A stretch of DNA of 64,000 bases from Prolixibacteraceae bacterium (GCA_030602265.1 JAUWAB010000012.1:5923-69922), one strand, 5' to 3'. Positions 1 through 64,000 are shown, counted from the stretch's first letter. A program made the numbers and translations. Notes: generated by a model from the letters alone, not told the origin.

Positions 1-605
<605 letters not shown>

Positions 606-698
606 TTATTAGTTAGGTAAATATACTCCGGCAACCACACAATGGTTTTCAGTTCCAGATATTAGATTTCCAATTCCGGATAAAATATTTCCTGAATT

Positions 699-3600
699 TT
701 AGATTTCTGTAGGGGATTTCTGATAATATTTCTTGAAAACCGTACTGAAATAACCCACGCTGGTAAAGCCGCACAGCTCACTTACCTCAGTAACAGAATA
801 CCTGCGGGATTGAAGTAATTCCATGGCGTGTTTCATCCGCATGGTTTTAACAAATTCGGTTGGCGACATATTGGTGAGGGCCTTCATTTTCTTGTACAAC
901 AGCGAAGAACTTACATTCATGGCCAGGGCAAACTCCTCCTTGTCAAATTCGGTATTCGGGATATTGGCTTTGGCCACCTCCACCATCTTCTTCACAAAAG
1001 TGTCGTTCAGTTCATTCGTCAGTAAGGGTTCCTCCCCCGAATTGCTGATCAGCTTAAGTGCCTTCTCCTGCACAATCTCCCGGTTTCGTATAATCGACCT
1101 GATTCTTTGTGTGAGCAGGCTCATGTCGAAAGGTTTGGTCAGGTAGTCGTCGGCGCCCAGACCCAGTCCGTGCAACTGTTCACTTTTTTCAGAAAGGGCA
1201 GATAGCAGGATTACCGGAATATGTGAGGTTTCATAGGTTGATTTCACTAAGCGGCAGAATTCAAAACCATCCATTCCGGGCATCATGATATCAGACACCA
1301 CCAGGTCGGGCAGATGCTTTAAAGTGAGGTTCCAGGCAGCCTCTCCATTCCGGGCAAGCATCAGGTTAAATTCATCCTTCAGCGCCGTTTCCATAAAATT
1401 CAGAAGATCCTCATTATCCTCCACTATCAGAATTCTCATGCCCCCCTTTTGAATGGGTTCTTTCTGCTGTTTCCCGGAAACCGGTTTGGATTCCTGGACC
1501 GGAATTTCCGCCGGGAGACCGGGTAAGCCCTCATTTTGTTCACAATCAGTGATTGACCTGTACGGCACCTCTAAGGTGAAGGTGGATCCTGCGTTTTCCT
1601 GACTTTCACAAAATACTTCGCCGCCATGCATGGCAATGTATTTCTTTACCAGCAACAGCCCGATTCCCGACCCCACCGTTTTGGAATTAATGGCATTCTC
1701 TCCCCGGTAAAATTCTTTGAACAATTGAGTTTGTGCCTTCCTGCTTATGCCGATTCCATGGTCTTTAACCTGAAGCTCCCAATGGGTATCTTCGCATTTC
1801 AGGTCAACTTCCACCCGGCCTTCAGGGTTGGAATACTTTACCGCATTGGAAATCAGGTTGTCGATTGCTTTTTCCAATTTCGCTTCATCGGCACAGGTGA
1901 GGTAGCTCTCTCTGTTCATGGTGAACACAAACTGGATATTCCTGTCAGCCGCAACCGGTTTAAAAAATGCAATCCGGCCATTGACCATCGATACGACGTC
2001 GACAACCGTCCACGCGAGATATTCCTTTCCAATATCCGCTTTCTGGAAGTCCATTAACTGGGTGACTACAGAGGAAAGTTGCCGGGTCTGGTCTTTTGCC
2101 AGTCCGAGGAAATAGCTTCCGGATGCAGACAGGCTGGTCTCCCTGCTTAATTCCTCAATAGGCGCTTTTATTAAGGTCAGGGCAGTGCGGATATCATGGG
2201 CGGTGTTGGTGAAAAAGCGTATTTTTTCCTCATTGTGCTTCTGTTTCAGATTCTTGATATAAAGAAGCATATAAAGGAAAACGATGCCTGCCAGGAAGAC
2301 CAGCAACGACCCCCAGAACCATGTTTTCTTCCAGAATGGCGGAATTAACCTGATCGTTAAGGAACGCTCGCTGACCACCTCCTTCATTGAGTTATCGAGC
2401 AGCCGGATTTTCAGTTCAAACCTGCCTGCAGGCAAATTGGTGTAAGTTATTATCCTGCTGTCAACGGGTGGATTCCATTCCTTGTCGAATCCCTCCAGTT
2501 TCCACGAAAACCTGGCCCCCGAAGGAATGCCGATGGGTACCAGTTCCAGGTTTATGGTATTCTGAAAATAGCGAAGATTTAAAAGGCTCAGTTCGTCGAC
2601 CGGGGTTTGTAAATTAAGGTCGGGGATTTCCCTGATCGATCTGCCGGCAATCATGATATCCTGAAAAAAAATCCGGCCGCCGGAATTGCTTTCAGTCAGG
2701 GCATCAGGATGAAAAAAAACAGCGCCATGATTGGTTCCCCAGGCTAACTGCCCATTTTCCGACCGGCCCGCTGCGCTTTTGTTATAGGAAATACCCGACA
2801 GGGCGAAAATGGACCGATAGGACATCACTGACTTATCGGCGGGATTAAACCGGCACAAGCCATTTTCTGTACCAAGCCACAGGTAATTATCCGAATACAG
2901 GATACTGTTGATGAAGTCGGAGGGCAATCCGGACTGAATATCATATTTAACAATCGCCCCGCTGTCATAGTTGTACTCAATTAATCCTTCTCCGCTGGTA
3001 CAGATCCAGACCGTATGGTTAATCACCAGAATATCCTGAACCACAATCCCCGACAATAAATTGGTCAGTTCCCCCGACTGTTTGTCGATTAATGCCAAAC
3101 CATAGCTGAGTCCTACCAGTATTTTCCCGTTTTCGAGCTCGCAGAATGAGCTCACCGGTTCTTCGGTATAGGTAACAAACGACTCATTATCCATCTGATA
3201 CCGGACAAACCGGCCATTAACACCGCCGATCCACAAATCGCCGTCACTGTCCTTATAAATATCAAAGATGAAATTACTTACCCCGGATAAGGTTGTTTCA
3301 TTTCTGAAATGGTGAGCAAGCTCCCTGCCGCTTTGCCGGTCGAGCACATAAAACCCTGAAGAATAACTTCCTGCCCAGATTCTGCCCTTGTCATCCTCAC
3401 AAAGCGACAAAAACACCTGTGCCTGTTCAAGTTTGTTGTTATAGAAGTGTTTCCATCCGCCGGTCCTGGCATTCCAGCAACTTATACCATTATTGGTGGC
3501 AAACCACCATTTCCCGTCCCGGTCTTCCAGGATGCTGTTAATCTCATTGTTGGCCAACGAATGGGGATTATGGGCCTGATGCACCATCTGGGTAACGATG

Positions 3601-4577
3601 GGCAGGGAAAGGTCGGAAAAAGAAACCCCACCACTGATGGTTGACACCCAGATCCTTTTTCCGGGTTCATAAAAAATATCGTAAATCCCGTTCCCCCGGA
3701 GAGAACCGGGATCTTCGTCATTCTCCTTATATACATTCAGCAGCTGTCTCCCCTCTTTGTCCAGCACCCAAATCCCCTGACCGTCGATCCCGGCCATGAT
3801 GGTGGTATCACTGTTCTCCGCCAGGGCGAGAATTGGCTGCTTTGGGATGACCGGATCGAGAACATGTGCGAAATTTCCGCTGCTGAAATCATAGGAAAAC
3901 AATCCGGAGGACATGGTGCCCAGCCACAACTTTTGATCTTTGGGGTCATAAAATACCGATGAGACAGAGATCGGAAGATGGCCGGGAATTTTATAAACCG
4001 TTTGTCTTTCCTCTGTGTCAATATTCAACAGCCCGATTTCTTCGCCTCCCGACAGCAGAATCTGCTTATTGTCATACCACGAAACCGAATACCTGCCGGA
4101 AGAAACTTCACCCAGAAACCGGAGGTCTCCCGAATGGTACCGGTATAGTCCGGCGTTCGTTGCAATCCAGTATATTCCGGAATCATCAACCAGCAGCCTG
4201 TATACATCGAAGTGTGGGTTGTCAATCAGCCGGCTAAGGTTAACCATCAGTTCAAAGCGGTCGGAAACAGGATTATATGAAAAAATCTGGCCGTTATTGG
4301 AATAGGCGACAAGCTGTGAATTTCCACAGGCCAGTTTGACGGTTATGGCTCCGGCCGTTTGGTACGGAAGCTGGTAGATACGGTAATCGTCATCGGTAAG
4401 TCTCAGAATCCCGGTTTTGGAAGATGCCCAGATAAACCCGTTGTCATCCCTGAGAATTGAGTTCGTAGCCCTTACGGAAATTCCATACAGCGAATTGATA
4501 CTGTAAAACTTCACGTGTGAAGCATAGGAAATGAGTGCTGATAATGTGAGAACCAATATTATCAGTTTTTCCTTCAT
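699..4577 (-). CDS. Hybrid two-component system protein: periplasmic beta-propeller/Y_Y_Y-type sensor, histidine kinase, receiver and AraC-type HTH.
   Basis: 1292-aa ORF with an ATG start. It has an N-terminal signal and a long repeat-rich periplasmic region, then the TM segment WFWGSLLVFLAGIVFLYMLLYI. Further motifs are the H-box FFTNTAHDIRTAL, the ATPase G-box GSGIGLLLVKKY, the receiver RILIVEDNEDL...DLVVSDIMMPGMDG, and the C-terminal AraC HTH SVTEVSELCGFTSVGYFSTVFKKYYQKSP. Confidence 0.95.
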   Translation of the reverse strand: MKEKLIILVLTLSALISYASHVKFYSINSLYGISVRATNSILRDDNGFIWASSKTGILRLTDDDYRIYQLPYQTAGAITVKLACGNSQLVAYSNNGQIFSYNPVSDRFELMVNLSRLIDNPHFDVYRLLVDDSGIYWIATNAGLYRYHSGDLRFLGEVSSGRYSVSWYDNKQILLSGGEEIGLLNIDTEERQTVYKIPGHLPISVSSVFYDPKDQKLWLGTMSSGLFSYDFSSGNFAHVLDPVIPKQPILALAENSDTTIMAGIDGQGIWVLDKEGRQLLNVYKENDEDPGSLRGNGIYDIFYEPGKRIWVSTISGGVSFSDLSLPIVTQMVHQAHNPHSLANNEINSILEDRDGKWWFATNNGISCWNARTGGWKHFYNNKLEQAQVFLSLCEDDKGRIWAGSYSSGFYVLDRQSGRELAHHFRNETTLSGVSNFIFDIYKDSDGDLWIGGVNGRFVRYQMDNESFVTYTEEPVSSFCELENGKILVGLSYGLALIDKQSGELTNLLSGIVVQDILVINHTVWICTSGEGLIEYNYDSGAIVKYDIQSGLPSDFINSILYSDNYLWLGTENGLCRFNPADKSVMSYRSIFALSGISYNKSAAGRSENGQLAWGTNHGAVFFHPDALTESNSGGRIFFQDIMIAGRSIREIPDLNLQTPVDELSLLNLRYFQNTINLELVPIGIPSGARFSWKLEGFDKEWNPPVDSRIITYTNLPAGRFELKIRLLDNSMKEVVSERSLTIRLIPPFWKKTWFWGSLLVFLAGIVFLYMLLYIKNLKQKHNEEKIRFFTNTAHDIRTALTLIKAPIEELSRETSLSASGSYFLGLAKDQTRQLSSVVTQLMDFQKADIGKEYLAWTVVDVVSMVNGRIAFFKPVAADRNIQFVFTMNRESYLTCADEAKLEKAIDNLISNAVKYSNPEGRVEVDLKCEDTHWELQVKDHGIGISRKAQTQLFKEFYRGENAINSKTVGSGIGLLLVKKYIAMHGGEVFCESQENAGSTFTLEVPYRSITDCEQNEGLPGLPAEIPVQESKPVSGKQQKEPIQKGGMRILIVEDNEDLLNFMETALKDEFNLMLARNGEAAWNLTLKHLPDLVVSDIMMPGMDGFEFCRLVKSTYETSHIPVILLSALSEKSEQLHGLGLGADDYLTKPFDMSLLTQRIRSIIRNREIVQEKALKLISNSGEEPLLTNELNDTFVKKMVEVAKANIPNTEFDKEEFALAMNVSSSLLYKKMKALTNMSPTEFVKTMRMKHAMELLQSRRYSVTEVSELCGFTSVGYFSTVFKKYYQKSPTEI

Positions 4578-5055
4578 CCTATCAATAGATTTAGTGAATC
4601 CATCCGGTAGTTTTATATATGCCTTATCAGTTATAAATTTTGATCCGGAACATTGACTAACCTATCCGGCCCGGCCTTATGCAAATATTGCAGTATTTTC
4701 GATAATTTCAGTCCAGATCTGATTCAAAGCATAAAGAAATATGAAACTTTATGAAACGGCTCCAATCCCTTCCGTGAATATTTACCTGAATCATATGGAA
4801 TTCTGAAATTTCCATGATTGCATAAACACAAACCGTTATGAATAACTTTCCAAATGGCTCCGATAGCAATTGGGGCGACAGATATCGGGGCCATCTGACC
4901 ATTAAAAAACAAAAACAATTTATACAGATGAAAGCCTCACCACTAAGGAGTTCTGATATTAAAGGAAAAGTGACAAAAGGACATAAATATAAGCGATTGC
5001 GGTACAACAAAAGTGTGATGGATTAAAAAGCCCACATTGAATGCACGGCAGGAGC

Positions 5056-5167
5056 CCCGTAGGGGTGACATATGGGTAGTACAGAGGTATCAAAAATGAA
5101 TTCGATCCCAGCCGGGATCGCATTTTCGCCAGCAGCTTATGTGCTACCTATCTGTAATCCCTCCGGG
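5056..5167. repeat. About 112-nt imperfect inverted-repeat element with a central GC hairpin.
   Basis: The left arm CCCGTAGGGGTGACATATGGGTAGTAC (5056-5082) pairs with the reverse complement of 5141-5167 at 21 of 27 positions. The central palindrome is CGATCCC-agcc-GGGATCG (5103-5120). The right arm shares a 27-mer with 22026-22052. Confidence 0.5.
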
Positions 5168-5335
5168 ATTTGGAGCATGATGACAGTGTATTTTACATGA
5201 ATACTTAAACTAAAATATATTCTAATAAAATAAACATGGATTGAAAACGAAACACGACAGCAAATAGGGTTTTCCTCACGATTTCCATTTTGGCATCAGG
5301 CTTCTTCCTTTCCGGCCAATGTGAAGAATCATCTT

Positions 5336-5761
5336 TTATTTCCCGTATTTTTCCTGCATATACCGGATGGTATCCAGAACCAGCGTCTTCAACTCATTCA
5401 GATTGATATCAGAAAGTTTCTTAACATAAATACAACCCTTGCCCATTTTGAATTTACCCAGGTTTTCCAGCAGGTGAGCCTGCTCCGGCATACCGGTGTA
5501 AACGTACAGGGAGATGGCAGCCTTCCGGGGAGAAAAGCCCACCAGCGGCCAATCCCCTTCCTGCCTGCTTCGTTCCGATTTATAATGATAAACTCCGAAT
5601 CCGATGATTGAAGCACCCCACATTTTCGGTTCAAAGCCCGTCCATTCCTCCATAAGTTCCAGCAATTCGAAGCCATCTCTGCGCTTCTGCTCCGTATCGG
5701 CGAAAGATTCGATAAAAGCCCGGACATCAGCATCGGTCTGTTTTGTTTTTAGTTCTGCCAT
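5336..5761 (-). CDS. DUF1801 (YdhG-like) domain protein.
   Basis: 141-aa ORF. The sequence MAELKTKQTDADVRAFIESF...GFSPRKAAISLYV...CIYVKKLSDINLNEL matches my recollection of the DUF1801 family layout. Confidence 0.7.
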   Translation of the reverse strand: MAELKTKQTDADVRAFIESFADTEQKRRDGFELLELMEEWTGFEPKMWGASIIGFGVYHYKSERSRQEGDWPLVGFSPRKAAISLYVYTGMPEQAHLLENLGKFKMGKGCIYVKKLSDINLNELKTLVLDTIRYMQEKYGK

Positions 5762-6009
5762 ACAGGTTCAAGATTAATGTGGAAAATTTTTTAAAGACAT
5801 TCTGTAAATGTATAAATAAATTTCCGCTTATACTGAAAATCAGGGGAGAAAACCGTAAAGCCGTTAACAGCATCTAAGGTCCTCAACATAAGTCGGCTAA
5901 CATTAAAAGTATTTTTAAATCTTTTATAAATAGCGGCATCAAAATATCTAAAAAAAACCGGGCATGCAGCAATCTGCACGCCCGGCCAATAGTTAGATAT
6001 TTCACAGGT

Positions 6010-8238
6010 TTATCTGGTGTAAATCACTTTTCCGTGGTAAACCTTATCCTGAACGGTTACCTGATAAATCAGCATCTGGCTGGCCAATCCATGTGGTTTG
6101 AATTCAAACCGGTTATACACGCCGCCATCTAAATAACCTTCAAACAACTGACTGATCCTCAATCCCATAGAATTGTAAATCTCAACCTTAACCATGGCAC
6201 TTTCCGTCAGGCCAAACTCGATATTCAGTCTGTCGGTAAACGGATTCGGAAAAGCAAGCAGTTCGGTCTCCAGAAGTTCCATCCCTGCCTCAATCTCGGC
6301 AGATTTTTTCTTCAGTTTACGGACAGAAAGCGTGAACGAAACGGTTGTTGTCGCCGAATTTCCGGATGCATCATAAGCAGTTAACAAAATGGTTTCACTC
6401 GTAGCCTGATGATACGGGGTACCTGGCGCAGGCACCTGTTCATAATAGGCCACTCCACAGGCATCATTTGCCGGGAAAAGGGAGGACAGGTCAGGCAGCA
6501 GGTAGACCTCTCCCTCGGTAATGGTCACCTTGTGGCTTTTCTTACCCGCTCCAAACACCGGAGGCACCCCATCCACAACGACGATCAGCGTGGTACATGT
6601 AGCTGTCTCTCCATGCTGATCGGTCACCGTCAGGGTCACTTCCACCGGATTTCCAATATCACTGCAACTGAAGGAAGAAGGATGCGCCGAAATATTCAGC
6701 TGACTGAATGGGGTATGGTCATCTGTACTACCCTGGGCCAGCAGGGCCAGATCAGCCGAAGTAAGGGTATACAGTCCGGAAGAATTAAGCATAACACTTA
6801 GCTCATTACAAACCGCCACCGGCGGATTATTGACATTTCGGACGGTTACGACCACCATATCCGGAGCCGAATCAAGCGAACCATCGTTTACAACCAATAC
6901 AAATTCCAGAGGGGTATCTACATTAACCAATGGAGCTGTGAACTGCGGTACGGCAGAATTGGCAGCCTGAAGGTTGATTCCGGCGGGAGCTGTCCACTGA
7001 TAGGTAATCGAGTCACCATCAGGATCATAGGACCCTCGCCCGTCGAGCCGCACGGTTGCCCCTTCGTTCACCTCGAAATCATGACCTGCATGGGCAACAG
7101 GACGGCTATTCTCCCCGGAAGTCACTGTAATGATAACCTCATCGGCATCGCTCAATCCAAGGTTATCGGTAACCACTACCATAAAGGTAAGTACGGTTTC
7201 GGAAGTAACGGTTGGTGCAGTGAACCGGGGATCTGGTGCGAAGTAGTTATCCAGGACTATACCCTCGGGGGAAATCCATTCGAAAGAAAGCGGATATCCG
7301 TCGGGGTCTGTGGAAGCCGAGGCATCCAGGATTACCGTTTCTCCGGAGTTGACAAACTGAGGAGTGCCGGCATCGGCAACCGGAGGATTGTTCTCTATGA
7401 TTCCGTCGCAATTGTTATCCACCCCACTGCCCGGGACATCTGCAGCCCCCGGATGGCGGCCGGGATCAGCGTCGTCGCAATCCTCACCGTTGGCCACATA
7501 GCCCGTCGGACGGGTACACTGCCCCACCGAAAACTTCGGGTTGCCATAACCGTCGCCGTCCGCATCAAGATACCAGATTCTATAGTCAGGATGATCCGGA
7601 GAACAGGTATTTTGCGGGACAACCACCACCGAAGCTTCTATGCCTTCGGTCCCCACTTCGCCGTTAATCTCGACTTTTTTGACAAATATATTGCTTTCGA
7701 AGGTCAGGGTTAACGGTTTCTCAGGAATCTCAGGGGTATTCACCGTGAAATAGAAATTTTTATAGGGCACATTCTCGAACCTGAAATAACCGTTTGCATC
7801 TGTTTGGGTTGAACTGAACACTTCACCGGTTTCGACCAGGATCAGAAAGACATTGACGAATGCCAGCGGATTTCCCTGAAGCAATGCCTTAGCAGCTTTC
7901 AATACCAATGCATTCGTCTCCTGGTTCTCGTTTTCCGTAAGGTTCCCGGCGAGTTCAAAGGTAAATTCCACCGAACCACTGATCTCGTTCAGGATAATCC
8001 CGGCTGTAGCGATATAAGCATTGTTGGCATACAGATAAGTACCCTGCTGCCCCGCCGACACATATCCGGTATAATTTCCACCGGAAACCAGTCCGGCCCC
8101 GGCCGACACCGCGCTCTGGACATTCTCCTGCGCCCTGAGGGGGTACAGCAGGATACTGCAGAACAGCAGCACCCAAAGCCTCAGAGGAGGCGAGACATTC
8201 GCCGGCCTGATTCTTTTTATTATTTCAACTGAGATCAT
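6010..8238 (-). CDS. T9SS-sorted surface protein with a Cys/Asp metal-binding motif and PKD/Ig-like repeats.
   Basis: It has a signal peptide and the motif DADGDGYGNP...DCDDADPGRHPGAADVPGSGVDNNCDG. Two clear ~95-aa repeats carry D(A/G)S.S.DPDG-type motifs (DASASTDPDGYPLSFEW, DGRGSYDPDGDSITYQW), followed by further Ig-like sequence. The C-terminus FPNPFTDRLNIEF...VKVEIYNSMG is typical of type A T9SS sorting domains. Confidence 0.85.
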   Translation of the reverse strand: MISVEIIKRIRPANVSPPLRLWVLLFCSILLYPLRAQENVQSAVSAGAGLVSGGNYTGYVSAGQQGTYLYANNAYIATAGIILNEISGSVEFTFELAGNLTENENQETNALVLKAAKALLQGNPLAFVNVFLILVETGEVFSSTQTDANGYFRFENVPYKNFYFTVNTPEIPEKPLTLTFESNIFVKKVEINGEVGTEGIEASVVVVPQNTCSPDHPDYRIWYLDADGDGYGNPKFSVGQCTRPTGYVANGEDCDDADPGRHPGAADVPGSGVDNNCDGIIENNPPVADAGTPQFVNSGETVILDASASTDPDGYPLSFEWISPEGIVLDNYFAPDPRFTAPTVTSETVLTFMVVVTDNLGLSDADEVIITVTSGENSRPVAHAGHDFEVNEGATVRLDGRGSYDPDGDSITYQWTAPAGINLQAANSAVPQFTAPLVNVDTPLEFVLVVNDGSLDSAPDMVVVTVRNVNNPPVAVCNELSVMLNSSGLYTLTSADLALLAQGSTDDHTPFSQLNISAHPSSFSCSDIGNPVEVTLTVTDQHGETATCTTLIVVVDGVPPVFGAGKKSHKVTITEGEVYLLPDLSSLFPANDACGVAYYEQVPAPGTPYHQATSETILLTAYDASGNSATTTVSFTLSVRKLKKKSAEIEAGMELLETELLAFPNPFTDRLNIEFGLTESAMVKVEIYNSMGLRISQLFEGYLDGGVYNRFEFKPHGLASQMLIYQVTVQDKVYHGKVIYTR

Positions 8239-8244
8239 AATATC

Positions 8245-10734
8245 CTATTTTATGACGGTGGTTGAAACATTATCTGCAGACTGTACATCCCCGGAAGCAT
8301 CGATTTTTAACTGTACCAGACGGGCAAGCATTTCGATCTGGCTTTTCAGTTCGTTCATCTCCTTCTGGCTGGCCGACGACGCCACCAGCTCATCTTTCAG
8401 GAGCCTGTTCTCTTTTTCGAGGGCTTCCACTTTGTGGTTCAGCTCTTTAACTGCCTGAAGCAGGACCGCTGTAAAGCCATTGTAATTGACTGATTTAAAG
8501 CCATCGCTGCCGGTTTTCACCAGGGCAGGGAACTGGGCTTCCAGCTCCTGGGCAAGCAGGCCGATCTGCTGGTCGGCAGAGAAATTCTTTTCCGGGTATT
8601 CCTCTTGTTTCCAGAAATAGGAATATCCGCCGAGTGATTCGATTTTATTTAAAGTATTGCCGCTTAATGGCTGGATTTCTTTTTTGAGACGCTCATCGGA
8701 ATTGTAGCTGTTGGTTCCGGAGCCCTCGATATCACCATTGACCGTCAAAGTTCCGTTGACCTCAGCTCCTGTAACCATTTTAAACGGTCCGCTGCCATAC
8801 GTTCCGAAGCTCGTTAGGGTAGTTGTTTCACCGGTGCTGCTGACCAGGGTTAAAGTACCCCTTTCACTTTCTTCATCGGGCCAGGAAGACATATTTATTT
8901 TAACTTCGTTATCTTTTCCCAGCATTTCAAACCACGGAATATCTGCATCTTCCCAGGTTTTGCTGCCAATTGAAAAGTTGGTGGAGCTTGGGCCCCTTAA
9001 TTCAAAATGCCCTGAACTACCCCCTTCTCCTACTGTTGTTTGCATGTAAACCCGGCTCTGTCCGCTTGCATCATCAAGCGCCACATGAGGGTTAGTTCCG
9101 CTCAAAACAAGCCGGCCCGTTTCACCATCGGCACCAACCAGCCCCAGGTTTATTCTTTCCGTATTGGATTTATCGAAAAATCCTGCCTGGGCATGGGAAC
9201 CGTGGAGCGTTAGCATACCAAAATCACCATTTCCCCAGTCCTGTGTGCTAAGGACGCCTGTTCTTTTAAACGGTTCAGGAGAATTGGCCCCAAAAATTTC
9301 CATCATCCCCTGCAGGAGGGAGCTGTTGTAATTGGTACTGCGTAATGTTAATCCCCTCTGCCAGGTGGCGTTCGACAGTGCTAATCCATCGGGACCAATT
9401 ACGGCACGATTTTCATCCTGGCTGGTCAGCGTAATATAACCTGCGTTGATCCTTGAGCTGACGCCATCTTTGGAAAACAGGTTAAAATAGCCGTTCTCAT
9501 GAATATCGTTCGAGGCTGACATTTCCGCAATCACATTATTTTCTGTTCCCTTCATCACAAAGTAGGGAAGATTGGGATTCTCCTGGCTTTTATTGCCTAA
9601 ATAGATATTCTCAGATTCCGGACCATTCAGGTAGAGGTTACCTGCATTGCCATTACCATTCATTTCGGCACTGTGCTGATTTTCGGGTGTAATTAAAAAA
9701 ATCCCTCGCTGATCTACCAGGGTTCTGGTATTATCCTCTCCAGACAGCGTGATGTTTCCTCCGTGAGAATTGTCACCCTCATTCGTACCTTTAACCAACA
9801 CATATTCCTTCCAATCAGGGCCGTTAACCGAAAAATGATGGGGTGTAATGCTCGACTTGTTGCCATAGGAGTCCTGAAGTATGATCACACCTCTTTCTTT
9901 TTCTTCGCCATTCCCCTGATACTTTGCTCCTGTCAGTTCAATAATCTGATTACTTGTTGAACCGAGCATATTTATCCTTGGCATATCGGGATTCTCCCAA
10001 TGGCGGCTCCCGATTTCAAAATTGGTACTGTTGGGCCCCCTGAGTAAAATGGTGCCCGAGTAACCCAGATTGCCCCAGTTCTGAGACATCATCTGTGCAT
10101 TAAAAACACTCCCGTTCCTGAACCAGAGACCTTCGGATCCAAAGCCGCTCATAGGCTGATTGTTATGCGAAACACCAAAGCCACCGGGATTGAGCACCAT
10201 ACGGGTCCCGCCGTTTGAGGTAATACTCATGTAGCCATCCTCGACAGTGGAACCCGAGACTTCATAATTGTTTATCCCCATAGACACCCGCTGGCTGTTG
10301 GCTTCGGGCGTTAATCCGAATAAACCGACGAAAGGCAAATCACGGTTTTGCGATAACAAGGTTGCATATAGGCGAGAACTCCCGGCACCCCTGGAGTCTA
10401 TCCCAACAGAAGGTGAGGGAATGGGTTTGTACAATGTAACCGGAGACAACGCTACATTACCAACGGAAATCTCCATCTGCCGTTCATCGGTTCCGTCGAA
10501 GATATTGCCCGGAATAGGATTGGTGCTTCCCAGTACAATAAAATAGAGACCATCTGTTATGGCTACTTCATTGTGCGTTTCACTCCACTCCAACGCTGGA
10601 ATTGAAACGGTTATCGCCCGGGTTCCATTGACAGGAACCCCTTCCTCTATTAATTTTCCCTGAAAAGGGAGCTTTTGTCCCTGCACTGAAAGTGCCAGCA
10701 AGAATAACACAGAAAGTAAATAAAATTTTCTCAT
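8245..10734 (-). CDS. Secreted tail-fibre-like repeat protein with a C-terminal peptidase S74 / intramolecular chaperone domain.
   Basis: It has a signal peptide (LLALSVQGQ) and internal repeats (LRGPNSTNFEIGSRHWENPDMP, LNGPESENIYLGNKSQENPNLP, LRGPSSTNFSIGSKTWEDADIP). The C-terminal stretch SDERLKKEIQPLSGNTLNKIESLGGYSYFWK...GLLAQELEAQFPALV...NYNGFTAVLLQAVKELN is followed by a coiled coil. The gene lies 6 nt upstream of the T9SS gene. Confidence 0.8.
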   Translation of the reverse strand: MRKFYLLSVLFLLALSVQGQKLPFQGKLIEEGVPVNGTRAITVSIPALEWSETHNEVAITDGLYFIVLGSTNPIPGNIFDGTDERQMEISVGNVALSPVTLYKPIPSPSVGIDSRGAGSSRLYATLLSQNRDLPFVGLFGLTPEANSQRVSMGINNYEVSGSTVEDGYMSITSNGGTRMVLNPGGFGVSHNNQPMSGFGSEGLWFRNGSVFNAQMMSQNWGNLGYSGTILLRGPNSTNFEIGSRHWENPDMPRINMLGSTSNQIIELTGAKYQGNGEEKERGVIILQDSYGNKSSITPHHFSVNGPDWKEYVLVKGTNEGDNSHGGNITLSGEDNTRTLVDQRGIFLITPENQHSAEMNGNGNAGNLYLNGPESENIYLGNKSQENPNLPYFVMKGTENNVIAEMSASNDIHENGYFNLFSKDGVSSRINAGYITLTSQDENRAVIGPDGLALSNATWQRGLTLRSTNYNSSLLQGMMEIFGANSPEPFKRTGVLSTQDWGNGDFGMLTLHGSHAQAGFFDKSNTERINLGLVGADGETGRLVLSGTNPHVALDDASGQSRVYMQTTVGEGGSSGHFELRGPSSTNFSIGSKTWEDADIPWFEMLGKDNEVKINMSSWPDEESERGTLTLVSSTGETTTLTSFGTYGSGPFKMVTGAEVNGTLTVNGDIEGSGTNSYNSDERLKKEIQPLSGNTLNKIESLGGYSYFWKQEEYPEKNFSADQQIGLLAQELEAQFPALVKTGSDGFKSVNYNGFTAVLLQAVKELNHKVEALEKENRLLKDELVASSASQKEMNELKSQIEMLARLVQLKIDASGDVQSADNVSTTVIK

Positions 10735-11231
10735 CTTTTTGGTTATTAAATCGTTATTACTAATTTATATTGAATGAATCACAGGATGCAAGGTGCCACC
10801 GGATGACCGGTGAAAAACTACCGTACAGTATAGCAAGGCTTGTAAAATGATCTGTCTTACAAAATTTACATTTCATTCAGTCTGCACTGTTTATATGTCT
10901 GTTATAAGGTATTAAGTGGTGTGAATCCGGGGATTAAATCCCTCTATGCAAATATATTAAAGATATACCTACCTATTTATCTTTTTATTGTGTTCAGGAA
11001 TATTTTTTTCATAAGTTCTTTATGGACCATCATTCCCCATTAACAAATCACAAGAAAAAAAGTCAAATCTGGCTTGATCCGGAGAGTTATTTAACAAAAT
11101 ATGCAAACCCTCCGCCCACTGAGGATATTTCTACTTTTTGAATCTAAATATTAACAGTTCGGGAATATTTATCCCAATCCAGAGTGACTTATCCAGCCCG
11201 GCACAAGTTTGATAAATGAACAGTCTGAATT

Positions 11232-11771
11232 TTAACACAATTGTTTCCTTACATTCTCCAGGATGTTTTCAAAATCCTTATGTAACCGGGCATCCAAAAT
11301 ACCCCTTTCCTCTGAAAAATTTTCAAAAAACACGGGTAATGAAAATTGACCGGCAATTTCGGCACCATGTTTCGGAAATCTTCTTACAGCACTTTCCAGG
11401 ACCAGTTTACCCCCTCCCTGGCCTGTGGAAGTGGATAACAGCAACAACTTTTTCCCTTCAAACAATTTGACTTTAAGACGTGAAGCCCAGTCAAACGTAT
11501 TTTTGAAGGCGGCGGTATAACTGCCGTTGTGCTCAGCCAGTGAAATAATGATCAGGTCAGCAGGTTGCAGTTTTGCGAAAAACCCGTGCACCATTTGAGG
11601 GATACCCTCTTCCTTTTCTTCATCCACGGAAAAAAGAGGTGCAATAAAATCATTGAAGTCCAATACCTCAACCGAGGCATGTTCAAACCGGGATGCAGCG
11701 TAGGCTGCAAATTTTTTATTGATGGATGCTTTACTGCTTGAGGCACCAAAAGCTACAATATTCATCTCCAT
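11232..11771 (-). CDS. NAD(P)H-dependent FMN reductase family oxidoreductase.
   Basis: 179-aa ORF. The N-terminus NIVAFGASSSKASINKKFA and the later SLAEHNGSYTAAFKNTFDW fit the flavodoxin-like FMN reductase pattern. Confidence 0.75.
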   Translation of the reverse strand: MEMNIVAFGASSSKASINKKFAAYAASRFEHASVEVLDFNDFIAPLFSVDEEKEEGIPQMVHGFFAKLQPADLIIISLAEHNGSYTAAFKNTFDWASRLKVKLFEGKKLLLLSTSTGQGGGKLVLESAVRRFPKHGAEIAGQFSLPVFFENFSEERGILDARLHKDFENILENVRKQLC

Positions 11772-11903
11772 TTTTTTTTCACATGGGAATGTCGTAAATT
11801 TATTAGTTAAATCAATTAAAACAAGTACGTTATGAAATGTTTTCTCACCTGCCAGTAATGGTCTTGGATCATCAGCCGGATAATCCGGAATCAGGAAAAG
11901 ATT

Positions 11904-13016
11904 TTACTCCTTATAGCTTTTGTAGATGGCCCTTTCAAACGCCTCCCAATGCGCTGGGGTCATCCGCTCCGGGGTAAACAGGCAGATGCCTGCCGCTCCG
12001 TTGGCCATTGATTCCCTGATGGCCTCTTCAATTTCTTCGGGGAGCAGTCCATGCCCCTCAGGATCCTTTTCCTCGGTCTTTTTGGCAGGATCCGGACAAA
12101 TGAACAATCCGCTGTATACCGGTTTACCATAGTTCAGGGAAGCTACCGACTCCCTGGTCATCTCCCCTATCCAGGCCGTGCCCTCCAGGTAAAAATCGTT
12201 GTAGTTCATGGGCAGAAAGGCATCCAGGTTCCACTTGTCCCATTCCTGACGCACGATCTTTTTCGCAACCGAATGGGGCCCGGGGAAAACGGCAGCCGTA
12301 ATCTGCTTATCTTTCGAATGGACAACCTCAACCAGATGGTTCACCAGGCCGGTAATCAGGTCATAACGAAATTGTTTCCATTCTTCGACCTGTGAAGGAT
12401 CATCCACGGACAAAATATCGATGCCGCTTTTTTCCTTAAAATCGGCCACGCACTTGTCGCAGTAACAATAATCGTATTCCGGATATTCACGGTCCATGAC
12501 CAGACCGTATTTATCCCACAAACCGCGGGCAAGGATGACATCGGGAAAACGAATATAGTCGAGATGGATGCCATCCACCTCAGGAACTTCGGCTACCGCT
12601 CCGTACAACCCGGAAAGAAACTCCGACACCTCGGGCTGGTTAGGGCACAGGAAAGTGTAATAGCCCACATAAGCCGGTTTATCCAGCGCGGATTCCCGGT
12701 TGCCGTTCAAGGCCCAGGCACTGGAATCGAGCCCTATAGAGGGACTCTGAACCATAGTGGGAATCCATGTATGGAACTCCAGTCCGGCCTCTTTGGCAAT
12801 TTTTCCAACACGCCGGTATACCTCAGGATCATGGCCACCGTTATACATCAGTCCGTCGATACCCTTATCCCGGTAACCGGAAAACCGCTCCATCAATTCC
12901 TGGTCGGTCATTTTGCCCGGTCCGCCGGTCCATGCATATACTTTAATTTTTTCCACCTGAGGTGGTTTGCACGAAAAAAGGGAAAACAACAGCGCAACAA
13001 TAATAAGTCTCTTCAT
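11904..13016 (-). CDS. Lipoprotein of the glycoside-hydrolase-like family 10 (GHL10/DUF187-like).
   Basis: The signal ends in a lipobox-like LFSC. The motifs GIDGLMYNGG, GLEFHTWIP and DGIHLDYIRFPD match what I recall of GHL10 TIM-barrel proteins. Confidence 0.65.
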   Translation of the reverse strand: MKRLIIVALLFSLFSCKPPQVEKIKVYAWTGGPGKMTDQELMERFSGYRDKGIDGLMYNGGHDPEVYRRVGKIAKEAGLEFHTWIPTMVQSPSIGLDSSAWALNGNRESALDKPAYVGYYTFLCPNQPEVSEFLSGLYGAVAEVPEVDGIHLDYIRFPDVILARGLWDKYGLVMDREYPEYDYCYCDKCVADFKEKSGIDILSVDDPSQVEEWKQFRYDLITGLVNHLVEVVHSKDKQITAAVFPGPHSVAKKIVRQEWDKWNLDAFLPMNYNDFYLEGTAWIGEMTRESVASLNYGKPVYSGLFICPDPAKKTEEKDPEGHGLLPEEIEEAIRESMANGAAGICLFTPERMTPAHWEAFERAIYKSYKE

Positions 13017-13256
13017 GATCTTCCGGATTAAATATTTTCAGTTCTAATGATTGATACGGGCCAAAGTTATATTAAAAAGTTCCGTAAACTGCCATCAGGT
13101 CCAAAATTCCGGCCGGAAACAGTGGCATGAATGGCCGTAACATATACCGGCAAACAGGATGTGAGGTTCTTATACGACGAAAAAACATCTGCCTGAAAAT
13201 TGCCGCTCAAAAGGCAACCTTTAAGCCGGGAAGTTCGTCATGTAAGAAAAACAACT

Positions 13257-13691
13257 ATGAAATACCTCTTGTGTATATTTTGGGCTTTGTCCATTTCCGC
13301 CTTATTCGTAAGCTGTGACCAGGAGAAGGATGTCAATATGCTTACGGAATGTGATGACATGGTCCTGGTCGACAAAAAAGCCTGGGCGGATGCCCCCAAT
13401 GACCACCTTACCATCCAAAGCGCTGAAATTACCGGCAACTGCCTGAAAATTACCTTCGCCTCCAGCGGATGCGATGGCAGAAACTGGGAAGTCAAACTGA
13501 TAGACTCCGGAACGATACTCTATTCAAACCCTCCACAACGAAATCTCAGACTTTCCTTGAAAAACATTGAAATGTGCGAGGCTTATATCGGGAAAACCCT
13601 CAGCTTCGACATCAGGGAATTGCAGGTAAGCAGCAATAAAGTACTGCTTAACCTGACCAATTCAGGGAAGCAGATCCTGTATCAATACTGA
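13257..13691 (+). CDS. Hypothetical lipoprotein.
   Basis: The in-frame ATG at 13257 gives MKYLLCIFWALSISALFVSC (lipobox). The track start at 13200 is a TTG with a non-signal extension. I recognise no family. Confidence 0.55.
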   Translation: MKYLLCIFWALSISALFVSCDQEKDVNMLTECDDMVLVDKKAWADAPNDHLTIQSAEITGNCLKITFASSGCDGRNWEVKLIDSGTILYSNPPQRNLRLSLKNIEMCEAYIGKTLSFDIRELQVSSNKVLLNLTNSGKQILYQY

Positions 13692-13772
13692 ATTCTCCGG
13701 CAAAAATTTTTCCGTGGATAGAAAAAGCAGCCGATTATCCTTTACCCGAACGCACTTCCCCCTTTATTACCG

Positions 13773-15929
13773 TCAGCTTTTATTGCTCTCCTGATAGTGA
13801 TAAATATTTCCGGATTCGGGTACCGGCCGCTCCCCGATAATATACAGGGCATCTGCAGCTTCAGCCAGGTGGGGCCTGTGGGTAATCAGCATGATGGCCA
13901 TCTCCCCTTTCAGTTTCCGGAGCAACTCAATGACAAATGTTTCTGTACGTTGGTCCATAGCCGCAGTTGCCTCATCAAGCAGTAAAAGCCTCGGCTTCCT
14001 GTACAATGCCCTGGCGAGGGCAATGAGCTGGCGTTGTCCGCCCGACAGGTTGCCGCTGCATTCACTGACCAGGGTGGCATAACCCTGCGGCAGTTCCTGA
14101 ATGAATTCATGAAATCCCAATTGTTTGCAGAACAAAATCACCTTATCCTGATCCGCCTCTTCACCAATGGCAATATTTTCCAGGATGGTAGCATTGAAAA
14201 GGCTGACATGCTGTGGCACCCAGCCGACCAGACTCCGCCATTCCTTCGTATGAATTATGCTCCAGTCAAGACCGTTAAGGGTAATCGAACCTTTTTCAGG
14301 CTGATGAAACCTCAGCAGGATATCAAACAGGGTGCTTTTCCCACTTCCCACCGCTCCGGAAATGGCCAGAATCCTGCCTGTCGCTGCTTCCAGGTTAATG
14401 TTATGGAGCAGAAGGCGCTTCCCGGGGAATCTGAAACAAAGACCTTTTACCGACAGTCTGAAATCAACTTCCCGACTGAGCTCCATGGGAACGAATGGCT
14501 GGGCAGGATCATATTCAGGATCGACCGATGAAAACTCAAACATCCTGTCAAAGGCAATTCTGGCCTCCTGGAACTGTATGGCCGCCATGGCGATCCCGAT
14601 GGCAGATGTACCCAATGATCCGGCAATGGTAATGATGGCCATCATCTGGCCGATCATCATCTTTCCCTCAAAAACCTGCCAGGTTACCCATGCAATAACC
14701 ATAACCATCCATACTGAACTGCCAAGAGAAGTCCAGAAACTAAACCTTGCCGTGACCAGTCCAAGCTGGTAAACACATTGCATATAGGCACCATAAACGG
14801 CTTTGGCAATCCGTGAAAACAGATTTTCATTATTAAATGATTTAATGGCCTTAATGCCCTGCAAGGTATCGATGAACCTGCTTTCAGAGGATGCATAAGA
14901 TTGCATGACCTCCCGTTGCGATTGGATGATCTTCTGGTTGTAAAACCAGGTAACCACTCCAAAAACCGGGATAACCATTAGGCTGATCAGGCCGGTGGTG
15001 ACGGAAACGACAGCAATGTATACCCATGAGGTGATGACAATCAGCAGATCGATGACCACCTGGCTGCTCAGGGCTACCACTACCCTTTGTATACGCTGTG
15101 TATCGTTGAGACGGGCGATCAGGTCACCGGTAGTGGTACTGTCGAAGAAAGGTTTCGGAAGGGTAAGGAGTTTACCGAAGAAAACGTCCGTTATCCGGAT
15201 ATTCATATCTTTAGCTGTCCGGATGAGGAAGGCAGTCCGGATATACGACACAACCGCCCTGGCCACCAGGACCAGGCATAAGATGGCCAGTCCGGGCACA
15301 AGTTTGTCATGGTATCTTCCGGGGATAAACTCATCCAACAGTTTTTGGGTGAAGATGGCAGTGGCAAGCCCCAGCACGGAGATGACAAGCCCAATCACAG
15401 CAGCAATGGCCAGTACCGGGAGGTCAGGCCTGATCAGCCCCATAAACCATTCACGCTTTCGCTTCGCTTCAGCCTTGCTGGTTTTGAATTCAGGACCCGG
15501 GACCAACTTCAGAAGGGCTTTACTTTTCCATAAGTCATCCAGCTCACTTTCAGGAATTTTCACTACACCCCGGGCCGGATCGCCAATGAGGAATTTTCCG
15601 CCGGAAAAACCGTAGCACACTACAAAATGCTCCAGTCCTTCGGGTGTTACGGTATGCAGGATCACGGGCTCGTTTAATTCCTTCAGGTTGCCGGGTCCCC
15701 CCTCATAGCCACCCGCATCGAATCCCAGGCTGCGGGCAGCCTGACAAAGGCCCAGCATACTGGTACCATTAAGGGTGGTGCCGCTCATCGACTGCAGTTT
15801 CTGCTGGCTGACAGATCCGCCATGATAACGGATAATGGAAGCCAGACAGGCGAGTCCACAATAGAAGCGGCTGTGCTGACGGACAAAAGTTTTCCTGATT
15901 TTTTTTGATTCGAGCCTGGTTTTCGACAT
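13773..15929 (-). CDS. C39-peptidase-domain ABC exporter (double-glycine bacteriocin cleavage/export).
   Basis: The N-terminal papain-like domain carries QHSRFYCGLACL (Gln/Cys), EHFVVC (His) and IGDPARG (Asp). It is followed by a six-helix exporter TMD, Walker A GAVGSGKST, signature LSGGQRQ and Walker B LLLLDEAT. I take the ATG at 15929 (MSKTRLESKK) as the start. Confidence 0.95.
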   Translation of the reverse strand: MSKTRLESKKIRKTFVRQHSRFYCGLACLASIIRYHGGSVSQQKLQSMSGTTLNGTSMLGLCQAARSLGFDAGGYEGGPGNLKELNEPVILHTVTPEGLEHFVVCYGFSGGKFLIGDPARGVVKIPESELDDLWKSKALLKLVPGPEFKTSKAEAKRKREWFMGLIRPDLPVLAIAAVIGLVISVLGLATAIFTQKLLDEFIPGRYHDKLVPGLAILCLVLVARAVVSYIRTAFLIRTAKDMNIRITDVFFGKLLTLPKPFFDSTTTGDLIARLNDTQRIQRVVVALSSQVVIDLLIVITSWVYIAVVSVTTGLISLMVIPVFGVVTWFYNQKIIQSQREVMQSYASSESRFIDTLQGIKAIKSFNNENLFSRIAKAVYGAYMQCVYQLGLVTARFSFWTSLGSSVWMVMVIAWVTWQVFEGKMMIGQMMAIITIAGSLGTSAIGIAMAAIQFQEARIAFDRMFEFSSVDPEYDPAQPFVPMELSREVDFRLSVKGLCFRFPGKRLLLHNINLEAATGRILAISGAVGSGKSTLFDILLRFHQPEKGSITLNGLDWSIIHTKEWRSLVGWVPQHVSLFNATILENIAIGEEADQDKVILFCKQLGFHEFIQELPQGYATLVSECSGNLSGGQRQLIALARALYRKPRLLLLDEATAAMDQRTETFVIELLRKLKGEMAIMLITHRPHLAEAADALYIIGERPVPESGNIYHYQESNKS

Positions 15930-15993
15930 AATTAACGGGGGTTTAAGGGTTAACAAAATGAGGCTGATGACCAATTTGGGGAGTGAAAACGTT

Positions 15994-16200
15994 TTACTTT
16001 CCGGAGAAATCTGGAACCTTCAAAGGAAACTGGTAACTGGCAGTACGGTTCAAAGGACCTGCCCGGATCAGGATGGAGTCCTTATCCGGAGTTATCCGGG
16101 TAACATCCGACTTAACGATGGTACCCCGGTCACTTCCGCCGTGCTGGCCGGATATCAGGCCAGCAAGCCATAGTCCGGCAATAAAAAAGATACGCGTCAT
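15994..16200 (-). CDS. Small exported protein of unknown function.
   Basis: The ATG at 16200 lies 2 nt after the stop of the thioredoxin gene. The N-terminus MTRIFFIAGLWLAGLISG looks like a signal or anchor. I recognise no family. Confidence 0.45.
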   Translation of the reverse strand: MTRIFFIAGLWLAGLISGQHGGSDRGTIVKSDVTRITPDKDSILIRAGPLNRTASYQFPLKVPDFSGK

Positions 16201-16202
16201 AA

Positions 16203-16775
16203 TCAAGGGTTTGAGGGGTTATTTATTTCAGATTCGGAAGGTATTTCTGCTGACTTCCTCATCAGCAGATTCAGGATATTCTCGGGATGAGTCTCACCCA
16301 AAAAATGTCCGGCTAATTTTTGGTCAGTTCCATAAATGTATACGGAAGGCAGGATTGCCCTTCCGAAAGTTTCCCTGAAGGTCTTATGTTGGTCTAACAG
16401 GAACTGAATATTATCGATCTCGTGCAAATGATACTCGTTAACAAACTGTTCCACACGCTGAAAGGAATCATCGGGGGTTACCATGACCACCTGAATCCCG
16501 GCAAACTCAGCAGCATAGGAAGCCATATAGCCTGCCCCGGACCGGCAATAGTCACATTCAGGATGAAAATACTTAACAATCATTGGCCGGGAGTGATCAA
16601 AACTCCTGAGATTAACCGGATCGCCATACAAGGAAGGGAAGGAGACATCGGGAATGGTCTGAATGCGGATTTCCGCGTTCCGCCGCGCGGCATACCCCTT
16701 CATTACCTTAATGGATAAATATGCGGCACAAGTCAGCACAAGCAATCCAATAATGAGTTTTCTAATTCCGTACAT
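16203..16775 (-). CDS. Membrane-anchored thioredoxin-fold thiol-disulfide oxidoreductase (TlpA/redoxin-like).
   Basis: It has an N-terminal TM segment (LIIGLLVLTCAAYLSI) and a thioredoxin-like domain with the CxxC motif in KYFHPECDYCRS. Confidence 0.8.
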   Translation of the reverse strand: MYGIRKLIIGLLVLTCAAYLSIKVMKGYAARRNAEIRIQTIPDVSFPSLYGDPVNLRSFDHSRPMIVKYFHPECDYCRSGAGYMASYAAEFAGIQVVMVTPDDSFQRVEQFVNEYHLHEIDNIQFLLDQHKTFRETFGRAILPSVYIYGTDQKLAGHFLGETHPENILNLLMRKSAEIPSESEINNPSNP

Positions 16776-16780
16776 GGCAC

Positions 16781-17425
16781 TCAGTTTAGACTCAGGTTAA
16801 TAAACAATACCACAAGAACCCAGAGGAGGAGGCCACTGCCATAGGAAATACCGGTCAGCCGGAACGCCTTTCCGAAGCTCAGGGGCCTTTCAGAGGATTC
16901 CTGGTTTACAAGATCCCGGATCAACCAGGCCAGCACAAGAAAATAGCCCAGTTCGAAAAGATTCAGCAGGCTCAGCGGGTAGACCAACAAGGTGTCGAAA
17001 GATTCCCCGGGGAAGAACTCCAAAACCGATAAAGGCTGAAACTGAAGGTCGTGAAGGGTGCTTACCTCCCTGAAAAAAATAAGGATGATCAGTTTAGCGA
17101 GGGCAGAGAGAACGAATACAAAATCAGCCAGCAAGGCAATTTTGAAGATCCGGCTAAACCGGGCAGGCAGATCAGCAAAAAACAATCCGGTGTATAAACA
17201 AATCGCTGTAAAAGAAACACGGAACAAAACAAACACCGGGAAAGATGCATAGCCAACCCACCTCATTTTTTGTGATGTTTCAATAATCCTTTCAATCTGG
17301 GAATGCGATACCTGCTCCTCGAAGGAAGAATAAAAAATATGGTCTCCAAAATATAAATATTGCATGGAGGACTGAATCAATGTATAAAAGAATACAATAA
17401 TGAGGAATAGTTTATAGGTTTTCAA
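16781..17425 (-). CDS. Polytopic membrane protein (about 5 TM), family not recognised.
   Basis: 214-aa hydrophobic ORF. It starts at a TTG whose product begins with a TM-like MKTYKLFLIIVFFYTLIQ. The next ATG would be at 17365. It lies 5 nt upstream of the thioredoxin gene. Confidence 0.55.
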   Translation of the reverse strand: MKTYKLFLIIVFFYTLIQSSMQYLYFGDHIFYSSFEEQVSHSQIERIIETSQKMRWVGYASFPVFVLFRVSFTAICLYTGLFFADLPARFSRIFKIALLADFVFVLSALAKLIILIFFREVSTLHDLQFQPLSVLEFFPGESFDTLLVYPLSLLNLFELGYFLVLAWLIRDLVNQESSERPLSFGKAFRLTGISYGSGLLLWVLVVLFINLSLN

Positions 17426-17451
17426 TTGATTTGGGGATTTTTAGATTGCTA

Positions 17452-17700
17452 TTACTTTTTCAGGTACAATTCCTTAAACCACTTTACCTGGCCATATCCA
17501 AGAAATAACTTCCATCGGTCATTCCTTTTGATAACACCTTTCCTGATAAGCCTTCCGCCATCCAGGAGCGGTCGGTACACAAAAGCAAATACCAGGAGCG
17601 AAATGAAAAACCAGCGGTTTAAGCCCAAATATAGAAGCGTGATCATCAGAAATAAGGGCAATACAATTGCCAATAAATAATATGTAATCAGATTTTTCAT
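17452..17700 (-). CDS. Small 2-TM membrane protein with a basic tail (immunity-like).
   Basis: 82-aa ORF with an ATG start. It has two hydrophobic helices followed by a Lys/Arg-rich C-terminus. Confidence 0.5.
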   Translation of the reverse strand: MKNLITYYLLAIVLPLFLMITLLYLGLNRWFFISLLVFAFVYRPLLDGGRLIRKGVIKRNDRWKLFLGYGQVKWFKELYLKK

Positions 17701-17743
17701 AAGAATAACGTTATTTATTTTTAATGGCTTAGCGTGTAAATGG

Positions 17744-17914
17744 TCACTTATTCTTCTTTAACTTAAATTGTAGCCAGGTCAGCAATGCCAGAATGGTAAA
17801 GTTGATTCCTATGATCAATTGAAACCACTCATACTTTAACTGGACAAATCTTATGAAGAAAAATACAGCAGCGATAAGTTCAAGGGTGCTTATTATCAGT
17901 ATTACTTTTTTCAT
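17744..17914 (-). CDS. Small 2-TM membrane protein, 56 aa (below the ORF-track cutoff).
   Basis: My own translation is MKKVILIISTLELIAAVFFFIRFVQLKYEWFQLIIGINFTILALLTWLQFKLKKNK followed by a stop. It has the same size, topology and basic tail as its neighbours and fills the otherwise empty 17701-17957 gap. Confidence 0.45.
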   Translation of the reverse strand: MKKVILIISTLELIAAVFFFIRFVQLKYEWFQLIIGINFTILALLTWLQFKLKKNK

Positions 17915-17957
17915 AAACTAGATCATAGTAAAAAGCGAATTCAATAATAACATGGTA

Positions 17958-18143
17958 TCATGAGCCATTTATATTGTTTCTCCTTATCCGGATTGCCCTT
18001 AGGAAAAACATTACGGAACATACTATAATAAGAAATGCCATAAGCCACTCATGGTATAGTACTTTGAAATCCAGAAAATAAAGAATGGAAAGAGCTGCCA
18101 TGGCAAGCAATAAGAAATTAAAAATCATGTTAAATGTTCTCAT
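17958..18143 (-). CDS. Small 2-TM membrane protein (immunity-like).
   Basis: 61-aa ORF with an ATG start. It has two hydrophobic helices and the basic tail RAIRIRRNNINGS. Confidence 0.5.
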   Translation of the reverse strand: MRTFNMIFNFLLLAMAALSILYFLDFKVLYHEWLMAFLIIVCSVMFFLRAIRIRRNNINGS

Positions 18144-18180
18144 AATTAAACTTCTTTACAGTTTTCTATTGCACTGATAT

Positions 18181-18387
18181 TCAATTATTATCCTTTCTTT
18201 TAATGGTACAGGACCGTGATTTCCTGTTTTTGCGAAATAAGAATAAGACAACCGAAGAGATCAATAAAATTCCCAGAATCGATATCACCAATGCGTATGA
18301 CAATGATACGTTTAATAATCTGGGGATAAAAACAAGCATCATGAAAACACCGGCTACGACATGAAATACTGCGATTAAGTTCTTCAT
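18181..18387 (-). CDS. Small 2-TM membrane protein (immunity-like).
   Basis: I take the ATG at 18387 (MKNLIAVFHVVAGVF...) as the start. The track start at 18399 is a GTG. It has two helices and the basic tail FRKNRKSRSCTIKRKDNN. Confidence 0.5.
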   Translation of the reverse strand: MKNLIAVFHVVAGVFMMLVFIPRLLNVSLSYALVISILGILLISSVVLFLFRKNRKSRSCTIKRKDNN

Positions 18388-18482
18388 TTCTTTACTCACA
18401 ATTTAATTTCAATAAAAGCAAGATATTACAGCACCCGCCAACACCTTAAACGAACCACTATAAAACAATACCCATTCTGCAT

Positions 18483-18914
18483 TCATTTCAGGTCTTCCTC
18501 AATTTTAACACCATTTTCCAGAAAATAATCCAGTACATTCCCTTCAAGGTTATCCTCTTTTAATTTCAGACGAACTTTTGAATCCCCGTAAAAGATCCAT
18601 AAAATGAGAAAATTCTTCTTCTTCATATACTTAATCTGGCGTATATCTGACAGTGGAATTTTTTCAGGATACTTATTCCAAAAGAGATGCAAAATAAGAT
18701 AAGCTATCCAGACCAGCGCCATGACGATCCATAAAACAGTCCTTATCTGGTCTTTTAATGAGTCACCCCAAAGCAAATTTACTACTATCAATAACAGAAT
18801 GGCAATAGAAAACAGCCTCCTTTCTCTCCTGAATATGTCAGTGAAATTGAAGAACTGCAAATCATTCTGGTCAGCGACGATTACGCCGTTATTTACTGTT
18901 TTAAATATCCTCAT
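18483..18914 (-). CDS. Membrane protein with a central 2-TM hairpin and soluble flanks, unknown function.
   Basis: The ATG at 18914 gives MRIFKTVNNG. The track start at 18986 is a TTG that overlaps the ABC ATPase gene. The central helices are LFSIAILLLIVVNLLW and VLWIVMALVWIAYLILHLF. Confidence 0.5.
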   Translation of the reverse strand: MRIFKTVNNGVIVADQNDLQFFNFTDIFRRERRLFSIAILLLIVVNLLWGDSLKDQIRTVLWIVMALVWIAYLILHLFWNKYPEKIPLSDIRQIKYMKKKNFLILWIFYGDSKVRLKLKEDNLEGNVLDYFLENGVKIEEDLK

Positions 18915-18975
18915 ATATTTGGGTTTTTTAAAGTGTATGCCACAAAATAATCCTTCATGTATAGATTTAATCGCT

Positions 18976-19695
18976 TTAACTTTCAATATTGAAGTATGTT
19001 TTCAATCGGGATAGCGACTCTGGACTATTCTGAAAATCATCCATGATTCTGCCCGACTCAAAGAGGATCACCCTGCTGCAAATCTGTGAAACAAACTGAA
19101 GATTGTGACTAGAAATAATAATGGTCGCTTTCTGTTTTACAACAGATTCACGAAGGATTCGAACCAGATCGTGTTGTGATGCAGGATCGAGAAAATTAAA
19201 TGGTTCATCCAGAATGATCAGTTCTGTCTTAAAAAGAACTGCACCCAAAATACCCAACTTGTGCTTGTTCCCATCCGAAAGGCTCCTGATAAGCTTACTC
19301 TCTCGTATGATATTAAATGTAACAAACTGCCTCATTCTGTCCAGGCACTCCTCAATAGCCGCTAAAGACAAGCCTCTCATCTGACCCAGCAGACGAATAT
19401 ACTCGCCGGGGGTCAAATAATCAATCAGGAAACTTTCATCGATATAGGCTCCGGTCTTATGTTTCCAGTGATCGGATCGGTGAACATTTTTACCCCTAAA
19501 AAAAACACTACCACTATCTGGAAGTAATAAATCAAGAAGTAATTTCAGAAAAGTAGTTTTACCCGATCCATTGTTACCAACGATACCGATTAACTCATTA
19601 CTGAAGATATCCAGATTCATCTGATCTATGGCAGGAATTCTTCCGTATCTCTTGTTCAGGTTTTTTATTGAAATGAAAGGATCACTTGCACTCAT
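18976..19695 (-). CDS. ABC transporter ATP-binding protein.
   Basis: It carries Walker A GIVGNNGSGKTT, a signature-like LSDGNKHKLG and Walker B LIILDEPF. Its start overlaps the stop of the upstream membrane-protein gene in an ATGA (19692-19695). Confidence 0.93.
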   Translation of the reverse strand: MSASDPFISIKNLNKRYGRIPAIDQMNLDIFSNELIGIVGNNGSGKTTFLKLLLDLLLPDSGSVFFRGKNVHRSDHWKHKTGAYIDESFLIDYLTPGEYIRLLGQMRGLSLAAIEECLDRMRQFVTFNIIRESKLIRSLSDGNKHKLGILGAVLFKTELIILDEPFNFLDPASQHDLVRILRESVVKQKATIIISSHNLQFVSQICSRVILFESGRIMDDFQNSPESLSRLKTYFNIES

Positions 19696-21119
19696 GAGTA
19701 ACTTTGCATTTTTTCGTATTTAACTGAATTATAGACCAAACTAAGAAAACCTTTGATGTATATGCGGTTCAGACCAAATAACACCAATCCGGTAGCCATG
19801 ATCAGATAATCAACATAAGACCGACTGACCATATGACTCACCATGATTAATATTCCTACCGGCAAAACACTTATCAGGACCAAACATACCATTTGAAGAA
19901 CATTACTACCCTGCGCATTGGCAAAAGAATTTCTGGACAAATCCATCCTTTGGGAGAATTGAATCCCAACCAATAATATCAAAGGATTACAGACCCCCAA
20001 AACCATGGAAACATTGCCCAGAAATCGGATCAAATCAGGTATGTTTTCCGCCAGCACAGGTATGCAAACAGAGGAGCAGACCAGGGTAAACAGGGTGAGC
20101 AACCAATATTTAGCCGATATATACCCGGTAATACTTGTCTCCGAAGCATGCAAGAACGGGTAAATACCCATATCTATTGAGAAAAGATGATAACCTATTG
20201 AAAAAGCGGCTGCACCGTTCAGGCATGTCAGGAAGTAATAAGTAATTAAAGATTGATTATCACTTGTTTTAACTATTAATACCCATGAAAGAATGATCAC
20301 CAGCATAGTTGAAAAAAGCATGGAACGGGGCCTGGAATTTCTTACGATTGATTTATAAATCAACAACGTATAAGGAAGATACAACTCAAGGGATTTGTTT
20401 TTGCCTTGACGGGTTTCAATTGTAAAATTGGATTCCGGGTGGAAATAACGGTAAAGGTATGCCCTTACTACAACCAAATCCAATACGATGACAGAAGATA
20501 TTAACAAAATCAGCATACCGGAATTCCCTTCAGACATTCCGGACATAAATGACCAGCCTGGAATACTCAGTGATATGATTCCCCAAAATATCAGCATGAA
20601 AATTATGGAGATTACCATTGCAGCAGAACGGTGAACCATAAGCTTTGCAATTACGGCAACATAATCCAATAACAATACCAATAATATCCAGGAGAAATAA
20701 TCCAGCAACATAAGACCACCACTCTGTTCACCCACCAGAAGAGGAATAATCATGAGTATCCAAATCAGGTTAAAATGGTTAACAACTGATTTCCAATGTA
20801 CAAACCGGATGATGGTTTCTTTCTGAAGTGGTAAAACATTGAATGGCGGTATTACCGGATTAGTTATTGTCCTGAATAATATTCTCAATCCAAGATCCAG
20901 AGCAAATAAGGTAAGCCAATACTTGTTGATCAATTCCCGGACTAACCCGCCTAAAGCCAGTGGTCCGGAATTATTGTCTAAGAACAAAAACACGTAATAC
21001 ATGGCCTGCAGGTATATAAATGCGACTACCAGGAATTTGGGCAATGTATTCGTGTAAAAGCTTTGATCTCTGTAAACGGCAAGAATGTTCAACCGTGTCA
21101 ATATCAGAATTTTACTCAT
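19692..21119 (-). CDS. Polytopic membrane protein, probable permease partner of the adjacent ABC ATPase.
   Basis: 475-aa ORF that is very hydrophobic throughout (10 or more predicted helices by eye). It is translationally coupled to the ATPase. I did not recognise the family with confidence. It may be a DUF-type ABC-2-like permease. Confidence 0.65.
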   Translation of the reverse strand: MSKILILTRLNILAVYRDQSFYTNTLPKFLVVAFIYLQAMYYVFLFLDNNSGPLALGGLVRELINKYWLTLFALDLGLRILFRTITNPVIPPFNVLPLQKETIIRFVHWKSVVNHFNLIWILMIIPLLVGEQSGGLMLLDYFSWILLVLLLDYVAVIAKLMVHRSAAMVISIIFMLIFWGIISLSIPGWSFMSGMSEGNSGMLILLISSVIVLDLVVVRAYLYRYFHPESNFTIETRQGKNKSLELYLPYTLLIYKSIVRNSRPRSMLFSTMLVIILSWVLIVKTSDNQSLITYYFLTCLNGAAAFSIGYHLFSIDMGIYPFLHASETSITGYISAKYWLLTLFTLVCSSVCIPVLAENIPDLIRFLGNVSMVLGVCNPLILLVGIQFSQRMDLSRNSFANAQGSNVLQMVCLVLISVLPVGILIMVSHMVSRSYVDYLIMATGLVLFGLNRIYIKGFLSLVYNSVKYEKMQSYS

Positions 21120-21144
21120 AATATTCCGAATTACATGGGTAAGA

Positions 21145-21173
21145 GGGGATGGTTGTTTGCGACAACCATCCCC
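21145..21173 (-). promoter_or_regulatory. Perfect 12-bp stem-loop immediately downstream of the bacteriocin precursor gene.
   Basis: The sequence is GGGGATGGTTGT-ttgcg-ACAACCATCCCC. It lies about 15 nt after the precursor stop and about 25 nt before the next start codon. No U-tract follows on the transcribed strand. Confidence 0.55.
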
Positions 21174-21188
21174 GAATCACGCTATCCA

Positions 21189-21371
21189 CTAATCCAACAG
21201 CAAATAACACCCCAACATGGTTAAACCGCCCACAATGGGATTTAATCCGGATGCTATACCGGCAGCAATTGCATAAGCAGCGCATCCGCCATGCTGTGAC
21301 CAGCTGTGGTTGCTTGTCCACCAGCCACCACCATACATATTTTCCATGGTCTCAATAGACAGTGTTTTCAT
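21189..21371 (-). CDS. Double-glycine-leader class II bacteriocin precursor (cerein 7B/lactobin A-like core).
   Basis: The translation is MKTLSIETMENMYGG|GWWTSNHSWSQHGGCAAYAIAAGIASGLNPIVGGLTMLGCYLLLD. The leader has L(-12), M(-7), M(-4) and GG. The core is Gly/Ala-rich with two Cys. The gene heads a same-strand cluster that ends in a C39 ABC exporter. Confidence 0.8.
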   Translation of the reverse strand: MKTLSIETMENMYGGGWWTSNHSWSQHGGCAAYAIAAGIASGLNPIVGGLTMLGCYLLLD

Positions 21372-22025
21372 TTAATTAAGATTTGAGGTTATCCAGCCAC
21401 CACCCTGCCAACCCTCCCCCGGCCTATCGGGGAGATCAGCTGTTCCCACAGTCGGGCCATTGAAATACACGCCGGCTGACGGCAAAATATCTCAAAAACC
21501 TTCTAACTTCGCACCGGGCTTCATACGAAGCCTTCGCCTCCCCGGGCCGGGAACAAAATCGCAGCGTGAACCCCGGGGAGGCTCTTACACGAACTTATTC
21601 TTTCCAATAAATACCAGATTTCTCATCATATTTCAGTTCAGGGGTCATCCATTGTTAACCGGGGGTTACCAGTTTTTCAACAGTATAATTCTACAAGGAT
21701 AATAAATATTTTGTTTATGTGCAATACTCAGGTGCTCCAGGGGTCAACTTTTTTTATAAAGCTTATAATAAACTGAATAACAGGTGTTTAAATAGTTAAT
21801 CTTCAACCAGCATGAGTCTTCTACCTATCACCGGATTTCCTTTCGCCGTCGTTCTGCCGGAATGTACCTAAACCCGAATATTCACCTTCAAAGTACAGGC
21901 CTGCTGCCAGAACAAACCAGATTCTCTACCCTGATTATCGCCGGAAGGATCCCATGTGGTCAGATCTAAGGTATTAACTGTGGACCAATCCAAGGACAGG
22001 GTCTGATGCACCCCCAGCCAATTTC

Positions 22026-22052
22026 CTACCCATCTGTAATCCCTCCGGGATT
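22026..22052. repeat. 27-mer shared with 5144-5170.
   Basis: CTACCCATCTGTAATCCCTCCGGGATT here versus CTACCTATCTGTAATCCCTCCGGGATT at 5144-5170, which is 26 of 27 identical in the same orientation. Confidence 0.6.
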
Positions 22053-22141
22053 GACCGGATAAAAGTAACGTACTCCCCTACCCTTCAATAACGACCTGGA
22101 GAAAGTTTAATAACAAAAATTTTTAATTTTGTCCGGCTGTC

Positions 22142-25100
22142 CTACTCTTCAATTACGACCCTGAACCCGACATTAAATACCTTCTGATAATCCCGGTAAG
22201 GCAACCGGAAACTGGACGTCGCCCTGTACGGCCTGTCGTACCATGAACCTCCCCTGACTACCCGTTTCCCGATTTGGGTAACATCGTTACGCCCGTCATC
22301 TTCATTGTAGGGATAAGGCCTGTAGGCAGTCCGGGTCCACTCCCAGACATTCCCATGCATATCGTTCAGGTCAAAATAATTGGCCCTGTAGCGACCAACA
22401 CTTTCCGAAACAAAACCGCCATCATTGAAGAGTGTATCCCGCGGGATCCAGTCATCGTAAGGCCCCGGATTATCAATAATCCTGGTACTTTCATAGTTTT
22501 TATGGGCTGTACAGGCTGCATACTCTGCAAGCCTTTTGTCGCCCAGGTTGGCAAAAACTGAATAATCAGCTCCGAAATTTCCGAAAGAGTATGGGGTGTC
22601 CCTGCCGGCACGACAAGCCCATTCCCATTGCCCCTCAGTTGGAAGAGTAAACTTCCTTCCTGTCTTCTCACTCAGCCATTTACAGAAGTCCATGGCCTCC
22701 TTCCACGATATGCGTACTACCGGCTGATCGGGATGGTTCAACGGATAACCCTTTCTGCCAAACTGGTACCCATGCCGGTGTTCAACCCTTGAATCGTGTT
22801 CCGGATCGAACAGTGCATAAATCCGGTTGGTAATCTCAAACCGGCCCATCCAGAAAGCATCCACTTGTTGTTCGGTCCGTGGCATTTCATCCGGATGATC
22901 TGTACTCCCCATAAGGAAAGTTCCTCCGGGAATTTTTACCATATCAATGGAAACACCATCAGCAAGCGGGATGGAAACCTGATACTGTCCAAGGCCGATC
23001 TGCCTGTTCTCGATGACATTCCGATCCACCGGCCAGCCCGGTATGGCATCGACTCCCTTATTTAATGACCGTTTTTCCGGCATCTGCGGAACAATTCCTT
23101 CAGGGATTTCAGGCAAATCCTCGAGATCCGGTTCAATTACGTTAAACATTTCTGCATAGATCTTCCGCAGCCTTCGCGACTCTTCTGTTCTGTGATAGGT
23201 GCTGATATCCGATCTCCGGCCATGGAAGGGCGCATTCATATCAATCCAGCAGGCCAGTTTTTCGATTTCCTCCGGATGAAGTTGCACATTGTGATGGCCC
23301 TTGTTCAGCATCTGCATCAGCTCAGTCTGGTCGGCGTGGACATCCATGGGAACCAGCATATCCATGTCGCTCTCGATCCCGGGCCGGCGCACATACCGGT
23401 GCAGGTTGGCATAGGATACTGAGAAATTGCCGCCATACGAAGGATCAGCACGGCCGCTGATCTGGGATTTCCAGTCGGTAATCCGGGCAGTACCCACCAG
23501 GTTAATTAAATCCGGCCGCGTCGTATTATGGCATGAAACACAGGCCCTGTCCAGGATGGGCTGAACTTCATGGGCAAAACTGAAGCCCCTTGCCTTCCCG
23601 AACCACTCTTTGATTTCCTGCGGCTTTTTGCGGGCAGCCATACTCGGCCTGGGCGGCGGGACCCGGTACTTGTCCTCGTGGCAGCCAATACAGGAGAGGT
23701 TCTCACCCGGCATGGCCGTGAACCACGACCGCATCACCTGCAGAGCTTTCCCTTCGGAATCCAGAGGCTGGACGGCGATGGGTGTATTGGCAGGTACGAT
23801 AAACATGGCTGAGCCGTCAGTCTCGACATCGACGGTTCCAAGAATACGCTTTATATCCCACGGACCATCCATGCCTATGGTCCCAAGCAGTCCGCCCTGC
23901 CCCCAGGGACTGAAGCCGTAAGAAATTATCCGAAGCTTTTTGACTTCACCTCTTGGAATTCCTTTCAGGCCCCCGCCCTCATAAACATCCTGCATAAATA
24001 CGGATGCCTTATCGCTTGCCAGGTTTACCCTGTCGGGGATAACCGGAGGCGTGGGAACAGCTTCGGCCAGGATGGGTGCGATAAATGCACTGCCCTCACT
24101 TTCTGTGATCAGCGACATATTTCCATAAATATCCACCAGGTAGAGCCCCCATAAGGAAGTCGGGGTGGCTTTCACAGATACAATAAAATATTTTTCACTC
24201 AGCGGAAGGGGCTCCAGAAAATGGGGCCATACGCCGTCAGGCAGCCTGTCGCGCTCCAGCGGGACCACCTTCTTTCCGTAATGCGGAATTTCCGTTACCA
24301 CACCCTCTGCCTCTTTCCTCCCTAACACCGGGTCGATTACCAGCATGCGACCGCTGCGGGAAATGCTGTGGTGACCTCCGGCAATGCCCACAATGGCGGT
24401 ATTGTGGCCCGGAATAGGCCGGGCATTGAAAAAAGCCGCCGGAAAATAGGAGTTTGAACCGTAATAGGCTTGCTGGGTCGTTCCGTCGGGATTCATGCTG
24501 AAGAGTATCCTTGAGTTGGAATGGGGAAGATCTGCGTACTCCCAACGTTGATACAAAATCTGACCATTATTCATCACCACCGGGCCCCAGTTGCTGTCCT
24601 GGTCGAAGGTGAGCTGCCGGGTCTGACCTGTTTTCGGATTGTACAGGAATATGCCCGACATTTTGTTGCCTCCGTCGGTGCAGGGCAGTCCCATAAAAGT
24701 AGCGGTCGAACAAAATATGATCCGGTCGTCGGGTGTATAACAGGCATCGAAACTGTCAAAATCCTCATACGCCGGCGGAGTGATCTGCCTGATCAGGCGG
24801 GTGGCCATTTCCATTTCAAAAATATGCCACCTTCCGTTGGTTCCAATGGACGAAAACAGCATTCTGGTGCCACTGAAATGCATTTCCGGATCGGTAATGA
24901 TCATCCCTTTTTTGGGCCTGAACAAGGTCGAAACTGTCTGTTTGTCATTACTCAGGGTGAGTTTGATAAACTCATTATCCCAGTGAGTGGACGGATTTCC
25001 GATTTCAGAATTGTTCTGAAAATTGGAAGGTGCCAGTCCCAGGTTACCGCCCATTACAGACCTGGCGTTCTGACCAAAGTTGCGTTTGATCGCTATGATC

Positions 25101-25432
25101 GGTTTTCCCTGAATGAGCGGGTTCTTCAGAAGCTGTGCATCGAGCAGTTTTAAAAGCTCTGTTGCCTCTTTTACTGCTGTCTGGTCATTATTTTTAATAC
25201 CAGCAAGCAGATCAGGCTTCAGCTCCTTCATCCGCTGAAGGGCAGCCAAAGCCGGTTCCCCGGCCTTAAACTGATCCGGAAAACTCTTCTCCAGATCGTC
25301 TAATGCCATCCTGTACTGAACAGGATTAAAGGCACTTACTCTGTTTATCAGGTCTTTATTGGTACTCCCTGAAGAGGTTTCAAATGAAAACAAGACCGCA
25401 CACCACGCCAGGCAAACAATAGTCTTCTTCAT
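22142..25432 (-). CDS. Large exported protein: helical N-domain, beta-propeller-like region, two CxxCH haem-c motifs and a C-terminal FGE/SUMF1-like domain lacking the catalytic Cys pair.
   Basis: 1096-aa ORF with a signal peptide (CLAWCAVLFSF). The haem motifs are LSCIGCHEDKY and RACVSCHNTTR. The FGE-fold motifs are FWMGRFEITN, VVRISWKEAMDFCKWL, LPTEGQWEWACRAG, DMHGNVWEWT and VVRGGSWYDRPYRATSSFRLPY. The last has no Cys where true FGE has CxxxxC. Confidence 0.85.
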   Translation of the reverse strand: MKKTIVCLAWCAVLFSFETSSGSTNKDLINRVSAFNPVQYRMALDDLEKSFPDQFKAGEPALAALQRMKELKPDLLAGIKNNDQTAVKEATELLKLLDAQLLKNPLIQGKPIIAIKRNFGQNARSVMGGNLGLAPSNFQNNSEIGNPSTHWDNEFIKLTLSNDKQTVSTLFRPKKGMIITDPEMHFSGTRMLFSSIGTNGRWHIFEMEMATRLIRQITPPAYEDFDSFDACYTPDDRIIFCSTATFMGLPCTDGGNKMSGIFLYNPKTGQTRQLTFDQDSNWGPVVMNNGQILYQRWEYADLPHSNSRILFSMNPDGTTQQAYYGSNSYFPAAFFNARPIPGHNTAIVGIAGGHHSISRSGRMLVIDPVLGRKEAEGVVTEIPHYGKKVVPLERDRLPDGVWPHFLEPLPLSEKYFIVSVKATPTSLWGLYLVDIYGNMSLITESEGSAFIAPILAEAVPTPPVIPDRVNLASDKASVFMQDVYEGGGLKGIPRGEVKKLRIISYGFSPWGQGGLLGTIGMDGPWDIKRILGTVDVETDGSAMFIVPANTPIAVQPLDSEGKALQVMRSWFTAMPGENLSCIGCHEDKYRVPPPRPSMAARKKPQEIKEWFGKARGFSFAHEVQPILDRACVSCHNTTRPDLINLVGTARITDWKSQISGRADPSYGGNFSVSYANLHRYVRRPGIESDMDMLVPMDVHADQTELMQMLNKGHHNVQLHPEEIEKLACWIDMNAPFHGRRSDISTYHRTEESRRLRKIYAEMFNVIEPDLEDLPEIPEGIVPQMPEKRSLNKGVDAIPGWPVDRNVIENRQIGLGQYQVSIPLADGVSIDMVKIPGGTFLMGSTDHPDEMPRTEQQVDAFWMGRFEITNRIYALFDPEHDSRVEHRHGYQFGRKGYPLNHPDQPVVRISWKEAMDFCKWLSEKTGRKFTLPTEGQWEWACRAGRDTPYSFGNFGADYSVFANLGDKRLAEYAACTAHKNYESTRIIDNPGPYDDWIPRDTLFNDGGFVSESVGRYRANYFDLNDMHGNVWEWTRTAYRPYPYNEDDGRNDVTQIGKRVVRGGSWYDRPYRATSSFRLPYRDYQKVFNVGFRVVIEE

Positions 25433-25481
25433 AGTCTGTTCAATATTTGGTTAAGCTTGGAATTATTAAAAACAGCCGCTT

Positions 25482-28400
25482 TTATTCATCAATGATTATC
25501 CTGAAACCCACATTATAAACCTTCTGCCAGGGCAGATAGGATTTCCTGAAATAGGAGGTAGCCGTTTTGGGCGGATCAATCCATGAGCCTCCCCTGGCCA
25601 CTTTCTTGCCGCCTCCTGTCTGGTTCGTTTCTCTGGTAGGGTAAGGCAGATAATCACATCGTGTCCACTCCGATACGTTGCCATGCATATCGTAAAGTCC
25701 CCAGCGATTGGGCTTATAGAAACCCGGGGCCACGGTCAGCATGTTGCCATCATCAAAACGTTCATCCTTGGGATGCCAGGTAAAATAGGCATACCACGGA
25801 TTATTAGTCGCCATCGGTTGCGGATCCACCCCCGTCACCGCCATCTTGTTCATCTGGGAGTCGGACATATTTTCGTATGCCGAAAAGTCGGTATCGAAAC
25901 CGCCATACCAGAAAGGGGTATTGGTACCGGCCCTGCATGCCCATTCCCATTGCCTTTCCGTGGGCAGGTTTACGGGAAGTCCGGTTTTTTCGCTTAATTT
26001 TTTACAGAACTCCATGGCTTCATTCCAGGATACCCTGATAACAGGCTGTCCGGGCAAATTGGCCGGATACCCTTCATTGACATGGTCTTTCCATTGCTGA
26101 TCATGAAACCGGCTGTCGTGTCCAGGGAATAGTATCCTGAACTGTTCATTGGTGATTTCCGTTTCAGACATCCAGAAAGCCTTGTCTATTCTGACGACAT
26201 GTTCCGGAGAATAATCGGAGGGCGTTGTGTTGCTGCCCATTACAAACTCACCGGCCGGAATCCGCACAAAGTTCAGCTTAATGCCCGGAGCCATCTCCAC
26301 TACCTTTTTTGTATTTCCCCCGGGAACCATTGATTTTGCGGTTTTTTCAGTGAATGGAAAACCTTTCAGACGAACCCTTTCGAATTTTGGAGTAACCACT
26401 TTCGGCTTAACCGGTTCAGGCTTTGGCTGGCTGTTGAGGTATTGGGCATATGCCAGTATTTCGGCCCTCCAGTCGACCCCCATTCCGTTGGCATACTTAT
26501 TCGTCAGTTCAATTCTCCGGGAATACTGATCGAAGCCATTATAGGGTTCGGCAACAAAACTGCCGTGGTAGGGCGCGTTCAGGTCGATCCAGGTGTACAG
26601 TGTTTTCCACTCTTCGCTGGTCAGCTCTACGCCATGGTGCCCTCTTTGGAGCATTTGTACCAGTGGACTGGTTGAAACATGGTATTCATACGGATAAAGT
26701 ACTTTCATTCCGGCTTCCGGCCCCTGCCGGTGTATATATGGGTGCAGATCGAGATAACTCTTGCTGTATCTGCGGTTGCCCGGGACTTTCTCGTCAATGC
26801 GGCCTCCCAGGTAATTCCGGGTAAGCGGACCATTGTGGCAGGCAATGCAGGCCCTGTCGAGAATGGGCTGAATTTCCAGTTCAAAGGTGAAAGGCCTGAC
26901 ACCCCCTTTGGCCATCTCCAGTTTCCGGGCAGGTTTTCGCGAGGCCATGGCCATAACAGGCCGGGGAATCTGGTTCTGGTCTTCGTGGCATCCGACACAC
27001 GACACCACCTCCCCGGGCATTCCGGTCAGCCAGCTGCGCATCCATTGAATGGCCCTGCCATCCGAATCGAGGGGCTGTAAGGAAATGGGCGTATTGGCAG
27101 GTATGGTAAACATGGCCGAACCATCTTCTTCTACCGGAACTTCGCCTAATAAGCGCTTGATGTCCCAACCGCTCTGAATTCCCTGTGCAAGATGGTCGGA
27201 TACCGACCGGTTATAAGCATATTCATAGGCAAATACCCGTAAAGACTTTACTGTTCCTTTCGGCACTCCGGGTAATCCTTCGCCTTCATAGATATCCTGA
27301 ATAAATACGGTGGCATCTTTCTTAGTCAGGTTCACTTTCTCAGGAATTACCGGAGGTACCGGCTTCTTCCGGATAGGTATTCCGTGAATAAATCCTTCGC
27401 CTTCCTGTTCTTTGATCAGGGTAAGATTGTCGAATACATCGACCAGATACAGGCCCCACAGACCTTCAGGACTTAATTTGGCCGTTACCAGGAAGTACTT
27501 GTCGTTTATCGGGTAAGGTTTGATAAACTGCGGATAAACTCCGTCCACCATATGATCCTTCACTATGGGTATGATCGGCCGTTTGCTGAAAGGCATTTCC
27601 TGAACCATCCCCCGCTCTTCCTTCCGGTCCATGGCAGGATCGAAAAGGATCAGCCGTCCACTCCTCACGACTCCGTGGTGACCCGAAATGATGCCAACGA
27701 ACCGGGTAGGATGGTTGGGAATGGGCTGGACATCCATTATGCTGGTCGGAAAAACCGATCCGCTTCCATACAGCGACCGCTGCTCGGTCCCATCGGGATT
27801 CATATGCATGACAATCCTCGAAAAGTAATGGGTCAGGTCGGTATATTCCCACCGGACATACATAATCCTGCCGTTGTTCATCACAACCGGATGCCAGTTG
27901 GCGTCCTGGTCGAAGGTCAGCCGGCGGAGATCACCGTCCTCAGGATTATACAGCACCATATTCCCGACCGCATCACTGCCGTTCACACAGGGCACTGCCT
28001 GATAACCGATATTGGATACGGCAATCACCTTGTTGTTGGGCAGATAACAGGCATCCACAAACTCGAGGTCCGGTTCGTCAGTTTGAATTACTTTGCGCAG
28101 GCCTTCGCCATTTAAACCCACCTCGAAAACCTGCCATTTTTTGCTGTCATCGACTTTCGAAAACATAAGTCTCTCGGCGTCCCAATGCAGTTTCAGGTCC
28201 GGGACTGAAGAACCATTGGCAGGTTTAAAAATGGTACGGTATTGTAAATCACCCTGCAGATTGGAGATTTCGGCGATTTCGGCATTAAAGCCAGTACGCC
28301 GCGCCGACAACTGATTCGACCAGTTATTGGGCTGGGTTCCCAGTGCCGAAGGATTATCCACTCTGGCGGTGGCACCCATATCATACCGGCCTACCAGAAT

Positions 28401-29090
28401 CCTGTCAAATGCCAGTTGGGAGTTCGACAGCAATATCTCGCGTTTAAGCTGCAATGCTCTCCCGGCGGCAGCTATGGACGCCGGATTGTTTTCATAAATA
28501 CCTTTAAATCCCTGCCTGACAAGGCCCCTGAGTTCTTCAAGCTTAGGATTTATCTTCTCCGGAACAAAATCCGGAGCGGTTTTCATGTCATTCACTGCAG
28601 CCATAATGGATGCGAGATTCAACCACTCCAGCTGCACCCCCAGCTGTTGGATATGATGAGCCGTCAGAAGTAAATTCAGCAGTCCGGCAATTCTCTTCCC
28701 GCTATCGGTTTCAGATTTTACTTCCTTAATTCTTTGACTGAACCAGCCGGATGCCGGGAATCCCTTGCAAATTTCGGTCACCACGGCCTCTTCGAAAGAA
28801 CCATCCGCGGAAGAAAGAAACTTTTTCCAGCCTGAACCGATATACGGCATGGCTATACTCATTTCAGCAGGAAAATCGAGTTGCAGTTTTTTCATCGCCT
28901 GATCCAGCTCAGCTGATTCAGAAGTTATTGTGCCCTGCTTCAGCCCTGCATCGATTTTTTTCTTAGCTGACAATACCGCCTCGATCCACGATTGGGAGGA
29001 GGCGGATGGTTGTTTCGCCGATGTTTTCTTTATTGAAATAAAACTTAAGCTACAGAAAACGACAATAAGAAAAACTACAACTCTCTTCAT
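25482..29090 (-). CDS. Paralogue of 22142-25432: exported beta-propeller-like / 2x CxxCH / Cys-less FGE-like protein.
   Basis: The ATG at 29090 gives MKRVVVFLIVVFCSLSFISI (signal). The track start at 29129 is a TTG. It is collinear with its neighbour, for example FDQDANWHPVVMNNGRIMYVRWEYTDLTH versus FDQDSNWGPVVMNNGQILYQRWEYADLPH. Other motifs are VSCVGCHEDQN, RACIACHNG, and the C-terminus VARGGSWIDPPKTATSYFRKSY...VGFRIIIDE. Confidence 0.85.
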   Translation of the reverse strand: MKRVVVFLIVVFCSLSFISIKKTSAKQPSASSQSWIEAVLSAKKKIDAGLKQGTITSESAELDQAMKKLQLDFPAEMSIAMPYIGSGWKKFLSSADGSFEEAVVTEICKGFPASGWFSQRIKEVKSETDSGKRIAGLLNLLLTAHHIQQLGVQLEWLNLASIMAAVNDMKTAPDFVPEKINPKLEELRGLVRQGFKGIYENNPASIAAAGRALQLKREILLSNSQLAFDRILVGRYDMGATARVDNPSALGTQPNNWSNQLSARRTGFNAEIAEISNLQGDLQYRTIFKPANGSSVPDLKLHWDAERLMFSKVDDSKKWQVFEVGLNGEGLRKVIQTDEPDLEFVDACYLPNNKVIAVSNIGYQAVPCVNGSDAVGNMVLYNPEDGDLRRLTFDQDANWHPVVMNNGRIMYVRWEYTDLTHYFSRIVMHMNPDGTEQRSLYGSGSVFPTSIMDVQPIPNHPTRFVGIISGHHGVVRSGRLILFDPAMDRKEERGMVQEMPFSKRPIIPIVKDHMVDGVYPQFIKPYPINDKYFLVTAKLSPEGLWGLYLVDVFDNLTLIKEQEGEGFIHGIPIRKKPVPPVIPEKVNLTKKDATVFIQDIYEGEGLPGVPKGTVKSLRVFAYEYAYNRSVSDHLAQGIQSGWDIKRLLGEVPVEEDGSAMFTIPANTPISLQPLDSDGRAIQWMRSWLTGMPGEVVSCVGCHEDQNQIPRPVMAMASRKPARKLEMAKGGVRPFTFELEIQPILDRACIACHNGPLTRNYLGGRIDEKVPGNRRYSKSYLDLHPYIHRQGPEAGMKVLYPYEYHVSTSPLVQMLQRGHHGVELTSEEWKTLYTWIDLNAPYHGSFVAEPYNGFDQYSRRIELTNKYANGMGVDWRAEILAYAQYLNSQPKPEPVKPKVVTPKFERVRLKGFPFTEKTAKSMVPGGNTKKVVEMAPGIKLNFVRIPAGEFVMGSNTTPSDYSPEHVVRIDKAFWMSETEITNEQFRILFPGHDSRFHDQQWKDHVNEGYPANLPGQPVIRVSWNEAMEFCKKLSEKTGLPVNLPTERQWEWACRAGTNTPFWYGGFDTDFSAYENMSDSQMNKMAVTGVDPQPMATNNPWYAYFTWHPKDERFDDGNMLTVAPGFYKPNRWGLYDMHGNVSEWTRCDYLPYPTRETNQTGGGKKVARGGSWIDPPKTATSYFRKSYLPWQKVYNVGFRIIIDE

Positions 29091-29129
29091 TCCGACTGAT
29101 TGTTTATAACCACTCAAGATGGTTTTCAA

Positions 29130-30002
29130 TTAATTTTTCAATTCCTGAAATAATTCAAAAGCCTGATCGACAGAATAATTCTTGTGCACAACGGCACTAA
29201 CCGCCTGGATCATGGCCACCGGGTCGTCTGACTGGAAAACGTTGCGGCCCATGTCGACTCCGGCAGCGCCATCGTTAATAGCCATATAGCAAAGCTCGAG
29301 GGCCTCTTTCTCGGGGAGCTTTTTTCCGCCGGCGATAACAATGGGTACCGGACAGGCAGCCACTACATTTTCAAAACCCTCACAATAGTAAGTTTTTACA
29401 ATGTTGGCCCCATTTTCGGCACAAACCCTCGATGCCAGTCCGAAATAGCGGGCATCGCGGGCCATATCCTTACCCACGGCGGTAACCCCCATCACCGGAA
29501 TGCCATACTTTGCCCCCAGGTCGGCCAGTCTGAACAGGTTGGCCACCGTTTTGGCCTCCATTGCCGGATCGCCGATAGCCAGCATAATGGCCATGGCAGA
29601 AACGTTAAAGCGAATGGCATCTTCAATGTCAATTAAAACATTGTCGTTCAATTCGGTAAGAATGGTAGTTCCCGCGTCTGAACGAAGACAAATGGGTTTA
29701 TTGATATTCGCAGGTACAGAGGTTTGCAATATACCACGGGCACACATAAGGCAATCGGCATACTCCATCAGGGGAACAATGTTCAGGTCAATTCTTTCGA
29801 GACCCGAGGTGGGGCCCATAATAAAACCATGATCGAAGGCTAACATCACGGTTCTGGAGGTTTCCGGATTAAAAATGCGCGTCAGGCGGTCTTTCGCCCC
29901 CCAGGTCAGATTATCGGCGCCTTTTACATGGAACGACTGGTTTTTCACCGCCACACCGGTACCAAATTTTTTTCCTTCTCTGATATCATCTAAATCAGCC
30001 AT
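29130..30002 (-). CDS. LsrF/DhnA-type class I aldolase (3-hydroxy-5-phosphonooxypentane-2,4-dione thiolase-like).
   Basis: 290-aa ORF starting [13 protein letters not shown]. The motifs [43 protein letters not shown] and [17 protein letters not shown] closely follow my recollection of E. coli LsrF. Confidence 0.85.
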
Positions 30003-30062
30003 AATGATTTCTTTATTGATTATTTGAAATTTTTAAGCATCACCGGGAATCCCGGAATATGA

Positions 30063-30683
30063 TTATCCGGCCAGCGCCTCGTGGAAAGCCGAGAACATGC
30101 ATGCCCACGACATGGCACCTGCATCAGCCGTGCCAATGGAACGATCACCATAATTGCGGGCACGCCCGAAATTGGCTTTCATCTCTTTGGTAGCCAAAGC
30201 CCCTTCCCGGGCAGCCTCTGCCGCCGCATTAAAAAGTTCGCATATGTCGTTGGATCCCCGGGCGGCCATGGCTTCAACAGCAGGAATAAGCGCATCCATC
30301 ATGGTTTTATCACCTTTGCCCGCTTTGGTCTGTTTTTGAATACCCTCCAGGCCTCCCCGGAACATCTTGACCACCTGCGGCCCATCCAGCTCACTGCCAT
30401 CCGCGTGATCGCTCATGCCCAGCAGGAAGGCACCAAACAAGGTGCTGGTTGATCCGCCGGTATGCATCATGACGTTGAATCCCATTTCACTGAGCAAGAC
30501 TTTGTACTCAGTAGCATTTCCGGCCATATCGACCGACGAAGTCAATGCCTGCACTATAGCAGTGCCATGGTCTCCATCTCCGGTAACCGCATCCAGTCGG
30601 GAAAATTCATCGGCCCTTTCGGTCACCCGGTCAAGAGCACATTTCCACATGGATATAAAATCCTGAACAGAAAGTTTCTGCAT
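30063..30683 (-). CDS. dhaL: Dihydroxyacetone kinase, ADP-binding subunit DhaL.
   Basis: 206-aa ORF. The motif LDAVTGDGDHGTAI (Asp triad for Mg-nucleotide) and an all-helical composition support the call. It is adjacent to a DhaK gene. Confidence 0.88.
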   Translation of the reverse strand: MQKLSVQDFISMWKCALDRVTERADEFSRLDAVTGDGDHGTAIVQALTSSVDMAGNATEYKVLLSEMGFNVMMHTGGSTSTLFGAFLLGMSDHADGSELDGPQVVKMFRGGLEGIQKQTKAGKGDKTMMDALIPAVEAMAARGSNDICELFNAAAEAAREGALATKEMKANFGRARNYGDRSIGTADAGAMSWACMFSAFHEALAG

Positions 30684-30718
30684 CTTAATATTGACTAAAT
30701 AAATGGTCAGATAAGCTC

Positions 30719-31732
30719 TTAAACGGTTGTCCAGTAAGGAGCATCTGCTTTCCGGTTCTTCAGTAATTCAACATGATCGTCATCCAGTTTTGCAAGTATC
30801 ATCTGGAAGCCTGCCATTTCCTGAACGGTCAGCAGCTCCCCGATTTTGGCGTGAACCACCTCTACTCCATCCTTTGCCAGAACCTGATGAGCCCTCCGGA
30901 AAATGATGCTCAGCTCCATCAATGTAGTTGACCCCACTCCGTTGACATAAAGCAATACCTTATCGCCAGTTTTCGGCTGAATCTTTTCGCAAAGCTGGCC
31001 AATCATGATTTCTGCGGTTTTATCGGCCGACTCTAACATTTGTCTTCCACCGCCGCCTTCGCCGTGCTGGCCCATACCAATCTCCATCTCCCCGACAGCG
31101 AGTTCCGAAATGGTAGCACCATTCTGCGGATGGGTGCATGATCCCATAGCTACTGCGAGGGTGGCCACCTGCTGGTTGAAACGCTCACCGATTTCATAAA
31201 TCTCGTCGAGACTTTTTCCCTCTTCGGCAGCAGCGCCGATAATTTTATAAAGCGGTATGCACCCAGCCAGTCCACGGCAGTCTTCCTCCGGGGTATCAAT
31301 TCCGGCACTGATATCGTCGTGCGTAAGAATCTTTTTTACCTTAATACCTGCCCTCTCAGCCAATTGCATGGCCATATTGGCACTCATGACATCGCCCGAA
31401 TGGTTGAGGACGACCAGCAAGATGCCCGCATCACGCCTGAACAGCTGTAAGGCCTGGAAGAGGCGCTGCGCACCGGGAGCAGCAAAAATATCGCCAACTA
31501 CAGAGCAGTCTAACATACCCTCGCCGACAAAACCGCTTAACGCAGGCTCGTGACCCGATCCGCCCAATGTAACAATCGCTACTTTCGACGGGTCTTTCGG
31601 CACGGCCCTTACCACAATATTTTCAGCTGCCAAAGCTACTTTATCACTGTAGGCCAACACATAGCCGTCCAATAATTCACGGGTGATATTTTCAGGTTCG
31701 TTGATAAACTTGGTCATTATTTTTGTATTCAT
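30719..31732 (-). CDS. dhaK: Dihydroxyacetone (ketose) kinase, substrate-binding subunit DhaK.
   Basis: 337-aa ORF with KFINEPENITRELLDG, TLGGSGHEPA and VLNHSGDVMS. The alternative ATG at 31717 may be the true start. Confidence 0.88.
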   Translation of the reverse strand: MNTKIMTKFINEPENITRELLDGYVLAYSDKVALAAENIVVRAVPKDPSKVAIVTLGGSGHEPALSGFVGEGMLDCSVVGDIFAAPGAQRLFQALQLFRRDAGILLVVLNHSGDVMSANMAMQLAERAGIKVKKILTHDDISAGIDTPEEDCRGLAGCIPLYKIIGAAAEEGKSLDEIYEIGERFNQQVATLAVAMGSCTHPQNGATISELAVGEMEIGMGQHGEGGGGRQMLESADKTAEIMIGQLCEKIQPKTGDKVLLYVNGVGSTTLMELSIIFRRAHQVLAKDGVEVVHAKIGELLTVQEMAGFQMILAKLDDDHVELLKNRKADAPYWTTV

Positions 31733-31755
31733 TTCCTTGGTTTTTTTTGATTATT

Positions 31756-32076
31756 CTACTCCTTATCGAAACACATCAGTTCTACCGGGATGCCTTCTTC
31801 CTCAATAAAGGCAATGGTAAGGTTTTCCCCTGCACGCATGGGTTCAACGATTACTTTGGTACCCTGCAAGGCCACCTCCATATCAGGCACTTCATAGGCA
31901 ATATGGGCTACCGTTTGCACAAGTTCCGGCATACACGATCCCTCTTCAAAGCGAAGAAATTCAATCTTGTTGGGACTTTTCGAATAATCGGTCAGGTGAA
32001 CTTTCAGGCCTTCGGCATAAAATTCATTTTCCTGTTCTGTTGTGGTTGGAATACCAAAATGGTTTACTTTTCTCAT
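31756..32076 (-). CDS. Small VOC/glyoxalase-fold protein (tentative).
   Basis: 106-aa ORF. The N-terminal VNHFGIPT and the later AHIAYEV...E pattern resemble metal ligands of single-domain VOC proteins. The motif support is weak. Confidence 0.5.
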   Translation of the reverse strand: MRKVNHFGIPTTTEQENEFYAEGLKVHLTDYSKSPNKIEFLRFEEGSCMPELVQTVAHIAYEVPDMEVALQGTKVIVEPMRAGENLTIAFIEEEGIPVELMCFDKE

Positions 32077-32116
32077 ATCAGTCGATTGTTAAATGGTTTT
32101 TTGTTAAAATCACTCT

Positions 32117-32806
32117 TTATTCAGATTTGGAAAGCACATCAATAAACTCCACATTCGGATTGGTAAAACGCAGGCCGTTGCCATCGTGGAAAGAGGCAAA
32201 TTCAGTGACAATCACGCCTTCGGGACCGGCAAACAAAAAGTGTGGGGACTCAATTTCGGCCAGATGGATGACTTCATCGACCATTTGCTTCTTAAAGTGA
32301 GAGACGGTGATATGATCCTTCTGACTTTCGGGCAGCTTCGGGCCGTTGGGCGTTGCTTCGCCAATGGAGTAATTATAGGTCCACCCGTGGCGGACCTGCC
32401 AGCTTTCGAATTTGGCCGGATACTCAGTTGCCACATGCCTGTGCTCCACAATCATTTGTCCGGGCAGCAAATAAATCTCGTGCCCGAAGTAGTTATGGAC
32501 AGGATCGTTCACCCAGAAAAGGCCGGCCATACCCACATTTTCAAAATCCCCCAGGTTAAAATCGGTAATCCAGAGATTCTCCTTTACAAAATCGGAATAC
32601 GGCACCCCGTAGTGATCAAGCATATCGAGATAGGCTTTAAGGGCGATTTCAGGATCCAGTTTACCATCTTTGTAAAAATCGGCATTGGTGTACTTCTTCT
32701 GGTAAGGTGCTTTTTCTTTCATAACCGGCTCATTTTTAACTTCAACGGAACATCCCATGATTGTTGCTGTCAATAAAAGGATGAATGTGTAATTGATTAA
32801 TCTCAT
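32117..32806 (-). CDS. Lipoprotein with a cupin domain resembling D-lyxose/D-mannose-family sugar isomerases.
   Basis: The ATG at 32806 gives MRLINYTFILLLTATIMGC (lipobox). The cupin core is PGQMIVEHRHVATEYPAKFESWQVRHG. The C-terminus GVIVTEFASFHDGNGLRFTNPNVEF resembles the EFS...D..F.DP ending I recall for YdaE-type lyxose isomerases. Confidence 0.55.
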   Translation of the reverse strand: MRLINYTFILLLTATIMGCSVEVKNEPVMKEKAPYQKKYTNADFYKDGKLDPEIALKAYLDMLDHYGVPYSDFVKENLWITDFNLGDFENVGMAGLFWVNDPVHNYFGHEIYLLPGQMIVEHRHVATEYPAKFESWQVRHGWTYNYSIGEATPNGPKLPESQKDHITVSHFKKQMVDEVIHLAEIESPHFLFAGPEGVIVTEFASFHDGNGLRFTNPNVEFIDVLSKSE

Positions 32807-32837
32807 AATGTTGATATTTTTTATGTTTGATTTTTTT

Positions 32838-33989
32838 TCAGTCAGACCAAAGCTTAACCCTTGCCATGCCCTCGATTTCAACCAGCAGTTCCTCCCTGCA
32901 TATATCCGCTTTCAGGTAAACGGCAGGCACTCCCGGATAGATCTCCTCAACAATTCTCTTGCATGGCTCAAAAAACGACACCTCTTTCAGATATATCCGG
33001 AGAGATGAAATTTCAGCTTTCGTAAATTTCTTAGCCCCTGAGCCGGCTAATGTTTCCAAAGAGATCAGATGTTCAATATTCTCCAGGGTAATCCTGGTCT
33101 GCTCTTCAATTCCCTGGTTGATATAGCTGGTTTCACCACGGATCGCTGCTGTACCCGACACATAAATGGTTCCTTCGCCTCCCCTCAAAATCATCTTCCC
33201 TCTTTCAAACTTGGGCGTCGTTACGCCACTGCACTTTTCATCATCCGGTGCTATAAGTACTGCTTTTGAATAGTCATGCGCAGGAACCTGCAGGGAATTG
33301 TTCAGGGCGACAATCCGGATGTCCGAACCGTTGGTGTAAACAGCGTCCAGGTCTACAATCACCCCGCCGTATTCTGTTCCTATCCCAGTTGCTGCCGGAA
33401 AGCCGTCATGCCATTCAGTATTCAGGTAAAACCGTGACCTTGCGTCGTTGAATTCCTGGTAATGCTGATGCTTTCCAGCTATCCGGGTAATTTTCTCAAT
33501 GTAATTCCATTGGCGTACGATAGACGATACGGGCATGCCCTCCAGTCTGAAAATTTCTTCCAACCCAGAGAATATCATTTCAGACTGTTTTTGGATGCAA
33601 TCCTCCTCTTCGTCACCCGAAGCACCACCAACAAAAAGGACTTTCACACCACCCGTCTGGACAATAATGTATGGAAGGTCATCTTTCTGTTTGTAGAAAA
33701 TCTGCGTTCCTATTTCCGTTTCCAGCTCGGTAACTTCCATGGCCAGCTGAAACCTTTCTACGGGAGGTTGCGCAACGTAAGTAAAGACAGGTGGCCTTCC
33801 TTCAAAATAGCTGCTCAGTTTCTGGCTGGCAAGCCTGCGTTGATCATGGAATTCCTGTCGGTTTTCCGGATTTCCGAAAAGGACCAGCCTGATGGTGTTA
33901 CCTTTTGGAGTGTAATGGGATAATAAATTATCCAATTGCTCCCCGAAAGTATTCCCCTGGCCAGTTTTATAATAAATATTAATCTGCAT
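32838..33989 (-). CDS. RidA/YjgF-fold protein, FkbO/Hyg5/XanB2 chorismatase-like (tentative).
   Basis: 383-aa ORF. The C-terminal IYVSGTAAIRGETSYINQGIEEQTRITLENIEHLI...SLRIYLK matches the YjgF-like signature of chorismatase-family enzymes as I remember it. Confidence 0.5.
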   Translation of the reverse strand: MQINIYYKTGQGNTFGEQLDNLLSHYTPKGNTIRLVLFGNPENRQEFHDQRRLASQKLSSYFEGRPPVFTYVAQPPVERFQLAMEVTELETEIGTQIFYKQKDDLPYIIVQTGGVKVLFVGGASGDEEEDCIQKQSEMIFSGLEEIFRLEGMPVSSIVRQWNYIEKITRIAGKHQHYQEFNDARSRFYLNTEWHDGFPAATGIGTEYGGVIVDLDAVYTNGSDIRIVALNNSLQVPAHDYSKAVLIAPDDEKCSGVTTPKFERGKMILRGGEGTIYVSGTAAIRGETSYINQGIEEQTRITLENIEHLISLETLAGSGAKKFTKAEISSLRIYLKEVSFFEPCKRIVEEIYPGVPAVYLKADICREELLVEIEGMARVKLWSD

Positions 33990-33996
33990 CAGTTAT

Positions 33997-35772
33997 CTAT
34001 AATGAATTTACGTATTCAACCAATTCTTTAATTTCTGTGTCCGACACCTCCTTGTTGATGCCATGCCGGTGAACGGCAAAAACATCCTCTAAAGTTGCAG
34101 CCCTGCCGTCGAAAAGGTAAGGTGCGGTACGCCACACTTCGACCAGTGACGGAGTATCCCAGCCATTCTCAAACTCAATGTCGTCGCCGATCCGGTGCAT
34201 CTGCATATCGGTAAAATAGGGTCCCGAATGGCAATACCCGCAATTCAGCCTTTCAAAAACCTTCTTTCCGCGTTCCGCCTTTTCCGACAAATTCCCATTG
34301 ACCAGAAACGGACTCGGAACCGGCCGCAAAGACATCAGGTATTCATCCACACATAGCGCAAGGTCTTCAGGAATTTCGGCAAACTGAATATGGGTAAATC
34401 CGCGTCTAACGGCTATTTCGGCTTTTTCACGAATGCCCGATATCATTGAAGGCGGCGTTACATGGCTGTACAACAAACTCTTGCAATTCTTCGGATTTCC
34501 AATGCCGTCGTTCATTAAATCCCAGTTCATGCCATCGGTGCGGGCATCGCCGGGATGGCAGCCATTACAGGATTGCCAGTTCTGAAAGCAGAAAGATGCG
34601 TCATTGAAGATTTTCTCCCCTTTATGGACCCTTGATTCGATTCTGTTCTCAACCATTGCTATGGTCTCAATCCGGTGATCCGCGAGATTTACGATGTTGA
34701 GCGTATCAGAAAAATAGGTGGGTATAATGGCGTTTTCACCCGAAATGACAAAATTCCGGGGACCATTTCCTACCAGTGGAACCCGTGTGCGGATACCGAA
34801 CATAAAGCCCAGATCGTAATCCAGGGAATGGGGATCGGGATGGTTTTGGAATTTTTCAAGAAATGCCGGATAGTCGATCACACTGATTTCATGTGTTCCT
34901 GAATGCGTGATCACAATTTTATCGGATGTGCAATTCACGCCCCAGATGCCTGCAGCCCCCCGTTCCGGTTCATCCAGCAGGACGGTACCCGCTTTTTCAA
35001 GGGTTTCAACGTCAATTATGCTCATGGCACTGGTATTCATCCAACCTTGCTGAAGCTGGTTGGTAGGCACCTGGAAACGGCCCAGGTTATGCGTAACAAA
35101 AACATACTTCCCGTCGGGACTCAAACACATGCCCCGCAAGGCATTACTCCCGTTGGAGAGCATAATATCTTTCACTTTGGTAAAGCCATCGAGTTCAATT
35201 ACCGAAACACAAGCGGCAACGGTATCTAGATCAGCGCGCCCAGAAGGAAGAAAATTGGCCACAAACAGATACTTGCCGTCAGCAACGGCACATCGGGGCT
35301 CCCGCAGAACTTCGGCGGATGCAACGATTTGCCTGCTTTTAAGGTCAATCCGGATGACCGTATTCAGAAACTGGTTCAGCACGAAAAGGGACTGGCCGTC
35401 AGGTGATACCACCGGTGACGTGGCTCCGGACCCAGCGGCCAGGACGGTTTCCACCTCACCGCTCTTCAGGTTCAGAAAATGAACCTTTCCGGAAGAGCCG
35501 AAGGTAGTAATGAATGCGAAATCACCAAGCGTGGCCAGGCCTGTCGGAGCCTCATCGAAAATCCAGACTTTAATGGGCTGACCGAAACCCTGTGCATAAA
35601 GAGCAACCGAATGGCTTCCCTTGTTCGCCATCAAAAATCCATAACCTGAAGCCACCTTGATATCTGCTGGAAATTCAGGCGCGGTCTTTATATCCGTCTG
35701 CTGATCAGAAAATCCGAAAACCAACACAAGAACAGCTATGGTAAAGAATCCGATTATTGCCTTGTAACTCAT
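33997..35772 (-). CDS. Beta-propeller (YVTN/lactonase-like) fused to a di-haem cytochrome c peroxidase/MauG-like domain.
   Basis: It has an N-terminal signal/anchor and repeated strand-rich units (GQSLFVLN, GKYLFVANF, GKYVFVTHN). The two haem sites are CNGCHPGDARTDGMNWDL and CGYCHSGPYFTD, with C-terminal WRTAPYLFDG typical of CCP/MauG. Confidence 0.8.
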   Translation of the reverse strand: MSYKAIIGFFTIAVLVLVFGFSDQQTDIKTAPEFPADIKVASGYGFLMANKGSHSVALYAQGFGQPIKVWIFDEAPTGLATLGDFAFITTFGSSGKVHFLNLKSGEVETVLAAGSGATSPVVSPDGQSLFVLNQFLNTVIRIDLKSRQIVASAEVLREPRCAVADGKYLFVANFLPSGRADLDTVAACVSVIELDGFTKVKDIMLSNGSNALRGMCLSPDGKYVFVTHNLGRFQVPTNQLQQGWMNTSAMSIIDVETLEKAGTVLLDEPERGAAGIWGVNCTSDKIVITHSGTHEISVIDYPAFLEKFQNHPDPHSLDYDLGFMFGIRTRVPLVGNGPRNFVISGENAIIPTYFSDTLNIVNLADHRIETIAMVENRIESRVHKGEKIFNDASFCFQNWQSCNGCHPGDARTDGMNWDLMNDGIGNPKNCKSLLYSHVTPPSMISGIREKAEIAVRRGFTHIQFAEIPEDLALCVDEYLMSLRPVPSPFLVNGNLSEKAERGKKVFERLNCGYCHSGPYFTDMQMHRIGDDIEFENGWDTPSLVEVWRTAPYLFDGRAATLEDVFAVHRHGINKEVSDTEIKELVEYVNSL

Positions 35773-35804
35773 AAAATCATTGTTTTAGATTTGATTCGAA
35801 CGCA

Positions 35805-36584
35805 TCAGCTGTTCCCGTTATGATAACCCAATTCAAAATTAATACTGTGTGTGAACTTCTGGATAGTGGCTGCATGTTGCTCAATAATATTATCAGGCAA
35901 CCTGTCTTTGGGACCCGAAAGCCAGATGGCACCGCAGGGGGCATTGCTGTAATTGAAAATAGGAGCGCCTACACAAATTACCCCGTGTAATTCCTCCTCA
36001 CGGTCAACGGCATACCCAAGTTCGCGAACCTTTTCCAACTCTTTCAGGTAGGCTGCCTCATTCTGAATGGTATTGGCATTGTAAATTTGGTAATTCATTT
36101 TCTGAAGATAGGAATTGCGCAAAACCTCAGGCATAAATGCCATCAACGCCTTTCCGGGGGCCGAACAGTGCAAATCGAACAGCTTTCCTGGTGTGAGGAC
36201 GAAGCAGAAGGCATGGGTACCCAAAACCTGTTCAATGAAGATTCCTTTCTCCTCACCCATAACCCCTAAAAAGACCGATTCTTTTACCTCATCGCGTAAT
36301 TCACGCATCTTGGGCAGCACCACCTCGAGAAGGCTCTGCTCCTGAATGGCCTGAAAACCCAGGGAAAGCATCTTTCTGGAGAGCTTGTACTTTTTGGAAG
36401 CATCATTGTAAAGCAGGTACCCGTGCCTTACCAGGGTATGCAGAATTCGATAAACCGTTGTTTGTGAAACATTTACTTCGGCCTTGATATCGTTCAGCGT
36501 CATAGCCTTGTTGCTGTTCGCTAACAATTCCAGGATTAAAATGCCTTTCTCCAGGTTGGGAACCTTGTAATTTGATTCATTCAT
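35805..36584 (-). CDS. IclR-family transcriptional regulator.
   Basis: 259-aa ORF. The wHTH is LNDIKAEVNVSQTTVYRILHTLVRHGYL, followed by a C-terminal effector-binding domain of IclR size. Confidence 0.88.
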   Translation of the reverse strand: MNESNYKVPNLEKGILILELLANSNKAMTLNDIKAEVNVSQTTVYRILHTLVRHGYLLYNDASKKYKLSRKMLSLGFQAIQEQSLLEVVLPKMRELRDEVKESVFLGVMGEEKGIFIEQVLGTHAFCFVLTPGKLFDLHCSAPGKALMAFMPEVLRNSYLQKMNYQIYNANTIQNEAAYLKELEKVRELGYAVDREEELHGVICVGAPIFNYSNAPCGAIWLSGPKDRLPDNIIEQHAATIQKFTHSINFELGYHNGNS

Positions 36585-36630
36585 TTACCAGGATATTTTC
36601 CATATATGAAATATCTTTTCAAATATGAAC

Positions 36631-36638
36631 CAAATATA
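36631..36638 (-). promoter_or_regulatory. Candidate Bacteroidota -7 box (TAnnTTTG) for the IclR-headed operon.
   Basis: The minus strand reads TATATTTG, 47 nt upstream of the ATG at 36584. A direct repeat of ATATGAA lies at 36604-36610 and 36623-36629 between the box and the start. Confidence 0.35.
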
Positions 36639-36691
36639 GAAGATAATCCTAATAAACCAGGACTTCTGAAATGTTAATAAAGGTTAATATT

Positions 36692-38668
36692 TTATTTATA
36701 CCCGGCTTCGAAGACCAGTCCTTCCACTTCCCTGACGTTTCCGTTTTCCATCCTTACTGGAACAAACGTGAACATCCATTTCCAGGAGTTACGGAGGGCA
36801 GGAACCTTAAGCAACACCTGGTTCCAGCCTTTTCGGAGTTCAATCTTTGCCGGCTCCCTGAAAAAGTAGTTTTCGTCGGTAAAAGGGAACTCCTCGCTGT
36901 TGGCTTCAATGCCGGGATTATTCCATACCGGAGGTTCCACGACCGACTGGTTGACCCAGGCCACGGGACGGGTATGGTGCCATTCGCCCTGCTGCGGAAA
37001 CGGTCCGCCCCTCCGGCCGGCCGATCTGGACCAGTCGTGGAAGCCTATCCAGAAATCTATGGTCTGAGCACGGGGTGACCAGATGCGGGCTGCGGCATAC
37101 ACCGTTCCCTGCCGCTCCTCAAACCACGAAGGATATCCGAAGAAATGACGGATATGTACCGTTCCGCCATAATAAGGGCCACTCCAGGAATATTCCTTTC
37201 CATCCACCACATAGCTGTCCAAGAAAGCCTCTTCCACCGGGAAAACCCTGCCGGGGTCACCCTGATGGTCGAACGGCCCGATGATCTTCCAGGAAATCCC
37301 CGACTGTTTAACGTAAGGAAACGGCATACCCCGGAAATAGAGATCGCGGTGCCGGACCAGACGCTCCTCGAACTCAGCGAACTCGTCGTACAACGGATCA
37401 CCGGTCGAAGGCATCTTCGCCAGGTATTCCTCCCCGAAATCAACCGGCTGGCCTTTCCAGGAAGTTTCGCTGTAAGTGAGGATACCCGGGTAAACCGGGT
37501 TCTGAATCAATATGTCGCGCTCGTCGTTTACATTATTATCATTCCAGCAGCAAAGAATACCGCCCATCCTGAGGGAATCGCCCATGGCCGCCCCGTTGAT
37601 CCGCTCGAACCAGAGCTGGCCAATACCCGCAAAAGGATCGAGGTGGTTGAGGTAGTTAAGCCGTGAGTCGAGATAGCGGTGACCTGGCTTCGGATGGCCA
37701 TTGGAGGACCACAACTGCTTGATCGAAGTACTGTCGTTTTCGATGTACTGACCTGGCCGCCAGACAATCAGTTCCCTTTTGTTTGCACGGACCGTCTCTG
37801 CCAGGGCAGAAAGGAGATCCGGCGCAGGGCGTTCAAAATCATGCCATACCTCATCGGTACCCAGATGGATATACGGCATCTTTTCGGGCGGGGCCAGGCT
37901 GCACAGCTCATCGATAAGCGCCACCAGAATATCCTTTACCCGTGGATCGCTCATGGTCTCAATACCCAAAGCCTTCCTGAAGGCCGCACTGTGCCCGGGG
38001 ATATCCAACTCCGGAATGAGCATGATGTGCCTTTCATGACAATAATCCACGAGCTCTTTAAACTCATCCTGCGAATAATATTTGCCGGGCCACCTGCTCA
38101 TGGAAGCAGGGTCCTTGAGTTCGGGATAGAGTTTGCTCTCCAGCCTCCACCCCGGATTATCGGTCACATGAAAATGGAATACATTGAACTTGTAGGCCGC
38201 TAACACATCGATCTGCTCTTTCAGCAGCGGCAGCGACATATAATTACGGCCCACATCCTGCATAAACCCACGGATCCTAAACGCCGGGAAGTCGGTAATG
38301 GTGCAGCAGGCAACCACTTCACGCCCCTTGTGGAGATAAGTCAGCTGGCGCAGGGTTTGTTCTCCCCGGAACAGTCCGGTGGGTGTCATGGCCTGCAGGA
38401 CGACTGAATCAGGGCTTACCATCAGGGAATACGCTTCATCTGCATGAATCGCCACACCCGGAAGGCTGTCAACCATCCTTTTAACCACTTTGTGTTCATT
38501 CCCTGACATCCTGAATATACCCTCCGACCAGGAAATCTCCTGTGGCATGGGAATTAATGCCGGACGGACAGCCTCCGGAGTTCCGCAACCGACAAACTGT
38601 ATTGAAATATTGATTAACAGCACAATAAACCAAAGGCTTGATGTCTGTCTAAAGAAAAAACGACCCAT
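36692..38668 (-). CDS. GH20 beta-N-acetylhexosaminidase.
   Basis: 658-aa ORF with a signal peptide. The motifs FRIRGFMQDVGRN, FNVFHFHVTDNPGWR, LIPELDIPGH and YIHLGTDEVW (catalytic D-E) support the call. Confidence 0.9.
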   Translation of the reverse strand: MGRFFFRQTSSLWFIVLLINISIQFVGCGTPEAVRPALIPMPQEISWSEGIFRMSGNEHKVVKRMVDSLPGVAIHADEAYSLMVSPDSVVLQAMTPTGLFRGEQTLRQLTYLHKGREVVACCTITDFPAFRIRGFMQDVGRNYMSLPLLKEQIDVLAAYKFNVFHFHVTDNPGWRLESKLYPELKDPASMSRWPGKYYSQDEFKELVDYCHERHIMLIPELDIPGHSAAFRKALGIETMSDPRVKDILVALIDELCSLAPPEKMPYIHLGTDEVWHDFERPAPDLLSALAETVRANKRELIVWRPGQYIENDSTSIKQLWSSNGHPKPGHRYLDSRLNYLNHLDPFAGIGQLWFERINGAAMGDSLRMGGILCCWNDNNVNDERDILIQNPVYPGILTYSETSWKGQPVDFGEEYLAKMPSTGDPLYDEFAEFEERLVRHRDLYFRGMPFPYVKQSGISWKIIGPFDHQGDPGRVFPVEEAFLDSYVVDGKEYSWSGPYYGGTVHIRHFFGYPSWFEERQGTVYAAARIWSPRAQTIDFWIGFHDWSRSAGRRGGPFPQQGEWHHTRPVAWVNQSVVEPPVWNNPGIEANSEEFPFTDENYFFREPAKIELRKGWNQVLLKVPALRNSWKWMFTFVPVRMENGNVREVEGLVFEAGYK

Positions 38669-38996
38669 ATCAATGTATTATGTATTACATATACAAAAAT
38701 AATTATTCCAATGAAAAAACGAGCATCGTAAGGTACAATTCTTCATCATCTGCCAGCAATTTCTTTCGAACTTACTCAAAAATATGATCGGATTTCCGGT
38801 CGGCACCACAGAAATACAGGCTCAAATATGCCATCTTATAAAATTCAGATATTATTATCTTATTTTCTAACTAAAAATAGCGATGGTTTAATTTTATTTT
38901 CATATATTGAACCCACAAATCCTGTCAGATTGCAACTTATAAGACCTGCCATCTGACATATTAACATTTACTGTTTAATTACCAAATTTTTTTAGG

Positions 38997-40766
38997 ATGA
39001 AGATAAACAACAAATTTTTAGGATTGGCATTGGCTGCATTGATGGTGGTAAGTTCGTGCCAGAAGACCCCTGACCTGGATCCGGAAGCGCTGAGTCCGGA
39101 ACTGAAAAGTGCACAGGTAGAACAGGAAGGTTCCAGAATAATACCAGGACAGTACATAGTGGTACTGAACGAATTTCCTGCACAGCCGCAGGGAAGGGCA
39201 GTCGGATACGAGCAAGGGATCGCCCGTGCCCGGCAAGTCGCCGAGGGACTGATGAACGAAAACAGAATCCCTGCCGATAGGGTAAAGCATGTTTATGCCT
39301 TTGCATTAGATGGTTTTTCGGCAACCCTGACCGAAGAGCAAATGATCAGGCTGGCCCGGGACAAGCGGGTTAAATATCTGGAACCCGATCAGGTAGTAAC
39401 CATTTCGGGCACACAAACCAATGCCACCTGGGGAATAGACCGGATTGACCAGAGAGATTTACCTCTTGACAAGTCCTACACCTGGACAACCACTGGCAAT
39501 GGTGTAACCGCCTATATTATTGACACGGGCATCCGTTATGACCATGTTGAATTCGAAGGCCGCGCTTCATTTGGGTTTGATGCATTCGGAGGCAATGGCT
39601 CAGACGGTAACGGTCATGGAACACACGTAGCCGGTACAGTGGGCGGAAAGACGTATGGTGTGGCTAAACAGGTCAATCTGGTTGCCATCAGGGTATTAGA
39701 CGACGGAGGATCCGGCTCTTTTACTGGCGTTATTGCAGGCATGGACTGGGTTGCAGCCAATGCAGTGAAACCAGCTGTAGCCAATATGTCACTGGGAGGA
39801 GGCGCCAGTACTGCGGTTGATAATGCAGTAGCCAACCTGTTCAATAATGGCATATCCGTTATTGTCGCTGCCGGTAACAATAACCGAACCGCTTGCAGCT
39901 TCTCACCAGCCCGTGCACCAAGGGCCTATACAGTTGGTGCCACAACCAGTACAGATGCGAAAGCTTCTTACTCGAACCATGGTGATTGCGTAAAAATATT
40001 TGCCCCCGGATCAAGCATTACATCTGCCGTTCATACCAGCAGCACCGCCCTTGGCGTCTATTCAGGTACCAGCATGGCCAGTCCGCATGTAGCCGGGGCT
40101 GCCGCACTCTTCCTGGAAACCAATCGTAGTGCAACTCCGCAGCAGGTATATGATGCCCTAAGCGCCAACAGCACAAAGAATAAAGTATCCAGCTCCAGGA
40201 CCACCAATAATCACCTGTTGTACACACTGGGCTCCGGCGTTACGCCTCCGCCTGCCAATCAGTCACCAACAGCCAGCTTCACCATTACCCAAAATGACCT
40301 GACCGTCAATGTAAACGGCTCTGGTTCCAGCGACACTGACGGCAATATCGTCAGTTATGCCTGGAATTTCGGCGATGGCAGTTCTGCCACAGGTGCTACA
40401 GCTTCACGCACCTATGCTGCTGCAGGCACCTATACGGTTACCCTTACGGTTACCGATAACGGCGGCGCCACTGCAAGCACTTCCCAGAATGTAACGGTCA
40501 CGGCCCCGGCTCCCCCTCCGGGAGGTGACATCCTCCTGTCGGTATCAGCCTATAAGGTTCAGGGAAGGAAAATGGCCGATCTGACCTGGAGCGGTGCTAC
40601 AACTGCAAATGTAGACATCTTCAGGGACGGGGCAAAAGTCGCCACAGTAGCCAACAACGGAAATTGGACCCATACCACCAACGAACGGGGCGGCGGCTCC
40701 CATACCTACCAGGTTAAGGAAAATGGCGGAAGCAAAGTTTCAAACAGCGTTACCGTCACCTATTGA
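38997..40766 (+). CDS. S8 (proteinase K/subtilisin-like) serine protease lipoprotein with I9 propeptide, PKD domain and a C-terminal beta domain.
   Basis: The lipobox is VVSSC. The catalytic triad sits in AYIIDTGI, GHGTHVAGT and GTSMASPHVAG. The PKD repeat is VSYAWNFGDGSSATGATASRTYAAAGTYTVTLTVTDNGG. Confidence 0.95.
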   Translation: MKINNKFLGLALAALMVVSSCQKTPDLDPEALSPELKSAQVEQEGSRIIPGQYIVVLNEFPAQPQGRAVGYEQGIARARQVAEGLMNENRIPADRVKHVYAFALDGFSATLTEEQMIRLARDKRVKYLEPDQVVTISGTQTNATWGIDRIDQRDLPLDKSYTWTTTGNGVTAYIIDTGIRYDHVEFEGRASFGFDAFGGNGSDGNGHGTHVAGTVGGKTYGVAKQVNLVAIRVLDDGGSGSFTGVIAGMDWVAANAVKPAVANMSLGGGASTAVDNAVANLFNNGISVIVAAGNNNRTACSFSPARAPRAYTVGATTSTDAKASYSNHGDCVKIFAPGSSITSAVHTSSTALGVYSGTSMASPHVAGAAALFLETNRSATPQQVYDALSANSTKNKVSSSRTTNNHLLYTLGSGVTPPPANQSPTASFTITQNDLTVNVNGSGSSDTDGNIVSYAWNFGDGSSATGATASRTYAAAGTYTVTLTVTDNGGATASTSQNVTVTAPAPPPGGDILLSVSAYKVQGRKMADLTWSGATTANVDIFRDGAKVATVANNGNWTHTTNERGGGSHTYQVKENGGSKVSNSVTVTY

Positions 40767-40815
40767 TGATCATCTGAAAAATATCCGGGAAGATAATTTC
40801 TTCACTTAAAATCTT

Positions 40816-40855
40816 CCGGCCCGCATACCGATTCAATTCTCGGTTTGCGGGCCGG
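40816..40855. terminator. Long hairpin between convergent genes (probable bidirectional terminator).
   Basis: The sequence is CCGGCCCGCA-t-ACCGA-ttcaattc-TCGGT-t-TGCGGGCCGG. It lies between the stop at 40766 (+) and the stop at 40876 (-). Confidence 0.6.
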
Positions 40856-40875
40856 TTACTTAACCTAAAAGCCTG

Positions 40876-41709
40876 TCAATCCTTCATATACCGGTAATGA
40901 ACATCCGAAAAGATCCGGTGCCCGATGGATTCTGAATGACAGGAATTGCAGCTCATCTTTACGGAGGTGTTCTTCACCCTGCCAACATCCCCATGGCAGG
41001 CAATACAGGAATTTACCTCCTCATTGGCGTGTCCATGGGTCATATAGGCATGCATCGCCAGATTATTCAAAGCTAATGTAACCTGCCTGGCGACATCACT
41101 GGTAATCCTGCGGCATCTCTCCTTTCTCTCATCGCTGTTCACCGCAAATCCGGTTGCCTTGCACCAGTTGGTGTTGGAGGCATGACAAAGGACCGAATTG
41201 GATATACTTACAGGTATGGAGGCTTCATACACAGGTTTTTCAGGAATAAAAACCGGCATGGCCTCCTTTTCATACCACTGGAAAAGATCGGTAATCATCA
41301 CGTCCTGAATCCCCTTGTCGGGGATTAACAATCCGATGAGGGCAGCAGCTCCGTTGAGGGTCCCGCAAACCGAACCGTATCCGCCAACGCCGCCATGACC
41401 ATACTTAAACATATGGCAGGGAAAAGATGAATAGGGTTCGCCATACTTTTCGGCAAGCTGCGAAATCACACTGGTGACGGTAGCATACATACAGCTTCCG
41501 TCCTTATAATGTCCATATGCCAGTTGTGCGGTGACATCCGGGTCCAGGTAATCATATTTCCATTCTCCCTCCTCCATGGCATATTCAAGTTTCCGGGGTT
41601 CAGCCTTAACGCTGTTTTCCGTCCTGAAGATTACCGGCAGCGAAAGTAATCCGGCCCCGCCGGCCGTGAGCGCACCTGCTCCCAGTTTTAAAGCTTTGCG
41701 TCTGTCCAT
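40876..41709 (-). CDS. Tat-exported C_GCAxxG_C_C-family protein with two C-terminal CxxCH haem motifs.
   Basis: The twin-arginine signal is MDRRKALKLGAGAL. The family-like core is GSVCGTLNGAAALIG. The C-terminus is NSCIACHGDVGRVKNTSVKMSCNSCHSE. Confidence 0.7.
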   Translation of the reverse strand: MDRRKALKLGAGALTAGGAGLLSLPVIFRTENSVKAEPRKLEYAMEEGEWKYDYLDPDVTAQLAYGHYKDGSCMYATVTSVISQLAEKYGEPYSSFPCHMFKYGHGGVGGYGSVCGTLNGAAALIGLLIPDKGIQDVMITDLFQWYEKEAMPVFIPEKPVYEASIPVSISNSVLCHASNTNWCKATGFAVNSDERKERCRRITSDVARQVTLALNNLAMHAYMTHGHANEEVNSCIACHGDVGRVKNTSVKMSCNSCHSESIGHRIFSDVHYRYMKD

Positions 41710-41911
41710 ATCAAATATCTATCTGTTAAAACCTTATTTCGGAAATTCACGAAACAAAACTAAATAATTTAAGCAACAAGCAATGGAGAATTCACTTCAT
41801 GAGCTCAAGCCTGATCCCGAAAAATGAGGACCTGGCCACGATGAACAATGCCCTGAGTAAATAAGTCGCAGCAAAATTTCCTTTTTTAAAACCCTTTTTT
41901 ATCGATTTCCC

Positions 41912-42757
41912 GTGTACCTTTGGGGTATGGGAACCAAGCATATCGAAATAAAAAACAAGTTAGACAAAGGGCTGTCCCTGAAGGTTTCACGGTTTAAGGA
42001 AGTGATCAAAAAAACCAGTCCGCACAAGCACGACGAGTACTTTGAGCTGATTTTCCTGGCGGAAGGTGAAGGCTTTCACACCATCGAAACAGAGCAATAC
42101 CAGGTGTCGGCCCCCGATTTTTATTTCCTGAAACCCGGGCAGCTCCACTTCTGGCAGTTTACCTCCATTCCCAGGGGGTTTGTGATCATTTTCCGGGAGG
42201 ATGAATTCAACAACCTCAGGGAGATCAGCCTGATTGAAATGGTCAAAAAGCTTTCGGAAACCACCAGGATCAAGCTTCAGGACAATCAGTACCCCCAGCA
42301 CCTTCTTGAGGAAATCTTCCATGAATTCCGGCACCCTTCGGAATATTCATCTGAAATTATTCATGGACTGCTCAAGGCGCTCACCGGCAGGCTTTTACAA
42401 CTCAAGGGAATCGACACCGGAATATCGTCACAGTCACCGGCGGTATATGAACGTTTCAGCAGTTTACTGATGAAGGAGATCCCGAAATTGCGCAAGGTAC
42501 ACGAGTATGCTCAATTGCTGCACGTTACCCCTCAGAACCTGAACGCCATCTGCAAAAAACAATCAGGAAAAACAGCGGGACAGCTGATCAACAGCCAGCT
42601 GCTCCTGGAGGCCAAACGCTATATCCTGCATACCAGCCACACCATCAACGAAATTGCAGATATTCTCGAATTCGCAGATGCTTCCCATTTGGTGAAGTTC
42701 TTCAGGAGAAATGAAGGCATCACCCCGTCACAGTTCAGGGAACAACATTTTCAATAA
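41912..42757 (+). CDS. AraC-family transcriptional regulator (cupin-type sensor plus HTH).
   Basis: The C-terminal AraC HTH is HTINEIADILEFADASHLVKFFRRNEGITPSQFR. The start is ambiguous between the GTG at 41912 and the ATG at 41927. Confidence 0.88.
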   Translation: MYLWGMGTKHIEIKNKLDKGLSLKVSRFKEVIKKTSPHKHDEYFELIFLAEGEGFHTIETEQYQVSAPDFYFLKPGQLHFWQFTSIPRGFVIIFREDEFNNLREISLIEMVKKLSETTRIKLQDNQYPQHLLEEIFHEFRHPSEYSSEIIHGLLKALTGRLLQLKGIDTGISSQSPAVYERFSSLLMKEIPKLRKVHEYAQLLHVTPQNLNAICKKQSGKTAGQLINSQLLLEAKRYILHTSHTINEIADILEFADASHLVKFFRRNEGITPSQFREQHFQ

Positions 42758-42805
42758 TACCAGATAAATACGGTTTTGTACCATGAAAATTCAGGTTTTG
42801 CAGGC

Positions 42806-42813
42806 TATTTTTG
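42806..42813 (+). promoter_or_regulatory. Candidate -7 box TATTTTTG.
   Basis: It matches TAnnTTTG and lies 23 nt upstream of the ATG at 42836. Confidence 0.35.
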
Positions 42814-42835
42814 CATTATAATTATTTAGACCATC

Positions 42836-43609
42836 ATGGAAATCATTCTGATATCATTAGCTGCCTTTTTCACGGCCATACTGACCTTCTTCTCGGGCTT
42901 CGGACTGGGGACCATCCTGACACCGGTATTTGCCATTTTCTTTCCCATCGACATTGCCATCGCGCTCACCGGGGTAGTCCATTTTTCCAACAACCTCTTT
43001 AAAATGGCGCTGGTTGGAAAAAACACCGATAAAACCGTGCTGAAACGGTTTGGCATTCCGGCGATCATTGCGGCCTTTGCAGGTGCCTGGTTGCTGATGC
43101 GCATCACCGCACTGCCATCGCTTTTCGAATATTCCCTGTGGGGTAAAACGTTTGAAATCACCCCCGTAAAACTGATTATCTCACTGATCCTGATTGTATT
43201 TTCGTTTTTTGAGATATTACCGTCTGTGCAAAAATGGCAGTTTGGCAAGGACAAGCTGATCCTGGGAGGTATCCTGAGCGGATTCTTCGGTGGCTTGTCG
43301 GGGATCCAGGGAGCGCTGCGCAGTGCCTTCCTGATCAGAAGCGGACTAAGCAAAGAAGCCTATATCGCCACCGGGGTGGTGATCGCCAGTCTGGTCGACT
43401 TTACCCGCCTTTCGGTATATGCCTCAAGATTTGCCGCTGCCCGCTTGCACGAGAATGTGGTGCTGCTGCTGGCCGCTACCCTGGCCGCTATTGCCGGTGC
43501 GCTGATCGGGAAAAAACTGCTCAAAAAGGTCACCCTCCGAAGCCTTCAGTTATTGGTGGCGGTCATGCTGATCTTTATTTCCCTGGCATTAGGGCTCGGA
43601 TTGATTTAA
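42836..43609 (+). CDS. TauE/SafE-family anion (sulfite-type) exporter membrane protein.
   Basis: 257-aa ORF with about 8 helices. Gly-rich motifs (FSGFGLGTILTP, GGILSGFFGGLSGIQGALRSAFL) repeat in both halves, as in TauE/SafE. Confidence 0.8.
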   Translation: MEIILISLAAFFTAILTFFSGFGLGTILTPVFAIFFPIDIAIALTGVVHFSNNLFKMALVGKNTDKTVLKRFGIPAIIAAFAGAWLLMRITALPSLFEYSLWGKTFEITPVKLIISLILIVFSFFEILPSVQKWQFGKDKLILGGILSGFFGGLSGIQGALRSAFLIRSGLSKEAYIATGVVIASLVDFTRLSVYASRFAAARLHENVVLLLAATLAAIAGALIGKKLLKKVTLRSLQLLVAVMLIFISLALGLGLI

Positions 43610-43690
43610 TTCCAGTGGAAAACTGGGAAAATGAAGACCCGTCATCCTAATATTTGGAATGCTTGTCACCTTAAATTCAGGATGATCCCC

Positions 43691-44113
43691 TTATTGCACC
43701 CTGGTGTATACGGCCCAGGCATTATAGAACCTGAGGGCTGAAATCATCAGCGGAACGCCCATTCCGATATAGAAGGTGTACAAAAGGTCTTTGTTCACCA
43801 TATCAAGATTACGCAAAACAATGCCAAGGGTGATCATTCCGGCCATCATCAGGTATCCGCGGGCGTCAAAGAACGACAGGAAAAAGGGATGGTCGGTTTC
43901 CAGATTCCGGATGCGGGCAATGTGTTTCGAGGATATTCTCGTAAAAAGTATTCTGTAAAAAATCACACCAAACAGAATGGCAACCATTAATCTGGCCGAT
44001 TGGCAGTCTGAATGCAGATAAACCCAGTTGTATCCCCTGATGATGAGTATTCCACTGGCTAATGTCCAGACAAATGCCGCAACAAGCAACAAACTCCGCT
44101 TTGAGATATTCAT
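43691..44113 (-). CDS. Hypothetical 4-TM membrane protein.
   Basis: 140-aa hydrophobic ORF with an ATG start. I recognise no family. Confidence 0.5.
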   Translation of the reverse strand: MNISKRSLLLVAAFVWTLASGILIIRGYNWVYLHSDCQSARLMVAILFGVIFYRILFTRISSKHIARIRNLETDHPFFLSFFDARGYLMMAGMITLGIVLRNLDMVNKDLLYTFYIGMGVPLMISALRFYNAWAVYTRVQ

Positions 44114-44188
44114 CCTGTCCTCCGATTTCCCTTTTCAAAAATTTTGTACATGCCTCGTCCGTTTTCCTTCTGCCCAACCGGCAAACTG

Positions 44189-44680
44189 TCAGATATGGTT
44201 CATTACCGCTGAAATCAGGATGATGACAAAGGCCAGGGTGACAGAGAACATACCTGCAAGCTGCTGTGCTTTTTTCATTCTTTCCAGTTCTGGAGACGGG
44301 CCTTTTGAAGCAATTTTTTGAAACCTGGGCATAATGATTTCGAAACTGACAATAGCCATCAAGGCCAGTACTGCAACAAGCACATGCTTGACGAACATAG
44401 CAATCTGCCAGTCGTTACTGAAATTGATGATGCTGACATAATAGGGGCTCACAATCTTGAGCGGTATCCCTGTAATGAACAGAATGGCGAGCGATACATA
44501 AACCACGATCCGTGCCTTCTGCATGAAAAGCCTCATAAATGGCGCAGCTGTTGCAGGAACCAGCGTTTTCTGCACGGTACCCCTTAGTATGGCCACATTG
44601 ACAAAGAGCGTTCCGAACCACGTAATTGTAGCCAATAAGTGCAAGAGGTCCAAGAATGATTTTACATAAATATTATCCAT
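44189..44680 (-). CDS. Hypothetical 4-TM membrane protein (CopD/DUF2214-like by appearance).
   Basis: 163-aa ORF. The N-terminal LLHLLATITWFGTLF helix resembles CopD-type proteins. The assignment is weak. Confidence 0.5.
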   Translation of the reverse strand: MDNIYVKSFLDLLHLLATITWFGTLFVNVAILRGTVQKTLVPATAAPFMRLFMQKARIVVYVSLAILFITGIPLKIVSPYYVSIINFSNDWQIAMFVKHVLVAVLALMAIVSFEIIMPRFQKIASKGPSPELERMKKAQQLAGMFSVTLAFVIILISAVMNHI

Positions 44681-44988
44681 AATCGCCTGATGATAATGTC
44701 CATAAAATTATAAGATGCAAAAATGACATTTAAATTTGAATTTCCGTCTTTTTACCCATCCCTTCCTTCTTCAATTCGATTTTTTATGACAATATCATGC
44801 CAGGGAAATCACTTTTCTCAGTGGAGAGGTACCCTTCAGGTAGAACACGACGACATAAAACCCATTGCACAAGGAGGGTCCAGAAAGAAAATCAGCCTGA
44901 TTAAAATTATTAAAACCCAGGCAAATTTCAAATAAAAAGAAGACATACAAGAGCGTAACCTTATTTTAACAAGCACGTTATATTCTCT

Positions 44989-47007
44989 GTGCGATTAGAC
45001 CATATGACCGGTAAATTGAACAATGGTGAAGATTTTATCAGCCGGCTGAAAAAAATTGTGGAATCGAACTTTCAAAATGAGCAGTTCGGGGTGGATGAGC
45101 TTATACGCGAAATGGGGATGAGCCGCTCCAATATCCACCGGACTCTGAAGAAAATCACCAAGCAGTCGGTAAGCCATTATATCCGGATTGTACGCCTTGA
45201 GAAAGCTATGCAGCTGCTGAACGAAACCGATGAATCAGCCTCAGAAATCGCTTTCAGGGTAGGGTTCGGGAGTCCAGCCTACTTCACGCACTGTTTTCAC
45301 GAACACTATGGCTTCCCGCCCGGTGAAGTCCGCAAAAGAGCCATGAATCAGGCCGGAGACAAGACCGGTCATCAACCTCCCGGGCCCGGGCAGCAATATC
45401 CATTATCACTGAAAGAACATCAGGGAAAAGGTATGATCAGAAAAAAAGGGATTCTGTTTTATGTCGTCGCAGTCCTTTCAGGATTGCTGCTGCTCATCCT
45501 ACTGGCGTATATGATTTATGTTGCGTTTTCAGGCTATCGGGAAAAACTGGCTGAAGAAAAGAAGTCGATTATCGTCCTGCCATTTAAGAATTTCACAGAT
45601 AATCCTAATTATCAATATTTTGCAGATGGAATTACTGAAGATATACTGAACAATCTGTACCACATCAAGTCCATTCGGGTGGTATCCAGGACTTCATCTG
45701 ATTATTTCAGGGAGAGCAACCGGCCTGTTAAAGAGATCGCCCGGCTGATGAAGGTGCGTTACATTCTTGAAGGAAGTGTACGCAGTCAGGAAAACAAAAC
45801 AAGAATCAGTGTGCAGTTAATTGATGCGAAAAACGACAATCATATTTGGTCAGAAAATTACGACAGGGAACTTACCGATTTCCTCAACATCCAGGATGAC
45901 ATTGCCTTTCAGGTAGCCCGCAACCTGAATGCAGTGCTTTCCGAAGGCGAAATCAGGGAAATCGAAAAAAATAAAACCCAAAATCCGAGAGCATACGACA
46001 ACTATCTCCGGGCCAGATTTCTTCTGCATAAGGCAAACAGTACGTCACGGGCCGATTTTGAGAAATCCGGGGTTCTGAACTGTATCCCATACTATGAAAA
46101 AGCGATTGAAGCCGATTCATCATTTTCAGCAGCATATGCCGGTCTGGCAAACGCCTGGTTTAACCTGTCAGCCTGGGGATTCCTTCCGGCATATAAAGGA
46201 TTTCCGAAAGCGCGTACCTACAGCATGAAAGCCCTGGAACTCGACCCGGAATGTGCTGAGGCTCACGCCGTATTGGGTGCACATTATATTTGGGGCGGAG
46301 GTCGGAATATTCCGGAAGGAAGCAAAGAACTGAAAAAAGCCGTTGAGCTGAATCCACATTTTGCAACGGCCCGGCAATGGTATGCCCAATGCCTGATGAT
46401 TACCGGACCGATCGAAGAAGCCAGGCAGCAAGTCAACCGGGCACTTGAACTGGAACCTTACTTTTGGGTTGTCCAAACCCTGAGTGCCTGGATCTACTAT
46501 TTCGAAAAAAAATACGGAAAAGCGGTTGAAGGTTGTGTGATAGCAAGGGACCTTAATCCTGATTTTATGGATAACAAGTGGTTATTTGTTTTGAATTACG
46601 CCAAACTGGGCGAAGGAGAAAAAATGCTGAACGAACTTCAATCCATCATTAAAAAATACACGACCGACACTACCTACCTGGAAGAAATTGAGGCTGCCTA
46701 TTCTAAAAATGGGATAGCCGGAATTTTCGCCTGGCTGATTGTGGTAAACAACAGCAAGCCTCTTCCGGTGGAAGGAATGGATGGACACCCGTTCTACAGT
46801 GCCTGGTGGAATGCCATTCTTGGCAACAAGGATGAAGCTGTTTACTGGCTCGAACAATCCCTGGAGTATCCACGACTCTTAGGTCACTACTCAAACCTGA
46901 TTACCACTAATCCCGACTTCGACATCCTGCGCGACGATCCGCGGTTTCTGCAGGTCATTGATAAAAAAGGGCTTACTCCCTATCACCAAGGTGCGGCCAA
47001 ACCGTAA
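44989..47007 (+). CDS. Membrane-anchored AraC-HTH / TPR one-component regulator.
   Basis: The N-terminal AraC HTH is ESASEIAFRVGFGSPAYFTHCFHEHYGFPPGEVR. A single TM (ILFYVVAVLSGLLLLILLAYMIYVAF) follows, then an extracytoplasmic domain and TPR-like repeats. The start is either the GTG at 44989 or the ATG at 45004. Confidence 0.8.
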   Translation: MRLDHMTGKLNNGEDFISRLKKIVESNFQNEQFGVDELIREMGMSRSNIHRTLKKITKQSVSHYIRIVRLEKAMQLLNETDESASEIAFRVGFGSPAYFTHCFHEHYGFPPGEVRKRAMNQAGDKTGHQPPGPGQQYPLSLKEHQGKGMIRKKGILFYVVAVLSGLLLLILLAYMIYVAFSGYREKLAEEKKSIIVLPFKNFTDNPNYQYFADGITEDILNNLYHIKSIRVVSRTSSDYFRESNRPVKEIARLMKVRYILEGSVRSQENKTRISVQLIDAKNDNHIWSENYDRELTDFLNIQDDIAFQVARNLNAVLSEGEIREIEKNKTQNPRAYDNYLRARFLLHKANSTSRADFEKSGVLNCIPYYEKAIEADSSFSAAYAGLANAWFNLSAWGFLPAYKGFPKARTYSMKALELDPECAEAHAVLGAHYIWGGGRNIPEGSKELKKAVELNPHFATARQWYAQCLMITGPIEEARQQVNRALELEPYFWVVQTLSAWIYYFEKKYGKAVEGCVIARDLNPDFMDNKWLFVLNYAKLGEGEKMLNELQSIIKKYTTDTTYLEEIEAAYSKNGIAGIFAWLIVVNNSKPLPVEGMDGHPFYSAWWNAILGNKDEAVYWLEQSLEYPRLLGHYSNLITTNPDFDILRDDPRFLQVIDKKGLTPYHQGAAKP

Positions 47008-47292
47008 AATTCCCTGTTGCATCAACCTGCAAACATACCCAAACCTGCAGTTTATCCTTTAAGACACACCGTTCACTCATTGGTGGTTGACATAATATGA
47101 GTTTTCCCTTAATTTAGATATATACTATAAGGTCATTATACCCGATTTAAGATAAAAATAGACATCGAAATATAAATTGATATTTCAATGAGATCATTTT
47201 TTTCCTGGTTATTCGCTTTCAGCGATCTTTAAAGGCAATGCCATAAATCTCTATCTTTGACGCTGCAGAAATTAATTAATAAGGAATAAGGG

Positions 47293-47766
47293 ATGGAAAT
47301 TTCAGGAAAGCCGACCGTTCACCCGTTTTTATTCATCGGCGGAAAAGCAGCAGGATATTTCACCTGGCTTATGCTCGTTCTGGCACTTTCGGTCTGTTCG
47401 GGCCTTCGTCAAAGTACCGGTCCTTGGGTTGATTATGCTGCCTGCGCTACCCTGTCAGCCGGATTTATCCTTATACTGATCAGTTCTCTGACCCTGGGCC
47501 GTTCGATCCGGATTGGTCTGCCCACCGTAGAAACCTCGCTCCGCACCAATGGTATTTACAGTCTGAGCAGGAACCCCATGTATCTGGGCGTCCACCTGGT
47601 AACGCTGGCAGCCATCCTGTTCACCCTGAAATGGTGGATAATCCTCCCCGGAATCTTCAGTATTTATACTTATCACCAGATTGTCCTGGGTGAAGAAAGA
47701 TTTCTGGAACAAAGGTTCGGAACCCCATACTCGCTTTACAAGAAATCCACAAGACGATATTTTTGA
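47293..47766 (+). CDS. Isoprenylcysteine carboxyl methyltransferase (ICMT)/phospholipid methyltransferase-family membrane protein.
   Basis: 157-aa ORF with 4 TM. The C-terminal motif is GIYSLSRNPMYLGVHL...EERFLEQRFG. Confidence 0.72.
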   Translation: MEISGKPTVHPFLFIGGKAAGYFTWLMLVLALSVCSGLRQSTGPWVDYAACATLSAGFILILISSLTLGRSIRIGLPTVETSLRTNGIYSLSRNPMYLGVHLVTLAAILFTLKWWIILPGIFSIYTYHQIVLGEERFLEQRFGTPYSLYKKSTRRYF

Positions 47767-47773
47767 AAATTAT

Positions 47774-49414
47774 TCAGGATCCCGAATCAGGCAACTGCTG
47801 GTCAAACCTGTAAACATCCAGGATATATCTGGCCCTGTACCGGTTATTCTTTTTCCTGAAATAATTGAGATCATAGGAATCCACTTTTTCAACGGATCGC
47901 CCTCTGGTAATCATTTTCAGATAATCATTCTCATGGTCTCTGGAAACCAGCAATAAAAATGGCTGGCTATACTCCCGGACGATTTCTTCTCCCACTACCG
48001 GCACTTTCATGCCTAATTTCCAGACCACCTCCGGCTGAATCTCTTCCAGGGCAAAGACGGCCAGGTTCTTTTCATTGCTGAAATTCTCCGGCGGCCGGTA
48101 TCCCTCGTATACCGGCAACCAGTTAACCGCCCGGAACCCAAAGGTGGTTACCAGAACAGCCAGTACCAAGGTCATATAAAATGCGGGAACCAGTTTGTCT
48201 CGTGCAATTAACCGAAGGATCATTACACCCGATGCCACAAATAAAATACAGCCCGTCAGGTAAATGGACCATTCGCTAATTCCTTCAATTTCCAGAAAAA
48301 AAGCAACCAGAGGGAATAGTAATGCGGGGATGGCAGGTAACCCGAAAACCAGGTATTTCATCCAGCGCCGGCTTTTCTTACCGGCAGGAAATCCCTCTCT
48401 TACTACCGTGAAGATCCAGACTGCTGTGGTGACAGCCAGTGGAAACATTACAGGCACCAGATAGCGCACTTTTTTTTCAGGGATAAGCGACAGCAGCAAT
48501 ACCGACAGTAACATCCACACCAATGAAAACCGGTAAAGCTGAAACCAGGGGCTCACCCTTCGGATCCACTGGTACATGACCATACTCAGCAGCGCCGGGA
48601 TTGCCCAGACTCCCGACTGGATAAAGAAGTTCCAGTAGAAATAGAAAGGCTTAACATTATATGAAGTCCAGTTGGAGGCTTCCTTCGAAGCCATGGCCAG
48701 GATGCCCTCCGGATCCATGAGCCTGACATACAGATACCAACTGCCCCCTGCTATCACCGATATGAGCAAATACCCGATCAGCCACCCAAGTTTTCTCCGA
48801 AACGCCAGAACCCTGTATATCAAGAAATAAGCAATCAGAAAAGGCAAGAGCATGGCATACATGGATACAGGGCCTTTGGAGAGAAATGAGATGCCTGTCA
48901 GTAAACCGGCAACTACCGCCAGCCAGGGCTTCGGAACAGGTTGTCTCAGAAACATGAACAGCAAGGCCAGGGCACCAAACATGGAAACATGGGCATAGGT
49001 ATCGGAGGGGCCCTCGAACCGGATCGTCAGGTAATACAGGGTTGTCGAAAGGATCATGGCACCAAACAGCGAGAAACGGCGGTTGCCGGTCTCCCGGAAA
49101 AGGAAAAAGTACATGGCCAGAATCCCGAGGGAGGCAAAAACAGAAGTAGGTACACGAAACCAAAAGAGCTCATTTCCTCCGGATAAAGCGGCAAACGGCA
49201 GGGTAAACCAGGGAGGAAAGGGTGGCTTTTCATAGCGGGGCATACCATTCATGGTAGTAAGCAGAAAATTGCCATCACCCAACATTTCCCGGGCAACCAG
49301 GAAATTTCTGGCCTCCATAATCGTCACCTGCAACAGGTTGAGATTAAAAAAGTACAGACCTGCAGATAACAACAGCAGGCTGATGACAGGATATTTCTCT
49401 ATACGCGCTTCCAT
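47774..49414 (-). CDS. ArnT/PMT-like glycosyltransferase (GT39/GT83-type, polyprenyl-phosphate sugar dependent).
   Basis: 546-aa polytopic ORF. The N-terminal loop EARNFLVAREM...YEKPPFPPW is typical of the dolichyl/undecaprenyl-P-sugar transferase family. Confidence 0.8.
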   Translation of the reverse strand: MEARIEKYPVISLLLLSAGLYFFNLNLLQVTIMEARNFLVAREMLGDGNFLLTTMNGMPRYEKPPFPPWFTLPFAALSGGNELFWFRVPTSVFASLGILAMYFFLFRETGNRRFSLFGAMILSTTLYYLTIRFEGPSDTYAHVSMFGALALLFMFLRQPVPKPWLAVVAGLLTGISFLSKGPVSMYAMLLPFLIAYFLIYRVLAFRRKLGWLIGYLLISVIAGGSWYLYVRLMDPEGILAMASKEASNWTSYNVKPFYFYWNFFIQSGVWAIPALLSMVMYQWIRRVSPWFQLYRFSLVWMLLSVLLLSLIPEKKVRYLVPVMFPLAVTTAVWIFTVVREGFPAGKKSRRWMKYLVFGLPAIPALLFPLVAFFLEIEGISEWSIYLTGCILFVASGVMILRLIARDKLVPAFYMTLVLAVLVTTFGFRAVNWLPVYEGYRPPENFSNEKNLAVFALEEIQPEVVWKLGMKVPVVGEEIVREYSQPFLLLVSRDHENDYLKMITRGRSVEKVDSYDLNYFRKKNNRYRARYILDVYRFDQQLPDSGS

Positions 49415-50031
49415 GATTTACGCAGCAGCATCAGGTTTCTGACATAAACTACCGTGCCAAAAAGATTTCCAAGAATCAGTACAAGATCCTGACGCAGAAT
49501 ACCATAAACCAGAATCAGGGAAGCCCCGGTCAGGCTGATCAGCCAGAATCCGAGCGGCAATCCGGAGCTATGGTTCACTTCACTGTGAATCCACTGATAA
49601 ACAAAACGAAAGGTAAAAAGCACCTGTGCGGTAATTCCCAGAATAAAGAGTGCCCTTGGAATACTGGTATTGATAATAAGCAGATTCAATTCGTTTTCAT
49701 CGTTGGTAAAATAGTAAATTATTATCGCTAACGGAAAGGCAAGTGCTGCAAAACGGAGGATCTTAGGGAAATACTTCCATTCGTCCAGGATCTGCAGGTT
49801 GCGGATATAGATAAAATAGGTGATGGCCTGGCCTAACATAATGGGAAAATCATTCCGGATATCCCCATACAGAAACATCAGGAAAGAAGCCACCAGACTC
49901 AGCTGCCAGAAATACCTCGGGGCAATTACTTTTTTCTCCTTCTCCGAAGCGAACCATTGGTAAAATGTCCGGGCAGAGAAAAGAAACTGGGACGAAAAAC
50001 CTATGGATAAACCAACCCACTCCACTATCAT
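49399..50031 (-). CDS. Membrane protein with two lipid-A-biosynthesis N-terminal (LAB_N) domains.
   Basis: The ATG at 50031 (MIVEWVGLS) overlaps the upstream stop in an ATGA. The duplicated motifs are FSARTFYQWFASEKEKK and FTFRFVYQWIHSE. Confidence 0.75.
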   Translation of the reverse strand: MIVEWVGLSIGFSSQFLFSARTFYQWFASEKEKKVIAPRYFWQLSLVASFLMFLYGDIRNDFPIMLGQAITYFIYIRNLQILDEWKYFPKILRFAALAFPLAIIIYYFTNDENELNLLIINTSIPRALFILGITAQVLFTFRFVYQWIHSEVNHSSGLPLGFWLISLTGASLILVYGILRQDLVLILGNLFGTVVYVRNLMLLRKSWKRV

Positions 50032-50738
50032 AATCGGTTCTTTATTCGATAATGTATATATTTCTTTTTCATCCATAAATAGGCAAAGCAATCCATAAGC
50101 GGGCCCCAAAGCCGGTTAAACAGTCCGAACTTGGAATCCCCGGCAATTCTTGGATAATGCCTTACCGGCAATTGCTTGATTTTACCCTCCTGAAGGAGCA
50201 CCATGGCAGGCAGAAAACGGTGGAGCCCGTTGAACATCGGAATTTTTTTGGCAACATCCGTATGGATCACTTTCAGCGGACAACCCGTATCGTCCATTCC
50301 GTCGTGGGTAAATGCCCTCCTGATCCTGTTGGCCAGTTGTGAACTTAAATTCTTTACAAACGAATCCTTCCTGCCGGAACGGACTCCCGTTACCAACTCA
50401 TACTCATCCGAATATCCGAGCAAAAGATCGAAATCTTCGGGATCAGTCTGCAAGTCGGCATCGATATAACCGGTCAAGGGAGTTTCCACATGATCGAAAC
50501 CAGCCTTGATGGCAGCGGTAAGCCCCCGGTTCTTTTCAAATTCCAGATAACCGAAACCCGAATGGGCAGCGCAGGCTTTCTCGATCAGTTCCTGGCTGTT
50601 ATCGGTAGATCCGTCATTAACAAACAACACCCTGATTTCCCGTTTGCTCTTTTCCATAAATGCCTTCAGGGCGGTGGTGACCCGTCCGATATTTTTCTCC
50701 TCATTGAAAACAGGAACAATGATCGTTAATGCCTTCAT
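50028..50738 (-). CDS. GT2 polyprenyl-phosphate glycosyltransferase (ArnC/DPM1-like).
   Basis: The motifs are IIVPVFNEEKNI, LFVNDGSTDNS and YIDADLQTDP (DxD). It has ATGA overlaps at both ends (50735-50738 and 50028-50031). Confidence 0.88.
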   Translation of the reverse strand: MKALTIIVPVFNEEKNIGRVTTALKAFMEKSKREIRVLFVNDGSTDNSQELIEKACAAHSGFGYLEFEKNRGLTAAIKAGFDHVETPLTGYIDADLQTDPEDFDLLLGYSDEYELVTGVRSGRKDSFVKNLSSQLANRIRRAFTHDGMDDTGCPLKVIHTDVAKKIPMFNGLHRFLPAMVLLQEGKIKQLPVRHYPRIAGDSKFGLFNRLWGPLMDCFAYLWMKKKYIHYRIKNRL

Positions 50739-51679
50739 GAAATAAATTTTTCCTTATACCATTTAATATGATGCTTCAAACCATCCCGCAGCACCGTTTC
50801 AGGAGCATACCCAAGCAGTTCTTTAGCCAGCCTGATATCGGCACAGGTCCTCAGCTGGTCGCCGCTTCTCGGCGGAAGCACCCTGACCGGAATTTTCACG
50901 TCCAGAAGCTCTTCCACCGTGGCAATCCCTTCGCTGGTGGTCCGCTCCTCCTCACTCCCCAGGTTAATTACCCTTTTTACCACCTTATCCTGATTAACCA
51001 GGGTTCTCGAGATTCCCTCAACGATGTCGCCTACATAGGTAAAACTTCGCAAATGAGTTTCACTGCCCTCATACAGAGAGAATTCGACTTGCCGGAGCCC
51101 GCAGGAAATCAACCTGGTAAATAGTTTATCAGGCCGCTCACGGGGTCCATACACCGAATATAACCGGAGAGAACAACCGTTGATCCGGTTAAGTCTGGCC
51201 TCTGCCAGTACCAGTTGTTCCGCTGCCAGCTTGGTAACCCCATACCAGGAGACCGGCTCGGGAGCCTCATCTTCACGCCGTGTGGCCACTGCACCATAGG
51301 CCGAGGAGGTGGAAATGTTCACCAATAAAGCATTTGCTGAATTTTGCTTTACGTAGTTAAGCAAATGCTGTGTACCTATCACATTATTCTCAAGATAATC
51401 TGCAAAAGAAACATCCGGCGAAATTCCAGGTTGTGCAGCGAGGTGAAAGACTGCATCAAACTTTCCGGGCAATTTCCGGAGATCGTCTTCCGAACGCAGG
51501 TCGCCCCGGAAAACCTTCACTCCGGCTGACTGAATATCGGCCAGATTGAGCTCCTTCAACCAGGGTGAATAATATGCTGAAAAATTATCCAGTCCAATGA
51601 CTTCATGTCCCGAGAGTGCAAGTTGCTCAGCCAGATGAGAGCCAATAAACCCGACTGCTCCCGTTATCAGGATTCTCAT
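50735..51679 (-). CDS. NAD-dependent sugar-nucleotide epimerase/dehydratase (SDR).
   Basis: The ATG at 51679 gives MRILITGAVGFIGSHL (GxxGxxG). The catalytic motif is YGVTKLAAE (YxxxK). The track N-terminal extension to 51847 would overlap the serA promoter region. Confidence 0.88.
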   Translation of the reverse strand: MRILITGAVGFIGSHLAEQLALSGHEVIGLDNFSAYYSPWLKELNLADIQSAGVKVFRGDLRSEDDLRKLPGKFDAVFHLAAQPGISPDVSFADYLENNVIGTQHLLNYVKQNSANALLVNISTSSAYGAVATRREDEAPEPVSWYGVTKLAAEQLVLAEARLNRINGCSLRLYSVYGPRERPDKLFTRLISCGLRQVEFSLYEGSETHLRSFTYVGDIVEGISRTLVNQDKVVKRVINLGSEEERTTSEGIATVEELLDVKIPVRVLPPRSGDQLRTCADIRLAKELLGYAPETVLRDGLKHHIKWYKEKFIS

Positions 51680-51760
51680 TATTTGTTTGTAATTTGAATT
51701 GAAATTTGAGGCAAAATTACGAATAAAAGAAACATACGGAAAAACTATTTCTTTGCCGCT

Positions 51761-51768
51761 TATATTTG
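51761..51768 (+). promoter_or_regulatory. Candidate -7 box TATATTTG for serA.
   Basis: It matches TAnnTTTG and lies 21 nt upstream of the ATG at 51789. Confidence 0.4.
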
Positions 51769-51788
51769 CAAAAACTAACATCAGCACC

Positions 51789-53021
51789 ATGGCACCAAAA
51801 TTTTCGCTTAACAAGAACCAAATCCGGATTTTATTGCTTGAAGGCATTCACCCGTCGGCGGTGGAGTGCTTTAAAAAAACAGGATATACGCAGGTCGAAT
51901 ACCTGAAAACCGCCCTGGACGAAGATGAACTGGAGCGCAAAATAAAAGACGCGCACATTGTCGGGATACGGTCGAGGACACAACTCACCCCTGAAATTCT
52001 GAGGAAAGCCAAAAAACTCTTTGCCATTGGCTGCTTCAGTATTGGCACGAATCAGGTCGACACACCGGCTGCCAAAATGATGGGCATTCCGGTGTTCAAT
52101 GCACCGTTCTCCAACACCCGGTCGGTCGCAGAACTGGTCATTGCCGAATGTATCATGCTGATGCGGGAAGTGCCGATGAAAAATGCAGCAGCCCACCGCG
52201 GGGAATGGCTGAAAGCAGCTAATCATTCCTTTGAGGTCCGCGACAAAAACATAGGGATTGTGGGGTATGGTCACATCGGCAGCCAGGTCTCGATCCTGGC
52301 CGAAGCCCTGGGCATGAACGTCTTTTATTTTGATATAGAGAAAAAACTAAGCCTGGGAAAAGCTACACCATGCGGTTCCCTGCAAGAATTACTGGAGATT
52401 TCGGATGTGGTGACCCTGCATGTCCCGGAAACCCCGATGACCATGAACATGATTTCCGCCCCGGAACTGGCCATGATGAAAAAAGGGTCATTACTGATCA
52501 ATGCCTCCCGTGGCAGCGTGGTGAATTACCCGGCGCTGGCAGAAGCGCTCCGGACAGGCCATCTTACAGGAGCCGCCGCCGATGTTTTCCCAGAGGAACC
52601 GGCTTCGAACCATGAGCCTTTCCAATCGGTTTTACAGGAGTTCGACAATGTTATCCTGACGCCCCATATCGGGGGAAGCACCCAGGAAGCCCAGGAAAAA
52701 ATCGGTACCGAGGTGGCAGAGAAACTGATCAAATACAGCGATAACGGATCCACCATCGGAGCGGTAAATTTTCCACAGATTTCGCTGCAGCCTAACGAAA
52801 ACAAGCAGAGGTTTCTCCATATCCACAAAAATATGCCCGGATTGCTCAATGAGGTGAACCGGATTTTCACCGCCCGGGGAATCAACATTGCCTCGGCTTA
52901 CCTCCAGACCGATTCCGACATCGGCTATGTGATCATCGATACGGAAAGCGACCTGGGTATCAACATTCTGGATGAACTCCGGAAGATACCGGAAACCATC
53001 AGGGCAAGGATGCTTTACTGA
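51789..53021 (+). CDS. serA: D-3-phosphoglycerate dehydrogenase.
   Basis: 410 aa from the ATG at 51789 (MAPKFSLNKNQIRILLLEGIH). It has NAD-binding GIVGYGHIGSQV, the motifs NAPFSNTRSVAE and LTPHIGGST, and a C-terminal ACT-like domain. Confidence 0.9.
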   Translation: MAPKFSLNKNQIRILLLEGIHPSAVECFKKTGYTQVEYLKTALDEDELERKIKDAHIVGIRSRTQLTPEILRKAKKLFAIGCFSIGTNQVDTPAAKMMGIPVFNAPFSNTRSVAELVIAECIMLMREVPMKNAAAHRGEWLKAANHSFEVRDKNIGIVGYGHIGSQVSILAEALGMNVFYFDIEKKLSLGKATPCGSLQELLEISDVVTLHVPETPMTMNMISAPELAMMKKGSLLINASRGSVVNYPALAEALRTGHLTGAAADVFPEEPASNHEPFQSVLQEFDNVILTPHIGGSTQEAQEKIGTEVAEKLIKYSDNGSTIGAVNFPQISLQPNENKQRFLHIHKNMPGLLNEVNRIFTARGINIASAYLQTDSDIGYVIIDTESDLGINILDELRKIPETIRARMLY

Positions 53022-53036
53022 GACCGGCCGCCCTGT

Positions 53037-53412
<376 letters not shown>

Positions 53413-53519
53413 CATGCCGCCTATCCCTTAGCGCCCCACCTAATCAAGGCAACCTATCGGTTTTTTCATCCTGAATATTGCGTTTGGCAGAAAAAATGAT
53501 ATCCTTTGCGTATTGAATA

Positions 53520-55886
53520 ATGTGCATGAGGAATCCATTTAGCAGATGGTCGTGGATCTGGATCTGCCTGACTTTCTGCCTGCCATATAATCTGTTAGCC
53601 GGGGAGGCTCCCGACCGGTCCCTGATATCGGTCAGCGGCTACGTGCGCGATGCGGCCACGGGCGAGATGCTGATCGGTGCATCGGTGGCCATCCGCTCAA
53701 CCGGAGGCGGTACACTCACCAATGCATACGGTTATTACTCTCTCCGGGTCCAGCCCGGCCGGATCAGACTTTCCTTCTCCTACCTGGGCTATACCATGGC
53801 TGACCTCGAATTGCAGGTTTCACGCGATACTCTGGTGAGCGTAGACCTTAAACCCCTGGACCTCATGATCTCAGAAGTAATTGTCCGGGGAGAAAATTTC
53901 AACGACAACCTGCTGAAACCGCAGATTGGGGTTGCCCGCCTCGATATCCGGAACATCCGCCAGATTCCTGCCTTCTTGGGTGAAGTGGATGTAATCAAAG
54001 CCATCCAGTTGCTTCCAGGGGTACAGGCCACATCCGAGGGCGGCTCAGGGTTTAGCGTCAGGGGCGGCAGTCCCGACCAAAACCTCATCCTCCTGGATGA
54101 AGCCACGGTGTATAATCCCTCCCACCTGATGGGGTTCTTCTCCGTCTTCAACAACGACGCCGTAAAGAGCGTTGAGCTGAGCAAGGGCGATATCCCCGCT
54201 GAATATGGCGGCAGGCTATCCTCTGTGGTCGACGTCAGGATGAATGATGGAAACATGCGGCAATTTCGCGGCCAGGGCGGAATCGGAACCATCTCCTCCA
54301 GGCTGATGTTGGAAGGTCCCATCCAACAGGACAAGTCCTCATTCATGCTTTCAGGCCGGCGAACCTACGCCGACCTCTTCCTTATATTTGCCAAAGATGA
54401 ACAACTGCGTAACAACTCCCTCTTTTTTTATGATCTGAACGGAAAGGCCAACTATGTCATCAATGACCGGAACCGGCTGTTTCTGTCGGGATACCTGGGC
54501 AACGACATTTTCAGGAATGAAAATTTCGGAGTAGGTTGGGGAAACCAGACGGCTACCCTCCGGTGGAACCACCTCTTCAGCAATGCCCATTTTTCAAATT
54601 TCTCACTGATATGGTCGGGATTCTATTACAGCCTGGGCATCCCGAAGAATCAGCCCAATTCCTTTGAATGGAGGGCATCTATGGAAGATCTGTCCCTGAA
54701 AGGGGACTTTACCTGGTATGCTGATCAGGGAAATACCCTTCGATACGGTTTTTCCGGAACCCGGCACCATTTCATACCCGGCAGGGTACAGGGCACCGGA
54801 ACCGACTCACCGTGGGTAACCATTGAAATACCCACCAACCAAGCACTTGAGGGGGGATTATACGCCACCCACGAACTTCGGATCGGGCAGACATTGGTCT
54901 TAAAATATGGTCTCAGGATCAGCCTTTTCGCCAACAGCGGTGAATCTACCGTCTACAGTTACAATGAAAATTTTGAAAAAACCGATTCCATATACTACCG
55001 CCAGGGTGAATTGTACAACAGTCAGGCTGCCCTCGAACCCAGGATCAGCCTCGCCTACCGGTTTTCGCCCAATACTTCATTCAAGGCTGCCTACAACCGG
55101 AACATACAGTACATCCACCTTGCAAGAAACTCCACTGCCGGAACGCCCCTTGACATTTGGTTTCCCTCTTCCCCTAATATAAAACCGCAGATTGGGGACC
55201 AGTATTCGGCCGGACTATTTCGCAATTTTCCGCGCCCCGGACTGGAGACCTCGCTGGAAGGATTCTATAAAACGAACCATCGGGCAATCGATTTCAAGGA
55301 CCATGCAGAACTGCTCCTCAACGAAAACCTGGAGGAAGAACTGCGGTTCGGAAAGGCCTGGGCATACGGACTGGAAGCCCTGATAAGGCTTAACGAAGGG
55401 AAAATGAACGGATGGGTAAGTTATACCTGGTCCCGCACTTTCAGGGAAATTCCACGGATTAACGGTGGGAAGCGTTATCCGGCCAGTTATGATCGGCCGC
55501 ACGATGTCTCTTTGGTCTTCAACTATGATTTTAGCCGGCGGCTGAGTGCAGGACTTAACTGGGTATATGCCACCGGATCGCCGGTGACATTTCCCACCGG
55601 AAGATTTACCATTGGCAGTACCATTGCCCCCGTGTATTCAGACCGGAATGCCTACCGTTTGCCCGATTACCACCGGCTCGACCTCTCCGTTACGCTCCGG
55701 GGAAAAGAAAAACCTGGCCGCAGATGGAACGGGGAATGGAACCTCGCCGTATACAATGCCTATTACAGGAAAAATCCGTGGGTGATCAATTTTGTAGCCG
55801 ATCCTGACATACCTAACCTTACCCATGCCGAAATGACCTATCTTTTCGGAATTCTTCCGGCGATTTCCTATAACTTTAAATTCTGA
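53520..55886 (+). CDS. TonB-dependent outer-membrane receptor (CarboxypepD_reg plus plug plus barrel, non-SusC type).
   Basis: It has a signal peptide and the N-terminal ISVSGYVRDAATGEMLIGASVAI. Plug motifs are FLGEVDVIKAIQLLPGVQ and GFSVRGGSPDQNLILLDEATVYN. The terminal strand is ISYNFKF. Confidence 0.9.
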   Translation: MCMRNPFSRWSWIWICLTFCLPYNLLAGEAPDRSLISVSGYVRDAATGEMLIGASVAIRSTGGGTLTNAYGYYSLRVQPGRIRLSFSYLGYTMADLELQVSRDTLVSVDLKPLDLMISEVIVRGENFNDNLLKPQIGVARLDIRNIRQIPAFLGEVDVIKAIQLLPGVQATSEGGSGFSVRGGSPDQNLILLDEATVYNPSHLMGFFSVFNNDAVKSVELSKGDIPAEYGGRLSSVVDVRMNDGNMRQFRGQGGIGTISSRLMLEGPIQQDKSSFMLSGRRTYADLFLIFAKDEQLRNNSLFFYDLNGKANYVINDRNRLFLSGYLGNDIFRNENFGVGWGNQTATLRWNHLFSNAHFSNFSLIWSGFYYSLGIPKNQPNSFEWRASMEDLSLKGDFTWYADQGNTLRYGFSGTRHHFIPGRVQGTGTDSPWVTIEIPTNQALEGGLYATHELRIGQTLVLKYGLRISLFANSGESTVYSYNENFEKTDSIYYRQGELYNSQAALEPRISLAYRFSPNTSFKAAYNRNIQYIHLARNSTAGTPLDIWFPSSPNIKPQIGDQYSAGLFRNFPRPGLETSLEGFYKTNHRAIDFKDHAELLLNENLEEELRFGKAWAYGLEALIRLNEGKMNGWVSYTWSRTFREIPRINGGKRYPASYDRPHDVSLVFNYDFSRRLSAGLNWVYATGSPVTFPTGRFTIGSTIAPVYSDRNAYRLPDYHRLDLSVTLRGKEKPGRRWNGEWNLAVYNAYYRKNPWVINFVADPDIPNLTHAEMTYLFGILPAISYNFKF

Positions 55887-55890
55887 CCGG

Positions 55891-56742
55891 ATGCGAGAAA
55901 TAAAGAAATATACCATCATTTGGGGAGCCATTTTTCTGCTGGCAGCCTGGGGCTGTACCGAACGGATCACCATTGAACTGGATGAAACCAATACCCGCCT
56001 GGTGGTTGACGGGGGCATCAGCAACGAGCCCGGGCACCATATGATCAGGCTGACCACAACCTCCGGCTTTTTCAGCAACCAGGAGCCACAAGGGGTAAGA
56101 GGGGCAGTGGTTCATCTGATTTACGACAACAAACCGGTTCTGCTGACCGAATATTCAGGAGTCAGGGGATTTTATGCATTACCGGTGGTTTATGCAGCAG
56201 AACCCGGGAAAACCTATACCCTGGATATCCGGCTACAGGCTCCTATCGGCGGATCGGCAAGGTACAGCGCACAAACCACTATGCCGGTTACCAATTTCCG
56301 GCTCGACTCTATCCAGATGGAGTATAATGCCCCTTATGATTTCTGGCTGGTGAAAGTTTATGCACAGGATCCGCCTACCAAAGACTTTTATAAGTTCGAA
56401 ACCTTCCTGAACAGTGTTTCGGGGAATGACACCACCATGCGGGTAACAGCCACACCCGACCGGTTTTTCAACGGCCGCAACACCAACGGTTTCGCTGTAG
56501 CTTTTTTTGACGGGGAAATACTTTCTGCCGGGGATACCTTAACCCTGGTCATGTCGGCCATCACAGAAGATTATTATCAGTTCTACTCGGAACTGCGCAA
56601 TGAGTCCGGATACAAAAATCCACTCTTTTCAGGCCCTCCGGCCAATATTCGTTCCAACCTTAAGGAAGGCGGACTCGGGTACTTCTCTGCAAGGAAGATA
56701 GAGAAGGCAAGTGTTACTGTACCCGACTGGCGAAAGAAATAA
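55891..56742 (+). CDS. DUF4249-like lipoprotein partner of the TonB receptor.
   Basis: The lipobox is LLAAWGC. It starts 4 nt after the receptor stop. The size and context match the TBDR plus DUF4249 pairs common in Bacteroidota. I assigned the family from context and memory. Confidence 0.65.
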   Translation: MREIKKYTIIWGAIFLLAAWGCTERITIELDETNTRLVVDGGISNEPGHHMIRLTTTSGFFSNQEPQGVRGAVVHLIYDNKPVLLTEYSGVRGFYALPVVYAAEPGKTYTLDIRLQAPIGGSARYSAQTTMPVTNFRLDSIQMEYNAPYDFWLVKVYAQDPPTKDFYKFETFLNSVSGNDTTMRVTATPDRFFNGRNTNGFAVAFFDGEILSAGDTLTLVMSAITEDYYQFYSELRNESGYKNPLFSGPPANIRSNLKEGGLGYFSARKIEKASVTVPDWRKK

Positions 56743-56744
56743 GG

Positions 56745-57335
56745 AAGAGGTTTCATTTATTATTGATTAATGATTATTTATTATTTGCGCCGGGATGTAA
56801 CGTTTTGATATACAACATAATAACACTGCTGTTATTATCATTACTGATCACCGATTACCGTTTACCGTTTACTGATTACTGATTACTGATTACTGATTAC
56901 TGGTCACCGATTACTGATTACCGATCACCGATCACCGGAGGCAGGGTGACCACACAGGAGGGCAACCGCGAGGGTTGCCCCTACGCCGTTTTTCATAGGG
57001 AGGTTCGGTTTCCGGTCCCCGGTCCCCGGTTTCCGGGGTGTTACCCCGGGTTATTGTAAGGGCGCCCTTACAGGGCGTGTGTCCTCAGGGGAGGGATCTG
57101 ATCCTGCCTGGCTACCGATATATTGATCCTACGGATCATTTCCAGCCAGTTACGTTGCATTACCGATTACTGTTTACCGTTTACCGTCTACCGTTTACTG
57201 ATTACCGTTTACCGTCTACCGTTTACTGATTACTGATTACCGTTTACCGTTTACTGATTACTGATTACTGATTACTGATTACCGTTTACTGATTACCGTT
57301 TACTGATTACCGTTTACCGATCACCGGCTGTGCTC
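56745..57335 (-). repeat. Mosaic heptamer-repeat element, copy 2 (inverted and expanded).
   Basis: Read on the + strand, the modules are: ATTATTT-type units (56755-56786); GATGTAACGTTTTGAT (56794-56809, reverse complement of ATCAAAACGTTACATC); GATTACT/GTTTACC/GATCACC arrays (56841-56938); hairpin GGGCAACC-gcgag-GGTTGCCC (56960-56980); CGGTCCC/CGGTTTC units (57006-57038); the 16-nt palindrome GTAAGGGCGCCCTTAC (57056-57071); and a second long array (57160-57327). Confidence 0.85.
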
Positions 57336-57339
57336 CGAT

Positions 57340-58146
57340 TCAGGGTTCCGTTTCCAGCAGATGAGGATTCTGGATGATATACTTGAGATACCTGAACAGC
57401 CGGCCGCCGTGCGATCCGTCGCAAACCCGGTGATCCAGGGCAGACCCCAGCCACATAACTTTCCGTGGAACAACTTCATCATTCACCACCCAGGGCCTTT
57501 TATTAACTGCACCCAGCATGAGGACAAACGCGATATTGGAGGTTGGCATCAGGGAGGGAAATCCCAGGTCAAGCCCCAACGTGCCTACATTGGATACCAC
57601 AAACGAGCCAAAACTGTTGGGAGTAAGCCCCAGGCTCTTTATCGACAGCCCGTGTTTCACGGTGAAGAATTTCAGCACATTAAATATCCATCTCCTGAAA
57701 GGCCAGGGTATGGCCGCAAGACGGCCTTTCATGTCCATCGTCTTGTTTTCGTTCCCGCCACGTGCACTCTTTATCTGATTAGCCATTATCTCAGCCGCCT
57801 GATCAATGGTTACCCGGTCGGCATTTTCAATCTTTACCGAACCCATTTCAGATCCGTCGAGCAGTACACTGACCATGGCATCAATCTGAGGCCTCTTTTT
57901 AATTTTTCCGCGGACCATATAAACATTCAGTTCGGGTACCTCAAATTTCAAAGCCCGCGCGGCGGCCAGGGTAAGTACATGGGTAACCGTTATCTTTACC
58001 CCTTGCTTCCTCTTGGCTGCCACATATGCTTCCAGATCGGTAACATCCACTTCAGACATGCCCAGTATCTTGGAATCGCTCGTCCGGGTGTAAATGGCCG
58101 AGGCAACCATCCTCCAGTCGTTGTTCAGATCAATCGTTGTTCTCAC
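57340..58146 (-). CDS. Stand-alone 2-oxoacid dehydrogenase E2-type acyltransferase catalytic domain.
   Basis: 268-aa ORF with a GTG start. The catalytic motif is LDHRVCDGSHGG (DHRxxDG). There is no lipoyl or E3-binding domain. Confidence 0.78.
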   Translation of the reverse strand: MRTTIDLNNDWRMVASAIYTRTSDSKILGMSEVDVTDLEAYVAAKRKQGVKITVTHVLTLAAARALKFEVPELNVYMVRGKIKKRPQIDAMVSVLLDGSEMGSVKIENADRVTIDQAAEIMANQIKSARGGNENKTMDMKGRLAAIPWPFRRWIFNVLKFFTVKHGLSIKSLGLTPNSFGSFVVSNVGTLGLDLGFPSLMPTSNIAFVLMLGAVNKRPWVVNDEVVPRKVMWLGSALDHRVCDGSHGGRLFRYLKYIIQNPHLLETEP

Positions 58147-58312
58147 GTGAAAGTATTTTTATGATTCTCTAAAAGTAGTATTTTTTTATTTGAACTCCGG
58201 ATGGCTGGGATGCCCAATACCGGCCCGGCCATATCTTGCGGAAGGTCACGAAACATAACCGTGACATTCCGTTTGTTTCAATTTCAGCGTAAAAGAAATA
58301 AACTTTTAACCG

Positions 58313-59701
58313 CTACGGTAAAAACGGATACTTTTTTTTCAGGTTTTCCAAACCTTTTATGGCCTGTGCAGGCAGACGCTCTCCCTCATTACCGAATACC
58401 TTCATTTCATCCGGACTTTGTATTTTACAGCCACTCTCGTCGATTTCGCCCGATTTACCGGTAACCGGTCCCAACGAAAGACCAAGGTTAGCAGCAAGAA
58501 ACCGGTAAACCGCCGCTCTTTTCGATGGTCCATAGTCGTGACCCTCATCCGGAAGATGAACATTTTGAACCAGGTCCTGCCTGCCATAGAATTCATAAAC
58601 CGACCGGACATAAGGGTACTCCACCTCCGGATTGGTGGAAGTCCAGTCCTGCCCGTTGGAAATCAGGAGCATCGGCCTGGGTGCGGCCATGGCAGCTATT
58701 TCCACATTGTTGGTGCCCAGCGGGCCGCAGTCATGGAGAGGCATTCCGCTCTCACAGGTACAGCCGCCATAAAACCATGAGGACACCATCACCACCGGCA
58801 CACTCACCGATATTCGCGGATCGAGCGCTGTAGCCAGGAAAGTCTGGGTACCCCCGCCCGAAGCGCCGGTCATGGCAATCCTGCCGTTATCCACATCCGG
58901 AAGAGCGGTCAGAAAATCAATTACCCGGATGGAATTCCAGGTCTGCACTACCTGGGCGACAGGGGTACGGTGGTCCTCAAAATCAAACTGAAGGAGCGAC
59001 TCATTTTTGGCAAACATATCGTAGCTGAAAACCACAGCCCCCATTCTGGCCAGGGTTGCCGCCAACAACTGCGACTCCTCCCCGTAGCGTTGCAGCTCAA
59101 AATGGCCCTGTGCCAGCAAAACCGCCGGGAACGGGCCCCTTCCCTTTGCCGGGCGGTAAAGCGTTCCGTTCAGGAACAGTCCGGGCATCGTTTCAATCGC
59201 CACATTTTCCGTGGTATAGCCGTTATGTTTGATCCTTGACGTATATACAGGATTCAGAGGATTCCTGTCAGGCCAGGGATTCAGGTTCAACTTTTCCCGG
59301 ATACATTCCTGAAGACTTGATTTATGTCTCTCCCACTGCTGAAGATCAGCATACTGAGACTTCAGCCGGTCAAGATGTTTTGCGCCCTCCTCAGGAGACC
59401 TGCGGTGATACTGAAAGGCAGAAATCTCATACACCCCCTTGCTGTTCACATTATAAACCATATCCAGGGGGCCCAGGACAAGGTTCAGCGTTGCATCAGC
59501 ATCATCCCTGAAACGCCAGAAGGCGTGGCTGACAACCTTATCTCTTACCAGGTTATTACTGTAGGAAAGCTTTATGCCATAGCGGGTTTCGATTTCCGTG
59601 AGCACTTCTGTCAGGGGTTTCTCGCCCGCCGGACTGGTTTGCGCATGGATTTTCCAGGTAAAAACAGTCAGGAGCAGCATATAAAACAGATGCCTTTTCA
59701 T
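58313..59701 (-). CDS. Secreted alpha/beta-hydrolase (esterase/peptidase-like).
   Basis: The ATG at 59701 gives MKRHLFYMLLLTVFTWKIHAQ (signal). The nucleophile elbow is MTGASGGGTQTF. The subfamily is not resolved. Confidence 0.7.
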   Translation of the reverse strand: MKRHLFYMLLLTVFTWKIHAQTSPAGEKPLTEVLTEIETRYGIKLSYSNNLVRDKVVSHAFWRFRDDADATLNLVLGPLDMVYNVNSKGVYEISAFQYHRRSPEEGAKHLDRLKSQYADLQQWERHKSSLQECIREKLNLNPWPDRNPLNPVYTSRIKHNGYTTENVAIETMPGLFLNGTLYRPAKGRGPFPAVLLAQGHFELQRYGEESQLLAATLARMGAVVFSYDMFAKNESLLQFDFEDHRTPVAQVVQTWNSIRVIDFLTALPDVDNGRIAMTGASGGGTQTFLATALDPRISVSVPVVMVSSWFYGGCTCESGMPLHDCGPLGTNNVEIAAMAAPRPMLLISNGQDWTSTNPEVEYPYVRSVYEFYGRQDLVQNVHLPDEGHDYGPSKRAAVYRFLAANLGLSLGPVTGKSGEIDESGCKIQSPDEMKVFGNEGERLPAQAIKGLENLKKKYPFLP

Positions 59702-59848
59702 AAACAAAATGATTTAGTAAATTAAAGCTGAACCGACAGCGTACTTCAGGATAATACTTTCTACCGGCAGATTCATGATACCTATCGGATAATGCCCCTA
59801 AAAATAAGCAATTTCGAAGCAGAAACGCTCCATTTCACACCAAATTAC

Positions 59849-59856
59849 TATTTTTG
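59849..59856 (+). promoter_or_regulatory. Candidate -7 box TATTTTTG for the GH43 gene.
   Basis: It matches TAnnTTTG and lies 28 nt upstream of the ATG at 59884. This argues against the TTG track start at 59854. Confidence 0.4.
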
Positions 59857-59883
59857 AATATCCGGGAAATAAACAATACTGAC

Positions 59884-61617
59884 ATGAACTACAACCGAAA
59901 AGGTAAACTCAGGTACGTCGGGCCTGTTTTCATCCTGCTCCTGAACCTGGCCTGCCATTCGTGCATAAACCAGGGTACCGACAAGGGAATTGCCAGGTTT
60001 CACTGGTTCAATTATGAAGGGCACGATCCATTCTATCAGCAAAACCTACTGACTGTCAACGAATTTTACAATCCTATCCTGTCGGGTTTCTACCCCGATC
60101 CGAGCATTTGCCGCAAAGGAGATGACTTTTATATGGTCACCTCCACATTTTCATGGTATCCCGGAGTCCCGGTTTTTCACAGCAGGAACCTGGTCGACTG
60201 GGTGCAAACCGGACATGTGTTGAACCGGCCATCACAGTTGAACCTCGACGGACTTCAGGTCTCCGAGGGCATATTTGCCCCGGCGATTGAATATAATCCA
60301 TACAATGATACCTTCTATATGATCACCACACTGGTCGGGAAAGGTGGCAATTTTGTGGTAACGACCAAAGATCCGTCCGGCCCGTGGAGTGACCCGTTTC
60401 CTCTTCCTGAGGTACCGGGCATAGATCCCTCCCTGTTTTTCGATGACGACGGAAAGGCCTATATCGTGCATAACGCCGAACCGGAAGGCCCGGCCCTGTA
60501 CGACGGCCATCGGGCATTGTGGATCAGGGAGTTCGATGTAACTTCAAACAAAGTTACCGATTCCTGTAAAATGGTCGTCGACGGCGGTGTCGACTTCACC
60601 ACAAAACCCATCTGGATTGAAGCGCCTCATCTCTACAAGATCAACGGCACCTATTACCTGATGGCCGCTGAGGGCGGTACCGGCGATCAGCACTCCGAAG
60701 TGATCTTCACGAGCCCGGACGTGTGGGGACATTACACCCCGATGAATATCAATCCTATACTGACCCAGCGGGATCTGCCCGAAGGAAGGCCTTTTCCCGT
60801 AAGCTCCACGGGGCATGCCGATATCATTGAAGCACCCAACGGAGAATGGTATGCCGTCTTCTTAGGTTGCCGGCCTTATGAGGCGGGCTACTACAATACA
60901 GGCCGGGAGACCTTCCTGCTGCCGGTTAGCTGGCACGACAGCGTCCCGGTGATCCTGCCGCAGGGCATGCCGGTTCCGCTGAAACTGAAACGACCACAAG
61001 ACCTGAAAGACCTGGACAACCGCAACTATTTTCCATCGGGCAATTTTGTGCAGTACGATGATTTTACCCTTAATTATCTGGCGCCATGCTGGAACTTTCT
61101 CCGTACACCCCGCGAAGTATGGTACTGGATCACACGGTCGGAACTCAGGTTAAAATGCAGGACAGCCAACATCCGCTCACGGGAAAATCCTTCGATGGTT
61201 GCCCGCCGGCAGCAGCACCAGAATTTCAGTGCCTCGCTGGGCATGACCTTTGAACCCGAAAACGACGGACAAAAAGCCGGACTGGTCTGTTTCCAGAACG
61301 AAAACCATAACTACTTTCTGGGCGTTAAGAACCGAAATAACCGGATGGAGGTATTCCTGGAAAAGAGTGTCCTGAAAGATGGCAAGCCCATGGCGGAAGT
61401 AATCGCTTCACAGATAACCGGATTGAAACCCGGTAAAAAGATTTACCTGAAAGTGACAGGGGAAATGCCACATCTCCACTTCTGCTATTCAACCAATGGA
61501 AGAAGCTGGAAAAGCCTCATCGAAAACCAGGATGCCCGGTACCTGAGTACCGCCGCAGCCGGTGGCTTTGTGGGAACATACCTCGGGATGTATGCCGTGG
61601 AGGAAACGGTGGAGAAT

Positions 61618-61629
<12 letters not shown>
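59884..61629 (+). CDS. GH43 beta-xylosidase/alpha-L-arabinofuranosidase with a C-terminal beta-sandwich domain.
   Basis: The N-terminal propeller motifs are NPILSGFYPDPSICRKGDDFYMVTSTF, APHLYKINGTYYLMAAEGGT and GHADIIEAPNGEWYAVFLG. The last four codons and the stop lie inside repeat copy 3. Confidence 0.9.
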
Positions 61630-61871
<242 letters not shown>

Positions 61872-61882
61872 CAGTCTGATTC

Positions 61883-62824
61883 GTGGACATTAATAATTTA
61901 ATCAAACAAAAGGCCCGTAACCTGGGTTTCCTCGATTGCGGAATCCTCCCGGTGGAAGAACTCACCGGCGAGGCGGAGCATTATGCCGCCTGGATAAAGG
62001 AGGGTATGCACGGGGAGATGGCTTACATGGAGCGCAATACCGATAAACGGCTGAATCCCGGACTGCTGTTCGAAAATGCCCGGACCATCATTGTCGTCCT
62101 GCAGAGTTATGCCACCCACACGGTTCAGGAGGATCCCGAAGCACCGGTCCTATCAAAATACGCATATGGCACCGACTACCATTTTATAATGAAAGAAAAA
62201 CTACGTCAGCTGCTGGAATACATCCGGGAGGAAATAGTCTCCTGCAACGGGCGGCCGTTTGTAGATTCGGCACCTGTACTGGAGCGGGCCTGGGCCAGGA
62301 GGGCCGGACTGGGCTGGATAGGCCGCCACAGCAACCTCATTTCGGTTACCCACGGAAGTTATTTCTTTATCGGCGAACTGATCATCGACGCGGAGCTTCC
62401 CTATGACGAACCCCGCCTGGTCAGGGACCACTGCGGTACCTGTACCCGGTGCGTCGATGCCTGCCCCACCCAAGCCATCGTGGCCGACCGCTTGGTGGAT
62501 GCCCGGAAATGTATCTCCTACCAGACCATCGAGCTCAAAGGCGACCTCGATCCGGCGTTAAAAGGGAAATTTGAAAACCGCGTATTCGGATGCGACATAT
62601 GTCAGGATGTTTGTCCGTGGAACCTGAAATCACAGCCCCACAACGAAGCAGCCTTCACTCCCTCACCGCAATTAATGGGCATGAGACGCGCCGACTGGTA
62701 CCGTCTCGACAAACCCGCATTCAACAAACTATTCAGAAATTCACCCGTAAAACGGACCGGCTTTAACGGGCTTCAGAGAAATTTACGCTTTATTGGCAGG
62801 GATGACAGCGAACAAGGAATATAA
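61883..62824 (+). CDS. queG: tRNA epoxyqueuosine(34) reductase.
   Basis: 313-aa ORF with a GTG start. The two 4Fe-4S motifs are CGTCTRCVDACP and CDICQDVCP. Other QueG-like motifs are VDSAPVLERAWARRAGLGWIG and FIGELI. Confidence 0.88.
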   Translation: MDINNLIKQKARNLGFLDCGILPVEELTGEAEHYAAWIKEGMHGEMAYMERNTDKRLNPGLLFENARTIIVVLQSYATHTVQEDPEAPVLSKYAYGTDYHFIMKEKLRQLLEYIREEIVSCNGRPFVDSAPVLERAWARRAGLGWIGRHSNLISVTHGSYFFIGELIIDAELPYDEPRLVRDHCGTCTRCVDACPTQAIVADRLVDARKCISYQTIELKGDLDPALKGKFENRVFGCDICQDVCPWNLKSQPHNEAAFTPSPQLMGMRRADWYRLDKPAFNKLFRNSPVKRTGFNGLQRNLRFIGRDDSEQGI

Positions 62825-63281
62825 ATTTCAGTGCGACATCCTGAGGGATCCGTCCGGGATCGGGTATATCGAATTTCCGTTCGATGTTGCACAGGAATTC
62901 GGCAACAGAAAGTCAATCCGGATAAAAGTCTGGTTCGAAGGATACTACGAACGAAAAAGCCTGCGCCCGAGCGGCCAGCAAAAACACAGGATCAGCCTGT
63001 CGGGTGTCGTCAGGGAGGCTATCGGAAAAAGTTTCGGGGATACCATCAGCGTGGTGGTGGAGGAAGACACCGAACCGAGAACGGTGAATGTCCCGGAATA
63101 TCTGCAATGGCTGTTGGACAATGAACCGGAGAGGAAGATAACCTTTGAAAAGATGCCTTATTCAGAAAAAAAATTCTTCACCGATTATATTATCCAGGCC
63201 AATTCTGATGACACACGGGTTGATCGTATTAATCTGTTGTTTGACCGCCTGGCCAGAAAAGGTGGATTAAAAAACCCCTGA
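62802..63281 (+). CDS. DUF1905 plus YdeI/OmpD-associated family protein.
   Basis: I take the ATG at 62802 as the start. The motifs GIGYIEFPFDVAQEFGNRKSIRIKVWFEG (DUF1905-like) and EKKFFTDYIIQANSDDTRVDRI (YdeI-like) support the call. Confidence 0.7.
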   Translation: MTANKEYKFQCDILRDPSGIGYIEFPFDVAQEFGNRKSIRIKVWFEGYYERKSLRPSGQQKHRISLSGVVREAIGKSFGDTISVVVEEDTEPRTVNVPEYLQWLLDNEPERKITFEKMPYSEKKFFTDYIIQANSDDTRVDRINLLFDRLARKGGLKNP

Positions 63282-63293
63282 TAGGGTGAAATA

Positions 63294-63324
63294 CCCCTGA
63301 CAGGGTTTCAAACCCTGTCAGGGG
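63294..63324. terminator. 15-bp perfect hairpin between convergent genes (probable bidirectional terminator).
   Basis: The sequence is CCCCTGACAGGGTTT-c-AAACCCTGTCAGGGG. It overlaps the stop codon of the minus-strand gene at 63318. Confidence 0.65.
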
Positions 63325-63698
63325 TGCTTGTTTCCGGAGGCCATTTTCATCGGAAGCAATACATTATCCACAAAAAGGATAAACAGCACAGCAACCAGCA
63401 GCTGGATCAGATAGGAGGCATTCCCGGTAAGAATTCCCTGCCAGGTTTCACGGTTATCCGGACTAAAAAAGTAAATAACCAGTCCGGCGACCAGCAGCCC
63501 GGCCAAAATCACCCCGGCATGAACCATAAACTGGATCAGCCTTTGCCGCTGTTCAATACGCTTAACGTACTCTCCGGCAACCCGTTCGGCAAAACCGGCA
63601 GGCAGGGTGAAAGGCATTTCCTCTCGAAGTGTCTGTTCAATAAACCGGTCATTTTCCGGCAACCGGTCAGTATCCTCTGAATATGGCGGCATTTTCAT
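63318..63698 (-). CDS. Putative anti-sigma factor (single-pass membrane protein).
   Basis: It lies immediately downstream of, and overlaps, an ECF sigma gene. It has a cytoplasmic N-terminus and two hydrophobic segments (AGVILAGLLVAGLVIYFF, LIQLLVAVLFILFV). The start is probably the ATG at 63698 or 63692. Confidence 0.5.
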   Translation of the reverse strand: MKMPPYSEDTDRLPENDRFIEQTLREEMPFTLPAGFAERVAGEYVKRIEQRQRLIQFMVHAGVILAGLLVAGLVIYFFSPDNRETWQGILTGNASYLIQLLVAVLFILFVDNVLLPMKMASGNKHP

Positions 63699-64000
63699 GT
63701 TCCTGCATTTTTTCAAGTTTACACTTTAATAGAAATTTCGCACGCGAGAGGTAGCTTTTTACCGTTCCCCCGGGCATCCCGGTGATCTCTTCAATCTCCC
63801 GGTATGAAAACTCTTCCAGATAATAGAGCGTTAAAACAGTACGATAATGCAAAGGTAATGTTTCAACCAGTTTAAGTAAATATTTCCTGACCTCTTCCGA
63901 CTCCACATTCCCATACTCCGTTGCTGGCAGGTCAGGGATTAACAGCGGATCAGTATAATTTCCCTGTACTTTCTGCTTTCCTGTAAGAGCGGTCAGCGAA
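63667..64000 (-). CDS. ECF (sigma-70 family) RNA polymerase sigma factor. The N-terminus lies outside the window.
   Basis: Region 4 reads LPLHYRTVLTLYYLEEFSYREIEEITGMPGGTVKSYLSRAK. I checked that the frame stays open upstream of the track GTG at 63906 all the way to position 64000. Confidence 0.85.
   Translation of the reverse strand, partial: SLTALTGKQKVQGNYTDPLLIPDLPATEYGNVESEEVRKYLLKLVETLPLHYRTVLTLYYLEEFSYREIEEITGMPGGTVKSYLSRAKFLLKCKLEKMQEHENAAIFRGY

Follow-up and report, generated by a model that had tools for sequence, protein, structure and literature searches.

Sugar oxidation outside the cytoplasm followed by assimilation within it is carried out by the fructose dehydrogenase of Gluconobacter, which has a haem c subunit, and by the glucoside 3-dehydrogenase/3-keto-glycoside pathways, whose 3-keto-glycoside lyases adopt a TIM-barrel fold of the xylose-isomerase-like type. 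Hydrazine synthase (HZS) consists of alpha, beta and gamma subunits, the latter two being fused in Scalindua (PMC10732223), as are their homologues in the operon described here. Moreover, non-anammox hzsA-like and fused hzsBC-like genes are present in Phycisphaerae and KSB1 MAGs, and a wider hzs-like family with other substrates has been proposed (Suarez et al. 2023, PMC10732223). Unlike the operon of this study, those genes belong to another phylum, are closer to HZS and lie in an N-cycle context, and no FGE-like domain or sugar module has been reported for them.

The locus is located in a 64,000-nucleotide stretch of DNA from a Prolixibacteraceae bacterium, analysed as a whole and hereafter called the window. 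Its ORF list contains ten co-directional minus-strand genes between positions 22142 and 36584:

35805-36584, minus strand: IclR-family transcriptional regulator (PF09339 and PF01614), first gene of the unit
33997-35772, minus strand: exported fusion of a beta-propeller and a di-haem CCP/MauG-type domain, 591 aa
32838-33989, minus strand: cytoplasmic FkbO/Hyg5-like protein with a RidA domain (PF21168, PF01042), 383 aa
32117-32806, minus strand: cupin lipoprotein of the D-lyxose/D-mannose isomerase family, 229 aa, ATG start (the mechanical ORF, with a TTG start, extends to 32881)
31756-32076, minus strand: small cytoplasmic VOC-fold protein, 106 aa
30719-31732, minus strand: DhaK-type substrate-binding kinase subunit (PF02733)
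30063-30683, minus strand: DhaL-type nucleotide-binding kinase subunit (PF02734)
29130-30002, minus strand: LsrF orthologue of the 3-hydroxy-5-phosphonooxypentane-2,4-dione thiolase type (NF006081)
25482-29090, minus strand: giant 2, exported HZS-alpha-like di-haem protein (PF18582, PF03781), 1202 aa; independent gene calls agree
22142-25432, minus strand: giant 1, second divergent alpha-like paralogue (PF18582, PF03781), 1096 aa

An earlier note on this DNA had announced an 11-gene operon; the compact minus-strand unit stands, with ten genes, as in that note's own list, whose gene order the ORF list reproduces. All its family calls were confirmed by Pfam, NCBIfam, PDB profile and Foldseek matches. 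From IclR to giant 1 the nine intergenic gaps measure 32, 7, 31, 40, 23, 35, 60, 39 and 49 nt, exactly the 7-60 nt span previously given. As read from the translations, N-terminal signal or lipoprotein sequences are carried by four products (both giants, the fusion and the cupin) and are absent from five others and from IclR, which agrees with the former division into four exported and five cytoplasmic proteins. Likewise, no transporter, SusC/D pair or glycoside hydrolase gene was found within 22142-36584, as had been claimed; a GH20 gene on the same strand ends 107 nt upstream of the unit. No gene for an electron donor or acceptor is encoded in the operon. What the analysis shows is how the genes are arranged, to which families and folds their products belong, where haem motifs and export signals occur and that the synteny is conserved; all functional statements have homology and synteny as their basis. 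On that basis we propose, with somewhat less than even confidence, an IclR-controlled two-compartment pathway for a small carbohydrate-derived compound, in which a haem module and the cupin would yield a keto-sugar that the VOC protein, DhaKL and LsrF would convert into DHAP and acetyl-CoA.

Synteny was counted over 42 genome loci flanked on each side by 8 kb or more. Giant 2, which has more than 3600 homologues and at least 576 loci in species-representative genomes, is the copy kept in all related operons. The fusion occurs in 34 of the 42 loci and the cupin in 31. The VOC-DhaK-DhaL-LsrF block occurs in 27/42, always with all four genes together and always with the fusion, and in the loci surveyed LsrF was never seen adjoining a giant without the fusion. 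The genes of this block follow one of two permuted orders, in roughly a dozen genera of Bacteroidales (Bacteroides, Parabacteroides, Rikenella, Alistipes, Odoribacter, Prevotella, Paraprevotella, Phocaeicola, Mediterranea, Massilibacteroides and Dysgonomonas). The earlier note had made its reading depend on the co-localisation being conserved in other genomes, and haem genes and block are indeed together in these 27 loci, which supports the view that the genes behave as one conserved unit. The haem and cytoplasmic modules are nonetheless separable, as fusion and giant lack the cytoplasmic block in 7/42 loci and the block also stands alone elsewhere in Alistipes. Such separate occurrence is what a chance juxtaposition of unrelated transcription units would predict, but that explanation is already close to refuted by the linkage of the modules in two gene orders across Bacteroidales families, and by the invariable presence of the fusion where LsrF and a giant meet. 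The arrangement is far beyond chance, as this set of genes is found again in dozens of genomes; the ten genes form a genuine predicted operon that many Bacteroidales share, among them species of the human gut. A CcsBA haem lyase gene lies inside the operon in 22/42 loci; the window has neither this gene nor that for a Mal s 1-like propeller, both carried by most relatives.

The IclR gene heads the cluster in 22/42 loci, and its product scores below every NCBIfam equivalog cut-off (best BhcR, 163 bits vs 350). In the flank of seven loci, mainly from Bacteroides, a gene for a hybrid two-component regulator (HTCS) replaces or accompanies IclR. Two candidate control elements precede the regulator gene in the window:

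36631-36638, minus strand: candidate -7 promoter box of the Bacteroidetes type, TATATTTG, placed 54 nt before the IclR ATG
36597-36611, minus strand: near-palindrome TTTCATATATGGAAA, located after the -7 box and before the IclR start, read from the sequence

The former, a candidate promoter element, is the sole TAnnTTTG match among the cluster's intergenic gaps (27 matches occur on the same strand within the 64 kb), and the latter is a candidate IclR operator.

The surroundings of the operon and of its paralogues fit a carbohydrate substrate. Giant paralogues are located between SusC/SusD genes and adjoin GH88-like, GH2 and GH92 genes as well as a TIM-barrel protein of the xylose-isomerase-like type, and many giants contain NPCBM domains. 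In one locus (L074) a GH27 gene interrupts the operon, in six loci the operon is directly followed by an SSF transporter and GH130, and GH20 adjoins it in the window and in Alistipes; HTCS regulators point in the same direction. NrfA adjoins the operon in one locus.

Both giants combine an HZS_alpha domain (PF18582) with an FGE-sulfatase domain (PF03781), and they are 40% identical to each other, giant 1 branching deeply, in a clade of its own with the second copies of two other loci (L008 and L046). Giant 2 carries two CxxCH motifs 50 residues apart (CVGCHEDQN and CIACHNG), whereas giant 1 has CIGCHEDKY and CVSCHNT; four positions beyond the first CxxCH, nearly all giants have Asn, and giant 1 of the window alone has Tyr. 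The sole match of the giant 2 profile, once the FGE part is removed, is HZS alpha (5c2v_A, E=3e-12). For the model of giant 1 (pLDDT 67), 5c2v_A is also the best Foldseek match (E=3.7e-20, 844 columns, TM(target) 0.55), ahead of TolB (4e-11); both giants are full-length structural homologues of HZS alpha. In FGE, the two catalytic cysteines follow a GGS[YW] motif; unlike FGE, the giants have no Cys in their last 70 residues where this pair is placed; their FGE-like domain, which in giant 1 matches PvdO (5hha) in Foldseek, probably binds or scaffolds and does not generate formylglycine. In the fusion, the CCP_MauG-type di-haem domain is located behind the beta-propeller, and HZS beta (5c2v_B, E=5.9e-16) and HZS gamma (5c2v_C, E=1e-15) are among its best PDB matches. 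All three HZS subunits are represented, since the giants resemble alpha and the fusion beta plus gamma. Exactly two CxxCH motifs occur in every giant and every fusion surveyed, including the window fusion and all its 52 homologues; judged from these counts and from CcsBA within the operon, giants and fusion are real haem proteins.

The CCP_MauG domain could alternatively signify peroxide handling, in which the gamma-like domain reduces H2O2 for detoxification or respiration with electrons passing through the giants, and the sugar genes merely supply or accompany this reaction. Bacterial CCPs are known to reduce peroxide in anaerobes, but the domain is far closer to HZS gamma than to the classical CCP 1iqc (E=0.0019), the regulator is IclR or HTCS with no peroxide sensor, and why the kinase/thiolase block is so tightly tied to the fusion, in 27/27 loci, is left unexplained, which makes this reading improbable. 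Slightly less probable still is an anammox-like nitrogen chemistry, that is, the reduction of NO or hydroxylamine or the formation or cleavage of an N-N or N-O bond, perhaps in a derivative of an amino sugar, with the RidA-type protein handling imines. The homologues of all three HZS subunits, the RidA domain, the adjacent GH20 hexosaminidase genes and the single NrfA neighbour would agree with it. However, HZS equivalog scores fall far below their cut-offs (52 vs 800 and 93 vs 1250; the latter is the fusion against NCBIfam hydrazine_BC, 92.9 bits), neither hdh, hao nor other N-cycle genes occur in the window or in any surveyed locus, the hosts are Bacteroidales that live by fermentation and the paralogues reside in polysaccharide utilisation loci.

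Among the cytoplasmic products, DhaK (PF02733 E=6e-99; best PDB match 3ct4, E=2e-65) scores 297 bits against the TIGR02363 cut-off of 406, and retains the G.HGE motif with the substrate-binding His in 39/39 homologues, while DhaL (PF02734 E=3e-38) reaches 127.5 bits against the TIGR02365 cut-off of 138.3. The cluster has no DhaM gene and, to our knowledge, Bacteroidetes lack a complete PTS; therefore, the kinase presumably uses ATP and phosphorylates something other than dihydroxyacetone. A rhamnulose-1-phosphate aldolase equivalog within the operon of the window's closest relatives fits a kinase that produces ketose 1-phosphates. The LsrF-like enzyme exceeds the NF006081 equivalog cut-off (458 bits vs 297), matches 3gkf/4p2v (E=1e-108 to 1e-109) and shows 58% identity to E. 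coli LsrF across 290 aa, in an alignment that also pairs Lys203 and the FDHG motif; its homologues in the surveyed loci reach 53-60% identity to the E. coli enzyme. The former label of LsrF-like aldolase holds for the family and probably not for the role, because this identity and the catalytic Lys make a CoA-dependent thiolase yielding DHAP and acetyl-CoA more likely.

The VOC protein has no Pfam or NCBIfam match. Its model (pLDDT 94.9) best resembles glyoxalase I and methylmalonyl-CoA epimerase in Foldseek (TM 0.63-0.71), and with an invariant 2-His/2-Glu set (H6, E39, H58, E99) it is a candidate metal-dependent isomerase/epimerase. The cupin profile matches 7nzo (E=3.5e-19) and 2y0o (E=1.7e-14) in the PDB; E121, H122, H124, E134 and H189 are invariant and the lipobox Cys19 nearly so. 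The FkbO/RidA-like protein, encoded in 27/42 loci, has as best PDB matches the Hyg5-type chorismatase 5ag3 (E=9e-23) and FkbO (4bps), and scores 116 bits against the TIGR04444 cut-off of 325.

This FkbO/Hyg5 fold could indicate biosynthesis, with an aldolase of the LsrF/ADH-synthase/GriI type and a chorismatase-like enzyme, joined by a DAHP-synthase-like one in some genomes (nine Bacteroides loci), building a small compound of aromatic or furanone type, or a cofactor, and the MauG-like fusion, for which weak MauG-like matches exist, maturing a redox cofactor in the giants. The aldolase does match ADH synthase and BagB/FevI, but at 176 bits and 78 bits (BagB) vs 458 for LsrF, the GriH/DHQ-synthase-II partner is absent, both the FkbO and the DAHPS-like genes are dispensable in many complete operons, the former being absent from several, and a free-ketose kinase under IclR/HTCS control is typical of catabolism. 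We consider this route about as doubtful as the nitrogen chemistry.

The thiolase above its cut-off, together with the self-contained nature of a block that also occurs alone, raises the unlikely though more serious alternative of scavenging or quenching of the quorum signal AI-2 (DPD), with DhaKL in place of LsrK, the VOC protein in place of LsrG and LsrF kept, and with exported proteins that capture, open or convert cyclic or borated AI-2 and make no new sugar. On chemical grounds the glyceraldehyde- and dihydroxyacetone-like ends of DPD/HPD would suit a DhaK-type kinase, and VOC enzymes can shift protons of dicarbonyls through an enediol, a reaction that LsrG performs with another fold. Against this, no homologue of LsrK, LsrG, LsrR or LsrBCD was found in the window or in 82 related loci, it is unexplained why AI-2 should call for a sugar isomerase, a haem lyase and between four and six c-type haems, and the associations with HTCS, NPCBM, PULs and glycoside hydrolases speak for glycans.

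In the two-compartment pathway that we prefer, the alpha-like giants and the beta-gamma-like fusion would form a periplasmic c-type haem redox complex, with the FGE-like domain probably as its binding part, and would act together with the lipoprotein aldose-ketose isomerase to turn a periplasmic sugar into a keto- or diketo-sugar, one end of which resembles dihydroxyacetone. In the cytoplasm, the VOC-fold enzyme would move the carbonyl via an enediol, DhaK/DhaL would phosphorylate the hydroxymethyl group beside the ketone, and the LsrF-type enzyme would form a Schiff base on its conserved lysine with 3-hydroxy-2,4-pentanedione 5-phosphate or a close analogue and transfer the acyl part to CoA, releasing DHAP and acetyl-CoA. 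The substrate may be a 5-deoxypentose-, 6-deoxyhexose- or DPD-like compound; that a complex forms, which way the redox step runs and in what order isomerase and kinase act are likewise inferred. This logic fits the export signals, and the previously suggested sequence of extracytoplasmic redox and cytoplasmic DhaKL/LsrF gains from this fit, from the linkage in 27/42 loci and from the carbohydrate context, apart from its aldolase step. Several points count against the pathway: the core operon has no transporter and no gene for an electron donor or acceptor, the CcsBA and Mal s 1-like genes are missing from the window, the modules are separable and the FkbO/RidA-like and Mal s 1-like proteins fit no step; moreover, we know of no HZS-family enzyme acting on carbohydrates, and AI-2, the only natural source of the LsrF substrate known to us, needs no periplasmic oxidation. 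A literature search found no published pathway describing or matching this gene set, as the earlier note had supposed.

The operon shares with the Lsr system of E. coli and Salmonella (LsrK, LsrG, LsrF) an LsrF-type last enzyme and the logic of kinase, isomerase and thiolase, but its kinase is DhaK/DhaL and not the FGGY-type LsrK, its isomerase candidate has a VOC fold unlike LsrG, and LsrR and the LsrACDB transporter are absent. Both DhaK and DhaL of the DhaK/DhaL/DhaM system are present with the substrate-binding His motif, whereas DhaM is missing and both scores stay under the equivalog cut-offs. With periplasmic sugar oxidation systems it would have in common, by analogy of logic only, an exported haem-dependent redox step on a sugar before uptake, and the TIM-barrel neighbour of giant paralogues has the fold of the 3-keto-glycoside lyases, although those systems belong to wholly different families, their flavin/PQQ dehydrogenase subunit has no counterpart here and the present hosts are anaerobes. 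The C-terminal fold of both giants is that of the FGE / PvdO / PorK-GldK family (PF03781), with PvdO as best structural match. Finally, the sequence similarity to HZS is distant (the structural alignment gives 15% identity, and NCBIfam scores fall far short of the cut-offs), the giants add an N-terminal helical or NPCBM part and the C-terminal FGE-like domain, sugar-enzyme genes separate the haem genes of the window operon and the Bacteroidales hosts have no anammox genes nearby; nevertheless, as in HZS-alpha/beta/gamma of Kuenenia stuttgartiensis (PDB 5C2V), homologues of three subunits are encoded together, the giants having the propeller, middle haem and C-terminal haem of HZS alpha with two CxxCH motifs, and the gamma-like part of the fusion being, as in HZS gamma, a di-haem CCP/MauG-type domain.

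In window 22142-36584, the ORF list holds ten minus-strand ORFs and not the 11 genes counted in the earlier note, whose own listing has ten entries, and the ORF boundaries proposed there for this interval are borne out exactly. For two genes, the cupin lipoprotein and giant 2 (with 1202 aa, the longer of the two exported di-haem proteins referred to here as giants), the mechanical ORF begins too early, and the starts are ATG codons at 32806 and 29090, respectively, in agreement with independent gene calls from other assemblies of the same organism. With these corrected starts, the nine intergenic gaps measure 32, 7, 31, 40, 23, 35, 60, 39 and 49 nt. Since a sigma-70 scan does not cover Bacteroidetes promoters, the Bacteroidetes-type -7 box TAnnTTTG was searched by script, and its sole match in the cluster gaps lies 54 nt upstream of the IclR start, with 0 of the 9 internal gaps containing it and a background of 27 matches on the operon strand per 64 kb. 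The sigma-70 promoter scan (30 versus 24 expected from shuffling) and the intrinsic terminator scan (17 versus 19 expected) returned counts equivalent to the shuffled expectation and are thus uninformative on transcript boundaries. No Rfam match and no tRNA were found across the whole 64-kb window. Two features lie beyond the IclR gene:

36597-36611, minus strand: near-palindrome TTTCATATATGGAAA, a candidate IclR operator read from the sequence
36692-38668, minus strand: GH20 beta-N-acetylhexosaminidase, co-directional with IclR and ending 107 nt upstream of it, with its own -7 boxes upstream

GH20 genes also flank the pair formed by a giant and the fusion (an exported 591-aa beta-propeller/di-haem protein) in the Alistipes loci L081, L084 and L085 and in L070, and such neighbours may hint at a HexNAc-containing glycan. 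At the opposite end of the operon, the stretch of about 770 nt past giant 1 (window 21372-22141) holds no convincing gene, and within it lies a GC-rich inverted repeat with perfectly matching 11-nt arms (21536-21546 / 21572-21582, 25-nt loop); the equivalent position is occupied by CcsBA, RhaD-like or DAHPS-like genes in most relatives. The region directly downstream looks like a bacteriocin or peptide export locus, with a 60-aa ORF bearing a double-glycine leader (21189-21371, minus strand; MKTLSIETMENMYGG followed by GWW...), then a DUF5687 protein and an ABC ATPase (19692-21119, 18976-19695) and, further on, a C39-peptidase ABC exporter (13773-15974, minus strand) and AhpC/TSA-like proteins. 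The remaining window is typical Bacteroidota glycan-use territory, with an HTCS regulator, a TonB-dependent receptor and a GH43 (699-4577, minus strand; 53520-55886, plus strand; 59854-61629, plus strand), surroundings that fit the closest relatives, Prolixibacteraceae/Marinilabiliales-type MAGs.

Databases hold more than 3600 homologues of the giants, for which 'SUMF1/EgtB/PvdO family nonheme iron enzyme' is the only name given; in many of them an NPCBM carbohydrate-binding domain is added. Species-representative genomes, when scanned, yielded at least 576 giant loci, and all window proteins were compared with the best 80 of these in a search seeded on the giant. The hosts of these best 80 of at least 576 loci are Bacteroides, Parabacteroides, Rikenella, Alistipes, Odoribacter, Prevotella, Paraprevotella, Phocaeicola, Mediterranea, Massilibacteroides, Dysgonomonas, Millionella, Prolixibacteraceae and others. 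Counts were taken over the 42 loci in which the giant is flanked by 8 kb or more on either side, and presence or absence was scored by tblastn because our own naive ORF caller is crude, producing spurious antisense ORFs in high-GC loci (clusters c12 and c20).

Presence of the operon's gene families in the 42 fully flanked giant loci
Beta-gamma fusion: 34 of 42 loci
Cupin: 31 of 42 loci
FkbO-like: 27 of 42 loci
VOC, DhaK, DhaL and LsrF, each: 27 of 42 loci
IclR: 22 of 42 loci

In the 42 loci, VOC, DhaK, DhaL and LsrF, the cytoplasmic block, always occur all four together and always with the fusion, and LsrF was never seen beside a giant without the fusion in the giant-seeded loci. Two gene orders recur, one as in the window, [IclR] fusion-FkbO-cupin-VOC-DhaK-DhaL-LsrF-(Mal s 1-like)-giant-...-CcsBA, and the other [IclR or HTCS] fusion-FkbO-cupin-giant-CcsBA-VOC-DhaK-DhaL-LsrF-Mal s 1-like. 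The conserved neighbourhood on which the earlier note had staked its claim is therefore found, with haem genes and cytoplasmic block co-located in 27 of the 42 loci and in two orders. One gene set kept through rearrangement is good evidence of a functional link, and a juxtaposition of these genes by chance, an extremely improbable reading, is practically excluded. CcsBA (a fused ResB/CcsA system II cytochrome c haem lyase) and an exported Mal s 1-like beta-propeller are each present in 22 of the 42 loci, and neither these nor DAHPS-like genes were found anywhere in the 64-kb window. That a haem lyase is encoded within the operon speaks for actual use of the CxxCH motifs.

The system is modular, with a periplasmic core of fusion and giant, usually accompanied by the cupin, and a cytoplasmic four-gene block that usually joins it, since fusion-giant pairs, the stand-alone block and PUL-type giants occur apart. 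Seven fully flanked loci hold fusion and giant (cupin and FkbO optional) without the kinase/thiolase block; the typical arrangement in Alistipes is IclR-fusion-(FkbO)-giant, and on one Alistipes contig the four genes VOC-DhaK-DhaL-LsrF stand by themselves, amid unrelated genes. Eight loci contain a giant without the fusion and without the cytoplasmic block, in SusC/SusD surroundings that also include HTCS regulators, GH88-like, GH2 and GH92 proteins and a xylose-isomerase-like TIM-barrel protein. When the giants were placed in a neighbour-joining tree, those of SusC/SusD loci nested among the operon-type giants, and giant 1 grouped with the 'second copies' of L008 and L046 in a deeply branching clade of its own. 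SusC/D pairs accompany only paralogous giants without the fusion in the surveyed loci, and none lies in or beside the window cluster.

Accessory genes, such as the FkbO-like and Mal s 1-like ones, vary between loci; a rhamnulose-1-phosphate aldolase (RhaD) equivalog is found in the window's closest relatives and a DAHP-synthase-like gene in nine Bacteroides loci. In six Parabacteroides/Tannerellaceae loci (L027 19921-22830, L049 20094-23109 and four more), the Mal s 1-like gene is succeeded on the same strand, with 17-112 nt between genes, by those for an SSF sodium:solute symporter and a GH130 of 332 aa, a member of the beta-mannoside phosphorylase family. This pair could supply the transporter absent from the core operon and, together with the mannose-type isomerase, SSF and GH130 point to mannosides. 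A MAG labelled Opitutales (Verrucomicrobiota; L074, JAVBMG010000010.1) holds a complete operon whose proteins are 57-79% identical to those of the window, with a GH27 alpha-galactosidase gene placed between cupin and giant; the presence of this operon in such a MAG reflects either horizontal transfer or a binning error. NrfA (cytochrome c552 nitrite reductase) immediately follows the operon in Parabacteroides sp. ASD2025 (L025 20035-21501) and is found near PUL-type giants in two other Parabacteroides (L015 and L016, ~15.9-17.5 kb), where it may simply share the CcsBA haem lyase. In a metagenome assembly of the same organism as the window (L005 2883-6388), giant 2 is called as 965 aa only, past a 600-nt gap, which is a 5' disruption or an assembly error.

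Four products of the operon are exported, three of which, the fusion and the two giants, bear two c-haem sites each. Judged from sequence profiles and a structural model, these three proteins between them provide homologues for all three subunits (alpha, beta and gamma) of the hydrazine synthase (HZS) of anammox bacteria, a homology that the earlier note had not seen, although its product descriptions were right. The fusion has two CxxCH motifs and consists of a beta-propeller followed by a di-haem CCP/MauG-type domain; HZS beta (5c2v_B, E=5.9e-16) and gamma (5c2v_C, E=1e-15) are among its best PDB matches, versus E=0.0019 only for a classical di-haem peroxidase. Peroxide reduction is a very unlikely function of the system, being at odds both with its regulators and with so strict a linkage to sugar enzymes. 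Each of giant 1 and giant 2 combines PF18582 (HZS alpha middle domain) with a C-terminal PF03781; all giants contain two CxxCH motifs 50 residues apart, and their profile without the FGE part has HZS alpha as its sole PDB match (E=3e-12). Structure models were built with database homologues as input. For the giant 1 AlphaFold model, which is of moderate confidence (pLDDT 67), the best Foldseek match is HZS alpha (5c2v_A, E=3.7e-20, 844 columns, TM(target) 0.55), spanning essentially the whole 768-residue chain and beating TolB by nine orders of magnitude. By this model, together with PF18582 and the CxxCH pair, the giants share with HZS alpha the propeller, the middle c-haem domain and the C-terminal second c-haem domain.

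The FGE-like domain of the giants is closest to PvdO. Its C-terminal sequence, RGGSWYDRPYRATSSFRLPYRDYQKVFNVGFRVVIEE, contains no Cys, and a catalytic FGE role was ruled out since the catalytic Cys pair, which in FGE follows the GGS[YW] motif, is absent. Residue 589 of giant 1, four past the first CxxCH, is Tyr (CIGCHEDKY), and almost all other giants have Asn at this position (C[VI]GCHE[DN]QN); in HZS alpha, a Tyr near the first CxxCH motif is presumably a haem ligand, its register against the giants being uncertain. The closest that the searched literature comes is the suggestion that hzs-like genes of Phycisphaerae and KSB1 MAGs may be part of a wider family with other substrates (PMC10732223).

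Regarding the other products, the IclR regulator matches PF09339 and PF01614, and the 383-aa protein combines an FkbO/Hyg5-like N domain with a RidA domain. The latter scores 116.5 bits against the chorismatase family TIGR04444 (cut-off 325), which misses the family level, and its relatedness to chorismatases is at fold level only (5ag3, E=9e-23). A biosynthetic role of the operon, for which this chorismatase-like gene and the DAHPS-like genes could speak, is highly improbable, since both are dispensable parts. The 229-aa cupin belongs to the D-lyxose/D-mannose isomerase family (7nzo, E=3.5e-19), with metal ligands H122, H124, E134 and H189 invariant in 14 sequences; unlike the characterised members, it is a lipoprotein, and its lipobox Cys is conserved. 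The 106-aa protein has zero Pfam or NCBIfam matches, and its model (pLDDT 94.9) adopts a VOC fold of paired beta-alpha-beta-beta-beta units, closest to glyoxalase I and methylmalonyl-CoA epimerase (Foldseek 3oa4, 2qh0 and 6qh4, TM 0.66-0.71). Its residues H6, E39, H58 and E99 are invariant and form a predicted metal site; it has no similarity to LsrG, and a search for it in distant genomic contexts gave only close Bacteroidales homologues, all of them unnamed. DhaK and DhaL match PF02733 and PF02734, both under NCBIfam equivalog cut-offs, and the substrate-binding His motif G.HGE of DhaK is kept in 39 of 39 homologues; DhaM is absent among the ten cluster genes and the conserved neighbours across loci. 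LsrF scores 458 bits against the equivalog NF006081 (cut-off 297) and shares 58% identity with its E. coli counterpart over the full length, with K203 aligned; 41 of 42 homologues have the KT[YF]Y motif.

A two-compartment model is proposed, in which the periplasmic module would make a keto-sugar from a compound beyond ordinary routes and the cytoplasmic block would phosphorylate and cleave it. These functional statements rest on homology, predicted folds and synteny; in its general form the model falls slightly short of an even probability, and any particular substrate within it is much less probable. E. coli LsrF converts 3-hydroxy-2,4-pentanedione 5-phosphate and CoA into DHAP and acetyl-CoA through a Schiff base on Lys203, and DhaK-type kinases hold a carbonyl as hemiaminal on a conserved His and phosphorylate the neighbouring hydroxymethyl group. 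A natural substrate for such a kinase would be a free 2,4-diketone ending in CO-CH2OH, or else DPD, by way of its glyceraldehyde-like end. DhaKL would fill the role of LsrK, and the VOC protein, kin of enzymes moving protons through enediolates, would fill that of LsrG via another fold. With neither NAD nor ATP available outside the cytoplasm, the chemistry there would fall to metal isomerases and haem redox proteins alone; the exported set includes a predicted metal-dependent aldose-ketose isomerase, the cupin. In an economical scheme, the cupin would turn a terminal-deoxy aldose into a 2-ketose, the haem complex would oxidise the penultimate carbon, DhaKL would phosphorylate C1 and LsrF would carry out the cleavage; started from a 5-deoxypentose, it would yield exactly the substrate of LsrF. 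The RhaD gene in close relatives fits a kinase making deoxy-ketose 1-phosphates. Schemes built on 5-keto-fructose, on ascorbate breakdown or on an enzymatic 'peeling' of reducing ends would be feasible chemically but found no support among the tests run.

To our knowledge, HZS is thought to be peculiar to anammox bacteria. It is tentatively suggested, as a possible broader reading, that its relatives form a large family of periplasmic c-haem enzymes acting on carbohydrates in anaerobic Bacteroidales, and that the operon is their core version, oxidising a sugar outside the cytoplasm and passing the product into a DhaK/VOC/LsrF route, the non-orthologous twin of AI-2 degradation. At least several hundred species-representative genomes carry the gene set (giant-seeded search, best 80 of at least 576 loci compared). 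Gut anaerobes make few cytochromes c, and, if the model holds, it would provide the first function and a tractable host for HZS-like proteins outside anammox, haem-c-dependent sugar chemistry in gut anaerobes and a DhaK-based route to LsrF's substrate. The broader reading, if true, would add a class of redox enzymes active on carbohydrates that is new, together with a new way into central carbon metabolism in the human gut. We know of no Lsr system in Bacteroidales, and the DhaK-based route would also bear on their consuming AI-2 or deoxy-sugar by-products of neighbour bacteria. The model is directly testable, since cultured human gut carriers exist (among them Bacteroides clarus, B. nordii, Parabacteroides goldsteinii, P. 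gordonii and Rikenella microfusus). No member of the gene set has an annotation beyond 'SUMF1/EgtB/PvdO family nonheme iron enzyme', 'hypothetical protein' or a generic kinase/aldolase label.

The earlier note could match the gene set to no known pathway, and literature searches likewise found no published description of it in Bacteroidales. As in HZS, alpha-, beta- and gamma-like proteins are all encoded in one operon, giant and fusion being neighbours or near neighbours in 34 of the 42 fully flanked loci, and beta and gamma are fused in Scalindua HZS as in the window's fusion. In contrast, all NCBIfam equivalog cut-offs for HZS are missed (alpha 52 versus 800 bits, BC 93 versus 1250, gamma 62 versus 625, beta 53 versus 560), and the hosts are Bacteroidales, not Brocadiales; no hydrazine dehydrogenase or HAO-like genes were found in the window or the 80 surveyed loci. 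Anammox HZS produces hydrazine from NO and ammonium. A similar nitrogen chemistry is highly improbable here, with scores so far under the equivalog cut-offs and, as for peroxide, a mismatch with the regulators and the strict sugar-enzyme linkage. With the Lsr AI-2 system, the operon shares the LsrF thiolase with its catalytic Lys203, one of eight Lsr genes. AI-2 itself as substrate is doubtful: it fits the cytoplasmic block well but leaves the haem complex and the glycan associations unexplained, and LsrF is the only Lsr component anywhere in the window or 82 loci, where tblastn gave no match for LsrK (FGGY kinase), LsrG, LsrB, LsrC, LsrD or LsrR, and the LsrA matches are generic ABC ATPases. 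DhaKLM resembles the operon in DhaK, with its substrate-binding His, and DhaL, but differs in that DhaM is missing here and the scores are sub-threshold, and the cluster differs from a PUL in its lack of SusC/D. Thus, with membership failing for the HZS, Lsr, DhaKLM and PUL classes, the operon is set apart as a system without a described counterpart at the system level, assembled from known kinds of parts.
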